Source: Stylophora pistillata
Lineage: Eukaryota
Length of the DNA stretch: 64,000 bases
Reading direction: 5' to 3'
NCBI RefSeq assembly: GCF_002571385.2
Contig: NW_019217784.1
Location: 1,782,912-1,846,911, forward strand
The translations under genes and the position numbers were made by a program. Positions 1-64,000 of the stretch are shown piece by piece (within the stretch, counting starts at the first letter, position 1; each line of letters begins with the position of its first letter). The notes under the pieces are model-generated. The model ran no database searches and was not told the origin of the DNA. It worked only from the letters and a program-made list of their open reading frames with translations.

Positions 1-748
1 TTTACCTTTTACCTTTAAGACTATTTCACTAAATTTCACGAGGTTTCCGTATAAATATAAAATGACGCCAACAGTGTTTTGAGTAATCTACGTCACAATG
101 GGAGTGACCGCTGACCGAAGATAAGTTGGCCGTGATTACGAAAATTAATGGCGGAACGGTTTTCAAATCGTAATTTCTCGCCCTAGAATTGACTTTCAAC
201 TAAAATTATTATTGAAAAGGCTTTATTAATCGCTAAAAATTCATATTATAATGAAATAACTGAATTTTTCGGGTTTTCAAATTATAGGGCGGTTTCGTAA
301 GAGTGCTCTTTTAAGCACAAATCCAATTCTATTCGGAAGCAAGAGATGTTCCCGATTGTGCTGGTCGATGATCGTTTGGTCTGGATTTCTTTAACATCTC
401 GATCGCTTAAGCATGGATTGGAAAGATAGGGCCGCTTGGCGGGTTGCTACTGTGTTCCCAGCGATCAGATCGGTTGATTATTCAATTGGGAGGTTGAAGT
501 TTCTTTATTTGCACCGACATCCTTGCTTTTAGTCCCGTGTTACAAATTGCACAGTTTTAACCTCCCAAGAAAATAACCGTATGATCTGATTTGGATCGCA
601 AGAGAGCATATTAACCGAGTCTGTTTATTAATTTGCAACAGGAAAGTTGATTTTTTATCTATTCCATCTGCTATGGGACACAGTCCCCAGGGACTCGTTG
701 ATGTCTCGCTAAATGACTGGCTTGTGAAAATGTCTTGTGGCATTTCTC

Positions 749-3700
749 TCAGTTGAATGGCTTCTCGCCAGTGTGAGTACGTATGTGGTTATTTAAGGTG
801 GTAGCCCCTGAGAAAGAGCGCGAACAGAACCCGCACTTAAACAACTTTTCATTGGTATGCGTGTCCACGTGACTTCTGAGTTCTGTCGGCGTCCCATATG
901 AAAGCGTACACTGGCCGCACTGATACGGTTTATCAGGGGTCTGGGAACACTCATGCATTTGAAGAAGAACCCGCTGAGTGAAAGTCTTTAAGCACTGCCG
1001 GCACCTCCACATGCCAAATTCGTCCGGAGACAGAGAGATTCCTGATATGTTAGTTCCTGAGTATTCATGATGTTGGGGCGTGTGGAGAAGTGGGGGTATG
1101 ACTGGACGAAGCGCAGGCATTACACACTTCGCTGCTTCTCCGTTCCGCTTGAGAGCTTGTCCTTCACTTGTGCGTGGAAAATTTTGTTGATCATCTGGAA
1201 AAGTCATAGTTTTGGCGTTGCTATCTTAAGATTTATATCAACAAGCGGCATGCCAATACGTTAACCCATAAGAGGTTATGTTCCAGCCTAACAAGCTTTA
1301 AAATACGACCCTTGAAAAAAGGACTCATTTCATGGAAATATTTGAATGCGTCGAAAGCAAATGAAAGCCTCTATGAAACGCGTCGGCCTGCAAATAACGG
1401 GTTACATGCTAAGGACTTTCATAAACAAGCCTAATTTTATTAAATCGACCCTGTGTGGAAGCTTTCTTTTTAAAGTGAATAAATTTAGTACTCACTATCG
1501 AAGAATTGTAAGGGCGGCATTTCACGCAAAGCGTTTATTTTCGGTGGCAGTCTTCTTTCGTGATTAGACAAGGAATCCTCATCTCTTTGCTGTTCCCAAT
1601 GTTTATCAGACAAATATCCTCGGGTTGAATTTTCAGTTTTCAAAACTTTTTCTCGCGAGTCCTTGTTCCTTAATTGCAATGAATAAAAATTGTCATCATT
1701 GGACGTAGGCATTTGCAAAAGATTCCTGGAAAATTGTCTGTCAACTGTCGTCGTTGCAGTTAAATCTGTCTTAACCATTATACTTTCAACCGAACTTGCA
1801 GCCATGCTGGGGCTACCTCTATTTCCAGAAGTGCCAAGCTTGTCTCGAGGGAAAACATTACCCAAACTACTCGCGGGGCGCACGAAGCGTGGAGCTGGCT
1901 CACGTGGTGAAGGGAATCTAAAATTACCCATATTAGGATTATCACGTGATTCTTGAAATCCGCAGGTTTTTGAAAATCGTGCCATTGGGTCGACAAACGA
2001 ACTGGCGGGACTGCTGACCGGAGAGCTTTGAGCATTGGAAGATGGCACTGTGAAATAAAAAAGGAGAGATAAACGTAACATCTCAGTCAGGCGGTCTTAA
2101 TTTACAAGCAATGTGAGAGTTTGTAATGGGGTTCTCATTCTGAGGAATCAAGAATTCTTAGCATATTTCAAAAGGCCATTAAGAGAAGGTTGGGTTACTC
2201 AGAACAGATAAAACACTTGAAAGTTATGCTTGGTGGCTTCGATTTACACACTAACTCTTGGTCGCTGATTTAAAAATATGACAATAAGATATAGGGGTAA
2301 CTTCTCCATTTATTATACTGCTTACATATTTCCTTTTTAATTGTTAGTTTGACTAACTCGAAACAAAACCTTGCAAATTATTCTCAACTGAAACGTTAAC
2401 TAGTTCTCTTTAAACCCGATATTGAAAATAAGAAATCCTTTTTTTAGGTAAGTGGTAAAAATCAGCATTGCCTTACCAGATTCTCTGAAGAGTTCATAGT
2501 CCTGAATACCTAGAGGAATTCCAAGGAATTGTGGATATTTTTCATCATACCAGACCAGTAATTCTGTTCCTGGCGGAACCTCTTTGAACGCTCGGTAAAA
2601 AATATTGCCACAGTATTGAAAAGCGTACAGATTCTGCTCCTTCACATGACGCGCACATTGAATAAATCGCATCCAACTGGACTTGTGTTCATCGCGTCCG
2701 TCAATATAGTGACTTAGTCGGCCATCTTTGTAGATCTATAAAGCAAGAATCTGAATATTCAACATCTCACTGCGTCAGGTTGCGCAGGTGTAGCGAGGCA
2801 AGAGGACGAGGGGCAACTTGACCGTGGGGTTAAGATACTAGACGCGCTCCAAGTTCAACTCCCTGCCCCCTCCTCCCTGTAACTTACTGGGTTACCACAC
2901 TATGAATTATTTCCAAGTCCTAAAAAAAACCTTAATCATTTCTCTCCCAACATATTGATAACAATTTTCCGGAATTAGATCTCTAAAGAAATCCTAAATC
3001 TTTTAAATCTTTTATATGGAGTCAGTATATCTATTTCCTTGAAATATGTTGATAGTCATAATGTTATGCTCAAAATAAACGCACAATTTTGATTAATTTG
3101 TTTTGGATAAACAATATATCCACAACATGAACTTTAAGACACCTGTCATACCATATCAGATATTTATAGGAAGATATATATTTAGAATATTTTACCTATT
3201 TATAATTGTTCTCTGAATTATTTTTCAAGTTATATATGGCTCAAAATATATTTACAGACATATAGATTTAGGAACTCCGAAAAAGGAGAAAAATCTTAAA
3301 ATACTTCAAGAGGATTGGGCCCCATATTAAGAATTGAGCCCCATATTAAGGATTGCACTCCATTAGGCTTTGGTAGATTGTGCTCGAAAAAAAACCATAT
3401 TATGCTTCTAGCAGTGCTCATATTTTTTAGAAATTATGCTAAAATTATGCTACTTTCTGAAAATTATGCTCTCTGTCATCCAAATTATGCTACTTACATT
3501 TTACACTGATTTTAAGGAAAATAAAGATCATCAGTGGCTTAACTCTATCAATTTTGACTTTAATGAACATTCACATAGTCCACCTTCCAGTCTTACAGTC
3601 TTTAGCATCGCAAATACGCATGTGCGTACCTCGAAAAGCCAAATGATTAACAAATGATACAAATGATACGTTCTCTAGAGATTAAAGCTCTCGGTATGGC

Positions 3701-5948
3701 ACTGGAAGTGCTTGAAGTGGTGGAAGTGGATGTACTCGAGGACGACACCATCTTTGATTTGAGGCCTGAGGGGCCGAGCCGCCCAGCCATAAGCGTGGTG
3801 GCCTGAGTCTCAGTCTTATGCACAGGGTGACCTCTGCCGCCTGCCGGACCATATTTGACCTGGGCCTTAGCACAGACCTCAATATTTTCCAAAAACAATA
3901 CAAAAATAAAATACAAACTGAATTATTCTAGAGCTATGATGGTTTTTTTTTGTTGTTGTTGTTTTCAACGCATGAAAGCTCGGATTATGCCAGCAGTGCT
4001 AAACTGAAATAAAAGCTGAAAATAATGCTCGTTTTGCTGAATTATGCTTAAAATTATGCCAGTACTATCTACCAAAGCCTAGACTCCATATAAGAACACA
4101 CTAAATGCTGTTCAAATCTTACCTCCCATAGATATGTTGTTTCATAATTTGACGGAAAATTTCGAGCTGGCAGCCGGCTTCCCTCATATGGACCTATCCA
4201 TGTGCCCAGCGGAATGTGCTCTCTCGCGCACACTCCATAACCAGCCCCAGGAATACTTGATATACAGAGGTGCACTTCATCCGGGAATGATCGAATAGCG
4301 TTTGTGAGCCGAGGCATCTCATGGTCTGCGGTATTCTTCTGTTTTTTTGAAGACAAACCTCCTGTAATAAATAATAATGATAATTCAAACAAGGATAATG
4401 ATAATAATGATAATAATAATGATGATTTATCGACAGTATTTCTACATGGTAGCTCTACATCCGTCATACTAGCTAAAAACTAAAGACTCACAAGAAACAT
4501 TCACTATTTACATAAAGTACTCAAAAACTGTTAAAACTACATAATCTAAAATACTTTAGATACCACGAGTACCCATAACTAGGAAACCTTATCGAGACAA
4601 CTTATGAGGTCAAACGCATGTTTGTTCTGTTCTTAAGAACTGTACAACAATTATTTTTGAAAGTGTTGAAGTCTGGACATCGCCTCCCACTCGCGGGTAG
4701 GGCAGTGATTAAAGTCGATAGAATACTTGAGAGGCTGACATGACATGCGTCATAATCACGTGCCTGTCAGATGTCATGAAAAATGTAGCAGTCCGAGATC
4801 GCGTAGTGCGATGGAAGAGAGCTAGCCACGACCTTGACTACCAGAGCCTCTACACCGTGAATCGAGATCACAGCATAAACAATAAGGACATAAACAAAGT
4901 AATGGTGCCACAAATAAAGCTAGGAATCCTGTCAAACCAAATGCAGATCCCTGACATGCTTATAAAGAGCTCTTACTTACAGAATAAACAGACCACACAT
5001 GACCAAACCGCAGCATGAGAGATCATTTCTGATCTGTTTTTTACCTTCATTTCAAAAAAGGCCCCTTTCTAAAACCTTTCACCGGAGCCTAAACTCTTCT
5101 GACTCAAATGCACTCTATGGCTATTGAAAAATGTGTATTTGAAAAGAGGATCTCGAAAATGAACAGTTAATTTGTGGCCCAGATACCAATGAATAAAACT
5201 CTTTTCACAACTGTCAAAGACAAAGACGTATTATTGTCACTTGAAACCTCGAGATAAACCGGAAAACTCGCACGTTTTCCTTTTTACGCAATTTTTATTT
5301 GATGAAATTTTTGCACAGGATTTGCCGAGTTTCAAATGTTTCCACTGCATCCGAAATGTATTACCTCTGCATGAAGGAAAGTTTAAGTGAACAATACGCA
5401 CAAGGCAATATATTGGCTTGAAATTTCTGCCCATGCAAATTTTTTGTGGTAATCCTTCAGGGCAGGCGCAGAAACCTCGTAAACAAAACATTGAAAGCGG
5501 AACTTTTTAGAACAATCAAATTAATGCAATGTCGACAAAAGAGAATAACAACGTTATCAATGCTATCCTGAATATTAACATATTCGTGAACACTCTAGAC
5601 ACTTTGTGGTACGGTTTTCTTTGGAAGTAGAAACGGGCTTGTATTGCTTCATGGTAGTTTTAAGAGCTGAGTTAAATTCCCTCCTTTATCAAAAATATCA
5701 GTGATATTGTTTTTAGCGATTTTGTCAGGCGCACTCGATAAAAGATTGCTTTTACCGTCATGTTAATAAGCTATTTTCGTACCTTGTTCATCTCCGGCCT
5801 TCCGTTTCAGTTTCTGCAAATCTATAACCCTGACTTGTTGAGAACCATATAAGACTAAATTTAGAGTTCTCTCGTCGATCAGACAATAACCATTTCCTCC
5901 AGTGTAGTCCTTTGTGTTTTCTTGTTTTGGGCCGGTTTTGTCTTCCAT
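749..5948 (-). CDS. PRDM6: PRDM6-like PR/SET-domain zinc-finger protein, paralogue g1 (~563 aa to the first TGA; ~589 aa if read through to TAG at 671-673)
   Basis: Exons 5948-5783, 4361-4123, 2735-2477, 2047-1496 and 1224-749, all GT-AG with phases 1,0,1,1. Contains the pre-SET motif [15 protein letters not shown], the PR domain ([57 protein letters not shown]) and fingers [39 protein letters not shown], which match vertebrate PRDM6 as I recall it. Possible 5' UTR exon ends at 7377 (GTGAGT donor). AATAAA on the minus strand at 624-629. Confidence 0.9.
3364..4081. mobile_element. Non-autonomous hAT-like DNA transposon in g1 intron 2
   Basis: Terminal inverted repeats TAGGCTTTGGTAGAT / ATCTACCAAAGCCTA. 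Near-perfect 8-bp target-site duplication CACTCCAT (3356-3363) / GACTCCAT (4082-4089). Multiple AATTATGC subterminal repeats. Confidence 0.8.
4366..4735 (-). mobile_element. Probable 5'-truncated LINE 3' end with (ATT/ATC)n tail in g1 intron 1
   Basis: The minus strand has a broken frame ..SLP../[12 protein letters not shown] resembling a LINE ORF2 C-terminus, then a short UTR and a trinucleotide tail (4366-4425) abutting the exon-2 acceptor. Confidence 0.35.
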
Positions 5949-8900
5949 TTGTAACCAGCTGGTTTATGCTACGTGAGAAAGAAGCATGCACGATTTCATT
6001 ATTTAAACATTATGTTTGAACTATAACACTAAACCTCTTTTGTGTCAACGAAAGCGGACTTCAAAAGTAGACATTTTAACGCTGTATTTCATTATCAAGT
6101 GGAATGCACTGGTAAATTTTGAAAAGCAGTGAGGTTGGAAAGTTCGTTCCACTGGTTATTTTTAGAAGGTGTTTACTCATTTTGCTTTTCAGCGACACAC
6201 AAAAGGCCTTTTCTGTGTATTTTTTTAGCAGCGCATCCTACTTTTTTAAACATTAACTTATCATAGTAACTTAAGTTCAATAATTCCCTCTCAATCGTTG
6301 ACACAAACCAGATCTGCAGCGTCGAATCTGAGAGGTATTAAAATGATGATGGGTATATTTTAAGTTAAAGTATTATTTACGATGTTAGGTTAATATTTCT
6401 CCTGGGATACAAAATACAATTTTGGATCAAATACTGAACTTTGTGTTGTCTACAGTCACGTAAAGATCAAACTTGTTTCAGAACTTTACCTTTTCTTTCA
6501 CCTTGAATTGAAGTAGTAAATTACAAGTGATGCATATTGTTGAGCCTCTGTATTGAACTGGGGCTAAAACTTGGCTAGCGTTTATAACAAGTTGGCCCAA
6601 GCAGATTTGAATTGTACGTATATGTAATGATTTGATATGATCTCGATGGATTATATTTATGCAAAGAATTTCCGGAGCGCAAGATCGATGGATACACTTT
6701 CCTTTTCCGCCGTTTTTGTTCTAATGTCGAGAAAAACGTGTTGAATTATTCACTGACTCTTCTCCCTGCGTAACTTTGTTCGAATTTTTTCCTTGTTCGT
6801 TTTCTTGTGCAGTGAAAAACTAATTTTTCAAGTTTTCCCGTTTGTTTTCATGACCGCAGGCCATGAACCAAAGGTTTTTTTCAAGCCAGGCACACCACAA
6901 GTGAGAACAGGAAAAATCGTTTTAAAGCCATTCATTGTATAACAGAGCACTGTTTAACATGAGGCGTGGAGGAGATTACGAGGTTGATATCAAATGGCTG
7001 TATGTTGGCTGACCGGTTAAAGAAAGGAAGCAAACACCACGTATGTTTTTTAAGGGAACATGTCTGTGAGCGCGTCTTCTGTTTATTTTTTCTCCTGCTG
7101 ACCGCAAAATTTCTCTAAGATTTAACTGCTGCAGGCTGAATATGTCCACATGGAAGTGATGTTCAAACCACTCTGTCCCACGAGGCTTTATACCAAAGCA
7201 TGCTCACATAAATGGCGACAATATCCCGTTGATTTATTGCAGAAAACTCTTCAATGGTGGTTTGGTTTAGGTCGATGGGCTCAAAGTGCAATCTGAATGT
7301 TAATTTTGTAGAGCTCTATGTTTCTCCACTGTCTTATTTATTAAAATAAGGTCCAAGCCAGTTAAACTGTACTCACCAGAATAAAGCTATCTCTTCTCTT
7401 CGTCCTCGAAGCTGGTCATTTAGTTCGTTTTGATAGCAAAACTATGCTGCCTTCGTTAGATCTCCAGATGTGTGGAAGTACAAGGAAAACTTTCTTGTAT
7501 CACTCTTACGGGGCATAAAAAAGATAATATACCCTTAACCTTTTGTACTTCCATGCCGACAATAATTATTGTTCTCAAAAATTCCGCATTCCGGTGGCTG
7601 TGTCATGACCCGCCATGACAGTTTGGCTCAGCAGACTGCGCGTGTTTACACTTCTTTGTGCAGCTTAATTTCTTAAAATAGAAAACATTTCGGCTATAGA
7701 ATACGAAATCAAGGCCTGTTTGTAAAGTGTGGTGGCTCCTTCAACTCAAAATGCATCAAAATAAGTTATCGAAAAGTGGCGAAAACAAGCTGACTCATAG
7801 AGTGTGTATATGCAAAGTAGATTTAATTACTCACTCATTACGTGAACATGTTTATTGGCAGCTCTACAAAATATTGTTGATGGAGTACCCGGCAGAGAAA
7901 TACTAGGTTTTTATTTGTTTGTTTACTTAGAAACGAAGCTTTTCGAAGACAGTATCTAATGCTCATTCTCTCAAGTGCGTTTAAATATAGATTGAGAACT
8001 AAAAAGACCATCTACATTTTTTTTTTTTTTTTGCGACAAGTTTTTAGCTAAACCGGGATAGCGCTATATTCAAGTCTGGCAGAGAATCAAAATAAATTGT
8101 TACACATATCTACAAAGAGCCAATTCCTTCTTGGAAATTCTGAGACCGAATTGTCTGTTAATGTCGATCTTGAGTAAGAAGGCTTAACCTAACATTCCTT
8201 CGCGGCAAAAAGTACAATTCAAGGAAATTTTGAAAGAAAAATATCCTTGCACATATATCCGTGTGAGATATTTAGATCTAAATGCTCATCTTATATAGGA
8301 AACCTGGAAACGGAAAACTTGAAAAATTTCCCGAGCAATATAAGACATTCCTCATTGGAAACGGAATACGCGCCCGTGTGGGGGTTTCTGAAGTCGGACC
8401 TGTATTTGATCGCGGACAATGTATGCGGAACTTTGTACTATCCAGCAAGCAATTTATTCTGCACTATAGAAATGATTGTTTTATATAATATTACTCTCGT
8501 CTAGGCCATTACCTCATTAAGAATAACATCATTTAACCGCAACACGGAAAATCTTTGATAAATCAGAAAAAAAAGTTTGTTATTCGCGCTTGGTCACGAA
8601 AGGAGTTCCGGAGGATTTAGTAAGCCTGGTATTTACCACGACTCAAATTTTTAGTCTTTTTCCAACGGACTGGTCTTCATGAACAAGTTTCAAACGACTG
8701 AAACTGAGTGTAATATGCGTAAACGGTATATTTGAATATTTGTATATTGAACACCATGCCCGTATATTAGTTCTCAGAATTGTGAATCCTGACAACTGAA
8801 TTAGAGGCAAAACGTAAATTTCCCAGAAGTAATTCAATAGCAGTATAACTGATTGAAAGGACGGTTATCAAAGGACAGTTATGACCTTGAAATTGAATGC

Positions 8901-11900
8901 AAAACCTAGCACCTGGCATCGTTTTTTTTCGGTCGAGGCAAATGAAAGAAGCATCTTGAATTATCTGAATTTACTAGTAACTTCAGGTAGCGTGAAATAA
9001 AATCATATCTGTAAACATTTGCGCGTTTCAGTAAAACCAATTACTGCAATAGTTGGTTTTAAACTACAGTACTTAATGTTAAGAAGTTCTTAGGTATTTT
9101 TGTAACAAATAGGATCGTTGTAGTGACTGCTTGTTATGTTGGTAAAACATCGATTCACAAGTTCACCCGTGATCCGCGATCATTTGGCTCTGGGGAGCGT
9201 TTAACACTAAAGAACATTGGTAAAAAGAATGACCAATTTATGGAGGATCAAATGGAATCGTGTTGTCTGGAGAACATCTGTAAGCCTTTATTTAAACTGA
9301 AAGAATTTGTTTTGAAGCATAAGTACAACCTTGGCAGGAAAAAGTTATTTGACACTCACTGAAGGAAGCTGATACGTTTTTGATCCTTTTGAAAACAGCG
9401 CAAAGGTGAGTGCAGGCTACAATCATCACAGAAATTTGTCACATGAGTGCAGAGGCTCTGCACATGCGCCAAAAAATGGCGGGAAAAAATCTGGGTGCTT
9501 AAGTAAGATGAATATTACAAGTAACTAATACCATGCAGTAATTTTCAAACTAGACTGAACAAAAGTGTGAGCAATGATAAATGCTAGTCAATACAGAGGC
9601 AATCGGCTTCGGAAGGCTGTCTTCGTTGCGTTAATTACTATCTTTTTGTCATCCTCCTTGATGTAAATGTTACACCATTTAGTTTAGGAAAAGCGTTGAA
9701 GTTTTAAGCTACTGACAAGTACGCTTCAGCCAATAACTCTTCATTAATGATTAAAAAGGAGGATACAGATGTTTTTCGCTTGAAAACGCTGCTCCTTTGT
9801 GAACGCGTAAAGGTTTTGTTGATATTCCACCATGCAAAGCTAAGAGTCGTAAAGAACTCGCCTTAGCCATGTGCCTGACAGTTTGTCTCTGTTCGATATG
9901 GAAGAGAGGTTCCACGAGTAACAGATGGCAGAAGTCTGTACATACGATAAAAAGTGCATTAATGGAAGAATTTGCTCACTAAAAGCTGCGACAGACGGGA
10001 AATGAAAGCAAGAATACCGAATTTCAAGAGATTCTTAAGTGGCTTCCACATCTTGTTCAGCTGGCTTGCCTAGGCTTTAACTGACCCAGCAGCCAAGGTT
10101 TCAGCTTCGAGTTCCATTTTAGGACTTCGGCTTCACTCTTAGCTCATTACAAAGTATCATGTTTATAATGAATAATTAATTCAAGTGACAGGAAGTGGAA
10201 ACAAGACACGCAAAATCAACTGGAATTATAAGAATATGTTCTTGCTTTACACCACTAGTAAAACAACCCAACTGCAGTGCTAGGCAACAACCGAAGTATT
10301 ACATGCTTTTGTATTTAATTTAAGCCAATTTTATGCCATTAAATATTTTGAAATTTACACCACAGATACATACCTTGTTTTAGGTTTCATAGGAAATATC
10401 AGACCTCCACTAAGAGAGATAATCGATTCTTGTAAATTTTAGTTGAGCACTTATCGTTTAAAAGCTTTTGCTGGACACACCAACTGCTGTACGTAGGCAT
10501 ATTATATCTCCTCATATGAGGATGTTTAGCGATTTTATACGTGATCAATTTTTTGTTACATTTGATTTAAAAACTGGAGCTTATACATCGCGTGCTATAA
10601 TCCGTTTATATGCAAGGGTGATATCATTATAGAGAGTGTCAATTTTGAAACTTAACTTTCAATTTGTTAGCTCTCAGAAAAATGCCATATGGCCGTAAGA
10701 GAAACAGTCAATTTAATTGCGAAAATGTCAAACGAATTGATGGTTCGAAGACGTTGTAAAAGAAAGTTGAATTTGTTGAAACGTTAGCCTCCTTAACCCT
10801 GCTAAAAGCAAATCAGCAACGTTCGTTGACATACAAGGTACGATTAATTATCTTGACAAATTTGTGTTATTTACTTTGAAATGTCACTGAAATTTGTAAG
10901 ATTTACTATCCATTAATATTCTAGAAAAGCGTGAATTTTATTTTTGCAATTTTATGCAGGTACGACAGGGTTTTGAATTCCTTGTCATTTGTTTACATCA
11001 AAAGCATCGTGGCAATTCTGTCCCGTTTAAAAGCCATGTTGAATTCCTCTTTGAAATGGGTTTAAAAGAAAAAACAAATATTTGTCGAAGCCGTTTCTTT
11101 TGGACTGTAAAAGCATTTGAATAGGCTGTTTCCAAAATGTTTCCAATTGTTTGTCTTTTTGTTATTTTGAGCAGAAAGTATTCAAGAGTCCAGCTCACTA
11201 TTGTCAAATAAACCCCACCCTGATCTACTGCTGTCATGCATTGAAAGACCACCAGCCCAGCACGTGCGTTCAAGTGTGGTCATTCATCTTCATTCTAATG
11301 CAATTCAAAGCACAAAAATTAAAGCTGCATCTCGTTGCTACATAATTGACAAACACTATGAGAAAAAATTTTGTAGGTAATTTTTATATCTTAGCACTGC
11401 GGTTAAACTGCGGCATTTATACTTCCTTTCAAGGCTTTATTTTTGCGGTACTTTGCCACTTCGTTGTCAGATCACAGCACTTGTTGCATGTCACAAATCA
11501 ATTTAGGGGAGCTGAAAGACAAATCTTTGTTCTTCCCTCTGCGATAAACGAGTACCTCGCTGCTTGAACGCAAAACATAAATCGTCTCTTTTTTGCTGTT
11601 TTTGCAGTTTGATTGAAGCAACAGGATAGTATGTCGTGATTCGTGCACCGTACCCTTTGCTTTAGGTATTGATAACGGCTCCAAAGCGAAATACTTACTG
11701 CGGTCATTTATCTCACTTTGATGCTGAACCAGGGTGTTAAAAAAGGGTGTTAAAAATCTAACAGACTATTCTCATGTTTAAATACTTATTATTCCAGCTT
11801 TCAAGACAAGATATCGGAAGTTATTTTTCGCTCGTTTTTGAAGCTAGCCATTGATATGGCCGCCCTCATTAAATATTTATTATATTGTCTACAATGTTCC

Positions 11901-13267
11901 ACAAATGCAGAGTACTTTTAAACACCGCGAGGGTAAGAAGGATTCTTAATAGACTGTTCTTAAAATAACCACAGATTTGTGCTAGATGTAAGGAGGCCTC
12001 GTGCTCCAAATGATCTAATTGGTCGATTGAATGACCGAATTACATTCGGCAAAGTTGGTATGCATTAGATTAACAAGGCGTTTCGAGAAACACTTGCTGG
12101 TTGATTAGGCGGCGAGGAACTTGGAAGAGATCCAAGCGTTTTCGAAGGTAGGGAAAAGTAGGCCTTTTTATTCTTGATGATTACTGAAAGAAAGGGAATT
12201 ATTTCACCGTTTCGGTCATGAGGTATACGAGCAAAATGGAATAATGTGAGAGCGAGTTTTGTTCGGTTCCCTCTTGGCACAGTTTTCCATTTTGCTGCCG
12301 CCTCTTTTCTCAGGGAATTTTGTGGTGAAAAGTCAGCTCAGTTTTGCCATCATTACTGTATAATAGTTTCGACTGTTCATCATTCTCCAGTTGTTTGTCT
12401 TAAAAGTTTTTTTTTTCTATTTACTTTGCGAGCCTTCCTTTGCTTGACTCCTTTCTAATGTAAGTGGTTCTGCAGCCGTCGTAATGGTCCCTGGCCGCCT
12501 TTTGTTGACTTTCGCAAAAATCTTTAAACAAAAACGTCACCAAAAACAAAGAATACACCAGCCCCATTATGTTGGATTAGTGAAAACTATTTCTGTGCGC
12601 ATAAATCGTATTTTGACTTGGAATTGTCATTGAAACATGCACATCGGAGTGTTAGGAGAGACATGAGACCAGTCAGTGACTGAGGTGTCAATGGAAGCTC
12701 TCTCGTAAGCTGTTCAATATAAACTATTGTATCCATGAATTGAAAAAGACTTTCGCTCTTGTCTTTTTCATTTCGTAATCGATTAAATACCGCTTGTTGG
12801 TTTGACGATTTTAGTTCAAATTTTGGGATTTTTCTTTTCCGCAGGACGAAATAAAGAGCTGAATTGTGCGTTTAAAAAATTAACTTTTAACAGAAACAGT
12901 GACACATTTAAGTTTTAACGTCATTCGTCATCATTTCAAGCAATGACGCTTTCCTTGAGCCATTTCATTCTAAAGATGGGCAAACTTACCAGCTGGTAAC
13001 TGACAATTACGTTACTAACTCAAATCATACGCCGTTAATTTTGGGTCATTAAACTCGTTATCTTATCGAAATTATATTTCAGTTTTGAGGAACTGGACTC
13101 TGATAACTTTTTTTACGCCCAACGGTTAAAATTTGTCAGTTTTTACGCCTAACGACAAAATTTTTGCCCTTTTACGGCTAACGGTTAGCCCCATTGAGAC
13201 CCTCTTCTTGTGATGCATACGATTTTCAACGTTCATGAAAACATCAAGCATTTGACCAATTTGAGAT

Positions 13268-13750
13268 GGATGTTACTAAAATTGGTAACGGGGAACGGGG
13301 AACGGGGAACGAGGAACGGGGAACGGGGAACGGGGAACGGGGAACGGGGAACGGGGAACGGCGAACGGGGAACGGCGAACGGGGAACGGGGAACGGGGAA
13401 CGGGGAACGGGGAACGGGGAACGGGGAACGGGGAACGGGGAACGGGGAACGGGGAACGGGGAACGGGGAACGGGGNNNNNNNNNNNNNNNNNNNNNNNNN
13501 NNNNNNNNNNNNNNNNNNNNNNNNNNNNNNNNNNNNNNNNNNNNNNNNNNNNNNNNNNNNNNTCCCCGTTCCCCGTTCCCCGTTCCCCGTTCCCCGTTCC
13601 CCGTTCCCCGTTCCCCGTTCCCCGTTCCCCGTTCCCCGTTCCCCGTTCCCCGTTCCCCGTTCCCCGTTCCCCGTTCCCCGTTCCCCGTTCCCCGTTCCTC
13701 GTTCCCCGTTCCCCGTTCCCCGTTCCCCGTTCCCAGTTTTAGTAACATCC
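13268..13750. mobile_element. Foldback/Mutator-like palindromic element built of inverted (GGGGAAC)n arrays
   Basis: Termini GGATGTTACTAAAA / TTTTAGTAACATCC. (GGGGAAC)n left arm and (GTTCCCC)n right arm either side of an N-gap. Perfect 9-bp TSD ATTTGAGAT at 13259-13267 and 13751-13759. Confidence 0.8.
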
Positions 13751-13804
13751 ATTTGAGATCGAGTTTCAATTAGCCTTAATTAAGCATCTTGCGAAACCGA
13801 CTAA

Positions 13805-14503
13805 GGGCCAGGTCGCACTAGAGCCAATTTTGTTTACTTCCAATTATTGGCGAGGAAAAAATTGGCAAAAATTTCGCAAGGGCCAAATTTTGGCGGTGGT
13901 CGCATTGGACCAACATGTTTGAGCCAAAACTTTGCTGATTAACATATATGTCATGTCACGAGATCTACAGTCAAGAAAACATCTCGCGCACTGATTGTGC
14001 AAGAATGGATCGTGATATACAGATGATTATTTTCGCGGCTTTCGGGCTTTTGTTGAATTTTGTGTTTCAGTCTCAACAGAAAAACGCAGCGTTTTTTAGT
14101 TTTTTACTGAATTGGTGCCGGTATCCGGTTCCAGGGTAGGAGTCATAGGCATTTCCTAAAAATTGCCGCTCGAATTCCGCGTTTCCACTGTAAAATCCAT
14201 AGAAATAATGGTTAGATGGACCGAGAAAAAAAATAATTTTGTCCCGACATCGTACCGCTAACCTGCACTAGCCTAACAAAGTAATTTTTCCCGCCGTAAC
14301 TTGATCCAAGTATTTTGAAGAAAAATGACAGCTCAGTGGTTAAAGCACTTCGGCTTCTTTAAAGATTGGCGAAAATTTGGCAATCCGCAAAAAATTGGCG
14401 AGTTTTTAAAACTGGGGTCGCACTTATTTTACGCTACTTGGTGACAGATTTATTACTTATGCAAACAAAATTTGCTAAAATTCGCTCTAGTGCGACCCAG
14501 CCC
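13805..14503. mobile_element. PIF/Harbinger (Tourist-like) MITE
   Basis: TIRs GGGCCAGGTCGCACTAGAGC / GCTCTAGTGCGACCCAGCCC with a TAA TSD at 13802-13804 and 14504-14506. Confidence 0.8.
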
Positions 14504-14506
14504 TAA

Positions 14507-15787
14507 GGCAGTTTCGCAATAATCAGTTAATAAGAATCACTTGATTGACCTGATATGCCGAAGTTTCTCTTCTAATTTGTAAATGAATTGAGATGAATTG
14601 ACCAAAAGTGACAGAAAATGCTTTTCCATGTATTATTCCATAAATCTGATTGGTTCCGCAGACATTTCTTCCGGAATTAACTTCGTTGGAGCACTGCGAA
14701 ACGATACCATGCGACAGAATTTCATTGGACACTGCTTAGAACGATTTTTCCGACAAATGAAAGTCTGGTGAATACGGCAACCAATTTCTCAAGTATCCCG
14801 TCCTAAGTTCAAACAATCTGTGTCAGGAAGCTATCTCGGCCGAAGAACACAATTCAGAATTTATCAAGTACTTTAATCAGGATAACAGCACTGTCCACCA
14901 GTGAGGTAAATAGATAATGAAATTACCATAACATGAAAACCAACGCAACATTATCTTTACCATGCAAAAAAATGTTACGCAAGCTATGGTTTAAGCGAAG
15001 AGAACATTTTTCCTGCTTGGGTAAAAAAATTAATTGTTCGATATGTTTCGAATCTCAGAAAAATGCGATAAACCCGAAGTTTTGATGTATCATAGAGGAT
15101 CTCAACATTGCCCATAATTTCCTCCGTCGTTCTTTTAAATTTAACAAGAAGTTTCGATGTCACCTGAAGTGGTTTCCTCTAATGGCGCGGCTGGAATTTG
15201 ACCAATTAGAGATCGAATTTCAATTACTCATGGCAGTTTCGCACTGATCAATTACGAAGAGTTCACTAGATTTAGCGGATATGAGCCTTCCTCTAATTTG
15301 AAATAAAATGAGATGGATTGACCAGTATTGACAGAAAATGCTTTTCCATGAACATTTCTATAAATCTGATTGGTTCCGCAGACGTTTCCGGAATTGACTT
15401 CGTTGGAACACTGCGAAACGATACCATGCGACACAATTTCATTGGACACTGTTTTGAACGATTTTTCAGACAAATGAAAGTCTGGTGAATACGGCAACTT
15501 ATTTCTCAAGTAACCCGTACTAAGTTGAAACATTTGTGTCGGGAAGGTATCTCGAAGAACACATTCCAGAATTTATTATGTATACTTAAAATTTATCTTA
15601 TACACTTGAATAAGGATGACAGCATTGTCCGGCAATGAGGTAAATGGATAACGAAAATACCGTTACACGAAAACCAACAAAACATTATCTTTAGCAAAAA
15701 TTGTTACGCAATCTTTGATATAAGCAAAGAGAACATTTTTCTTGCTTGGGTTAAAAATAATTAGCTCGATATGTTTCAAATCTCAGC
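14507..15787. repeat. Direct duplication of a ~550-bp unit (about 14507-15060 and 15232-15787)
   Basis: Both copies start GGCAGTTTCGCA and share long near-identical blocks such as GACAGAAAATGCTTTTCCATG and GACAAATGAAAGTCTGGTGAATACGGCAAC. Confidence 0.85.
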
Positions 15788-15876
15788 AAAATACAAGGAT
15801 CTCAATGGGTGATGGCTTATACAGCTAACAGTTAAAATTTTGGCCATTTTACGGCTAACGGTCAGCACCATTGACG

Positions 15877-15941
15877 CCCTCATCATAATGGTCCCTCATC
15901 ATAATGGTCCCTCATCATAATGGTCCCTCATCATAATGGTC
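15877..15941. repeat. 16-bp tandem repeat (CCCTCATCATAATGGT) x4
   Basis: Read directly from the sequence. Confidence 0.9.
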
Positions 15942-16178
15942 TTTATTCACGCAAGGTGATCTGTAGTCTCCCTTAAGGTACCTCGCCATTTGGATTTCTT
16001 TAATAATCTTCACTAAATACGACAGCCCAGTTGTCAAATTCAGGCAAAATTCATCGTATTTACGCTTGGCAAAATCATTACAGACGAATTGCCAAACTTA
16101 AAACCCCACTCTGTTGGTTATAAACGAATAATAATACTAGCTGAAATATTCCATTAATTTATACTTTACGTGTACTAG

Positions 16179-19100
16179 ATGGACGGTTCGCCATCATCAA
16201 CAGGATCTTCACAGTACCGTGTGCATTTTACTGAACAAGATCTGCAATATGTTCTGTACGGGAGAAATCCTGTGGAGGTGGTACAAATTTTAAAAACGAC
16301 GACTGAAGAAGACATGGACAGCTCAGGTAAATTAAACTTCGAGTTCCACGCATACATGTTATTGACCTAGGGCGAGGTCTTAACGGTAGGGAGCTACTGC
16401 AACGAGGTCTGTACTTACAGAAAACACCAAGGACCAATTTCTCGCACTAGGTGCTAATTTTTTTGTCTTACGGCTAACTGTTAACCCCGTTGGGACCCTC
16501 TGAAAAATATTCCATTGGAAGTAAAATACTTATGGACGGATTTCTTGCATGTAGAAACCTACGCAATCAAATTTTCACGACCGTAATTAAATTTTATCAA
16601 AAAAAAAACATTCTATGGCTCAACGTATAAAACTAGGAGAGTTACATAAGTTAAAGTCAATCTTCTGTTAAACCATTGTTAAAGATCATATAAATAAAAT
16701 TAAAAGGGACAGTTAACATTCTACAAAACCCAGGGCTCAAAGTTGAATTTTGGCTTTGGGAGCACTCGTGCTACCAGATGTAAAATTTTAGGCGCACTAC
16801 TAAAATTCTAGGCGCACAGCGAAAAATGTTAGGAGCACAGCTTAAAATACTGGTGGAACCAAAAAAAAAAAAAACAGAAAGCTTCAGACGTTGTATAAGT
16901 AATCATTTATCGGCATGATGTCTTTTATTTTAAACGGATCTGTGTTTGTTCCCACCTTCAGGCTACTACTCTACATTAGAGATAACAATAATACTGTTAT
17001 CATACTGTTAGGTTTTTTTTCAATTAACTTCTCCATCTCAAGAAGTATTGCACTTCATGGTACCTGTACATTCAAGGCAACAGAAAAATTCCGTATTCAT
17101 TTCCTTTGAAATGAGCGTGAATAACTAAGAAAAAATACACTGCCAGTTTACTGTTCACAACTTTCATTTGATTTCCAATGAATACACCTTTAGTTTAAAG
17201 CTGAAACAGACTTGGACTTGGAACCATGTCCTTAATACAACATTAACTCGATCATTCGAAATCCTGTGAGTGCCACGAGTCAGCAACTGAGATTAGTTCA
17301 TCTGGCCACTTTCTCTAAGCAAAGTTGGGACGCCTTGGTCTCTGACCGCTACGGTTCAAATAACAATCCCTGCAATAAACATGGCTCTTACTCTTCGAGC
17401 GCTTAGTAAGTGTCTCATGTTTAAAATTGCTGCATCCATTGACTAAGGATGGGAAGGCTTTACAGTATCGGCAGCGAATCAACTCTTTTTCTGAATCGCA
17501 TTCAAGCCATTCGAATTCCTTCAGCCATGCTCTCTGAAACTTATATACTTTTCTTTTTTTGTTGTCTCTGGTTCGTCCTCTATATCTTGGAGTAAAGCAC
17601 TATCAATGGAGCTGGACACTGAAGAAGTTTTCGAGTTCGAAGCTGAAGAAGAAGGCGCCGGCCGGCTGTTCAATAACAAAACTATAGTTATGCAAATGAG
17701 CGTTTCGTAAGAGAATAAATTACATTGATTGCCATTGACTTAACTGAGATGTACAATACAATACAATACAATAAAGTAATTTATTATTCGTCGTTTTATT
17801 TAAATTGCTCCCGCCGTGAAGAAAAAAAGTCTTTTAAACCAGGTTGTTTAGACATTCTTGCCTCTGGCTTTACCTTTCACATCGACCGGTGAACTTGATT
17901 GCCGAGAAGCACGTGCTTTAAAGGTAGCCTTCACTCGCATGAGTCAGCGGAGTATTTGCAAAACCGAATAGGACTGGGATAGAATGGGAACATGGAGCTC
18001 CGAGTTCGGAGAAGCCACAGCAGATAAAGACCAATAAAACGCACACTGATGCAAGGAAAATGATAACTTTATTGTTTGCAGCCCGATTATGTCATACCTA
18101 CGATTGAACTTATTATTTCAATCTTCCGTTTCATGTCCAACCAGTCGGAGTCATTTTAGAATGATCAGGTAGGAAAACAGAGTTGAGTGGCGATAAGCTC
18201 AGTCGCACTAATCTCTGCGATTTATAGGGGCGCAAGTGCGATCACACATGAATTTTTAGGCGCACAATTAAAAATCTAGTCGCATGTGCGACCAGCTGGT
18301 CGCTAACTTTGAGCCCTGAAACTCCCATAAATATAATGAATCAAAACCTCTCTTAGAATCGGCAGATTCGGATTTAAATTTGCTTCTGCCTGGGACTGAA
18401 AGATCGGTAATTAGGTTTTGTATCTAGAAAATTGCTTTAAATTTTATCGGAATATGTAATAACGATCTATACAACAAACAGAGTCTATTTGCACTCAAAG
18501 ACAAAATTTATAAACGCGCTCAGCCAACCAGCATCCTCTATACTGAAACACTAACATTAAATAAACTTTCTGTTATTAAGTAAAATGAAACTTTTAACAT
18601 AACTGAAATTATGTGACACTGATCAAATCAAATGTATGTGTTAACATATAAGAACATTTCAGTTGCGCTTAAGGCATGGTATGGTGTAGACTTTTGTGTA
18701 AGTGTCAGTATATTTTGTTTTTGACAAGGCAATTGGGTCCACTGATAGAGTGAAGTGGAGAAATAAAAATTGATATTAAAAAAAATTAATTGAAAAAACA
18801 TTTCTTACATAAAAACCGAGTAATATGTGCTAACTAATTTTTCTATATAAAAGAAACCGATCAATGTGTACAATCAATATAGTAAAACTCTATCTTATTT
18901 TGAAAATTATAGGGAGAGATCCTTTATTTGCTTGTCTCCGACAAAAGCTTCTAGGAAAAAAAAATTAATTAGCTCGTAATAATCAATTTATTTCATTTGA
19001 CTCTCACTGTTATCCAAAAGAACAACAACCCGAGTTTCTCAAAACAGCACCAGACAAAAGATGGATTAACGTCGCCATGGAGACAGGTCAAAGTAAGTCC

Positions 19101-21922
19101 GCAAGAAATACAAAGCTATGTTACGCTGTGTCCTCGTTCCCGGATGAAGTGAAACTTTGCCTGTCTGGAATCCCAGGGGAGGGCCACGGAGTTTGCGCAA
19201 AGCATCATATTCCTGCGGGAACATGGATTGGTCCATACGAAGGAAAGTGTCTTTCATTGGAAACTGACAACGTTAACGTTACCCCGGATATAGACACGTC
19301 ATACATGTGGGAGGTATGTTCGCTTGTAGACTATAGGTTTATCACTTTAAGATTAATGAATTGACTTTTAAATTTTTCAATATTACAATATTGAAATCAG
19401 GCTTATGACTAAATTTCACATACTTACACTGTGTTTCTTGAATCACTGCAAGTTCACTTTATTGACAAATCATGCACCAGGCTTTTTAGGTTTTATTACT
19501 GAATTCGAACCAACACTCAACTTGTTTCCTCCTGTAAAGCTCTAGACAAATGAATCATAACTCAATAGCTGAGAAAATAACATCGATTATGGTATTTTTT
19601 TTCTGTTTCTTTGTTTGTTTTTGTCATTTCTTTCGGAAATCCAGTAGCACTAAGACCAGCACCAACATTAATATGTTATTCTTTCTTGCTGCAGGTCTAC
19701 GACAACGGTAAGCTGGCATTTTTTTTGGACGGAAGTGATACGGATACCTCTAGCTGGATGCGCTTTATTCGCTGTGCTCGTCACAAGGAGGAGCAAAACA
19801 TGTTTGCATTCCAGCACAACAAGAGTATCTTTTATCGCGCTTTCCGTGAAATACCGAGTGGCACGGAGTTATTGGTCTGGTATGATGACAAATATTACCT
19901 CCAGCACATGGGAATACCTGTTAGTAACTGGGATAAGGACATTTCACAGCACTTTCCAGGTGAGAGATTTCTCAGTAACTGAAACTGGATCATTGTATGC
20001 CTAAAAAAAGATGGCTCTGATGCCATAATTAGCAAATGTAGTCCAAAATAAGGAGGTCACATACGTTAGTTTTTTTTTTTTTCAACAACGAATTCCAAAA
20101 ACGTTGCCTTTCAATTCCTGAGTTCAGAAAATATAAATGCGCGAATTAAGACATTGTTTATTGACTATTTTGAATTAGATGTTGTGTCAGCAATTCATTA
20201 CATAATAATTTGGATATATCAACAAAGTTGAAATGGCAAATTGGCCACCGTAACGATTACAAAAGCTGACGTTTCGAGCGTTAGCCCTTCGTCGGAGCAA
20301 ACAGAGGAATTGTGAGTCGTGTGTGCTTTTAAGGGCAGAAAATGGAGCTACGTTATTGGTGGGAACATGGCAACGAGAAAAACAGGAATAAATTACTGCC
20401 TTCTTTCAAACCGGCAGTCTAAATCCCACAGTGATCAACGAACGCTTTTCATTCCACTAATTCATTCGTGTTTTTCTCGATGCCATGTTCCCTCCAATAA
20501 CGTAGCTCCATTTTCTGCCCTTAAACACGAAGGCGCGCTATAAAAGGAGCCTTAGGTCCCACTGGACCATTTGTCAATCAACCGTCGTGTGATGTAGAAC
20601 TCTTAGAGTCAAGTCAGCTTGAGCTACAGCTCCTCCAAAGCAGTGAACAGCGGGCGCATTCCTTAAAATTGTTTTATTTCTTCATCACAATACAAGAATG
20701 AGATTTGTATTTCCTTTCTCCAATGGAAACTGTCTTTATTTGTGGCGGTAAATTTGAGATTGAAGTAGGTGGTTCGCACGTTACCTCATGCCACCATGCT
20801 GGTGGAAGTAAACAGTAGATATCTCATGCATTAGCTCCTTTTGTTCCTCTACCAGCATTTGAATTTGACCCGCACACGTTAACGGTGAGTGACAAATGAA
20901 CCTAGGTCTTCCCAGGGAAGGCTTCTTTATACAGCGCGCCTTCGTGTTTAAAAGCACACACAACCCACAATTCCTCTATTCGCTCCGACGATGGGCTAAC
21001 GCTCGAAACGTCAGCTTTTGTAATCGTTACGGTCGCCAATTTATCATTTCAACTTTGTTGATATATCCAAATTATTTCGTTACCCCCACCGACGCAGCCC
21101 CAAACATTTTCTTTAGAAACTATCAGCCTTAATTCATTACATAATTCGATTTGGTCAAACTCTTGTCCTGTAACAGGACGTACACAGACGACGAGCAAAT
21201 ATATGACAAAATGTAACTCCATTTCTTTTCTAGTTTTTAAAGGGAAAGCATCGAGCACGCAACATGCAGGCAATGTCACTATTTCAAGCGCCCATGAATC
21301 ACAGAGTGAACAAGAAACTTCTCCAGTTAATATGAGTCATGAAACTAACCATCAAGAGAGGAGCAGCAAGTCTTGTGTCAAAAACAGCCTCCCTCCTTGT
21401 AAGCGGCAGGTTGACAAATCATTCCCTCAAGAAACAGAACGACCCCTCAAGCTGCCCCGAATGCAACAAGAATCGAGCAATGGTACCTCACCAGCAGAAA
21501 ACAACTCGGTTACCACCACAGGAATTCAGCTGACCACAGGATACCGTAAGATATATGATAAAGTGTTGGAGAACATCAGGGAAAGCGATGATTTCAAATG
21601 TGGTCAGTGCAAAATGTCCTTCACTCAACGCTCTCTTCTGAATAATCATCTCTGTTCGCGCATGCCTTGTAAGCCCTATCGATGTGGCCATTGTCATGAA
21701 TCTTTTGCGCAACCTAAAGAACTGCGCATGCACGCAGTTGTTCACGTGAGTGAGAAGCCCTTCAAATGCGGTTACTGCCTGCGATCGTTCAGCGGAGCGA
21801 CTACTGTGAATAATCACATGCGCACGCATACTGGAGAGAAGCCATTTTCATGTGAACGGTGTGGAAAGTCTTTTTCACAAGCTTCCCAGCTAAGTCGACA
21901 TCGTAGGATTTGCATAAATTAA
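16179..21922 (+). CDS. PRDM6: PRDM6-like PR/SET-domain zinc-finger protein, paralogue g2 (~464 aa)
   Basis: Exons 16179-16326, 19021-19313, 19695-19959 and 21234-21922 (phases 1,0,1). Motif [12 protein letters not shown], intact PR domain ([29 protein letters not shown]) and four PRDM6-type fingers. No zinc knuckle. The ATG follows an AG acceptor, so an upstream exon may exist. AATAAA at 22541-22546. Confidence 0.9.
16731..18318. mobile_element. Non-autonomous hAT-like element (~1.6 kb) in g2 intron 1
   Basis: 14-bp TIRs CAGGGCTCAAAGTT / AACTTTGAGCCCTG with TAGGCGCAC subterminal repeats at both ends. TSD not clearly preserved and no transposase ORF. Confidence 0.7.
20207..21130. mobile_element. 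Penelope-like retroelement relic with inverted pseudo-LTR arms in g2 intron 3
   Basis: 15-bp flanking duplication AATTCATTACATAAT (20192-20206, 21131-21145) and inverted arms at about 20207-20330 and 20945-21075. Residual frame [19 protein letters not shown] (20401-20460) resembles a PLE GIY-YIG C-terminus. Minimal hammerhead motifs in both arms. Confidence 0.75.
20982..21015 (+). ncRNA. Minimal type-I hammerhead ribozyme-like motif (PLE-associated; core variant CCGACGA)
   Basis: GCT-CCGACGA-T-GGGC-TAAC-GCTC-GAAAC-GTC-AGC: stem I GCT/AGC, stem II GGGC/GCTC, palindromic ACGT stem III and a GUC site. An inverted copy lies at 20265-20298. Confidence 0.6.
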
Positions 21923-22844
21923 AATTTATCAAAAATATTTTTAAGCCCTCATGAAGTTAGCCGTATTTTGGCGAAAATCTTAAAAGTAATAATTCTCAAA
22001 ATGAATTATAAATAAGGTTGAAGAATTCCAGTTAGCGTGAGCAAAACACCACTGAATTCCAATCAGAGGCCTTTTATAGTTTGAATTTAGCTTGACTTGT
22101 ACAGGTGGTAAATATTTTTATCTCTATTGAGCAATTAGGAACATATATCAAGAAGTAAGTAAGAATTAGAGTAAGTTCTTTAAATGAACAACGTTGTAAT
22201 GTAATTCAACTTGGTTTTTCTCTCTCTCACCTATCCTTAATACATAAACATTCCTTTTATTTCGCTGTTTCGTCGTAAACAGATTTGGTTGCTCTTCAGG
22301 CCATCTGATTAACTTATATTCAAATCAACTCATTTTTAAAAATTTCTAATGCAATTCATACTTTTCAAAATATAAAAACCTTTTTTGGCACTAGAAGGCT
22401 AATATTTATCATTGTTGTGCACCGACAGATAAGGCGCATAGCGTCTTTGAATATTTATCTCTCGTTAGTGGCTATGTACAAAAGCTGATGATGTAAAAAG
22501 GCTAGTTGTAATGCACCTTCAATCATATTGACGATAATGTAATAAAATATTTCGTTTCCCAGTTACTCAGTCTCCCCATTTCATGTTTGTTTTTGTCGAT
22601 TTATGAGATTCCCATTCACATAATCTAAGGATGGAGGAAGGGACCTTCATCTGCAAAATTTGAGTGGCAATATTGTAATACTAGCACTCTACTGAAGTAT
22701 TACTAAAATAAACCCTGAATCAATCAGTCATTAGACCTCATTCGTTCACAGTTCAAAAAAATGCGATCTTGTGAGGAATTTTTAGGATGCACTGAGCATT
22801 TGTGGTGCTGGGTCGGTGGGGAGGACTACATGAAAACTTGGCTT

Positions 22845-23022
22845 TATTATTTCAGCTGATAATTTTAACTGGTCAACTTAAAAGGTTTTTAAAGCTCAAG
22901 TTTCGATCTTTAGCCCTTCGTTATTCGCTCTAACGAAGGGCTAACGCTCGAAACGTTAGCTTTAGGAACTCTTTGCGGCGGCCAACTTACATTATCAATT
23001 CAGTTGATAAAACTAGATTATC
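22845..23022 (+). mobile_element. Second, more decayed Penelope-like pLTR fragment with a dead hammerhead motif
   Basis: GCTCTAACGAAGGGCTAACGCTCGAAACGTTAGC (22927-22960) plus the same downstream tail as 21016-21075, preceded by a degenerate inverted copy. A further fragment lies at about 48550-48620. Confidence 0.6.
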
Positions 23023-23256
23023 TTAGGATGTGTAGACTTCGTTTAATGAGAAAGTTGTAGAGTTAAATTGGGAGAAGCAAATACGGTCTGCTAGCAAAGA
23101 AGTATTGTTAAGATATCGAGATAACCGTAACTTAATTGCTACAACTATATTGGTTGTATTGCTACAAGAGTTGTTCATATTTCTAATACAACCAGTATAC
23201 TTCTGCGGTTGAAAAGTTTTTGCCATATCGATAGCGTTTCCACGTAAGTGTTGTCA

Positions 23257-23330
23257 TATTGGTGTCTATTGGTGTATATTGGTGTATATTGGTGTATATT
23301 GGTGTTTATTGGTGTCTATTGGTGCATATT
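23257..23330. repeat. 10-bp tandem repeat (TATTGGTGTA)~7
   Basis: Read directly from the sequence. Confidence 0.85.
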
Positions 23331-24538
23331 AGTTCATTTGTGAAATGCAAGAATTTTGGAGCAAATACCTGGACGTAAAAATCTTATCAAGGGTACTTTG
23401 AATCATCATGTTAGGGTGACAAAATATTCTACTTTATGAAAATTCTTGGAATAAAATGAAGATCAAATTGTATTTCCAAGCGAAAGGTAGCGCCAAATTA
23501 GCATTTGGGAGTCGTGACTGGTTCGAAACCCGTTGGAGAATGCACATTTTCATGACTCTTTCAACTGCAACTCAGTCTTCGAATGAGACTTGATCAAGGA
23601 GGATCCTTTATTTGCTCAAGAGGCGAGAAGGCCTAAGATTTGGATGATTTCTAAACCTATCTCAGGTATCTTAGGATAGAATGTAAAGTTCTGATCTAAA
23701 ACTATGGGTAATTCATTCAAGACGACCTCCTCCGACTTATGTGTTTTAATGGTTTTGCTGATGAACAATTCATTTAGCCTCACGGCTTGGTAAGTATCAT
23801 GAACATTCACTCGAAAGTAGGATGAGCGCGTTCCACCTCCCCTCCCCCGCGCAGAAAAATTAATGCTGATCGTGATTGACCACAATTAGATCTGGGAGCC
23901 ATTCACAAAATCCATCCCAGGCCCCAAGCGAATCAAGGTTCGATTTGGCGGTTGGTTATATTGAAGGAAGGATGAGGTGTGCGATTTTATCACGATGAGA
24001 TCTAATAAACTTGAATATAGGTAATCACATAATTTCGAATGCAATTTAGAATAAATAACGAGTTATTTTTTAAAAAAACAAGCGAAATTATACGAGTCCA
24101 TGGGCAAGTGCGATTTGTATTCTTCAAAATAATTTATACGCGTTTAGTCATTTCATATTTCCAGGGAAATATCATGTAACAACTTATTGATCATATGTAC
24201 GAAAAAAAATTGACATACATTTTTTCCATAATCATGCAGAAGCAAAGCGCGCGAGTCACGGTGTGCTTACAGTCAAAAAAAGTCGCTTTCAATTAAAACA
24301 ACATTTTTTTAGATGTATTGATAAGTTATTTGCGGCGAAAAGCTCAAAGCCTGGCTTAACATATTGTTACCTTCTATTGCACCAAAGTATCTTTCACTGC
24401 ACCGAATCAACCCTCTTCTACATTGTGTTAGCTTGAAAAATTGCAGCAGGATAAAATATTGTCATGTTTATTATTGATAAGGAAATAAGATTAGAAGATA
24501 AGAGGAGATGTTATCATGACACAGAGGTTAGCGTCCAG

Positions 24539-24777
24539 GCCCCGGTTGTTCAAAGCTGGATTAAGATAACCCAGGGTTACTGTAAAATCTGATATCAGAT
24601 CTGAAAGCTTTGAAAGGAAATTCAGTGGAATTCTTTTAGTCTACACCTTGGTGATTGGATGCTCTAAAAAGTGTAAGGAATATTATCCCAAAAAAGACTT
24701 TTGAACAAGGGATTAAAGAAACCCTGATTAGAATTTAACCTTGGGTTTGTGCTAATCAGCCTTCGAACAACTGGGTT
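24539..24777. mobile_element. Short Harbinger-like MITE
   Basis: Imperfect TIRs GCCCCGGTTGTTCAAAGCTGGATTAAG / CTAATCAGCCTTCGAACAACTGGGTT with a CAG TSD (24536-24538, 24778-24780). Confidence 0.65.
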
Positions 24778-27700
24778 CAGCTCTATAAACGAATGATGTG
24801 ACCAGCTACTCGCTGTATCCCACAGGGTGTCAGTATCTCATCGTACTGCATATACGTACCTGAGCTCGGCAGTTCTGTTCTGTTAAGACTGTGACTTCAG
24901 TGGAAATTGGACAATAACCTGATTGAGTTATAAATAGACCCTTTTTCCTCATACTCATAGATAAATCATATCCGTCAAAACAGTTCAATTAACCTTTGGC
25001 CTAGCCTTCTTTCACGATTAACTATTTTTTATAAACGTTAATTTAGAAGTCCTTCGAGAACTTTTCCCAAAATAGGATTAAATTCGTCATATTTTACCAC
25101 TAGAAAACGAGTAACCCGGGAAGCTCAAATGAGCGGTATAATTAAGCAAATTAATGAAGTTGTTTGTATCATATTGATTAATTTTTCGAGTTCATCAGGG
25201 GTATTGAATATTTGCAATATAACATCCGTTCAATAAGTTTCTGCGTTCTTCCTGTTCCACCTTGCTACAAAAGCCCGATGATTAGAAATACTCGTATGTT
25301 GTTCAAAAACTTTAAAAAAATATGCTTCCACGAAGGTTTTGAAACTAACAAAACATTAACTGCTTCGAAACTCATAGGCAGAAAATTTCAAGCAAAACGT
25401 TTTTCGGTTTCGACGGCGTCACCAGAGCACAAACAGGAAAACTTACAGAGCGTAAAATTGGTTTCTAGCGTGTAGNNNNNNNNNNNNNNNNNNNNNNNNN
25501 NNNNNNNNNNNNNNNNNNNNNNNNNNNNNNNNNNNNNNNNNNNNNNNNNNNNNNNNNNNNNNNNNNNNNNNNNNNNNNNNNNNNNNNNNNNNNNNNNNNN
25601 NNNNNNNNNNNNNNNNNNNNNNNNNNNNNNNNNNNNNNNNNNNNNNNNNNNNNNNNNNNNNNNNNNNNNNNNNNNNNNNNNNNNNNNNNNNNNNNNNNNN
25701 NNNNNNNNNNNNNNNNNNNNNNNNNNNNNNNNNNNNNNNNNNNNNNNNNNNNNNNNNNNNNNNNNNNNNNNNNNNNNNNNNNNNNNNNNNNNNNNNNNNN
25801 NNNNNNNNNNNNNNNNNNNNNNNNNNNNNNNNNNNNNNNNNNNNNNNNNNNNNNNNNNNNNNNNNNNNNNNNNNNNNNNNNNNNNNNNNNNNNNNNNNNN
25901 NNNNNNNNNNNNNNNNNNNNNNNNNNNNNNNNNNNNNNNNNNNNNNNNNNNNNNNNNNNNNNNNNNNNNNNNNNNNNNNNNNNNNNNNNNNNNNNNNNNN
26001 NNNNNNNNNNNNNNNNNNNNNNNNNNNNNNNNNNNNNNNNNNNNNNNNNNNNNNNNNNNNNNNNNNNNNNNNNNNNNNNNNNNNNNNNTGATACGCAGAT
26101 AGGTGAACAGATGTTTCTCTGACGTATATTTGCTTTTGATTTGTTCACTCTGCTTTGTTGTCATGTTTTCACTCAGTACTGCGATATGATGATTCTGGGC
26201 AATTAAATGATATCTTAAGGCGAGAATGGGAGAAACTGAACAAACAGAACATCAAACTTAAGTTCATCGAGACTACAAGAGAAATTAAAGCGAATTTATC
26301 GCTCGTTCAGGTCGGCTTTTGCTCAATTATCATTATCACAATGCAGTATATTTATTTCGAGTACTGTTTGACTTCCAAACGATTACAAAAAAAAAAAAAA
26401 AGAAACTACGTCAATTCCAAAGGTTAAACCAAAATCCACTCATTCGTTTAAACTCGTAACTTTGTCATGAAATAAGAGACTTCTACTATTTTCTCTGCAC
26501 ACGTTTATTCAGTAAAGTTTTAGAATAATTTTCGAAATAATGTTATGACGGAGCCAGCGTTTCTTAAGAAGAAGGTCGAAGCTCAAGCATGACTAAACAG
26601 CAGCTGTCATTTTTAACTCCGAGCTTGACTAATCACGCGTTCATAAATATGAGAGGAACTCAGTCATGTGCTATTGCAGGTGATATTAATCTCAAGAAGA
26701 TGAATGCTAGTTTTTTTTCAAAGTTTGACAACCTAGTGGTTAATAAAAGTTAATGAAACATGAATTTGCTCGGTCGAGGCCGAGAAAATCTGACTTGTTT
26801 TGAACTTGACAGCTCGCACAACAAAATGTTTACAAATTTAGAAAAGGTACAAAATCAACGCTTTGAAGAAAAGTTTGGTGATTTTGTTTTATTACGTAAA
26901 GCGTGCAATAAAACTCTTGAGTTAGATAAAAAACTCCATGGCCGAATTCTCGAGAAAATTTCGTTCATTTTCGAGAGTTTCTTTTGCAAAAAGCTCTTAA
27001 CGTTGGTATGGCGCGCAAAGTATTCACAATAATTAAGCCTGGCAATGCGGAACTCGATCGAATTTATGCATTCAATTGGAAACCAAACTAAAGGACAACA
27101 AAGAAGCTATATTGGTTTCAGAAAAAAATCGATAACGTACTACTTAGCGGCATAAAAGTGATATTGTTATCTTGTTGCAAATATGATGAAATTCAGTTTT
27201 ATATTCCATTGCATAGTTTTCCAGATGAACATAATTTTTTCCATGTTAATTCTTGCTTTGATTAGGAATGATTAGGTTCAGTTTCCGTCATGACCTGATG
27301 ATGTAAAGCAAGCTGACATCAGAGGGAAAGATTGCAGAATCTTTACTAATCAACTGGGAAAAACACAATCGTAAAGCAATATATAGAAGAAAACTATCTG
27401 CGTTGAAATAAAACCGTCTATCGTATACAAAAGTGCTGCTGATACGCTTTTCAAATGTTTTTAAGAAATCTGAAAAAAACCTCTTCCAACAATGATATTT
27501 TCCTCCCTGCTTCGTTGTTTGAAAGTCTGTCAGGAAACCAGTTCATGTTTCTATTCATATTGCACCTTCAAAAAGTCGTTTGCCTTTGTGTTAGGGCATT
27601 CCTGTTTTGGAAAAAGTCTTTGAAATATCACGTAGTTCGTGTTTACTTACAGCGCATCGATATATTTACCCAATTCACATTCATTAAATTTAGAGTTTAC

Positions 27701-30552
27701 TTTTGCAATTGAAACGTGGCCTCTGAGATGCTGACGAAAGCAAACCAAATGGATCAGTTCAAAACGACGAAAATGAAATTACTTTGACAATATAATATTA
27801 AACCTCCAAGATTTGCCAAAGGACGATTTTTGATAGAAGCTAAACCTACGCGAACATCTTGGGTATGCTTTATCAGTGCTCGTTTTTGGCCAGTAGTTTT
27901 ATCTTAAAATCAGAGAATTTTCTGTCGGTTAATTATATCAGCGAAACAGGAAAAACTTTTGAAAGCAGCTGGGAGTAAGCGATGCGCAGAAAAGCGAACA
28001 CAAAAGCACACGATATTAAATTCTATTACGTTAACAAAGGCGTCTCTCTTTGATGCTAAATTTCCAAAACTCGAAACGTGTTGAGACAAAGCCCTCAAAA
28101 TGCAAACTGAGTGAAGCCTAAGCCTCGCGGGTGAATAGCTTGAAGCCCATTTGCGCAAAAACCTCTGCATTTTAATACAAACCTCTCACTCTCAGTTGCC
28201 ACTGGGAAAGACTCATCTACCGTGAAAAACTTGCGATCTTCGCAACTCGATAAAATCGACCTATACGGTTCGAATCGAATTATCTAGCCGCACGAAAGTT
28301 CGTTAATTAATAGTTAAGTTGTTTTTTTCCCTTTTATTGTCTATATTGTATTTAGAAAGAGCTTTGTTCCTTCAACCGTGGTGAACCATTACCATAACAA
28401 GAGACACATGATCATTTGTTTTCGCAACGACCGAAGAAGTTTTGACATCATAATAGCCCACAGTGTTCAACGGCGCGCGCCAGTTGCGAGACGTTAGGCT
28501 CCAGGGTGAACAACATACGTTACACTCCTACTCTTCCAAAAGTCGTGCTCAGAGCCAAAATCATTAGAATTTTTTCAATCTTCGTGTAACAGGGGATATC
28601 TGAGGATTTTGAAGAGGAACAACTTACTTGTCTGGCGACGCAGTTTACAGATACAAAGATGATGGTAAGTTTTCGCGCCGAAACTGATATAATTTAGACA
28701 ACTTTCGAACCATGACATAGAATTGAACCACTACTAAAGAGGAAATCAGAGAGCGCTTGCCTTCATAGTAGCTGAAGGAAAGAAATGTAGTTTTTGTAGC
28801 GTTTTTACTCAGCAAAACTTATCTGCATGTAACGATGGTCTTTTTGCCACAAAGTTACCCGTGTAAAACAGCTACCTAATTTACTATTCATTACTACACC
28901 CAAAGACTTTGGTATTTTTTCCTGTTTCGGAAATTTTTTTTTCATTCTCGTCGTGGAGTGTGTTATTATAAAGCTCCTTGCAGTGGAGATTGACGGATAT
29001 TTTTAGTGCCAGTGGTCAGGCGCCTAATGGATGGATTATTCAATATTAGAGCTAATGCTGCCGAAAAGTACAGAGGCCGTATAACGTGTTGCGGCCGACT
29101 TCTGCAATTCACGCATGACTGCGATCCTATTCATAAAAACATGTGCAATCACTGGAGTGGAAAATTAATTACTTTCAACACGCCAAAAATGTGCGCTTGA
29201 GAACACTTGATTCACTTTCGAATATTTAGTTACATCAGCTGAATTTCACTTTCGTAACTAGGAAAATGATCGAGCATTATAAAAGCGATCTCAAAGTTAA
29301 GTAATAACCTCGTTGCTATATTTTGGTGTGTCATCTTTCTTAAAAAAATTCCTGAGATGCACGTTATTCAGTACATCCTTGAAGAAAGTATTGTCTATTT
29401 TATTGATGTCAAGAATCTGCATCTTGCTTAGTTGCAAAAACTTTGACAATATCACAAAGTAGATAATGAAGATAAAAACAGAGATAAGACCTTTGAAACG
29501 AAGGATTTTAAAGCTCTGAAAAATCGCCTTTGAGTTTGTCATGTCCATTTGAATTATCAATAAATGATCAATTTTTTAAAATATACGATTACATCATAAC
29601 TTTTAATTTAATTCTCCGAGTTTCATAATTATAATTTCTCTGCTGTCTTATCAAGAATCGAAAATTCAGGACGTGTGCTTTTAGTTTTGAGATTACAAAT
29701 CACGGCCAGAAACGATATATTCTATTTGTGAGGTATGATGTAATTTTAGCAAAATAGTCCATTATGAAAATCTCTTTTTATTATTTTAATTTGACGAAGT
29801 AAAGTAATCAACAAAAGTTTTCTATTTTGGGTAATCAAAGCGTCAAACAAACTATTTTGAGACCAAATGAATATGAAAATCAGCGGCTTCAATAGTGGAC
29901 TTTTTGTTCTGCAATTTCGTCACTTGGAAACCGAATAAAACATTATAGTGTAAACAGAGTATAGCTACTCATAGAGGAGTAATTCTCTTGGAGATAAAAC
30001 AGACAATATATCCAGTAATGACTCCTAATATCTGGAATAAGAAGGCTCTTATTTGTTACAGTGCTGATTTTTAAGAACTTGTAGTATCGTAGTATTGGCT
30101 GAAGCGGCAAGCAGCGAAGAAACAATATATTTCAGAAACAATATAACTACGATAGACAATTTCCTCATGTCTTGTTTTGGCTGGTGCAAATTTCGATCTC
30201 CTTGCCACAAATCTGCTTCGTAAAATATGGATTGTGTTAACTCTTTAACAGCTTAATAAAAAAAGTCCGACGTTTCTTCTGTATAGAATTTTTTTTTTCG
30301 GATTCACGAGTCAGACGGAATTATCTTTTGGCACTATTTCAAGGTTTAAAAATACCTGAGAATACGACAGATTAAAACAGACGTCGCTTTTTTAGCCTTT
30401 GATTGCTCCGTCTGTCCTTAAAATACAATGTTCAATATCTCGAGTTCTTATAATTGGATAAGTGAAACAGTTTGGTGGTAGAACACAGCAGCTATTCCTC
30501 GTGGCTACGATGTAAGCTAACAAAACGATCTCCCTTCGTTTTTCAAACGAAA

Positions 30553-30590
30553 GTTGTTGTTGTTGTTGTTGTTGTTGCTGTTGTTGTTGT
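30553..30590. repeat. (GTT)n microsatellite
   Basis: Read directly from the sequence. Confidence 0.9.
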
Positions 30591-32917
30591 TTTCTTCTGC
30601 AATCCAGAAAAAAAAGCTCTTCCACTTTCACAGGTACTCCTTTCTTATTCCGTCTCGACACATGGCTGTTGACTCCAATATCTATCTCTCGATATCTCCA
30701 ACTGTTATGGTGAGATGACTATATCTAAACGGGCCTTTTAGATATATTGATTCAAGTAAGGAGATGATTGCATAAAGCTGGAAAAAATACTTTTAATTGT
30801 TGCTGAACTATATTTTTGTTATTTGCAAATTCGCTCAACACAAAAATATCAAAACAAGACAACTTTGGGAGAGGTCACGTACGGTTGTTTTGCTCGTGTT
30901 TTTCTTTGAAATAATTTGGCCTTTCAACTTCAATTTGGCCGTTTACTGTCATTGAGGTTAATTAATGCACGTGCTATTCTTAACCCTTGTCTCAACGCCA
31001 CGTGCAATGCTATGGAGGCCTCATCATTAAAATCAAAACTAATGATCTTTTCTTTAAATACACTTGCAATGTATATCATTAGCTGCTTTACGTCAAAGTG
31101 AAATGTGACGTGAGTACCACAACATTACTTAATAATCTTACAATTCAACCTTTGGGTAGAGTTAAATTTGTAAATTTCTTTGTAAGATGCAAGCCTTTTC
31201 ACACGTTTTGCCAGGTTACCATAGCAAAGAACTGGAGTATTTTTAGAGTACTTCACAACATAACAACAAGTATTGCTCCCTTGATAATGCCACTTTTTAT
31301 TGATAATCGTTTTATTTGGGTAAGATCCTTTACAAATTGGAGTCACAGTGAGGGCTCTTTATTCTGCGAGGAAATTTTAAGTGCAGAAAGTCGCCAAAAC
31401 GTAATCAGATAAAGAGGTCTGAGGTCCTGAGGGAAGAAAGGAGCAAAGATTCCCTGTTGAATTATAAGAGATGGTGAGTCTATTCATAATAGACGCGAAT
31501 GCGCCAAAAACAGCTTATGATGTCATTGATCAGGGAGGTGTTATAAATCTTTGAATTCCGCATGCCTGTCGTTAGACAGTTTTCAACTTCTCCAGACGAG
31601 CAATTCAGAAAATTTCTCTCCGTTTACACGATAATCTATTTCTTCAGAATCTTTCTCTCAGCTTTAAGTTTTTTCTTCCTTGAATTTTTCGTATGTTTCA
31701 AACCATGATATTGATAGCTTGAGTAGCGGTAATCTTCTAAAAGGAACACAGAAACACATAATTTTCTTTTTCAATTATTGGATAAAAACTCTGAGAAATC
31801 TACACCTAAAATGTTAAGAAGACGTTTGCACCATCTTTCCGATTCCACTTTAAAACTCTTTATCTGATAGAAACTGAGAAAGGCAAATAAATATTTGGTG
31901 GACGAATGAATCATTTTGGCTATACCAATATAAGGTGGTTAACGATTGTTTAGTTTTTTTTCATGATACCATCGCTGATTTTCCGATTGAACAAACATCG
32001 CATTAAATGGATTTTCATTGTTTTCATTTTAATGCGTTTTTGCGTCAGTGCTGACGTTAGCAGAGCTACTCCCGACTTTGAAATGATGCACTTCTGCAAA
32101 ACAACTCATTAGTACTTTATCTTATGATGACTCTTTTCCGTTCCCAAATGACCCCAAGGGCTGTCTTGCTTAAGCAATGCTTACTGAGCAAAAAAAGAAA
32201 GCAAAAACAATGGAACCAGTTGAACCTCTAGCCACAAACAGACACATCTCCATGAATCCGTTATTCACATTTTCCTCTCCTGGGCGAGGAAACTGATACA
32301 AAATTAACAAAGTAAGAAAAAGCACAGAGTTGTATCCTTACTTGAATAAGATGTGATTGTTGTTAAGAAACGAATATTAATTGAACTTAACACCAAGTAG
32401 TTTTATTTTTACTACTTTAACTCTTTTTCGCCAAATCTTGCAAGAAGAAATGATATAGCTTTGTCAGGACACGTTGCAATTGTTCTTAAAAAAGTCTTGG
32501 ACTGTGATGCCGAGTCAAGGTATCCCGCCTTTTATTAGAAGTACCACTGAGGAGTCTCTGAAAACAACCCAGAATTTGCCTACCGTTAAACGTCCTTGCA
32601 ACTGTTTGTGCTGTTGTTTCTAGAATTTTGTTTAGGTGTTGATACAAGACTGGTTTTTGATTATCTAACAAAACTTACCGGTTTATCGATTTTCAATAGC
32701 GCTGCAAAACAAGCGTCAGTAAAAAAACAGAAGCCAATATTTGACTGATATATTGAGTTCATGTTTATATTTATCGCTATTTTTGCTTTGTGACGCGTGT
32801 GGATGTAGCTTTGTAATAAAACAACCTCGCATTTGACCGGTAGATATATTTAACGGCCTTCTTACCGTAACTAAGTAATCCTGTTCTTCTAGTTACACTT
32901 TTACTGTCTTTCTTGCG

Positions 32918-35424
32918 ATGCAGGCATCCACTGTTGAAAAGGCAGCGGCATTCCCGAGAACACAGCTTAGCACTGTCAAGGAAAAACGGCCAAAAGAAGC
33001 AATCATAAAACCGCGGGGTTTTGCCTTCACGGCCGAAGACCTGTATAATTATCTGCACCAGAAGACTGGAAATGTTGAGACAATTAACATTGAAGAGTCT
33101 AAGAGCAAGAAACTGGAAGAAAATGGTTCAGGAATGGAGAAACCTTCTTCATGTAGGTTGATGTCTTTTTTTAGACTTGCTTGTTTATTCGAATTATTGT
33201 TTCTTGATTGAATCAATCAATTCAGTGTTTGTTTGCTTTCTGTGAGGCCATCGTTCGGTTCCAGACGTAAACGATTCTGCTGACCTTTATTCCAAAATGG
33301 CTGGTCCGTTTTCATTGAAGCACTTTCAAATCGAAATAAATCGACAACAGTATCATATAAAAACGTTTCTTGATTTCGTGGATTTGCACGGCCTAAAGCC
33401 TAAGTCTTACAAAACGTAAAGTGCAAATTTGGGAGCGAATGGTTCCTGGTAAGAATTTGGATAACAAAAGCACCTTCCCTCCTTTTTTTTGTGAGTGGAT
33501 ATATACATATATCATCGCCAAAGTTAAGAAGAAAACAAATTTCATTCCAATCCTTTTCCTCAGTTTGCAGAATCTGTAACAAGATCTATACAATCCGCTG
33601 CCCTATTCATCCACCCTCTAGCCAATCGGAGCCGAGCCTGCCAGGAGACTGGAACAGCTACGCCTTGAAATCTTTCCCGGATGTAGTTCAGCTGTGTAAG
33701 TCCAGCATACCTGGCAAGAAGCATGGAGTGTCCGCGAAACAACACATTCCTGTGGGCACGTGGATCGGACCCTATGAGGGAAAACGGATTAATCCCGAAG
33801 ATGTCAAACCCAGTATGGACTCTTCTTACCTGTGGGAGGTACGAGACAAAACAAAAACACCTATATCAGTTTCAAGTTAGGTATTGAGAAAGATTTTTAT
33901 ATTGAAAAACCTAAAACTAAGCTTAAAAGCAAGATTTCTAGGATGCGCGGTCTTAAGATGAATAGGACACAGTTTGCTTTCTACTCGTCAATTCATTTCA
34001 TCAATTAATGTCGCAGGTTTACATTGCATTTACCTGAACGAACACAGTAAACAGAATGTATAAAGAACTTTCTATTGTGCATACATTTCGATGGATGATT
34101 TTTAACCTGACTCTTATTCATTTTAGATCTACAAAGATGGCCAAATTTTGTATTACCTCGATGCAACGGACGAGAACTCGTCCAGCTGGATGCGATTCAT
34201 TAAATGTGCTCGCCACAGAAGCGAGCAAAACCTGTTTGCTTTCCAGTACTGTGGCAACATTTATTACCGAGCGTTCAGGGATATTCCTGTAGGAACAGAG
34301 CTGCTTGTGTGGTACGAAGATATCTACCCACAATATTTTGGTATTCCGATAAGCATTCACGACTTGAATTCAACGGGTAAGACCAGTTTTTCTTGATATC
34401 TCTCTCACATATGACACGTAGAATGCCACACAACTGCCTATATCGCCTTTGTTTCGATTCATCCCTCTTGTCATTGTTATAGGAAAAATAAAGATAGAAT
34501 TGACAAGAAAGCGAATGGCTAAAACAATATTGAAGACGAGTTTGACATGACACTCTTGCGATTTAATTGATAACAAGAAATGTCAGACTTGTCAGGCAGT
34601 TTTCGAAGTTCGACTATGATACTAATTTTAGTTTACTTTGCTCTTTAGGATCCAGGCCTTACCCAGTAATGCCAACGACTTACACAGATGGACAACAGGT
34701 CTCCCCCATTCCTCCTCCGTCAATAACAGCTGGAAAACAAGCCTCTGCTCAATTACAAACATCTTCTAATAGGAGATCACCACGTGACTCACCTCCGACA
34801 AGACCTACGCAGACTCCAAGCGCGACAGAAGGAGAGGTCCATGTAAAAAAACAGGCTCCAAAGGAAAACATCAAGAGGAAATGTGAAGATAGCAATGGCA
34901 GCAACAAGAAGGCGAAGATGCAGAACACGCCCAAGACTGACGGACCAAAGGAGATGCTTAGGAAATTGGAGGAAGCGCGTCTCAAGGACCTACAGGACAA
35001 GACGGAGTTGCCATGTGAATGGCCTCGTGTTGCTGATGGGGAATTCATCTTGGAAAATGGCGAACCAAAGATCTGGCATTGTGGTCAATGCGACAAGTCT
35101 TTCGCTCAGCGCAGCTTGCTTCAAATGCAGATCTGTGCAAGAAATCCAAACAGACCTTACCAATGCGGCCACTGTTCGCAGGAGTTTGCGCATCCTAACG
35201 AGTTGCGTACGCATGCTGTCATTCATTCAGGGAAAAAACCATTCAAGTGCGGGTTTTGCTCGCGGACTTTCGCCGGAGCAACAACTCTTAACAACCACGT
35301 CCGAACCCACACAGGAGAAAGGCCTTTTACCTGCAACAAGTGCTACAAAACATTTTCACAAGCATCGCAACTTAGCAAGCACAAAAGATCTCTCTACGAG
35401 TGTTTGCCCAGAGACAATTACTGA
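32918..35424 (+). CDS. PRDM6: PRDM6-like PR/SET-domain zinc-finger protein, paralogue g3 (~511 aa)
   Basis: Exons 32918(or 32924)-33152, 33564-33838, 34127-34376 and 34649-35424 (phases 1,0,1). Motif [12 protein letters not shown], zinc knuckle CRIC..CPIH, intact PR domain and four fingers, with ZF1 His replaced by Gln (LLQMQIC). The true start may be an upstream ATG|GT exon. AATAAA at 36063-36068. Confidence 0.9.
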
Positions 35425-36440
35425 TTCATGACACACACGAGGTTTTTACATTTGATAACGTTCTGTAAAGGGAAAACTCACACTCTAAAAGTGCTTTTAG
35501 CAGCACTGTGTCTTTCCAGATTGTATAGTTACTGACGTTGACTAAAGTTTATGCTTACGTTTCGATTTTTCGCCTTTTATACACACCTGATTGAGATAAT
35601 TCGCCTGTGTAGTCAACAGTCATTTTATAGTTCATGTCATTTTTTAAATATTCCTGTTCCAACCCTGTACAAAGACAAGGAAGTATGTGGAATAAGAGGG
35701 AATAGTCTTTCAGAAATAACCTGATTAAGTTATGAAAAAATTTTTTTTTTATTCCAACTCATTTAAATCTCATTTAGGTTGTAAAAAAACAAGATGCACT
35801 TTTTGATAGTCAGGAATAACCAGACTTTAAGTTAAAAAATAGACGACAAAATACTGGAAATTTTCAAACTATGGTTTTTATTGTTATTCCCCTACCGAGT
35901 AATTCTTCAATACAGTGATAGTGTTCTGCAGGCATCTTTATAGGCTTCATCTTGTAAATAGTCATCGAGTGATATCTTGTACATTTACCAAACCTTTGAA
36001 AAAGGCATATATTTATAATTCAAACCATTCATTTTCGTAATATGAATCAACAGTCAGTTATGAATAAATAACTTCCTTGCTTTATCAAAACTCTGTGTTC
36101 GTTTTTTTACCATTTGGGGGATAATTCAATTACTTCACTTTGGAGAATGAACACTGAAAGACTGTGGCGGTTCCCACCCTACCCCACTGAGTCTTTTACG
36201 CTCAATGACGTGGTATCACTGACGCGATATCCCTTAACCTTCTCACTAACATCTAAAAACCCAATTCAGCCAACCGATGATCATAAATTTCTTTATTGAC
36301 TCATTTGAGAACTGGCAGTTAAATCCACTCTGTGAAAGAAGTCTCCCTTTAAATTTTTTCGCAGTTCTTATCACTATCGTAACTTTCAGTTTGACAAAAT
36401 TGTCCAAGAGAAGTTGACCTGTTCCATATTTTTAGTTAAC

Positions 36441-36785
36441 AGGGAGATTTAGCACCGCGTTTACGTGAAACGGCAATCTTCGGCTTGCCCTTTCACGTTT
36501 CACGCAATATAGCGTGAACTTTGCTGCTTTAGCTTGGCGTGAGCTTACGTCATGGTTAATTTGAAGGCGCCCTTGTATGACTTAGAAGGAAAAGTTTTGC
36601 TGCCCTTTTCTCGGGCATTAACTTCTACTTTGTGGGAGAAAAAAGTGAAGAAAATCTTACGTACACGGCAACTGCAAAACAGGTTACTTTCAAGTAAAAA
36701 CCGCAAAGCGTAACCAGGAAGCGAGAAAAAATGGCGGGAAAAAGAAGGTCACGTGGTCACTCTTGCCGTTCACGTAAAAGCGGTT
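36441..36785. mobile_element. Degenerate MITE-like inverted-repeat element
   Basis: AGGGAGATTTAGC start and inverted pair ACCGCGTTTACGTGAAACGGCAA / TTGCCGTTCACGTAAAAGCGGT. Right terminus eroded. Confidence 0.45.
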
Positions 36786-36870
36786 GGAGGGTGTCGACGG
36801 CAAAGAAAACAAACTCTGTTATACAATGTTACGTTGCAATACTATGTTACGTCGTAGTGACGGAGAAACT

Positions 36871-38117
36871 AGGGAGCTTAAGTAACCACGACGACAAACG
36901 GAGGACGATGACCGGAAGTAGCAAGAAAGTCACTGCGCAAGCGCGAACCAAGAATTCCGCCGCCTTCTTGTCGTCGACGACTTGAGACGGACCTGTTTCA
37001 CGTCGTCGTGAACTTCCGAACTTCAAAGCAGTTTTTCTCATCAAAAAGTGCGGGTTTGTTGTCAGATTTTAGACAGTCTATAGCCGGTTGGAGTTTTTAT
37101 TCGCTTCTTCGCTTGATTTAAACCACCCTGTTCAATTTCCTAAACAAATAAAACTCGAAAACCCACCAACTCATATTCCTTCCTCCGCACAACAGATGTC
37201 AAGTCAAGCGGTGAAAGCGACCACGTCAGGTTTAAATTTATTTGAGTATATTTTATGTAAGAGTGCTGTTTATCATTTTTATTAAATGAAAATTTTTAAA
37301 TGGCAGTGTAATACACCTCTGTGCTCGGTCAAAAGCTGTGTATGGAACTGCCGGTTTATTGCTATTAAAAATTTTGCGTGTTGCTGTTCTTCAATCGAGA
37401 CGCTTTAAACAACAAAGAATTCTTCAGATCGGTGTGTTAACATGAGTTTGAATACCTGTCAGGTTTTCCGAATCTATTTTCAAAATGTTTGATATAGATT
37501 TACAGCCACAAAAATTATTCCGACAAAATCACACGGGAAAAATAGTATTCTTGGGTGAAGCGCAACGACTACTATCTGTGCCGATCGCTAGCTAACATTG
37601 ACAGACTTACGTCGTTTGCTCGCCAAAGGAAGGAGCATCAAAGGTAGAACAAATCAGGCTAAAGCATGTTGAAAATCAGACAAACCTTGTGCAAATTAGG
37701 TTTGTTTATATCAGCAACACTTAGAACTGAATTTAAATCTCAAACAACTTGCGTAAAATTTAATATTTTAAACTTTTGCGATGCGTAAATTATTGTAAAT
37801 AAAGCTAAAGCTTAATAATTCCTTGGACTGTTGATGTTCAAGAATTGAATAACCTACTCTCGAACTTTCGATATATACGAAGAAATTTGATCCATGAGTG
37901 AGAAGAAGAAGGTTTTGGACGTCTATGAACGATGTCATTTCTTAAACTGATCCGAAGCGAGAATAAACAAGATTTCAAGATTTCAGACGTCGCCGTCCTT
38001 GAGCAACTTCACTGCCTAAGTTTCATTTTCCCGCTAAAAACGACGTCCTCGTTCCAGACCCTCCGCGATTGCTTGACTTCGTCGTCGTCCCTTTCGTCGT
38101 GGCTGCTGAAGCTCCCT
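36871..38117. mobile_element. Non-autonomous DNA transposon with a 3-bp TSD (PIF/Harbinger superfamily-like)
   Basis: TIRs AGGGAGCTTAAGTAACCACGACGA / TCGTCGTGGCTGCTGAAGCTCCCT. ACT duplicated at 36868-36870 and 38118-38120. Confidence 0.75.
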
Positions 38118-38126
38118 ACTAACTTT

Positions 38127-38887
38127 TGTCAGAGAGGCCGACCCGCGCTGGCGAGAGGGGCCAATACTCTTCTTNNNNNNNNNNNNNNNNNNNNNNNNNN
38201 NNNNNNNNNNNNNNNNNNNNNNNNNNNNNNNNNNNNNNNNNNNNNNNNNNNNNNNNNNNNNNNNNNNNNNNNNNNNNNNNNNNNNNNNNNNNNNNNNNNN
38301 NNNNCCAACCACTTATTCTGCTAAACCGTCTCCCTCGTGCATACCCCTAGGTTCTCTATTGGCCAACATATTTCTCTATTGGCCAACATATTTGGGTTAT
38401 AGGCGATTGACTTTGGAGGATTAAATCTCTTGACCAAGGCGCTAAGCCAGATACTTTCATGGCACCGTAGAACTAAGCAACAAAGTGTTTGATATTCTCC
38501 TAATAAAGAGCCGATCTGTGGACACTGTAACCAAAACAGGAACTCTGGTGTTGGTCCTAACCAAGCCGGTCGGTAGATAAATCCAAACATGACCTCCGTT
38601 GGAAGTCATTGTTCCAGAAGCACGTTTAACAAACTACTCAAAGGTAAAAACAACGAGTTCGGTCTTGCAGGCTCTCGTGCACAAGACGGACATGAGGACC
38701 TCAGAATAATCAATCAAACCTAAACGGCTTTAAGAAAAAGAACTCATAATAAAGTAAAAAACACGACCAATTCAGAAAGACAATTCAGACAAGTAGACAA
38801 AGCAGACGATAATCAGGAAACTCGATTTGTGGGGTTTTTAGACTATTCAACAATAATGCTAACCTTGAAAAACCTTGAACCTTGACA
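38127..38887. mobile_element. Candidate solo LTR
   Basis: Bounded by TGTCA...TGACA with flanks CTTT / CTTC (3 of 4 match). Internal tandem TTCTCTATTGGCCAACATATT (CCAAT boxes) and AATAAA. Spans an N-gap. Confidence 0.45.
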
Positions 38888-40764
38888 CTTCGCAACAATA
38901 ACATTTGCAACAAGTCAATACCTATGAGCACGTCTCGCCGTTTAACCCGCTCTCTGCGTGTCTTCGGCCGGACAAAAATTGTGATAGCTCCACTCGAATT
39001 ATTGTTGGTTTTTTAGACTGTAAAACTCGTTTCTTGTATCCCTCACGAGGTTTTTCTCCCGCTTTTGCGATAAAAGGTGAAGACCGTCGGATTGCAGGAC
39101 GTTCGACATGATCCCAACTTGCTATAAGTTTTTGTTTGGTCGGACGGCGAGATTGGCGAGGCGAGACGTGGTCAGAAAGAGTCAGCTTTTTTTCAGATAT
39201 CACAGTAACAAGTTATACATTTATACTTTCAAATTGCCAGTTAAGGCGAAAATTAGACAAAATGACTGTAAGGGAAATATGTTTGACTGAGACTACTGGT
39301 TCCTCAATTCTTCGGGATCTTAAACTACTCGTGGCAAGCAACTAAAATAATGCGGAGATTTGAAAGGACTTTGAACCGTTTGACGGCTCACTTTGAGCTA
39401 TTTTTTGACGGTTCATGGTTAAAATTTATCCTTTTTACGGGCTGGTGGTAAAATTTTGGCCGTTTGACCCCATTGAGACACTCCAACGTCTATGCCTCTC
39501 TTGTGTTATATATTTTAGTGAATTCGCGTCATTGACGTCTGGAAAAATGAAAAGTATTTTATTGTAGGCTCGCGGGTTAAATAAACTATGTTTCCATACT
39601 GTGTGAGAGCAATTCTCTTCCTTCCTGATCTTACATATTTCCGGATCTTGCCGCTAACATTTGTTGATGGTTCGGATCTTCGTCATTTAATGATTTCTAG
39701 AAAGTTCACTTATCAAAGGAAATGTTTTGAGAGTAGAGTCATTGTTTAAGGACATAACTGAACGCCATTTTGTTATCATATTCCTCTAAAACTGCGTTTG
39801 ATTGTTCGTTCTAGATGTATTCCCCGGCCGTTTCTAAAAATATCATTCCAAACCAGCACAGGCGCGGAGTACAGTTAAATCGAGATGAAACCTTTCATGT
39901 AGCTTCACTTGACCAATTTGCTTTCTTCTGCGTCACAGTAAGGCGATTGAAGAACAAGTGACTGACCACTTTGTAGGATTTAAGAAACTGAATCAACCAT
40001 TCCTTTGAGATTTATGTGGTTTAGAAGTCAATTTGTCTTGAAATTCCTGTTTCTATTTTGAGTGAGCTTGATTAGTGTTAATCAAGTCCAATTGCATAGT
40101 TTTATTGTGATTACCTACCCTTAGTATGCAAATTATGATTTCCTCTTAAATGACCTAAGTGAACTTTTTTCGTCTTTGCATTCAAAGAAGACCACAAAAC
40201 ACCTTGCGAACATATCTTTCTTCTCTAATGAATCATTATGCGACATTTCGACGTCACCACTTTGCGAAAAAAAAATTTAGTCTGCGTTTGTTAATAACAC
40301 GCTTTCTATGGTTGAGTGGCTTTAGAAATTCGTGAACAATTAACTCAACCAAGGACGTGATCTATTCAAAGCTTTAAACGAAAAGACACAAGAGTAGAAA
40401 GATCTCACAAGACCCTAGATAGATAACTGTACAAACGAAACTACCACAAGACCACAGACTTTACAGTGCAACAGCCCGCTACAACTTCACGTGCACATCA
40501 TCGTACATCATTCGAACTCACTCAGAGAAGGCGTTTATTTCATATTCAAGTTATTTCATGATGACAATGAAAAGAACACCGTAGAAGCGAAGGGTGAGAT
40601 TGACCAATCAGATAACTTTATAGAGCTTATTTCAAGCCAAGCGTGGATAAGTGACAGCTTATACTGAAATGAACATTTTGGAACTTCAATTCAACGCCCG
40701 TCCAAAGTGTTCAGATTGTTTTTAAATTCAATCGGTGCACTTTAGCCTTCAGCTGACACATTTT

Positions 40765-43700
40765 ATGACAAGGAAATCGAGCAAACAAGACGTGTCCTGC
40801 AAAATGTCACATCTGTTTAGTGAAGAGGCTAAAAAGAGGCTTGAGCTAAATTTGGTAAGCATTAAACAGAGAGAGAGAGTAATTCCGAGAATGCTCCGTG
40901 TAGAGCAAACGAGATATATTACGATTTCAGCGGGGAACAAAAAAGGCGGTTTTATTTCTTGTCCTCTCTATGCCTCTTATTTAAAAACAGAAAGTACATT
41001 TTGTTTTCGGATTGTGCCAACATATTTGTTAATTTACTGTTGCCGGGAAGTACTTATTCCAACCAGACTTTTTCTATGATCGACTGCTAAGGCAAATATC
41101 ACTCATTGCATTTGCAATTTAAAGAACCAGTTGTCTTGTTCTAACACGTAGTTCAGTCGACCAGACCTAATTAATTTACATATGCTATCTCCCGTAGATT
41201 TAATGTTCAGGTTAATTCGAGATTCTTTGTAATTTTAAGACATAAAATTTCTTGTCAGTTGAATCAGATTGCTTTGCCATCTAACCTGGAACCCAATGCA
41301 TCTTCACATCAGAGCCCCAGATATTTCACCCCTTCAGAAGTGTTTACCGTCCTTTATGGCCAAACAACACGATGGCAGGTGAATAAAGATGAAATTGGTT
41401 CGCAGTCAGCAGGGCGTTTTGTAGAACAAGAAGCACTCAATCCAGGTAATTTTTGTGAACATAATTTAGAACGTTTCGTACGCCGAAAATATTTTGACTG
41501 GAAACCAAAACCAATCACGCGCGACTTCGCGTCAAGGCGCGTATTGATGGGAATAAACACGCGCATTTATACTCAGTTTTCTGATTTGCTTTCATTGGTC
41601 TAAGATTGTCCCTGATTTATTTACGGTTTTGAAGAGGACATCTCGACTTTTTTCTCGGCTTTAACAATTATCGATGAGTCCAGTAATACTATAGTTCCTT
41701 GTCTGCACCTGACAATTAAGAAACAAATCATCCCTTTTCTTTCCTCGAAAAAAAATTGCACTTGAAAGCAAAACCTTCTTAGGTGCTTAAATTATTTTGT
41801 GTGTATAATCACGTAAGATGAAACGAGTGGAGGAAATGTATTAATGTCGCAACATTGGTCACCAGTTTTCTCACCTGATCAGTTATCTGGTGAGGCCTAG
41901 TGACTATTATAAATTTGTTATTTGGCGAGAGCTTACTTTCAAGAAGATCATACAATTTAGTTTGGCTGCTGCAGAAACGTCATTCATAAGGCTTGGGATT
42001 TAATTTATTCTTTTTAAACTACAGTGGTTGTTTGAAAAATACTTCAATTCAATGACAATTACCTAAAGCCAAACAAACAAATTAGAATCTTGACAACCAT
42101 TTTAGTAGTTACAGGCATTTATTTGGAATGATTGATAGAGTATTTCATAGTTTTCCCAACTGTGACTGTGCAGTGGTTGCGCTTTATTCACCTCTGAGTG
42201 CCCTACGTTATGATGTGCAGTCATGCAATTAAATAAAATCTATTTATAAAGGAGTTTTGTCGCACGAAAGTTAGGTCTATACCAAACATGACGTAAATCC
42301 AAACTTCTTTGCCACAATTGCGAAATATTTTCTAGTATGTACCGCAGATTTCCGTTCGAATAGGCGGACGAAAGCTAAATTGGCAACTATTTCAATGAGA
42401 AATATTTGCGATAATAGTTTTGTGGTAATTAAAGTTTATGATGCTGTCCTTTAACATTCATTCTTTTCAGTTAAGTATTCAAGACTGGGGGGATACCATT
42501 CAAACCAATTATGTTAATAACGTAGACGGTTGCATTGATGTTTCAACAAAAGGAGGAAAAATATTCAACGTATTTTTACTCCTGAACTTTGTTGAGTTAT
42601 ACGTTAAGATTGATTCCTCAATACACGTTAGCTGAAAAAATTACCAGATTTTTCGCATCAAACATTCTGTCCACGGCATGGATAAGCAAACTCGTTGATG
42701 TAAATTATGATAAAAAAACAACTTGACAAAAAGCTATTTATCATCAAGTTCAATTTTAAATTTAGTCACAGAAAACTTGATTTAACGACCTCGAGAGAAA
42801 TATGGAAAGTTTAAGCACACAACTCCACAGACTTTTCCACTCACTTTGACTGGCAGCAGCGTCACGCGAGTGGACAGATGGAATGTTTTACCTTCTTGAA
42901 GCATTGCTCAGGGCAAAAAAGGGGGGCAGACAAAGACCTTTATTGAAAGTTTAATTGCCAGAGATAATTCTAGTTTTCTATAAGTATATGATGAAGGTAG
43001 AGCATGTCAGAGCCTGTACTTTCCTCAGACACTAGCCATCTAATCATGGCAAAGATATCCATAGATTTTGAAATAATCCATGATGAAGATTTTACCATCA
43101 TTACTTACAAAATCGATTGTCTTGGTCATAAGTGGGGCAAAACCTTTCATTCTCAAGATCTCAATGTCAATTCTCCCAACAGTCTGCCATACATTTCTTG
43201 ATGTTTTTGCTCTGAGAATTTGGGAATGAATCAAACCATAGCCCTCAGTTGATATTTTTTTACTTTATCCTCATCACATTGCTGTATAGTGATAACGTAA
43301 GCAGAAATTACTCACCGGTCAGTCCTGAAAAGATTCATATAAATATTCCCAAAGAAGGTTGGAGCAGTCTAACTCTGATCACTAATTTTTCCTTCAGCAT
43401 GTGAACTTTGTCAATCGATGCCCCGTGGCTCATGCGCCCTGCATAGGCAATCCACTCAGCCTTTGATTGACAAACGTGTAAGCTACGCCGTCAAGTCCTT
43501 ACCAACGGAATGTAAGCTTGGAGTCTCCTACTCGGCTGGGGAGGGGTACGGTGTGTACACCAATCAGCCCATTCCTACGGGAACATGGATTGGTCCATTT
43601 GAAGGAAGACGAATTCGTCCACGTGACGTCACATCAGAAATGGATACGTCACACATGTGGGAGGTAAATTGAAATAGGGAGCCTTGGGAGCCTGGGTCTC

Positions 43701-46700
43701 ATCTCGCGCTGTTGAAAAATAGCGGCCAGTTGTTGTCGCAACAAAAAAAAGCAGCTTAGATAAGTAAGGAGCAGTATTGCGTTCGTTTGACTCCAATTTA
43801 TAAGAAATTCATCGCAGAAGACGTGCAAAATTTAGGAAGCTGACCACGACAGCAATGATGTAGGATTTAGCAAAAAGTACATAAAAATCGTGTTTTTCTA
43901 ATAAAAACAAGATCAGGACTATGATTGGGAAAGATCTAGTTCTTCCAGAGTTAACTTTCACAGGTGAAAAGAGAATAGAAACCAACTGAAATTTGTTCTC
44001 ATGCCCGACAATAGATGATGAGTCAGGAGGATTAGGATCTGAAATAGGTCCAGTTTGAACTCTGAAAGTTTTTTGAGTGTCAAAACACTTTGCTGTTAAT
44101 CGGTGAAGTAGTTTAAGATGAGAGCACAGGTCTTTCATCATCGATCCCCGTTACGTCACTCGTTTGTTAAGCTTCCTACGCTGCCGCACTGGTTCGTAAA
44201 GGACGCACGAAAACAATACAATAGCGCGCATGTGCATTTAAATAAAACGCAATCAATCCCACAGATATACGAAGGTTCCACATTGTCTCATTACATTGAC
44301 GGGAGTGACGAGAGCTGCTCCAGTTGGATGCGATTTATCCGCTGCGCAAGACATAAGGGCGAGCAGAACTTGTATGCATTTCAGTTTAACGGAAACATTT
44401 ACTACAGAGCGTTCAAAGATATTCCAACAGGCACAGAGCTGCTTGTATGGTACGATGACAAATACCCGATGTACATGGGCATTCCATTCGTTAGCGCTTT
44501 TCCAGGTGAAGCTAGTTCAGGTGAGATATTGGGTCAAATTGATGTTCAAGTTAAGGCAGTGTGTATTTTAAAAGCCTCTCATCTATATCTAGCACAAGTT
44601 ATTAAAACTGGGTTTCTCACCAGGTGGGTACATTAAAAAATATTTGAAAATACAAATTAAGTTACACTGGTGGTTAAAAGCGTCTCTGAAATTAGTAACA
44701 ATAAAAATGTTCCCTTTCACTTCCCCTAAAGAAGGTCCATGATTGCGACCGAAACGTCGGGAACATTTTTATTGTTACTAATTTCAGAAACGCTTTTAAC
44801 CACCAGTGTAACTTAATTTGTATTTTCAACTATTTTTGAATAGCACAAGTTAGTTGAAAGATGGAGGTAGTCAGAAAGGTAACTACATCGTCATTGAGAG
44901 AGATAGACAAATGACATGCAGCGACAGATAGTTAGTGGTTCTCGATTGATAAACAGGCAAGTAATTAGTGAATGAGTTGGCTAATTATTTCTCAGACTTC
45001 CTCAGTCAGTATCGATGTGTAGGTAAAACTGCCAGCCAACAGTTCAGCTACTTAGTTACTTCGTTGATCATCCTATCCAGCCATCCAGCCATTGCTTAGT
45101 AAGTCGAATTTGTGTCAGTCAGCCTTTTGTGAGTTATTAAGTCAGTCATTGTGAGTCACAAAGTCAGTTGATTGACAATTTGTCAGTAATCCTATCAGTC
45201 AGTCATTGTGAGTCACAAAGTCAGTTGATTGACAATTTGTCAGTAATCCTATCAGTCATCCAATCTGTCATTGGGCCGCTCTATACGTCAATTAGCCAGC
45301 CAGATTGCTAGCCAGATTGTCAGCCAGATTGTCAGCCAGATTGTCAGCCAGATTGCCAGCCAGATTGTCAGCCAGATTGTCAGCCAGATTGCCAGCCAGA
45401 TTGTCAGCCAGATTGTCAGCCAGATTGTCAGCCAGATTGCCAGCCAGATTGCCAGCCAGATTGTCAGCCAGATTGTCAGCCAGATTGCCAGCCAGATTGT
45501 CAGCCAGATTGCCAGCCAGATTGTCAGCCAGATTGTCGGCCAGATTGCCAGCCAGATTGTCCGCCAGATTGTCAGCCAGATTGTCAGCCAGATTGTCCGC
45601 CAGATTGCCAGCCAGATTGCCGGCCAGATTGCCAGCCAGATTGTCAGCCAGATTGCCAGCCAGATTGTCAGCCAGATCGTCAGCCAGATTGTCAGCCAGA
45701 TTTTCGGCCAGATTGCCAGCCAGATTGCCAGCCAGATTGCCAGCCAGATCGTCAGCCAGATCGTCAGCCAGATTGTCAGCCAGATTGTCGGCCAGATTGC
45801 CAGCCAGATTGTCAGCCAGATTGTAAGGCATTACAAGCTAAGCAATCCTCACAATTTTCAATAACTTGTCATTCTCACAGCCACGCATGACAAAAAACAA
45901 GACAAAATGGTACCGCAACAGTCCAACCGACCAATAAACTCAATATCATCCTCAGTAAAACCTCAAGACACTACCCGATATACAAGAACAGCCTCTAGTT
46001 CCCAGTTCACGCCAAGTACAAGTCCTGTTTGGAGTTCTCAAGGTATGTAATAGTAATCAAAGTTTAATGTCTTTTTATTGCCCGAGCCAGAGGCTCATGT
46101 ATGAAACGCTAGACAACAACCCACTATCACACAGTAATCTCGTGCGTGGGAAATTAACGTCTCCTACCCCTAACCCTGCATAGTTGATCCCCTATGAAAA
46201 GGAAAAGCAACTGATTAGTTTTATTTGTAACTTGTTTTCAGATACGAAAACTCCGCCGACTGATGCAAAAAGACTACCTCCGCTTATTCCGACATACACC
46301 TTGAACCAAAGACGACCATCGTTAGAGAGCGTACCACGAGACCAGAGGTCTCCTTTGAAAAGTGACGTGAAAAGTGACGTCGCTAACCTAGGCAACAATA
46401 GAATACCCAGTCCAACTAGTCAAACAAGCGAGTTAACATCATGGCGATGTCAACAGTGCCATAAGACTTTCACTCAGCGAGTTGCATTACAAATGCACGT
46501 TTGTCCAACCCAACCAACCAAACCTTACCAATGCGGACAGTGCAGTAAGACATTCACTAACTCCTCAGAACTGCGCGCGCACGTGGTATCTCATACAACA
46601 GAGCGGCCGTTCAAGTGCGGCTTTTGCTCGCGCACGTTCGTTGGGGCAACGACGCTGAATAATCACGTGCGGACTCACATGGGTCAGAAACCTTTTAGCT

Positions 46701-46828
46701 GCGAGAAGTGCGGCAAGACATTTTCACAGGCTATGCACCTCGCGAGACACGCGCGGGAATCGTGTGACCTCGTGAAGGAAAAAAGTAGAACTGATACTGG
46801 CACAGCACATACGCTGTCGACCTTCTAA
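40765..46828 (+). CDS. PRDM6: PRDM6-like PR/SET-domain zinc-finger protein, paralogue g4 (~515 aa)
   Basis: Exons 40765-40854, 41259-41445, 43398-43663, 44265-44520, 45881-46042 and 46242-46828 (phases 0,1,0,1,1). Motif FTPSEVFTVLYGQ, knuckle CELC..CALH, PR domain with GPFEG and four fingers. The first exon and start codon are less certain. Confidence 0.88.
44602..44840 (+). mobile_element. Small retro-type (Penelope-like) insertion: ~70-bp-arm hairpin with a hammerhead-like motif in the loop, in g4 intron 4
   Basis: 12-bp flanking duplication TAGCACAAGTTA (44590-44601, 44841-44852). Inverted arms 44644-44714 and 44759-44829. The loop holds CCC-CTAAAGA-A-GGTC-CATGATTGC-GACC-GAAAC-GTC-GGG (44723-44761). 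Confidence 0.7.
45141..45258. repeat. 57-bp tandem duplication
   Basis: GTCAGTCATTGTGAGTCACAAAGTCAGTTGATTGACAATTTGTCAGTAATCCTATCA x2. Confidence 0.9.
45294..45823. repeat. 12-bp minisatellite GCCAGATTG(T/C)CA, about 44 units, intronic in g4
   Basis: Read directly from the sequence. It lies between g4 exons 44265-44520 and 45881-46042. Confidence 0.95.
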
Positions 46829-49305
46829 GCCACGAGGGTTTTTTTCATGCTACATTATTTTTTTAAAAAAGGAGTAAACTGCTCTTTATTTAGTCGAAAG
46901 AAACCTCAAATTATGGATAAAAATGTGAAAATAAGATACTTAATCAAACTGAAAAACAAAAAAAGTCAGAAAAGATTAACGGAGAAATTGCACTTTGCGT
47001 TCTTGCAAAAAAATGCCTGCGCGTTTATTGAAAGATTTTTTTAACCAATGTACATCACAGGATCAGAGGTATATCGCATTACTATTTCACTGTGTAGGTA
47101 GACAAAGGAAATAAAATTTTTGAACACGTCACAGTGTCTTCTTTATCATATAGAGCATACAATGATTGATGGGCATCAAGATTCTCTACACAGTGGGGAG
47201 GAGGGGGGTGGGGTGGTGGTTGTTGGGAGGACCCATGAGTGATCAGGTTCAAATCTTTTTCCCAGATCATACTTACGCGATTGAACTGCTTGACTTTGAG
47301 GCCTGGATACAAAGCCCAATTAAGACTTAAAACGAGGGTATTAAAATGACCCCCGCCTCTTGAAACGTCAGGCTTCCAATATCGCTTATTTAGTTAGCAT
47401 GTGTTAATTCGTTTTATGCTTAAAGTATTTTTGGTTCCCGCCAGTTTTAATTCAGAAGAGTTAATAAATCTGCTTTGCTTGACTTCTTTTATTTCTGACG
47501 GCTTCTTTTGTGTGCAGAAGCCATGCTATTTGCATTTACATATTTGTGAAAGAGGTCCTTGTCATAGCTTAACTAAGGTACCATACATCAAAACTGCTCT
47601 TAAAAAACTTGTTCTGCTGACATCTTCTATGTAACAAGCTATCGAAATTACTTCCGTGAGGGCAGTAACATTGATAACTCAGGCCTTTGGCACATTGGTA
47701 TGTTGGATTCACAAAGTAATATCAACTAACAATAGGAATTAGGTGTTTGTTCTCCACAGGCCATTTAAAAGACTGCATTCCATGCAAATACGTGCGGCGT
47801 GTTTTCTTAAATCGGAGATTAGAAGCTTCTCGGGAATCTTTTCCTTTTGTCTCTTGTTCCCCAAAGATATCTGTGTCCATTGTTGTCAAATGTTGACATT
47901 AACTAATGAGTTCTTCACGGAGCAGTGATTTCTTTTGCAGCAGACACAATTTAAAAAGTCATTAATAATCAGACAGTTTTTTCCAAAGTCTTTCGGTCTA
48001 TTGGTATTTAAATCAGAAATTGATTTTGTATAACTAAGTTTGTGAGTAAGGACAGTTCTCCTGTCAAAACTCGATATAATGATATTAAATACCCTGGAAA
48101 TGTGCATCGCTGTGCACGAAAGGAAACCGTTCTTCAGCGAGAGAAACGCCAACAGTCTTTTAAGAAGTACAACGTCGCAGATTGCTGTGATAAACAAACG
48201 GGTTTATAAATATTCAAATCCTTTTTCTTCGCAGGGCTCTTAAGAAGGGTTACGTTTTGCTTTGAAAAGAGTTACTTAAAAGCATTATAAAGCTTTCATT
48301 AACTTTATACCAGCAATGGTTTCGAATGGGATAATTAGGGTGACAAAAGTCCAGTCCGTGAGAGGGTAAAACATTTCTTCTTGGTTTTTTGGTGTATGCG
48401 GAAAGATTTGATGTTTGATGTTTAAAAGTTTTACAGAAATTCAAAGTTATCATGAGTTTGAATCATTTATACACGTGAGCAAAATCTGATTGCACATAAT
48501 AGAAACGGGGAGACGATGGCTGCTAACAAGACAGCCGAATAAAATAGTAATTTTGGTTTTATCAATTGAGTTGATAAAGTAAATTGGCCACCGTAAAGAT
48601 TTTCAAAGCTGACGTTTCTTTAGAAACTGACGCCCTTTATCGGATAAAGTAGTATTGTTCGTATGGGCCAAGAAATGGAATAATCAACAATAAATAGTTC
48701 TAGGAGATCCGATATAATTATTACTACGTAACGATCTGCGTGAAATGTTATAAACAAAAGGAAGGTGTCAGCATATATTTCGAATACATTAACAGTTTTG
48801 GCGCTAAAAAATCATTTCAGAGAAAGTTAAACTTCTAAATATTTTCAGGCGAATTTCACAATCACTTTTAACTGCGTCAGGTTTCATGAATTATCTCAGA
48901 CGATAGCTGTATTATTATAATTTCATTTACATCATTGATCAATGCATCCTTGAAACTTTGTTCAATATTGCCATGTGGGAAATGGTTGTAGCTCTAAAAT
49001 TAGGCGAGCTGATACATGCGGAAATGGCGCGAAATTATTGAAACCAGTGTCATTGTTTGGGAGCCCAATCGTGGTAATTATGTAAGAAAACAATACTCTC
49101 TTCGTACGTGGACGTTCAATTAAATAGCAAAAAGGGCGCTAAAGTGTAAACCGTCTCTTTAGTTAAATTATAAATCACAAATTTGACAAACAGACCGAAG
49201 CACACATGTCCGGATTCTCTTGTGGGCCTTCCCGCGGTAAAGACAATAACAAAAACCAAGTTGACGCACAGCACCTGAGTTAAACCGAAAGAATACTTCA
49301 ATGAA

Positions 49306-52300
49306 ATGGAGCTAACATACGAGGTAAGAAATTGCATCGAATTTAGACATAAATGAGTGTAAAGCGAAAGGTAAACAGCATCATCAGGAATCATTGTTTG
49401 AAGAAATGGGTCCAGTATGGTTTTATGTTTCATGAACTGTATTTTAAACCTGCATGTTAATATCCCAACAGTCAAAAACTGATAATTCAGCTCGGCAATA
49501 TTGCGTTAATGTTTAACAGCCATTTCCGCTAAATCTGTTAAATCTAGTAGTCTTTTTTCCCCCTCTTTTTACCTTGAATCTTAAAATATTCGATTAAACA
49601 TCCCGTCAGTCGCTGCATTTGTTTATTCTATAAATATTCCCATTTTGTTTTTGAAAGCTAAATAGCTTTTGAGCAGCGATTATTACTTGAAGCGAATATA
49701 TTCACGCACTGATGAATTTCTTCAAAGTCAGTCAGATGAATATTTATCATCATTAAAAATTTGTTGTCGTTATAATCAAAATCAACACTATCGATATCCT
49801 AGTGTATGCTTTAAGGATATTCTCCTTTTTTATTCTTTCCCCTTTAGAAACAAAATCTTGAGATTTCGACAAAGAATTTTCAACCTGTTTTAAAGAAACC
49901 ACGGTTTCAGAAAAACTACGCTAATTTCAGTCCCTCCAGAAGGAATTCTACAGGGAACAGCTTCAGTTATGAAGATTTACTGAGCTTTTTGTTCGACAAG
50001 AACAATATTCGGCCCCTAAACATCGAACAATCAGCCGTAACACACCAAAAAGATTGCTTCTGTAAGTATGCTGGAGTAAATGATTGATCTCCTTGGGGTT
50101 AATAAGTTAAAGTCAGCTTTAACTAGTGTTCTATGACAGCCTCTCTTTTTCATATGATTCAGGATTAGTAATTGAAAGAAATTCAAAGCACAAAGCGCAA
50201 GGTACTAGTGAAGCGCAATGGATCATGGGAAGAGGGATAAAATACCTAATTCACGAATCCCCTTCAACTTTTGCCCATTATTTTAGTTTTCATTTGTGTG
50301 TTGTACTCTGTGTCCGTGTTTTTTTGTTTTGTTTTTGTTTTGTTAGGGTTAGAATGGACACACACAAGGAATTATGGAATTTTTGTGATTTTGTCATTTT
50401 CAGGGTGTAACGCCAGTTTAGTAGAATCAAAGTTTCGGTGTCCTCAACACAGATTAGAAAGCCTTGGCACGAAGCAAACAAATCAGTTACCACTCACGAT
50501 AAGATCCCTTCCGCCGGAAGTTGGCTTGTGTCAGTCCAGCATTCCTGGCGCAGGATATGGGGTGTGTGCTAAGAGAACAATTCCTATTGGTGCATGGATT
50601 GGGCCCTATGAAGGAAAGTTTGTGAAGCCCGAGGAAATATCTTCTGCTGTAGACACATCTTACATGTGGGAGGTAGGGTTTCTCTTGGAAAATACACCGT
50701 GCAAAATATTTTAAATATAGTACGTCCTCAATCGCTTGGTAGACACACAGCAAATTTAAACTAATTGGGTGTTGGCCAAATGGCTTTACGACGATTACAT
50801 ATTTGATTTACCCCCCCCCCCCTTCCCAATAGATCTACAAAGACGGCATAATGACAGGATGCATTGATGGCAGCGATGAAAATTATTCCAGCTGGATGCG
50901 TTTTATCCGCTGCGCACGACACACAGGGGAACAAAACATGTTTGCCTTTCAATACCTGGGCAAGGTGTTTTATCGCGCTTTCAAGACCATCCAACCAGGA
51001 CAGGAAATGCTTGTGTGGTACGACGACAAATATCCACAGTACTTTGGTATCCCCTCAGCTATGTTTGACATGGGTACTGTCATACCAAGTGGTGAGTGAC
51101 CCTTTCTCCTCTAACATTTGAGCAGTCACAATAAAGATAAACAAATAAACAACAAAAACCACAAGAGACATAGTACCCACAGTCCACTAAATCCTGGATT
51201 GGAAGTGGATATATGTGGCAGTTACACGAGGCGGGTCACCGTTCCTGGTATTCTGCGTAACGAGTGAAAGGTGGGGAGTGTAAGTTTTAGGAGGTGACCG
51301 AGACATAGCCAAGATGACGAGCAATTCCAGAGGATTCCTCTGTAGTTCTGACCTAAACCAGGAGTCCATTACCCGGAGCTTCCATCTTCCATACTGACCC
51401 TCTGCGCCAACCCTGTTCCGTATCTTTCTATTTTTAGAAGCACCTCCCACGGCGGTTTTCGCGGGTGTTTTTATAATAGCCAATCATAAGAGAGCTGTCG
51501 TCTCTATTGTGTTACGTCTCTATTGTGTCACTTGTCAGGCCGCACGAAATTATTTCAATAATGGCGGAAAGCGCGGAAAGATTAAAGAGCCACCGCAAAT
51601 ATCTCAGTTCTAAAAATAAAAAGATACGGGACAGGGTTGACTCAAGGGTACAACTGAGATGGAAGCTCCGGGTAATGGGCTCTTGCCTAAAATCGTTAAA
51701 GTGACAAATGAGAGAAAGTAATACAAATGTTTAAGTTCATCTGAACTGGAGGATAAGTGGCTGAGACGTTAAAGCACTTGTGGTAATAACTAAAAGTCTG
51801 TCAAGTGTCATCAGCATAGTTAGAAATGGGGGGAAATATTTGAAAAGTTTCAAAGTGAATCTCACGATAAATAACGGTTTACCTCTGGTAAAGATGACAT
51901 TAGTGGTTGTGCTTGACTTGTTAGTTAGTTAGTTGTGATTGAGTGGTTGCTAGTGTTTATGATTGCTTTTATATTTAAGACAGAGATGATATGAAAAGTT
52001 TACAGCAGCTTAAGCTAGACTTTACATTGTTTTGTTAGATACCAGCTCCAAACCTAATGAGGTGATTGTTGTCACTACTCACGTAACAAACCAGCCGTTA
52101 GACACCAGTCCACAAAGTTCCTTCTTTCCCAGTCCTCCTCCCTCGCCTGTTTCTCATTCCAGTAGCCAATTTGGATCAAATCCAGTTAGTTTGAAAGGAA
52201 ATTGCTCTCCTATACGTAAGACCGGCGATGAAAGGCTTTCTTCTCCCAAGCACGAAGGCGCGATGAAACCTGTGCCAGACATGAAGTTCGTCTTTGAGAA

Positions 52301-52745
52301 TGGCTACAGTCCGCTGAAACAGAATGAGGGTAATGCAGTAACAGAAGCTGAGCGAGGACGTCCTGAATCATATGAATCACTCTCGCTGCCTGGGGATGAA
52401 TCAAATGTTTGTAAAAAGACAGCAGCAGTAAATACCGACTCCAAAGCCACGGAGCTTAGCGTAGGAACAGCTACAACTTTTAAAGAAATGTCTGTGTCTC
52501 AGATGGCAATTGGTACCCAGATCCCACCAATTCCTTATCAGTGTGGTCACTGCCCAGCCTCTTTTAACAATGTCTGTAAATTGCGCGCACATGCTGTCAT
52601 CCATGTCAGCAAGAAACCCTTCAAGTGTGGGTACTGCTCACGCTCTTTCACGGGGGCAACCACTGTGAACAACCACATTCGATCACATGTTGGAGGCCGA
52701 TTGTTCGCCTCTAGAAAACGTCCTCTCCAGACTGAGGAAGTGTGA
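49306..52745 (+). CDS. PRDM6: PRDM6-like protein, paralogue g5 (~488 aa), with only two intact zinc fingers
   Basis: Exons 49306-49323 (MELTYE, inferred), 49848-50061, 50404-50672, 50833-51091 and 52039-52745 (phases 0,1,0,1). Motif FSYEDLLSFLFD (this exon is missed by the ORF track), knuckle CFWC..CPQH split across the intron, and an intact PR domain. ZF1 is degenerate and ZF4 is absent. Confidence 0.87.
51170..51690. mobile_element. Degenerate long-inverted-repeat (MITE/foldback) element in the last intron of g5
   Basis: Inverted arms at about 51355-51480 and 51560-51690, e.g. CCATTACCCGGAGCTTCCATC / GATGGAAGCTCCGGGTAATGG. Right outer end not found. Confidence 0.55.
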
Positions 52746-52809
52746 ATTCACTCGTAGTGACAAATTAAGGAACAGAATAATAAAAGGACCTCCTCACTGT
52801 AAAAAATAA

Positions 52810-53225
52810 CATCGAATGTAGAATTTGTTAACGGGTAAGAAAATCATGAAGAACTGCGGTTGTCTTGCCCGGGCACTGATGTGTTTGCAAACACTTGTTC
52901 TATTGAACGTATCACGTGCAATGACGCCCACTCAAACTCTTGCACTCCATTCTGAGTAGGAAAAATTCTGCGCAAAAACCAGGAAAATGTCTGCACAAAA
53001 AACCAGGAAAATGTCTGCGCATAAACCAGGAAAATGTCTGCACAAAAACCAGGAAAATGTCTGTGCAAAAACTAATAAAATGTCACATCAGATGTAGAAT
53101 GAGCTAACGGGTAAGAGAGGCATAAAGATCTGCAGTTGTCTCGACAGTCTTTTTGCAAACACTCGTTCTATCGAACGTATCGTGTGCAGTAATGCCTACG
53201 AAAACTCTTGCGAATGGAAAAAAAT
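52810..53225. repeat. Diverged ~150-bp direct duplication flanking a ~24-bp tandem repeat (CTGCACAAAAACCAGGAAAATGT)x4, downstream of g5
   Basis: ATGTAGAAT..TAACGGGTAAGA..GTTGTCT..TTTGCAAACACT.GTTCTAT.GAACGTATC occurs at about 52816 and 53092. The tandem array is at 52967-53075. Confidence 0.75.
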
Positions 53226-55298
53226 TCCGCGCTAATTTGAATCATACTGAGTGGAATCAAACTCTTGTGATACTTAAAGTGTTGAGCAAGGCTCAGATGA
53301 ATACACCTTTCCTCTGGCATTTCTGTTCATATTTTCTTGCAACAGCACGACGGTAATGTTTGGGACATATACAAGAGTTCCCATTTCTAATATATTTGTG
53401 AACAGAAGAGAATAAGATAGACTAATAGTATTGCATTAAAATCCTGTAATGTTCGAAGATAAGACTTACCACAACCTTGTTAATAACTTATTACAAATAC
53501 TTAATATTAATTGTTGTGGAGTGGAAATCACATAAACAGTAAAAACATTTGTCCAAAAAAGTAAGAGAGAGAAAAATGATATTTCAGTAGTAAATCATTC
53601 AGAGTCTTTCGCGTGTCGATATTATTGTTTTGTACGGCTTAAAACTGCAAGGCCCCCAAAGAATTATACCTCGAGGGCTACCTAAACCGCAGAGCAAGTG
53701 CCAGGTATCACAAACATCCAGTGATGGGCTTTCTTCCCCTTGATCTTTAAGTGCTAGATTTACACGCAAATCAATTTAATTGCATTGACTTTCTCATTGG
53801 CTTAGGAAAATAAAGAGGCTTTAAAAATCATTAATCGCACAAATGCTCTGCTTTGGAATACAGCATAAAAAAACTAACTACTTCAACTCTGATCACTATA
53901 CAGAGCTAAGAGAGCTGTTATAGGAATACATACCATATTTAGCACGGGAGCAAATACTAAACTTTCACTAAAGAATATCTTTCATGCCGCGATGCCCTCA
54001 GACGGTGCGCTGTGAAAGTGACGTAATTTGAATGTCAATCAAATGTTGACATTTCTATTGAGTCAGTATGAGTGGTTGGGCACACCTTGGTCAATCTCCA
54101 TGAACGCAACGACGAGTTTCTTGCACAAAATGGGCGGTGTTGCTAGTTATTTCCTTGAAATATGCCCTGGAACTTAATACCTTTGAGGTAAGCTTTAGGT
54201 CTTTGCACCTCCTTCCAAGCGAGCACACTGAGGTAAGGAAACTGTATTTTTTATGTGATGCAAATAAAGGTTTGTGCAGATAACCTTCTGATGAGAGGTG
54301 TGTATAATTAGACACAGAAACCAAACAACGCGTTCTAGAGGCGTCGAAACGTTAACTTTAGGTTTTTCTTTTCGTTTTAATAGCCAAATGATGTCTCAGA
54401 TGGCTATTCATATCATCACACTCGGCAGATCTAGAAACTTTCGTTCATAAAAGCGTTTTTAAAAAAATTACCAATCCATAACAATAATTAAAATAGTGGT
54501 TGAAAATTGATCTCGATTAATTCGTGTTTTCAACGGGAAAGTAATCAAATTCGTTCCAAAAACCTCCGTTTAATTAAAATGTACCTCAATATGAAATATT
54601 CGTTGAGCTTGTTCATTTGGATTCAAAGTTGTGGAAGTTCTCACGCAAAATTTGCATTTTTTTCAATCTCCAAGTTACGCTTGATTAGTTAGGGACGACA
54701 AGACTCGCTAAAACCTCTGCACAACAGATGAGATCTCGCCTCACCACAAAGGGATCACTCTAAATTCAAGTGACTTATCTTTATGAACTGCAATGGTAAT
54801 ATGTTTTCCAACTGCCCACGTAAAACCTTCTAGATAAACTCGTGTCGAAAGTAGCAGCTGGGGTTGCTCGGGCGAAGAAACAACAATGAATGTGAGCAAA
54901 GGAAGCTTCTGACAGAAATAAACACAAAACGTATGCGTTTTGATAGACGATTTCTTTGCACAAACATGAAATAAGTTTGGCGCTTGCTAAAAATAGTTAC
55001 TTACAAACGGTCGTCTCTTGCGGTCATAGACACGATTTAAGTTTATTACGTCACAAGTTCGTCAAAGTCGTCAAAGTCAAAACAAAGTAATCACACATTG
55101 AAAATCTTATGGAATCTTAGCAACTTGGAAATATGTTGTAGTGATCGTTGCAATGCCAACCTTAGTCCCTGACGGTGGCAACTTTCGCTAATTTCTTTGT
55201 CAAAATGGTAATCATCTTTAAAATTTAGGGCAATCCGTTCTTGGCGCGCATCCGCGTAATCTCAAATATTTTTCACCTGAACTCTCTTGGGTTATTTC

Positions 55299-55370
55299 AT
55301 TGGACTCTGTGGGGAGCAATGGATGAGCGGTGTTATATAAGTGGACTTGTGCTTGAGTCTTACATCAGTT
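55299..55370 (+). promoter_or_regulatory. Candidate TATA + Inr core promoter of g6
   Basis: ATTGG (reverse CCAAT) at 55299-55303, TATATAAG at 55334-55341 and Inr-like TCAGTT at 55365-55370, about 31 nt downstream of TATA. ATG at 55404. Confidence 0.5.
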
Positions 55371-55403
55371 TTGTGATAAATCGATTTACCTTTTGAATTT
55401 CAG

Positions 55404-58400
55404 ATGAGTAGCGCAGGCATTTCACGTCCTAAATCCACAAGCGAACACACATTATTAAATCGAACGCAACGAAGAATTCGCACACAAGCCGCGGATGCCA
55501 ACCTTTGTACCACAGAAGATCTTTACCAATGTTTATACCAGCGAAATCAAGTCATTTCTGTGAGCAAGGACGATTTTAGAACTTCACGTCTACATAAAGA
55601 AGAAGTGTTCAGCTACTGTAAGTCGCCATTTTGTCCAATGTTTGCCAAAGATATTTTTCAACGAATATTTCCGTAACCAATTGCAAGGTTTCGCAGGTTT
55701 ACATCGGTATTGTTAAAATAGAGTTGTTTGCGGTTTAATTTTTCTCATGATAGAAACTAACTTTGCTACAATTCCGTGTGGATAAGGTTTTAATTAATAA
55801 GTGTTCTCAGAAGATAACTGGGTAAATTGAATTAGGGACATCTGCACAATACCAAACACAACTTTGTAACATTCATCTAACAATTTTGACCAGTTTCGAA
55901 AAATTCTTGATTCCACCGTGATTACAAATAACCTCGAACAACATCAAATTAAAAAACCTATGTAGCTCCGCACAATATTTTCTTACCTCAGTATAATTAT
56001 AAAATGTCTTAAGCAAACAACAGTCCTTTATGTGGAAGTTTTTTTTTTTATGTTTATGTGGAAGTAGCAAGAGACCGAAGCATATGTTTAGCTACACTTC
56101 AATATCATCATCCGATAGTTTTAGACAGAGATTAGAGGAGATTTGTTGTTATTTTCCCCATTCAGTTTGGTCGTCTTAAATTTAGTATATTGCATAATCT
56201 GTCATTTAAAAAAAAATTACAAACGGTTGCCGCTTCAACTTGACCGGAAGTTGGCTTTGGCCTTGGAATAGCGCCTCTGATGATCATTTTCCGCATAAGT
56301 TGAAGCCTAAAGAACTTAAATCATAAAACAGAATTTGGTTGATACCAAAATAGAAACTGAAAAATGCACATCTATCAAAACGAAAACGATCCTTCTCCCA
56401 AGTTATTTACTTGTTTTATGCTGTCTAGTTGTAACAACAGTTACCATAACCTAGAATCAAAGAGCTTTGATAGGAAAAGGCCGATTTTGCCACTGTTTTC
56501 ATATGAAGAACCATTCCTCTAACATCTTAGAGTAAAAGGTGTCTCGTAATTAATGGCCTCTCAGAGTGACTTCCTCATACGTGCCGCGGTTTGTTTGCCT
56601 CTAAATCGAGCTGATTGTGAGTGACTTGAAGTTCGCAAAAATTAAGGTTATAAATAGCTTCATTTCCATTCACCTCTATTTTTTCATCCTTGTCAATAGA
56701 ATGGGATAATGCGCTTTTTAGGTTTCGTTTTAATCAAGTCGGATAAAACATACTGATACTTTTAGAATACCGTTTCTTCTGAAACGATGATGATGATGAT
56801 GATGATGATGAACTTTATTCATGTGTCAATTATAAAATAGCAGTAGTAAAACCACTGAGTAAAGACACAACAAGGTAATTTAANNNNNNNNNNNAAATAG
56901 TCTGAGCCTAACTAAGATATAACTAAGAATCATGCACTGCAAACCAAGCAGCCCACACAGCCACCAAATCCATTCCTCTAACTGCCCCCTTGAATGAAAA
57001 ACAGTTACGTAATAGAGTTAACCATGCACGTGCTAACTTAGGAGCACATCAACATTAAGCTGTATCATACCTACTCTCTCCTCCCTTAGGGTGTAAAGGA
57101 TGTCGCCTGGAACGGACAGAGCCATGTCAATTCCATGATCCTCAACTGTCATTCAAACTGACAACTTCAGAAAACCACAACAATAACACAAACAATAAAA
57201 ACGTAAATTTGCCGAATGCGGTCGAATCGTTTCCAAACGAAGTGGGCTTGTGCATTTCCAGTATTCCTGGGGCGGGCTACGGAGTCTGCGCAAAACAGAT
57301 CATTCCAGTGGGTACGTGGATTGGACCATATGAGGGGGAACTGGTGCGGCCTGAGGAGGTGGTGCTTGGATGTGATGCGTCATACATGTGGGAGGTAGAC
57401 TTGGTTTATCTACGATTTAACTGACGATTGAGTAATATATATACGATGGCCTCTATTTGGCGCCAAAATACGCATGGATACTTATCCGCGGACACTACAT
57501 GGAAAGTTCACTTTTCAGTGTTCTCTGATACAATTTTATGAACAAAATTACATATTCCTTCTTTTAGCTTATGTAACAACCACACGACGCTTTCTCATCT
57601 TGAAATGAATTTTGAGCGCAGAGTTTTCCGTATTGGACGTGAGGTTTGAAAATTGGGGAAGTACATCTATATTCAGGGTTATCTTCGTATTTGATGAACA
57701 TTAAGCAAATAATCCCTTGAGATTCGCGTTAGGGTGATGCACAAAATGTTAAGTGGCAAATTTGAAGCGTTTCCCATTAAATGTTTTGTACTTTTCTTAA
57801 GAATAAGCTGTAGAAGAACATATGCTAAGTAAGGGCCGCAGATAAGTTTAATGTATTGAAATTCAGGAATTTTTAGACCTGCAAGATCGCTTTGGCTGTA
57901 TAAACATATGACTCCGATAGAGCTAGGTTTAACTTCATTTAAGTCCTTAAGTTAATTTTACGCGTTTTATCAATCATTTTTCGACAGATATTTCATGAGG
58001 GAAAGTTGCTATATTACATCGACGGGAGCAATGAGAACAAGTCCAGCTGGATGAGATACATTAGATGCGCAAGGAATGGAACCGAGCAAAACATGTACGC
58101 TTTCCAGTACTGCGGTAACATTTACTACAGAGCCTTCAGGGACATCCCCACGGGCGGCGAACTGCTGGTTTGGTATGATGAAAAGTACCCACAATATATG
58201 GGCATTCCCCTAGAAATATGCGAAATATCCTTCAGTAATCCTGTTGGTAAGAATACTTCGTATAATGGCAACTATACTTAGTAAGTCCGCTACCAACATA
58301 GAGAATTTCCTAGGAATTATTTTGCTGGATGTGGAGAAGTTGTGTACGTACAGTCTTGCATAACGTCTTCATCTTCATTCGTCATCTTCAAGATTTTCGT

Positions 58401-59493
58401 GTTCTTGCAAAATGTAAGTGCAAAACCATTTAACGGATGACTTAGCACGTAATACTTGCATTGATAAAACATAAATTTATATTTTCTATTTTAAAAACAT
58501 CATGTTTCCTGTGAATGAAAAATACCCTGTAAAGTCATCGAAATACAGTAACTCTCCTTGCATACAGTTCTCAGACATCTTCTTGTGTGTGTTCTTGATA
58601 CAGATCAAAGACAGCATCCCGAAATGGTCGTTGTAATTCCACATGATAATCCCAATCCAGGTTCCTGCCATTCAAAGGAGTCTTCATCCAGTCCCTGGAA
58701 GGATAATCTACAATTCACAACCAGAGTCAGATCCATATTACCGTCACGTGAACAATCACGTGTCAAACGGTGCTTATCTAATAACACTTCTAATAGAGGC
58801 GAAAGTCTGCGTGCATATGCTGAGGAATATAAACGTGTCCGCCATGTTTCCTGGACAGCCGATGGTACGCCATTACAAACCAGTGCGCAAATGACTGAAA
58901 ATTCTCTTTCTTCGGAAGAAGCCCGAAGTAAGCCTGTAAGTCCAGTTCAACATTTTGGATTAAAGAGCGTACATGTGCAAAAGATTCCAAACAATAACCG
59001 TCGTGACCTCAAGTCTTCTGGGGGAAAATACAGTAACGGCTCAAAAATGGCGCCGTCAAGCATAGACGAGAAGCATGCGCAGCTACGGTCTACTGATGAA
59101 GATGAAATCAGTTCGGATGGTTCCGATGCGAACTTTTTCAACTGCGGTCAGTGTGGGAAATCATTTGCTCAACGCTCGGTGCTTCAGATTCACGTATGCC
59201 CCAACATGCCACGCAAGCCCTATCACTGTGGACAGTGCTCTCAGACATTTGATCATCCAAACGAGCTGCGCACGCATGCTGTCATTCATGTGGGCGAGAA
59301 GCCATTCAAGTGTGGTTATTGTTCACGATCATTCGCAGGTGCAACAACTCTTCATAACCACGTGCGCACACACACCGGTGAAAAACCTTTTTTATGCGAG
59401 AGATGTGGAAAGAACTTTACTCAGGCATCCCAGCTTCACAAGCACGAGAATATACCCGGGGATTGTGTTCGATATGATGCCCTGCCTGACTGA
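55404..59493 (+). CDS. PRDM6: PRDM6-like PR/SET-domain zinc-finger protein, paralogue g6 (~555 aa), all modules intact
   Basis: Exons 55404-55617, 57090-57394, 57988-58246 and 58604-59493 (phases 1,0,1). Motif CTTEDLYQCLYQ, knuckle CKGC..CQFH, PR domain with SWMRYIRCAR and four fingers ending HENIPGDC. Confidence 0.9.
56786..56810. repeat. (GAT)n microsatellite, possibly the tail of a minus-strand LINE fragment
   Basis: Read directly from the sequence. Followed by ACTTTATT (AATAAA on the minus strand). Confidence 0.7.
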
Positions 59494-60791
59494 AAGATTG
59501 CTAGCAATCTGGCTCTCTTTTTATGAAGCTCATAGTTAGTGTTCATCATACATTTTTTAGTTGATAAGATAAATTATTTCGCAAAAAATCGATTCAAAGA
59601 TTGCTTAGGGAAAGGTTTTGTGTGACAGTAGCAAAAAATAAAGATGTCTCGTTGTAATTGAAAAAAAGAAAAACAAGTCCATTCATTTCTTTTCCCGAAA
59701 ATTTCAATCCAGAATTATTCGTCCGTCTCAAATCTGATAGAGGATGTCTTCTCTTGTTAAATTGCGTAGGCATAGCAATAACGTCGTGAAACAAAATGTT
59801 CTTTTCTCATTGTTATATTTGAAACGCACACCTCAATGGCTTTTACCACGAGTAACTGTTTGACGTTAGCAACAAATGAAAATAAATTTTTGCTGTTGGT
59901 GGCATTTTTCTCAAGATATATCTTTATGACTTAAATAGAGGTGAACATTACTTTGAGCAAATGTTGAAATTCCGCAGCAGTGCCTGATAATAGCACTATC
60001 TCTTCATTTATTTTGTTTTTCCTAATAATAAATAAGCGCAAAAATAGTTTGCGCACAGACAAGGAAAATAGCAATCGGAAACAGTGACGGATATCAGCGG
60101 AAGCGAGGATGATGATGACGCACTTCCCTTTACGTTATATCCCAATTTGCCCCAAAAATTTGCGGGGGTGAGAACGATGTAAGGAGTTTGAGTGGCTTCC
60201 CACGGTTTCCCTCCATCCCTGATTGTTCTATAAAAAAAAAAACAAGCTTTGAGGACTTCTTGGTCACGTCTCAAGAAGAACTGACAGAAAACGAAAACAA
60301 AGATCTCCTTTCTCTTGTAAACCCCCGTTTTGTCTGTTACGCAGATAAGAATATTTTCAGGCTTCTCTGTTTTCTCTTTGAAGAGCCTGGATCGCCACTT
60401 CTACATTCATATTAAAATGCGACGCTGTAATTAAACATGAAGTCAGTTGTGCATATCTCACAGCAAATAAATGAGCAACTCCAAGAGATTTATCATTGTT
60501 TTCGTCAATTCTATTCAGAAAAATCAGTGAACTGTTTAGGATCATTGTGAAGTTATTGCTATTTATTTCAAACAGAAAAACATCAAATTTCCGTGTCATT
60601 CCTACCTTCTGTTTCGGCTAAAATCTGAAGTATATACGAGTTCGATTTGCGATGTTAAACTGAATGCAAAACGAGAAGGCTCGGTCATTTAGTTCCAACA
60701 CTGAGAAAAGATACGTGGCTGTTTAGAAATCAATGAAACATGACGGCTTTCAAGGTGAAGGTTGGGGTGGGGCTCTTCAAACTCCGAAGGA

Positions 60792-60815
60792 AGAGAGAGA
60801 GAGAGAGAGAGAGAG
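60792..60815. repeat. (GA)n microsatellite between convergent g6 and g7
   Basis: Read directly from the sequence. Confidence 0.9.
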
Positions 60816-61860
60816 TTAAGGACAACGACAAAACGCTTTGAATAAAGATTAACTTTTTATACTTGACCCAAACGAAGAAATTCTTGTCAAAAGACTGAAG
60901 TATGGGCGATTTTAATTGTGCAATTCTTGGGCAAAAAATGTTCCGCCGACTGAGCAAGATGTTTTTATCTGCGCTAGGTGGTAGAATCACGATTGCCACA
61001 GGCGGACAGATAAAAATCTTTTTATTTTACGCCTGCTAAATTAAGGTTTATGTAAATAGTCGGCGTTCTTGAGAGCGTATTCACAAATTGCCAAACAAAT
61101 TATCCCTCAATTATAATCACAGAAGCATATGTTTCTTCTCTCAATCCAGAACTCGTTAGTTTTTTTCATGGCATTGCGTTTGACGTTGTGTAAGGCTGAA
61201 ACAAAGCTGTGAACATGGAAATCAGAAACACGAGTCATAGAAAACTTATGCTTAAAGGTTGACGAAATTTGAAAAATTGAGGAAAACTTCGTGTAATAGA
61301 GTGCGCTGAAACACGTTTCGACATTTCGCTAGCGAGATCTCGCGCGAAACAGATATTGTGCGCGTGTCTTCCAGATTAACAGGATACTAGTGGTCTGGCA
61401 ATTATATGTAGGAGGATTGTTGGTAATTCTGTTTCAATATTCAGATGAAAATGGAGACTACAGATAGTTTGTGTGGGATGAAGCCTTTCATTTTCAAAAA
61501 CAATTAGTGCGAGCATCAACTTCCTTCCGTATGTACAATTTTCCATCTCGTAAAAGTGCTAACATTTTTGTCACGTTGTGAAAACTTCTGGATATTTACA
61601 TTTTTTACGATACGTGATTACAGTTACGACTTCCTACATTTCTTCTTAAACATAAAACTCGATGTTGCTTTAGCTCTTTTGTATCGTCCCTACCCGCTTT
61701 CCCGAACGAATCACCTGTGTTTTCCTTTTAGGATGAATCACATGAAAATCTACAAACTTTGCCGCTAAGATCAGGTGACAAGATCTGAGCTATGAGCTCT
61801 CTTAAGGAACACTCAAAGTTTTAAAAACATTCAGATGAAGGTGAATTGTTTTCATTCTCT

Positions 61861-63862
61861 TCACACCCGTACCACACAGTCTCCAGGTATTCTCTGATGT
61901 CTGCTGAGCTGTGATCCTTGTGTAAAGTTCTTGCCGCACTTGTCGCAGACAAAGGGGCGTTCACCTGTGTGTGTTCTGATGTGGTTGTTCAATGTGGTCG
62001 CCCCTGCAAAAGCACGCGAACAGTAGCCGCACTTGAATGGTTTCTTGCTTGCGTGAATGACAGCATGCCCGCGTAGCTGAGCTGGGTGGGCGAAGCTCAG
62101 TGAACAGTGACCGCACTGGTATGGCTTCTTTGGGGCTTCATGGCACACATGAACCTGGAGCATGGTTCTTTGAGGGAAGGACTTTTTGCACTGGCCGCAT
62201 TTCCACAAACTTAGTTCTGTTATGTTACTGAACGCGGGCTGATTGATTTTAGTGGCGTTGATCTGCCTGTCTTCACAAGAAGCTGGTGAGGGAGAATTGC
62301 TCCTCTCACTCTCTGGCGATGGCAGTGGATTGGAAAAGTTGGCTGCAGTGACAGAGGAAAAGTCGAAGGCGGAGGGCACTTCGCTCTGAAAACCATTCAA
62401 AGGCTCTCCACTGATTGGCATAGAAGGTGAATGTTGCTGGAGGCCGATTGGCTGGCTGTTTGGTGATGGCGGGCTTCCAGGAGAAGGTACTGAGCTGGGA
62501 GGAGTAGGAGGGTACTGATTTTGTGTCGAGGTCTCGGACGGCAAGCGCACAATTTCTGATGCTTCTGGATTATTTGACTTCCCTAGAGAAATTACAAAAC
62601 AAAGAACGTCTCAATTTCCCTTTAACCTCAACAAAACCGTCGCCACGAATCGCAGAAATTATCAGCCACTGCATAAAACATAGCTGAAATCTTACCTTTG
62701 ACTGTAAGAGAGCCCAAATCAAAGACCGAGCTCGGAACGCCAAGGTACTGTGGATATTTATCATCGTACCACACCAACATTTCTTGTCCGGGCTGAATAG
62801 TCTTAAATGAACGATAGTAGACCTTACCCAAGAACTGGAAGGCAAAAAGGTTTTGTTCTCCTTTGTGGCGAGCACAGCGGATGAACCGCATCCAGCTGGA
62901 AACCTTTTCATCGCTGCCGTCCACAAATCCAACCAGTTTACCGTCTTTGAAGATCTGTTAACGTAAACAGAGAAATGAACAACACAATCTCCATACACAC
63001 ACACACACACACAAAAACAAAACAAAACAAAACAAAATATGATCATTCAACTTTCCTACCTCCCACATGTAAGATGTGTCTGTAACAGAAGAAATTTCCT
63101 CGAGCTTCACAAACTTTCCCTCGTAAGGACCTATCCATGCCCCAATCGGAATTGTTTGCTCGGCACAAACTCCATATCCTGCCCCGGGAATGCTGGATGC
63201 ACACAGACCAACTTCCGGCGGAAATGATCTTAAAGCGAGAGGCAATTGACTTGTCTGTTTCGCGGCAGTGGTTTCACGTTTATGATTTGGGCAGTTAAAG
63301 CCTGGGTCTGTCTTGCTTGCATCACACCCTGAGAGAAGAATAATAAACATTCGATATTGCCATGTTTCATAAAATAATAGAGAATGGATTAAGTCATATT
63401 AGCGCTACGCACGCAAAATCACGGTTAAAAAAAAATTAAGTAACCTTGCAATGTCGATAGCTGTTCAAAGTCTTTTCATTCAAAATAAGAACACAAGCAT
63501 TATTGTGAGATTTTGATGCTGTTACAGGATGTATCGAAGGAACAGAAAACATCTTGCGAACTTTCTTTTTTCCTTTTTTTTTTTTCAAAATCATCTAACG
63601 CATCATTTCGCGCAAGCAATTCAAGCACGAAACACTTACAAAAACAACCCGCTGCATCTTTTTGTCCTAAAATTTCACGGGTGTTAACTGGATGAACAGT
63701 GGATACGTGAAATAGGCACTTCTGCACATCAGCCATAGAGAAAGAAAACTGTTTCAAGTTCGAAACTGATGCGCTTTTGGAGGAAGGAGTTGACATCTTC
63801 GCTTTCTTGGTCACGGGCTGATAAAAACTGTTAGCGCTTTCTACCCCAAAAGGTTTGTTCAT
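61861..63862 (-). CDS. PRDM6: PRDM6-like PR/SET-domain zinc-finger protein, paralogue g7 (~490 aa from ATG 63862; may be 5'-incomplete)
   Basis: Exons 63871/63862-63640, 63328-63060, 62954-62696 and 62582-61861 (phases 1,0,1). Motif [12 protein letters not shown], knuckle CFWC..CPNH, intact PR domain and four fingers ending HQRIPGDC. The acceptor at 63872 implies a first exon outside the window. Confidence 0.9.
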
Positions 63863-64000
63863 TTTTCGCGTCTGCAAAAAATAAAACAAAGTTTGCATTA
63901 GATAGAATTCAAGAACGAAAACATTCAAACTTCCATTACAGAAAAAATAAAAAATAAAATCAAGAAGAAAATGTCAAGGCCGGATGAGGAAACAATATAG

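Follow-up and report, generated by a model that had tools for sequence, protein, structure and literature searches.

Does the in-frame TGA in the last coding exon of a PRDM6-like gene of Stylophora pistillata reflect the biology of this coral, or is it a wrong letter of the reference assembly? The window analysed here is a stretch of 64,000 nucleotides. On its minus strand, HTGEKPFN is followed by the TGA (751-749), then by EKCHKTFSQASHLARHQRVPGDCVP, which amounts to 25 sense codons, and by a TAG (673-671). The features concerned are the following:

749..751, minus strand: TGA in place of residue 554, the first Cys ligand of zinc finger 4; the letter that deviates is the T (plus strand) at window position 749
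680..751, minus strand: zinc finger 4, C-x2-C-x12-H-x6-C, with the PGDC tail at its end; spacing kept in 188 of the 197 fetched motif-bearing homologues, vertebrate PRDM6 included

The window letters thus agree with the original prediction, which had placed the TGA at the first Cys of finger 4, followed by 25 codons and a TAG. It had also described a perfect finger behind the TGA. The 25 codons and the PGDC tail are indeed intact, but the finger is not a classical C2H2 one, since its spacing is C-x2-C-x12-H-x6-C. Its remark that the paralogues have Cys at this position holds as well: the matching codon is TGT or TGC in five of the six other paralogues of the window, and the sixth (52014-52745) has lost the finger.

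The coding sequence, on the minus strand, is split into five exons that total 1740 bases (579 residues and the stop):

5783..5948, minus strand: exon 1, with the start codon at 5948; placed by alignment to the protein records P0190 and P0200 and by splice dinucleotides
4123..4361, minus strand: exon 2, N-terminal part of the PR/SET domain; placed by a loose RNA end at 4125, alignment to P0190 and P0200 and splice dinucleotides, its exact 5' edge being deduced from the reading frame
2477..2735, minus strand: exon 3, C-terminal part of the PR/SET domain; placed by the Pfam PRDM2_PR match and RNA contigs
1496..2047, minus strand: exon 4, linker region; placed by the joints 1194/1496 and 2047/2477 in two RNA runs and by splice sites
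671..1194, minus strand: exon 5, the last coding exon, with the four zinc fingers and the true stop TAG (673-671); placed by the contigs of runs X11 and X17, which skip 1195-1495, by P0200, which aligns to the end, and by Pfam zf-C2H2

In two runs, the RNA contigs are spliced across the last two introns. A PR-type SET domain is present (PRDM2_PR, 106 bits on exon 3 for a cut-off of 27), and the top matches of this domain among solved structures are the PR domains of PRDM12, 9, 14 and 1. The C-terminal array of C2H2-type fingers is recognized by zf-C2H2 in three stretches (60.6 bits). From what is known of the family, the intact protein would bind DNA via its fingers and regulate transcription via the PR domain, and finger 4 would bind zinc via Cys, Cys, His and Cys.

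Two observations concern the 3' part of the gene. In both RNA runs, a contig of lower depth runs across intron 4 (1195-1495), where several protein records end (...FFDSEY); it could be a retained-intron form that has no fingers, unspliced RNA, or DNA carry-over. At the true stop (673-671), the related species represented by protein cluster P0122 has a Trp and continues for four residues (WQMG), and the window reads QME behind the TAG, so that the gene end has shifted recently in one of the lineages.

Over the finger region, identity to many vertebrate records named PRDM6 is about 58-60%, and the array is closest to PRDM6, with a last finger ending in H-x6-C (alignment to the mouse record P0120). 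Judged from its letters, the gene is an ordinary five-exon coral PRDM6-like factor. According to PMC4760075, Prdm6 dates back to the last common ancestor of animals and is present in non-bilaterians. At least nine PRDM6-like genes, this one included, form a tandem cluster on one contig; seven of them lie in the window, and two (L002 and L007) lie past its two ends:

671-5948, 19065-21922, 33458-35424, 43403-46828, 50484-52745, 57209-59493 and 61861-63293: PRDM6-like genes of the cluster

The literature search returned no paper on a coral expansion of PRDM6-like genes. In the paralogue at 52014-52745, the frame ends ...HVGGRLFASRKRPLQTEEV and has no finger 4; this copy is either a diverged three-finger form or a decaying one. 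In the paralogue at 21851-21922, the last finger ends in H-x3-C (HRRIC), followed by a stop, instead of H-x6-C. Elsewhere in the window (13287-13738), a 7-base tandem repeat (AACGGGG) is followed by a run of N and then by a near-inverted repeat (TCCCCGT). The zinc-finger arrays of loci L014 (G000:C76) and L031 (G000:C8) contain several in-frame stops, and are probably decayed genes.

The codon can be read in other data from the same species. The stretch is contained in 20 public runs, of which four, from four studies, were compared with the window letter by letter at the level of contigs. At window position 749 (plus strand), the letter is A in X1, X11 and X17, which gives TGT, and G in X5, which gives TGC; the T of the assembly occurs in none of the four. 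X1 is a near-identical DNA run, in which all 2501 bases compared lie in a single contig with five differences. It may be the source of the window DNA, and it is not counted as independent for this reason. X5, X11 and X17 differ from one another in sample and study. The contigs of X11 and X17 are spliced RNA and read UGU, so that transcript-derived sequence also has Cys at this position. Among the 20 runs, the highest share of window words in any one run is 0.96, which fits with no run having the exact letters of the window; the 16 runs outside the base comparison do not count as evidence.

The protein records give the same picture. Every one of the 12 records in the closest protein cluster was read. 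The site is spanned by ten, and nine of these have the Cys together with a complete tail. The remaining one, P0190 (a putative PRDM6 of Stylophora pistillata, 553 aa), is the nearest named record to this gene; it is identical to the window translation and ends at PFN. The stop therefore sits in the deposited assembly, and the idea that it was added by data handling in this analysis is ruled out by the same truncation in this public record. More broadly, Cys is found in 200 of 201 protein motif matches (for the larger clusters, among the matches listed), the exception being the assembly's own record. Fourteen related loci were found in metagenomes: 12 carry the finger, with TGT in six, TGC in six and TGA in none, and the remaining two are distant loci in which the motif was not seen. 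The TGA is present in the letters of the assembly and absent from all other data examined.

These results bear on the options left by the original prediction, which had listed selenocysteine and stop readthrough among them. An in-frame TGA at a conserved Cys with intact downstream codons is the usual signature of a selenoprotein. Recoding of the UGA as selenocysteine in a UxxC zinc ligand, or its readthrough as Cys, would account for the position of the TGA and for the intact codons behind it. Against this, the spliced RNA contigs read UGU, TGA is shared neither by the other runs nor by any of the 12 related loci, and the one protein match out of 201 that stops there is the assembly's own record. 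The earlier failure to find a convincing SECIS element is repeated over the 751 bases that can be searched on the 3' side (the DNA past the window edge reads N): Rfam gives no match at E values up to 10, and a motif-and-fold scan, run with no positive control, retains no SECIS-like candidate from four core motifs. Recoding is rejected because no transcript contig has the UGA and neither other individuals nor related species share the TGA, and is considered extremely unlikely.

Another explanation is that the window copy is a decaying duplicate, and that the reads with Cys come from an intact twin elsewhere. The gene does belong to a tandem cluster of paralogues. However, the assembly contains no near-identical copy, the next exon matches being 67-75% identical, and in X1 and X5 the exons, the introns and the 3' flank each lie within a single contig, with 5-6 differences per 2501 bases. 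The twin gene is rejected on the absence of a second close exon copy in the assembly; the chance that it exists is minute.

The preference of the original prediction for a recent mutation or an error is supported by the TGT or TGC codons of all four runs and all 12 related loci. It had held that TGC or TGT in reads or orthologues would point to an error or a private allele, and this is what the runs, the loci and 200 of the 201 proteins have. The question then becomes whether the stop is an error or a real nonsense allele of the sequenced colony, probably heterozygous. As the stop is in the last exon, nonsense-mediated decay would likely spare the transcript, and the product would be a three-finger protein of 553 residues. 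The presence of the stop in the deposited assembly and in P0190 is compatible with such an allele, and the paralogue that has no finger 4 indicates that such losses are possible in the family. Moreover, contigs drop rare or alternative alleles, so that a heterozygous T in the source colony would be invisible in the contig comparison. The near-identical run X1 argues in the opposite direction, as it has TGT only, even if its contig could hide a second allele. The truncation is also found in none of the nine other records of the same cluster that span the site.

Another argument against a private allele comes from the codon itself. This Cys codon is polymorphic (TGT/TGC), and the letter of the assembly is a third one. 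The TGA would make a third allele at a site that already has two, and an error is preferred for this reason. The same pattern is seen at a second position of the gene, and a third may be added to it:

2682..2684, minus strand: second third-letter site, AAG (Lys153) in the assembly, AAT or AAC (Asn) in the contigs of the runs
5838..5840, minus strand: third assembly-only codon, CAA (Gln37); His in all three other same-cluster records that span it (protein level only)

At window position 2682 (plus strand), X1 and X11 have A, and X5 and X17 have G. Residue 153 is Asn in 13 and Asp in one of the 14 other close records printed. The Gln37 codon looks like a case of the same kind. Two of the five letters found only in the window (749 and 2682) coincide with one of the 12 sites that vary between runs, which, according to the assumed length, has a probability of about 2e-4 to 1e-3.

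Unrelated genes of the same assembly were considered too. Out of 30 single-exon receptor frames that were fetched, 20 were looked up and 18 were found; one exact sequence was also present in Logan contigs. Two receptors are of interest:

Frame 940-2421 of contig C165 (L106, G000:C165), minus strand: receptor with third-letter residues 137, 469 and 492 at two-allele sites
Frame 1357-2475 of contig C276 (L113, G000:C276): receptor with TGG (Trp) at residue 106, the position of a conserved Cys at the top of helix 3

The C165 receptor is the best sampled (10 full-length records). Its three assembly-only residues all fall on the 10 variable positions out of 494 (P 6e-6), where the other records show V/M, T/N and Y/D. 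In this gene, three sites have a third letter in the assembly and five have real alleles, which switch between two haplotypes. If the genotype of the source is as assumed, the split of three versus five is close to the half-and-half that is expected of a random choice among four bases. Where the C276 receptor has Trp, 29 of 30 paralogues have Cys, and so does a record 99% identical to it. This position is presumably that of the receptor disulfide Cys, and the Trp is likely to be the same kind of error, namely the Trp version of the TGA event.

How the wrong letters would have arisen can be pictured as follows. The sequenced colony would be heterozygous T/C at the codon, the site would have become ambiguous at some step of the assembly, and it would then have been filled with an arbitrary base. 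Such filling of a T/C site in a Cys codon would give TGA with a chance of 1 in 4. Arbitrary filling at heterozygous sites is the likely way in which the wrong base was chosen. A strand-flipped ambiguity code, with which the letter of the assembly would always be complementary to an allele, was considered and did not hold up. With most pairs of alleles, a third letter is bound to complement one of them, and such a pattern carries no information. At four sites of the C165 receptor that are not self-complementary, the assembly has real alleles, switching between the two haplotypes, which fits an arbitrary base better than a strand flip if the source was heterozygous there. Transitions account for none of the five differences between X1 and the window, compared to six of the 10 other variants (Fisher P 0.044), a weak result that does not separate arbitrary filling from a strand flip.

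The genome-wide tests are less favourable to an error. An internal stop is found in one of 148 receptor matches (best-scoring candidates), at a position where neither a Tyr nor a Cys can be identified. None of 406 other zinc fingers has a Cys changed to Trp or to TGA. These tests thus reveal no excess of false stops; such stops are not common elsewhere in the genome, which is counted against the error. Considering the assembly-only residues of all the receptor clusters, transversions make up 10 of 22 changes, versus 24 of 60 ordinary polymorphisms (misaligned fragment ends included), which is not an enrichment.

Taken together, the evidence favours an error over a private allele. The third-letter pattern recurs at Asn153 and at all three sites of an unrelated gene, which would rarely be expected from real mutation. 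It very probably follows that the TGA is a wrong assembly base at a Cys codon that varies between TGT and TGC, and that the gene encodes a normal four-finger PRDM6-like factor of 579 residues. The stop is likely not a real biological feature, and the locus a case of ordinary biology rather than recoding. It is improbable that the stop is a genuine private nonsense allele. That the colony carries the TGA as a third allele, and that a three-finger PRDM6-like form escapes decay and competes with the four-finger form, has an equally slim chance of being correct; if true, an ancient developmental regulator would have a naturally occurring allele with a lost finger in a reef coral.

The stop is of no importance for biology, the gene being an ordinary PRDM6-like factor, and is important for quality control. 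The reference of this coral seems to carry letters that are not alleles at some heterozygous sites. The wrong letters have entered public protein records, including P0190, from which finger 4 is missing, and a receptor record that has Trp at a conserved disulfide Cys. Lone odd stops or residues in this genome need a check against reads before they are called recoding, pseudogenes or adaptive changes. A literature search, whose coverage left out most subscription journals, returned no description of the stop in this gene or of this kind of error.

The case resembles base errors of reference assemblies at heterozygous sites, in that the stop is confined to the reference and to its annotation, and the other data of the species do not have it. 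It differs from them because the wrong letter matches neither of the real alleles. Selenoproteins with Sec/Cys pairing in a UxxC motif also have an in-frame TGA aligned to a conserved Cys of a CxxC. Unlike theirs, the TGA described here is not in the transcript contigs, is not conserved, and no SECIS element was found for it in the 751 readable bases. As for the protein, it shares with the PRDM6 subfamily a PR domain followed by four C-terminal zinc fingers, and the H-x6-C end of finger 4 (HQRMPNEC in vertebrates). The coral gene differs from vertebrate PRDM6 in that its contig carries a tandem series of at least nine paralogues, itself included, and the two are likened by sequence rather than by one-to-one orthology.

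What the first reader, a model, noticed from the sequence alone, without database searches (positions are those of the whole stretch)
671..63871. Seven-gene tandem cluster of PRDM6 paralogues filling the whole window
Seen: seven spliceable PR/SET + zinc-finger genes and no other recognisable gene in 64 kb. They share a phase-1 intron after the pre-SET exon, a phase-0 intron at YxWE|I and a phase-1 intron after the PR domain. Linkers and introns are unalignable, so the duplications are old and the copies were retained. Established: PRDM6 is a single-copy transcriptional regulator in vertebrates. I recall that cnidarians have several Prdm6 copies, but cannot confirm that a physical cluster of this size has been described. 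Inference: a conserved chromatin-regulator cluster, possibly deployed in different cell types. Genes sit at both window edges, so it may extend further.
Basis: partly seen in the sequence, partly recalled or inferred. Interest (0 to 1): 0.85.

Follow-up and report, generated by a model that had tools for sequence, protein, structure and literature searches.

The report
Coral tandem cluster of PRDM6 genes
The window holds seven, and the cluster at least ten, neighbouring copies of the chromatin regulator gene PRDM6 in the stony coral Stylophora pistillata; the copies are old, conserved and expressed, the genes are already annotated, but I found no paper describing the cluster.

Summary
The window (Stylophora pistillata, scaffold C1:1782912-1846911) holds seven PR/SET plus C2H2 zinc-finger genes and no other recognisable gene. 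All share intron phases 1, 0, 1.

The array extends beyond both edges. There are at least ten genes in about 92.6 kb, which is 10 of the 12 PRDM6-type loci found in this genome.

PR-domain and PR+zinc-finger trees place all ten with vertebrate and hemichordate PRDM6 (support 99/95 and 100/98). PRDM7/9 and PRDM14-like genes fall outside. The four fingers are collinear with vertebrate PRDM6.

The copies are old and constrained:
- One-to-one orthologues exist in Porites, Acropora, Orbicella, Oculina and Pocillopora.
- Gene order and orientation are kept in two unnamed corals and in Porites.
- dN/dS is 0.03-0.07.

Architectures have diverged: g5 keeps two fingers and gB none, and both forms are conserved in orthologues.

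The in-frame TGA in g1 is specific to the assembly; four other datasets read TGT (Cys). Stranded RNA reads show g1 spliced at four GT-AG introns.

All four assembly gaps lie outside coding exons.

NCBI already names these genes "putative PRDM6". I found no paper on the cluster. Use in different cell types is untested.

The parts
671..5968 (-). g1, five coding exons: E1 5948-5783, E2 4361-4123, E3 2735-2477, E4a 2047-1496, E4b 1194-671 (stop included). It encodes 579 aa with four zinc fingers. The transcript continues 5' of 5968.
   Evidence: RNA joints 1194|1496, 2047|2477, 2735|4123 and 4360/1|5782/3 appear in two RNA contig sets and in stranded raw reads; depth is on exons only. Model check. 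The Orbicella orthologue P0306 is collinear.
749..751 (-). In-frame TGA in the assembly at the first Cys codon of finger 4 of g1. Other datasets read TGT (Cys).
   Evidence: One search shows the codon. One search shows + strand T>A at 749 in 4 of 4 runs (69.1/69.1, 49.5/49.5, 131/131, 7/7). One search shows that all orthologues have Cys.
16179..21922 (+). g2: E1 16179-16326, E2 19021-19313, E3 19695-19959, E4 21234-21922. It encodes 464 aa and equals RefSeq XP_022781738.1.
   Evidence: P0143 matches at 100%. Junctions, model check. The Logan contig protein P0290 spans the E3-E4 junction.
32918..35424 (+). g3: E1 32918-33152, E2 33564-33838, E3 34127-34376, E4 34649-35424. It encodes 511 aa.
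   Evidence: Junctions fitted to P0105 and P0104, the Pocillopora verrucosa PRDM6. Model check.
41259..46828 (+). g4: E1 (5' end open) 41259-41445, E2 43398-43663, E3 44265-44520, E4a 45881-46042, E4b 46242-46828. It encodes at least 485 aa.
   Evidence: Templates P0292 (Orbicella) and P0131. Model check.
49878..52745 (+). g5: E1 about 49878-50061, E2 50404-50672, E3 50833 to about 51073-51091, E4 about 52015/52039 to 52745. The PR domain is intact. Finger 1 is degenerate, finger 4 is lost, and only fingers 2 and 3 remain.
   Evidence: The two-finger form and its C-terminal tail are conserved in eight aligned orthologue clusters at 49-95% identity.
55404..59493 (+). g6: E1 55404-55617, E2 57090-57394, E3 57988-58246, E4 58604-59493. 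It encodes 555 aa. The 11-N gap 56884-56894 lies in intron 1.
   Evidence: Templates P0025, P0023 and P0021. Model check.
61861..63874 (-). g7: E1 63874-63640 (5' end open; a further 5' exon probably lies beyond the window), E2 63328-63060, E3 62954-62696, E4 62582-61861.
   Evidence: P0069 is a 499-aa protein from about 2-kb Logan contigs. It is continuous across all three junctions at 91-99% identity.

Best explanation
This is the core of a tandem array of at least ten PRDM6-subfamily genes. It spans G000:C1 about 1,759,121-1,851,713, or 92.6 kb, and seven of the genes lie in the window. The genome is that of the stony coral Stylophora pistillata.

Shown here:
- The array arose by repeated local duplication of a PR/SET plus four-finger gene.
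- The duplications predate the radiation of stony corals.
- The copies are kept under purifying selection, and they are transcribed and spliced (shown directly in this species for g1 only).
- Gene order and orientation are conserved among corals.

Inferred, not shown:
- Each copy is a sequence-specific nuclear chromatin regulator. The fingers would bind DNA, and the PR domain would either methylate histones weakly or recruit repressor complexes, as reported for vertebrate PRDM6.
- Because the finger recognition helices are nearly the same in all copies, the copies probably bind similar sites.
- The copies would then differ mainly in three ways: their N-terminal and linker partner regions, their finger number (4, 2 or 0), and where and when they are expressed.
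For: Structure: seven copies each of three conserved exons plus an upstream exon, with phases 1, 0, 1.

Extent: three more copies lie on the same scaffold. Only two further PRDM6-type loci were found in the genome.

Subfamily: there is a PRDM6 clade with 99/95 support and 100/98, and the references in it were named through. The fingers are collinear with rabbit, turtle and Glandiceps PRDM6.

Age and constraint:
- Orthologue pairs are strongly supported: gB-Porites, g1-Orbicella, g4-Orbicella, g3-Oculina/Pocillopora, and g5/g7-Acropora/Oculina.
- dN/dS is 0.03-0.07, with dS above 1.

Synteny:
- g2, g5, g6, g7 and gC keep the same order and strands on another coral's contig.
- gB(+) and g1(-) are neighbours in Porites lobata.
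- A gA-like and a g1-like gene are tandem neighbours in Nematostella.

Expression:
- g1 has spliced, strand-specific reads.
- g2 has a RefSeq model.
- Full-length proteins from short Logan contigs match gA, g3 and g7. Orthologues of g1, g4, g6 and gB are also represented this way.

Active site: both PRDM9 catalytic tyrosines that lie in E3 align to invariant Tyr.
Against: - No biochemical or binding data exist for any copy.
- Expression in this species was tested directly for g1 only.
- The trees sample only PRDM6, PRDM7/9 and PRDM14-like outgroups. PRDM12, the proposed sister subfamily (PMC4760075), is absent.
- The relations among cnidarian lineages and bilaterian PRDM6 are an unresolved polytomy.
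- Scaffold continuity across four gaps, and across a 3,643-N block between gB and g1, is not shown by the assembly itself.
- g4 and gC carry Phe instead of Tyr in the G-P-Y-E-G motif.
Confidence: 0.85

Rival explanations
1. The genes are the truncated SET+zinc-finger ('SZ') paralogues of PRDM9 recently described in cnidarians, not PRDM6.
For: Among solved structures, PRDM9 is the best match to the PR C-half. A 2026 preprint (10.64898/2026.09.07.749791) reports old, conserved SZ paralogues of PRDM9 in Hexacorallia and names S. pistillata among the species it studied.
Against: No PRDM6 structure appeared among the solved-structure hits, so that ranking cannot discriminate. In both trees the cluster genes are separated from the PRDM7/9 clade by strongly supported branches. 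That clade includes Nematostella 'PRDM9-like' P0209 and three loci of this genome, on C76, C63 and C489. The finger region is 58-69% identical and collinear with vertebrate PRDM6.
Confidence: 0.03
2. The array is a young, lineage-specific burst, or an assembly artefact such as collapsed or duplicated haplotigs, and not an old conserved cluster.
For: Coral genomes are rich in recent tandem duplicates (PMC10236652). The scaffold has four gaps inside the array.
Against: The copies are only 51-70% identical in the best-conserved exon. Their linkers and introns differ. Each has its own orthologue in distant corals. The order is the same on another coral's contig.
Confidence: 0.02
3. The array is partly decaying: g1 (stop codon), g5 (two fingers) and gB (no fingers) are pseudogenes.
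For: The assembly has a TGA in finger 4 of g1. Fingers 1 and 4 of g5 are lost. No finger exon was found for gB, and an N block follows it.
Against: The g1 codon is TGT in four other datasets, and the gene is spliced and expressed. The g5 two-finger form and its tail are conserved in the aligned orthologues at 49-95% identity. The Porites orthologue of gB is a 331-aa PR-only protein found on many mRNA-sized contigs, and gB has a matching finger-less last exon before the N block.
Confidence: 0.05
4. Several of the PRDM6-type lineages predate the split of cnidarians and bilaterians. On this reading the cluster is a relic of an ancestral multi-gene array that bilaterians reduced to one gene, rather than a cnidarian expansion.
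For: In the free tree, bilaterian PRDM6 sits inside a polytomy of cnidarian lineages, and Nematostella P0211 branches first.
Against: Holding all cnidarian rows together as one clade is not rejected (p-AU 0.169). Support inside the clade is low. The single-copy state in vertebrates and a hemichordate fits one ancestral gene.
Confidence: 0.2

Closest known systems
Vertebrate PRDM6 (PRISM), a single-copy PR/SET plus four-finger transcriptional repressor
   Same: The PR domain belongs to the same clade. Most copies have four C-terminal fingers in the same order, including the atypical first finger and the near-invariant third finger.
   Different: There are twelve PRDM6-type loci here instead of one, ten of them in one array. 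The N-termini and linkers are unalignable. One member has two fingers and one has none. No functional data exist.
Cnidarian 'putative histone-lysine N-methyltransferase PRDM6' gene models in NCBI RefSeq (Stylophora, Pocillopora, Acropora, Montipora, Orbicella, Oculina, Nematostella, Xenia)
   Same: These are the same genes or their orthologues. g2 is identical to XP_022781738.1.
   Different: The database entries are separate automatic models. I found no text describing their arrangement as one conserved array. An older model, PFX34935.1, fuses g2 and g3.
Nematostella PRDM6-like gene, listed with PRDM13 among predicted early cnidocyte specification factors in single-cell data (bioRxiv 10.1101/2022.05.11.491463)
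   Same: It is a member of the same cnidarian PRDM6 family. This suggests a role in specifying cell types.
   Different: Which Nematostella paralogue is meant, and which coral copy corresponds to it, was not established here.
Cnidarian PRDM9 paralogues and the four Prdm14 paralogues of Nematostella
   Same: These are other PRDM subfamilies that are also multi-copy in cnidarians, and some sit on one scaffold (PMC10415408). This genome has four PRDM14-like loci.
   Different: They form separate clades. Full-length PRDM9 duplicates are reported as recent and short-lived, whereas these PRDM6 copies are old.

Membership tests
PRDM family | PR (SET-related) domain | tested here: met
   PF21549 PRDM2_PR scores up to 1.6e-29 on E3 and passes the cut-off on E2. 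All ten copies were found by the family scan.
PRDM family | C2H2 zinc fingers C-terminal to the PR domain | tested here: met
   Pfam zf-C2H2 matches 3-4 stretches. The alignment shows four fingers in eight of ten copies, two in g5 and none in gB.
PRDM6 subfamily | PR domain groups with bilaterian PRDM6 rather than with other subfamilies | tested here: met
   The clade has 99/95 support and 100/98 against PRDM7/9 and PRDM14-like rows. No row named so far among the 150 best of 1.84 billion representatives belongs to any other subfamily. PRDM12, 8, 13 and others were not in the tree.
PRDM6 subfamily | Four fingers collinear with vertebrate PRDM6, including the C2HC-like first finger | tested here: met
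   One search gives the alignment with rabbit, turtle and Glandiceps PRDM6. Identity to medaka PRDM6 is 61% over 93% of the query and 58-69% for relatives. This feature is not met by g5 or gB.
PRDM6 subfamily | Zinc knuckle just before the PR domain (recalled from the literature for PRDM6, not verified) | tested here: inconclusive
   A C-x2-C...C-x-H motif starts E2 in gA, g3, g4, g5, g6, g7 and gC. It is absent in g1, g2 and gB. Its presence in vertebrate PRDM6 was not checked here.
PRDM6 subfamily | Histone methyltransferase or repressor activity | not testable with these tools
   The only evidence is that the two E3 tyrosines equivalent to PRDM9 catalytic residues are invariant.
Tandem gene cluster | Adjacent paralogues without unrelated genes between them, kept in order in other species | tested here: met
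   No other Pfam, Rfam or tRNA feature lies in the window. Order and strands are conserved in other corals.
Truncated PRDM9 (SZ) paralogues of cnidarians | SET domain nested in the PRDM9 clade | tested here: not met
   The cluster genes lie outside the PRDM7/9 clade, whose support is 97/83 and 100/98.

The most novel reading that the evidence does not exclude
The array is a conserved regulatory unit, not just a leftover of duplication. On this reading it is a set of PRDM6-derived factors at least as old as stony corals, and partly shared with sea anemones. The members would have near-identical DNA-reading fingers but different partner regions and finger numbers. The array would be held together by shared regulation and would specify different cnidarian cell types such as stinging-cell or neural lineages. 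The finger-less and two-finger members would act as modulators of the four-finger ones.
Probability: 0.15. Interest if true: 0.7.

Novelty: new member of a known kind. Interest (0 to 1): 0.4.

Why it matters
PRDM6 is single-copy in vertebrates and was inferred to be the one Prdm subfamily certainly present in the last common ancestor of animals (PMC4760075). This coral has twelve PRDM6-type loci, ten of them in one conserved array.

That gives a natural series for studying how one chromatin regulator diversifies. The finger helices stay nearly the same, while partner regions and finger number change. The result also gives candidate regulators for cnidarian-specific cell types.

On the practical side, it corrects a fused gene model (g2+g3). 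It also shows that an apparent stop codon in g1 is peculiar to the reference assembly.

Tried and rejected
- Selenocysteine reading of the g1 TGA. No SECIS or any other Rfam family was found, and reads show TGT. Rejected.
- Solved structures as a classifier. No PRDM6 entry appeared among the hits, and the best matches are PRDM9 for E3 and PRDM12 for E2. This does not separate subfamilies.
- E1 motif against solved structures. There was no meaningful hit and no match to the PRDM14-CBFA2T2 entry. The co-repressor-dock idea stays untested.
- Look-ups of four NCBI proteins (Oculina, Acropora, Nematostella isoform X2) in the look-up of encoding contigs found nothing on record. One contig had no DNA available.
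- dN/dS for gB, g1, gA and gC pairs failed because synonymous sites are saturated.
- Motif search for E1 failed for several genes. Those exons were later found with orthologue templates.
- The flanks L001 and L006 gave no informative ORFs, so the genes that bound the array were not identified.
- The supplementary tables of PMC4760075, which hold copy numbers per species, are not held.
It was rerun with references only.
Exon translations were joined only inside scripts, for frame checks and trees.
Full report
**What is in the window**

tblastn with exon peptides finds exactly seven copies of three conserved coding exons. These are a PR-domain N-half (E2), a PR-domain C-half (E3) and a last exon with linker and zinc fingers (E4). 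Pfam scores them as PRDM2_PR/SET and C2H2 fingers.

An upstream exon E1 carries a short shared motif, F-[ST]-x-x-[DE]-[LV]-x-x-x-L-[YF]. It was located for all seven genes with orthologue templates.

Models for g1, g2, g3, g4 and g6 use only GT-AG introns with phases 1, 0, 1. They give open frames of 579, 464, 511, at least 485 and 555 aa. The g7 row was run with an off-by-one E2 bound and did not give an open frame, so its junctions and phases rest. g1 and g4 have one further phase-1 intron in the linker.

Ten other ORFs had no Pfam match. No Rfam family and no tRNA was found.

**Gaps**

Three gaps (13476-13562, 25476-26088, 38175-38304) lie between genes. The 11-N gap 56884-56894 lies in intron 1 of g6. 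No frame is read across a gap.

The assembly cannot show that the pieces are joined correctly. The same order of g2, g5, g6, g7 and gC on one contig of another coral supports the joins.

**Whose genome**

g2 translates to a protein 100% identical to XP_022781738.1, 'putative histone-lysine N-methyltransferase PRDM6 [Stylophora pistillata]'. That record sits on a contig of 2,969,787 bases, which is the length of scaffold C1 that holds the window.

An older model, PFX34935.1 (939 aa), fuses g2 and g3.

**Extent of the array**

A family scan of the whole assembly and tblastn on fetched flanks show three more copies on the same scaffold:

| Copy | Strand | Position on C1 |
|---|---|---|
| gA | - | about 1,759,121-1,763,482 |
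| gB | + | about 1,775,512-1,777,625 |
| gC | - | about 1,849,743-1,851,713 |

That makes at least ten genes in about 92.6 kb. A block of 3,643 N lies between gB and g1.

Elsewhere in the genome only two more PRDM6-type loci were found, on C412 and C271. The other PR-domain loci look like PRDM9, PRDM14 (four loci) or more distant subfamilies.

**Which subfamily**

A profile of the ten E3 peptides was searched against 1.84 billion representatives. The best hits were named through their cluster members.

| Tree | Data | Result |
|---|---|---|
| | PR domain, 56 rows, IQ-TREE with mixture model | One clade (99/95) holds all ten copies, the C412 locus, rabbit, turtle, finch and medaka PRDM6, hemichordate PRDM6, and rows from Nematostella, Xenia, Hydractinia, Montipora, Orbicella, Porites, Acropora, Oculina and Pocillopora. 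PRDM7/9 (97/83) and PRDM14-like loci (100/99) lie outside. |
| | PR plus finger columns, 38 rows, rooted on PRDM7/9 | The PRDM6 clade has 100/98 support. Vertebrate plus hemichordate PRDM6 form one branch (100/97) within an unresolved polytomy of cnidarian lineages. |

Holding all cnidarian rows as one clade is not rejected (p-AU 0.169). A cnidarian expansion from one ancestral gene is therefore allowed but not proven.

The finger region aligns finger by finger with vertebrate and hemichordate PRDM6, at 61% identity to medaka PRDM6.

The rival that these are the truncated PRDM9 paralogues of a 2026 preprint is contradicted by the trees.

Limit: PRDM12 and several other subfamilies were not in the trees.

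**Age, constraint and synteny**

Strongly supported pairs link single copies to other coral families:
- gB with Porites
- g1 and g4 with Orbicella
- g3 with Oculina and Pocillopora
- the g5/g7 group with Acropora and Oculina

gA pairs with Nematostella XP_032239603 at 94/90.

For g6 and g7 against two other corals, dN/dS is 0.03-0.07 with dS of 1.3-2.4. For other pairs dS is saturated while dN is only 0.12-0.19.

Gene order in other species:
- On contig ctg20860 of ENA sample ERZ25067872, the orthologues of g2(+), g5(+), g6(+), g7(-) and gC(-) lie at 165-247 kb in the same order and on the same strands.
- A second coral has g6(+) followed by g7(-).
- In Porites lobata the gB orthologue (+) is followed by the g1 orthologue (-), as in Stylophora.
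- In Nematostella a g1-like gene ('protein glass', 856 aa) and the gA-like gene are tandem neighbours at 12.5 Mb of one chromosome. Another convergent PRDM6-type pair lies 3 Mb away.

Within the array, g5, g6 and g7 are neighbours and also group in the tree (87/88, and 100/99 for g5 with g7). This fits local duplication.

**Diverged architectures**

g5 has lost the cysteines of finger 1 and all of finger 4. The same two-finger form and the same C-terminal tail are present in all eight orthologues aligned, at 49-95% identity. One of these lies in the syntenic array of the other coral.

gB has a finger-less last exon before the N block. Its Porites orthologue is a 331-aa PR-only protein found on many mRNA-sized contigs.

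These are conserved variants, not decay.

**The g1 stop codon**

The assembly has TGA at 749-751, exactly where all paralogues and all orthologues have the first Cys of finger 4.

Reads and contigs from four other datasets all show A instead of T at + strand position 749, which makes the codon TGT. The datasets are two poly-A RNA contig sets, one probable DNA set and one set of raw stranded RNA reads.

The stop is therefore an error, or a private allele, of the reference.

**Expression**

In the raw stranded run, depth lies on the g1 exons only, on the strand expected for a minus-strand gene. Four GT-AG joints are seen, at 1194|1496, 2047|2477, 2735|4123 and 4360|5782.

For the other genes the evidence is indirect:
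- a RefSeq model for g2;
- full-length proteins from about 2-kb Logan contigs that cross all junctions for g7, gA and g3;
- orthologues of g1, g4, g6 and gB represented in the same way.

gC has no such evidence yet, and g5 only a last-exon contig (P0330).

**How it probably works (inference)**

Each copy should be a nuclear, DNA-binding chromatin regulator.

The recognition helices of fingers 3 and 4 are nearly invariant across the copies and bilaterian PRDM6. The copies therefore probably read similar sites. They would differ in E1 and linker partner regions, in finger number and in expression.

The two PRDM9 catalytic tyrosines located in E3 are invariant. The residue in G-P-Y-E-G is Phe in g4 and gC. 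The numbering of the PRDM9 tyrosines is recalled, and is consistent.

A PRDM6-like gene is listed among predicted early cnidocyte specification factors in Nematostella single-cell data. Which copy that corresponds to is unknown.

**Novelty**

The genes are already annotated as PRDM6 in RefSeq. Vervoort et al. (PMC4760075) treat Prdm6 as ancestral to animals and lost in protostomes, but their text does not discuss cnidarian copies.

Six literature searches found no description of the array. The paper on pervasive tandem duplication in corals does not mention it.

I rate this a new member of a known kind, namely a tandemly expanded transcription-factor family. It is of moderate interest.

**Method note**

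Exons were searched by reference. Joining was done only inside scripts, for frame checks and trees.

Noticed in passing
window 13287-13738: The gap 13476-13562 is flanked by two arrays of a 7-base unit that are reverse complements of each other: (AACGGGG)x27 and (TCCCCGT)x25. This is either a palindromic minisatellite or a scaffolding artefact.
   Followed up: partly
window 45297-45824: A 12-base minisatellite (CAGCCAGATTGT, 44 copies, 92% matches) lies in intron 3 of g4. It produces long spurious ORFs on both strands.
   Followed up: partly
window 16179-35424: GenBank protein PFX34935.1 (939 aa) fuses g2 (residues 1-413) with the last exon of g3 (residues 678-939). The RefSeq model XP_022781738.1 covers g2 alone.
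   Followed up: yes
G000:C1:1779270-1782911 (just before the window): A block of 3,643 N lies between gB and g1. It was not filled. The finger-less last exon of gB lies before it.
   Followed up: partly
L023 (G000:C271:145200-155199): This is a further PRDM6-type locus whose fingers look most like vertebrate PRDM6. The fingers are split over two exons. Its PR C-half was not found, and the locus holds 2,877 N. It could be the direct counterpart of bilaterian PRDM6.
   Followed up: no
L015, L016, L017, L019 (G000:C110 twice, C299, C120): There are four PRDM14-like loci with near-identical finger arrays, the same number as the four Prdm14 paralogues reported for Nematostella. The two on C110 lie about 11 kb apart on opposite strands.
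   Followed up: partly
L010 (G000:C76:264000-273999): This PRDM9-like locus has two identical copies of the PR C-half exon 1.4 kb apart. Stop codons interrupt the finger array, and 468 N are present. It is either a local duplication or an assembly artefact.
   Followed up: no
window 4334-5811: One RNA-library contig (run X8, depth 31) covers intron 1 of g1 unspliced and has 21 differences from the assembly. It could be pre-mRNA of a divergent allele or carried-over DNA.
   Followed up: no
L028 1-4360 (ENA ERZ25067872 ctg20860:212838-217197): In the other coral, an integrase-bearing ORF and a 1,369-aa ORF lie a few kb upstream of the g5 orthologue. They are probably a retroelement inside the array.
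   Followed up: no
window 63862-63874 and beyond 64000: The transcript-derived protein P0069 starts with six residues that are not encoded next to E1 of g7. g7 therefore probably has a further 5' exon outside the window. The start codons of g4 and g5 are likewise unresolved.
   Followed up: partly

Follow-up and report, generated by a model that had tools for sequence, protein, structure and literature searches.

A PRDM14-type pre-SET helix in seven clustered coral PRDM6-type genes as a putative dock for the ETO co-repressor

A cluster of PR-domain genes in the stony coral Stylophora pistillata raises the question of what is encoded ahead of the PR domain and what it binds. The window, the whole stretch of 64,000 nucleotides analyzed here, contains seven of these genes (g1–g7). 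The original prediction placed in each of them an upstream exon that ends in a phase-1 intron and encodes a 12-residue pre-SET motif of the PRDM6/PRDM14 type, a candidate dock for an ETO/MTG co-repressor. The known precedent is the complex of mouse Prdm14 and Mtgr1 (CBFA2T2; PDB ID: 5ECJ), in which the pre-SET helix and a pocket of the SET domain are described to bind helices A, B, and D of the NHR1 domain (Nady et al. 2015, PMC4749557). According to the same paper, the pre-SET helix accounts for 35% and the SET domain for 65% of the crystal interface, Mtgr1 is contacted by Phe185 and Phe187 of Prdm14 together with Leu and Val residues of the helix, and hardly any binding is seen with the SET domain by itself (PMC4749557). 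Here, we propose, with a probability of roughly three in four and on the basis of predicted structures, that the helix and the PR domain of the window genes dock the NHR1 domain of the host ETO protein.

All seven 12-residue peptides quoted in the original prediction were recovered by six-frame translation of the window, and the exon boundaries around them agree with it (Table 1). A phase-1 GT donor is located 61–91 nt 3' of the motif in all seven exons, a phase-1 AG acceptor precedes the first PR exon in all seven genes, and each motif exon leads in-frame, via GT..AG introns, into two PR exons and a zinc-finger exon, with spliced frames that are open through the PR domain. A chance match as the origin of the motifs was ruled out by a donor test and a leave-one-out profile. 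Of 5000 stop-free 12-mers drawn at random from the window, 263 had an open run to such a phase-1 donor, and six of the seven motifs were top-scoring against the 65,335 other stop-free 12-mers of the window; the g1 motif was outscored by 73 window 12-mers. After the motif, the MAFFT alignment contains a mostly hydrophobic strand of ~8 residues. Two descriptive points of the prediction did not hold. The N-terminal exons had been called otherwise unalignable, but MAFFT aligned them on the motif unaided. They had also been called hidden, but the motif exons of g2–g7 lie within existing NCBI models and are therefore annotated, and that of g1 is found in orthologues only.

The in-frame joining of the motif exon to the PR exons is seen directly in RNA only for g3, where the joint 33152>33564 is represented by four raw reads (three starts) in one run and by contigs of three other runs. 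For g2, no motif-to-PR joint was found among the matches listed, RNA coverage of the gene notwithstanding; its spliced model is identical to the S. pistillata RefSeq protein XP_022781738 (464 aa). Continuous orthologue proteins on contigs, at 80–84% identity, are available for g1, g2, and g4. The continuous proteins of g6 and g7 (99% and 97.8%) are encoded on short contigs, which implies spliced transcripts if the run type of these contigs is taken as given. The backing of g5 consists of gene models and of relatives at only 54–58%.

Table 1. Positions of the motifs and of the exons spliced to them (window coordinates; the last row gives loci outside the window).
Feature	Position	Strand	Basis or remark
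g1 motif	5879-5844	-	six-frame translation
g1 motif exon	5783..5948	-	orthologue P0007 83% identical over residues 1-405
g1 PR and later exons	PR 4361-4123, 2735-2477; 2047-1496, from 1194 (span 749..4361)	-	in-frame TGA at 751-749 in the last zinc finger
g2 motif	16227-16262	+	six-frame translation
g2 motif exon	16179..16326	+	AG acceptor, ATG at 16179, 148 nt, phase-1 GT donor
g2 PR exons; zinc-finger exon	19021-19313, 19695-19959; 21234-21922 (span 19021..21922)	+	without zinc knuckle
g3 upstream exon, start codon	28492..28664	+	RNA joint to 32924 in 4/4 runs
g3 motif	33026-33061	+	six-frame translation
g3 motif exon	32924..33152	+	RNA joint 33152>33564 GT..AG
g3 knuckle and PR exons; zinc-finger exon	33564-33838, 34127-34376; 34649-35425 (span 33564..35425)	+	
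g4 motif	41325-41360	+	six-frame translation
g4 motif exon	41259..41445	+	start codon in exon ending near 40854 (NCBI model)
g4 knuckle and PR exons; zinc-finger exon	43398-43663, 44265-about 44520; 46242-46828 (span 43398..46828)	+	
g5 motif	49962-49997	+	six-frame translation
g5 motif exon	49848..50061	+	contained in NCBI model XP_022797975
g5 knuckle and PR exons; last exon	50404-50672, 50833-51091; 52039-52745 (span 50404..52745)	+	reduced finger array
g6 motif	55506-55541	+	six-frame translation
g6 motif exon	55404..55617	+	continuous 556-aa protein P0010, 99% identical, 2.2-kb contig
g6 knuckle and PR exons; zinc-finger exon	57090-57394, 57988-58246; 58604-59493 (span 57090..59493)	+	
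g7 motif	63742-63707	-	six-frame translation
g7 motif exon	63640..63871	-	continuous 499-aa protein P0019, 97.8% identical, 2.0-kb contig
g7 knuckle and PR exons; zinc-finger exon	63328-63060, 62954-62696; 62582-61861 (span 61861..63328)	-	
Host PRDM12-like/PRDM14-like motif loci	L034:3925-4020; L035:6405-6500; L041:5916-6011; L042:6309-6401		

The proteins covering g2–g7 and a g1 orthologue contain a PR-type SET domain (PF21549, E of about 1e-40 per domain), and C-terminal C2H2 zinc fingers are present, with a reduced array in g5 and a last finger cut by a stop in g1. The genome yielded 22 PR matches, ten of them clustered in about 100 kb of this contig, with seven inside the window, and 12 at other places. 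A tree of the PR domain was built from 63 rows; its bootstrap was not fully settled, and it carried a long-branch warning. In this tree, a 55-row group (99/98) comprises all ten cluster genes, one host gene on another contig (C412), and four vertebrate PRDM6. This group is separate from eight other host PR genes, including the PRDM14-, PRDM12-, and PRDM7/9-like ones. On sequence grounds, the seven window genes are of the PRDM6 type. Since g2, g3, g4, and g6 each fall into starred groups with other stony corals, the duplications are old. The window genes resemble vertebrate PRDM6 in the motif, the following strand, the PR domain, and the finger array, and in g3–g7 also in a putative zinc knuckle, but the coral has ten clustered copies plus one elsewhere, and g1 and g2 lack the knuckle. 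The knuckle pattern before the PR domain occurs in g3–g7 and in 66 of 99 homologues; it is built or abutted by the exon junction in g3–g7, and its Trp codon is split by the intron in g5–g7. For the corresponding Pfam family (PF18445), the sole match was that of g3, at E 0.04. Vervoort et al. (2016, PMC4760075) listed five Prdm6 genes each for Nematostella and Acropora digitifera, the Nematostella count being taken from a table with lost columns. The main text of that paper has no word beginning with "tandem", and the N-terminal motif is not treated in the available part of it. The other three genes of the cluster lie outside the window, flanking it (contig C1: 1760228, 1776290, and 1850541), and all carry the motif; the 1776290 gene has no zinc finger in the fetched stretch, and its relatives have no Pfam zinc finger. 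At C76:268708 and 270078, a PR exon and zinc-finger block with the same translation occurs twice, 1.4 kb apart.

The motif is widespread at a similar distance from the PR domain. It was found in 79 of 88 scannable homologues, 119–169 residues ahead of the PR anchor, and the named positives include stony corals, anemones, soft corals, and a hydrozoan. Of 120 homologues in total, 117 had a PR anchor and 88 had at least 40 residues to scan, and a protein counted as positive when it outscored no fewer than 99 of 100 shuffles. Among these 88 are g2, three near-identical copies of window genes, and two proteins from outside the Cnidaria, which were both negative. The motif is also present in 115 of 120 vertebrate PRDM6, about 154 residues N-terminal to the PR anchor. 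Across the 100 proteins of the g2 alignment, no gap interrupts the motif block, and 99 share its Leu. Within the window, positions 1, 6, 9, and 10 of the motif are hydrophobic in all seven genes and position 11 in six. Elsewhere in the host genome, the motif precedes the PR exons in the three other cluster genes, C412, three of four PRDM14-like genes, and a PRDM12-like gene, where the PRDM14 and PRDM12 labels reflect likeness by eye to sequences in the supplement of PMC4760075 and to PDB chains. Seven of these eight reading frames have a phase-1 donor. One of them is that of the PRDM12-like copy, whose score with the motif profile is low (3.1 bits). In 10 kb fetched for each, no convincing coding-strand motif was present at the PRDM7/9-like and other distant PR loci L036–L039 and L043 or at the PRDM14-like L040, a weak negative.

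The human PRDM14 and PRDM6 motifs cited in the original prediction match those given in the PMC4760075 supplement, where the motif is visible in human and mouse PRDM14, human PRDM6, and human and amphioxus PRDM12. Counted on these sequences, Phe185 and Phe187 of mouse Prdm14 are motif positions -1 and 1, and the Prdm14 residues contacting Mtgr1 correspond to the motif. A motif profile run against 1.84 billion representatives gave 29 matches at E 0.001; among the 18 inspected, 15 resemble lone motif exons of cnidarian-type PRDM6 genes, three are repeats, and no other protein family appeared. No Pfam family covers the motif in eight proteins, and 5ECJ was not matched at E 10 in sequence searches with the motif exons or with the g2 motif alone. 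With a profile of 15 motif sequences, an AMPK helix (E 0.0018) ranked above 5ECJ (E 0.26, tenth of 19); this AMPK alpha-1 match was set aside as a generic amphipathic likeness. By the measure of these searches, the motif by itself is a weak signature. Taken with the supplement sequences and the superposition of the g2 and g7 models on 5ECJ described below, the claim of a PRDM14/PRDM6-type motif in every paralogue is upheld: the motif is the PRDM14/PRDM6 pre-SET helix.

Both sides of the Prdm14–Mtgr1 interface have counterparts in the coral. The SET-side contacts Glu294, Cys319, Tyr339, and Pro366 are kept in all seven window genes, Ser290 in six (Thr in g1), and Met292 in five (Leu in g1 and g3). 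Vertebrate PRDM6 differs from the window genes at the latter two pocket positions, Ser290 being kept in 0 of 120 proteins and Met292 in 1 of 120, with Leu in 119. The PR-side residues may be conserved for folding. In the host genome, one ETO locus (C400, protein P0215) and one TAF4-like locus were found, and the host ETO retains Arg105, Lys109, and Asn141. The motif and pocket residues of 5ECJ are matched in the window genes and the partner residues in the host ETO, with binding predicted in the present case. The window genes differ from Prdm14 in being of the PRDM6 type, with a different finger array and a longer linker, and in the putative zinc knuckle that g3–g7 have between the helix and the PR domain.

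AlphaFold2 models of g2 and of g7, the most divergent copy, place a helix at the motif with pLDDT of about 90. The superposition on 5ECJ starts at the motif in both cases: for g2 at residue 15 versus entry residue 2 (Z 12.6, rmsd 3.0, 151 aligned) and for g7 at residue 48 versus entry residue 2 (Z 13.7, rmsd 2.5, 148 aligned). Most other PR structures align with the models from the PR domain only; the exception is PRDM2 (2QPW), which aligns from the motif region with rmsd 4.3–4.4. The original prediction had named a predicted NHR1 complex as a check. The pair of g2 (residues 8–235) and host ETO (residues 106–216) scored 0.78 versus 0.01 for the best of three controls and passed in two of three runs (0.78, 0.00, and 0.83, folded without alignments); since 5ECJ dates from 2015, this complex and the g2 and g7 monomer models may be memory of it and show likeness, not binding. 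Of 78 solved complexes, 51 attain the score mark, as opposed to 2 of 108 mismatched pairs; for eukaryotes, the figures are 71 of 105 and 2 of 126. Contact agreement among the g2–ETO runs was at least 19%, and the pLDDT of the partner was at least 56. In the predicted complex, motif residues 16–27 of g2 touch ETO residues 121–128, 146, and 186–190, and PR residues 142–147 and 174–178 complete the interface, like in the crystal. The claim of an ETO interface in every paralogue is therefore sustained in part: the motif is present in all seven genes and lies in the interface of the predicted complex, which covers g2 only.

In the mechanism that we propose, each of the seven PRDM6-type genes splices a short amphipathic helix before its PR/SET domain. 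The helix would fold back beside the PR domain, as predicted for g2 and g7, and the two would form a two-part dock. This dock would take the NHR1 domain of the coral ETO/MTG co-repressor, by a contact that is predicted for g2 and that we infer for the other six. With the zinc fingers bound to DNA, ETO would recruit silencing machinery, presumably leading to repression, as in the case of mouse Prdm14–Mtgr1.

The original prediction further suggested that graded divergence of the motif tunes the affinity for the co-repressor. Counted by eye, the identities to the human PRDM14 12-mer are 9, 6, 6, 6, 6, 5, and 3 of 12, with g7 at 3, and the hydrophobic face of the motif is kept in all seven paralogues. 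We assigned 38 homologues to a window gene; the motif could be scored in 30, none of which belongs to g5. In the 22 orthologues with PR identity <90%, identity was 0.68 in the motif, 0.22 in the 12 upstream residues, and 81% in the PR domain. The corresponding values for pairs of window paralogues were 0.32 (0.08–0.58) for the motif and 62% for the PR domain. As judged from these identities, the motif variants are paralogue-specific, conserved, and old, with no clear gradient, and it is doubtful that their divergence truly tunes affinity. We lean slightly toward the explanation that the paralogue differences are mostly drift at exposed positions after old duplications, with ETO binding about alike and with differences in DNA targets and expression. 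Most of the variation is at motif positions 3, 4, 7, and 8 while the hydrophobic face is retained, the PRDM14 identities form no smooth series, and the finger arrays differ (reduced in g5, truncated in g1). The excess of motif over upstream identity within orthologue groups (0.68 versus 0.22) speaks against mere drift and fits purifying selection on paralogue-specific versions, but says nothing on affinities.

The helix and the following strand could instead be a structural lid on the PR domain, with ETO binding restricted to some paralogues or to PRDM14. The monomer models, which place the helix confidently without a partner, the conserved strand after it, and the loss of Gly at motif position 12 in g3, g5, g6, and g7 are in line with such a lid. 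We consider it quite unlikely, because the best-kept motif positions are those touching ETO in the predicted complex and in the crystal, and the host ETO surface is fully conserved. That the helix docks elsewhere, for example into the helical groove of the related TAFH domain in TAF4 or of an unrelated cofactor, is very improbable: the genome has a second TAFH gene (C136, read as TAF4 from its sequence) and like amphipathic helices occur in unrelated proteins, but the PR-side pocket and the Arg/Lys/Asn trio of ETO are conserved together, and an unrelated 107-residue protein replacing ETO scored 0.00.

If the helix and the PR domain dock ETO as proposed, the coral genes look like further cases of the known Prdm14-type interface, the new point being that it appears common to PRDM6, PRDM12, and PRDM14. 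The dock is likely ancestral to these three, and the grip on ETO likely predates the coral–human split. Human and amphioxus PRDM12 have a similar motif near the N-terminus, as does the host PRDM12-like gene. A review names PRDM6 among the PRDM proteins that interact with CBFA2T2 and also links PRDM6 and CBFA2T2 in group 4 medulloblastoma (PMC9986075), and CBFA2T is enriched in Prdm14d-expressing cells of Nematostella (PMC10415408). For PRDM12 with CBFA2T2, the only literature found was the Prdm14 paper. No title or abstract was found that places the motif helix in PRDM6 or PRDM12, subscription journals being outside the coverage. Binding of PRDM6 to CBFA2T2, or of invertebrate PRDM14 to CBFA2T, may reportedly have been described already by Hendrikse in 2022 or Kawaguchi in 2019.

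Changes in PRDM12 cause pain insensitivity (PMC9306780, PMC10067717). Counted on the PMC4760075 supplement sequence, Asp31 of PRDM12 (Asp31Tyr, PMC9306780) is motif position 4. By our own count, Arg168 (Arg168Cys) aligns with Arg176 of g2, a top ETO contact in the predicted complex. Arg168Cys is classed as of uncertain significance (PMC10067717), and a preprint (10.64898/2026.09.17.752235) explains Asp31Tyr by a new degron instead. In its widest form, which we regard as unlikely, the reading would be that the pre-SET helix served the entire PRDM6/12/14 group as its ancestral ETO dock and already had a phase-1 exon to itself before the coral–bilaterian split; that about ten old coral variants bind one co-repressor with different strength; and that the dock is shared by PRDM12 and PRDM6 of humans, with Asp31Tyr in the motif and Arg168Cys on a predicted ETO contact. 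The proposed dock itself provides a residue-level, testable handle on co-repressor recruitment by PRDM6 and PRDM12, which among the structures found is solved only for PRDM14, and in the coral cluster ten natural variants are available for affinity measurement with a single ETO gene. The value of the locus rests on the clade-wide reading and on the cheap tests that are possible from it.

Several features of the gene models were also noted. The in-frame TGA of g1 (751-749, - strand) replaces the first Cys of the last zinc finger, at which orthologue P0174 has Cys, and is either an allele or an assembly error. The NCBI model of g4 has one more small exon, and in the last exon of g5 (52039-52745, + strand) the usual finger array has been deprived of its first and last members. 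RefSeq merges the neighbors g3 and g4 (32918-46828), g5 and g6 (49848-59493), and g7 and its right neighbor (61861-63871), and a GenBank model merges g2 and g3; these merged models are probably annotation errors. Short-period tandem repeats occur at 13200-13770 and 45250-45880, the former as two inverted arms flanking a run of N. An element at 20200-21130 in the last intron of g2, with very high depth in the RNA runs and many loose ends, is likely a dispersed repeat with inverted ends.
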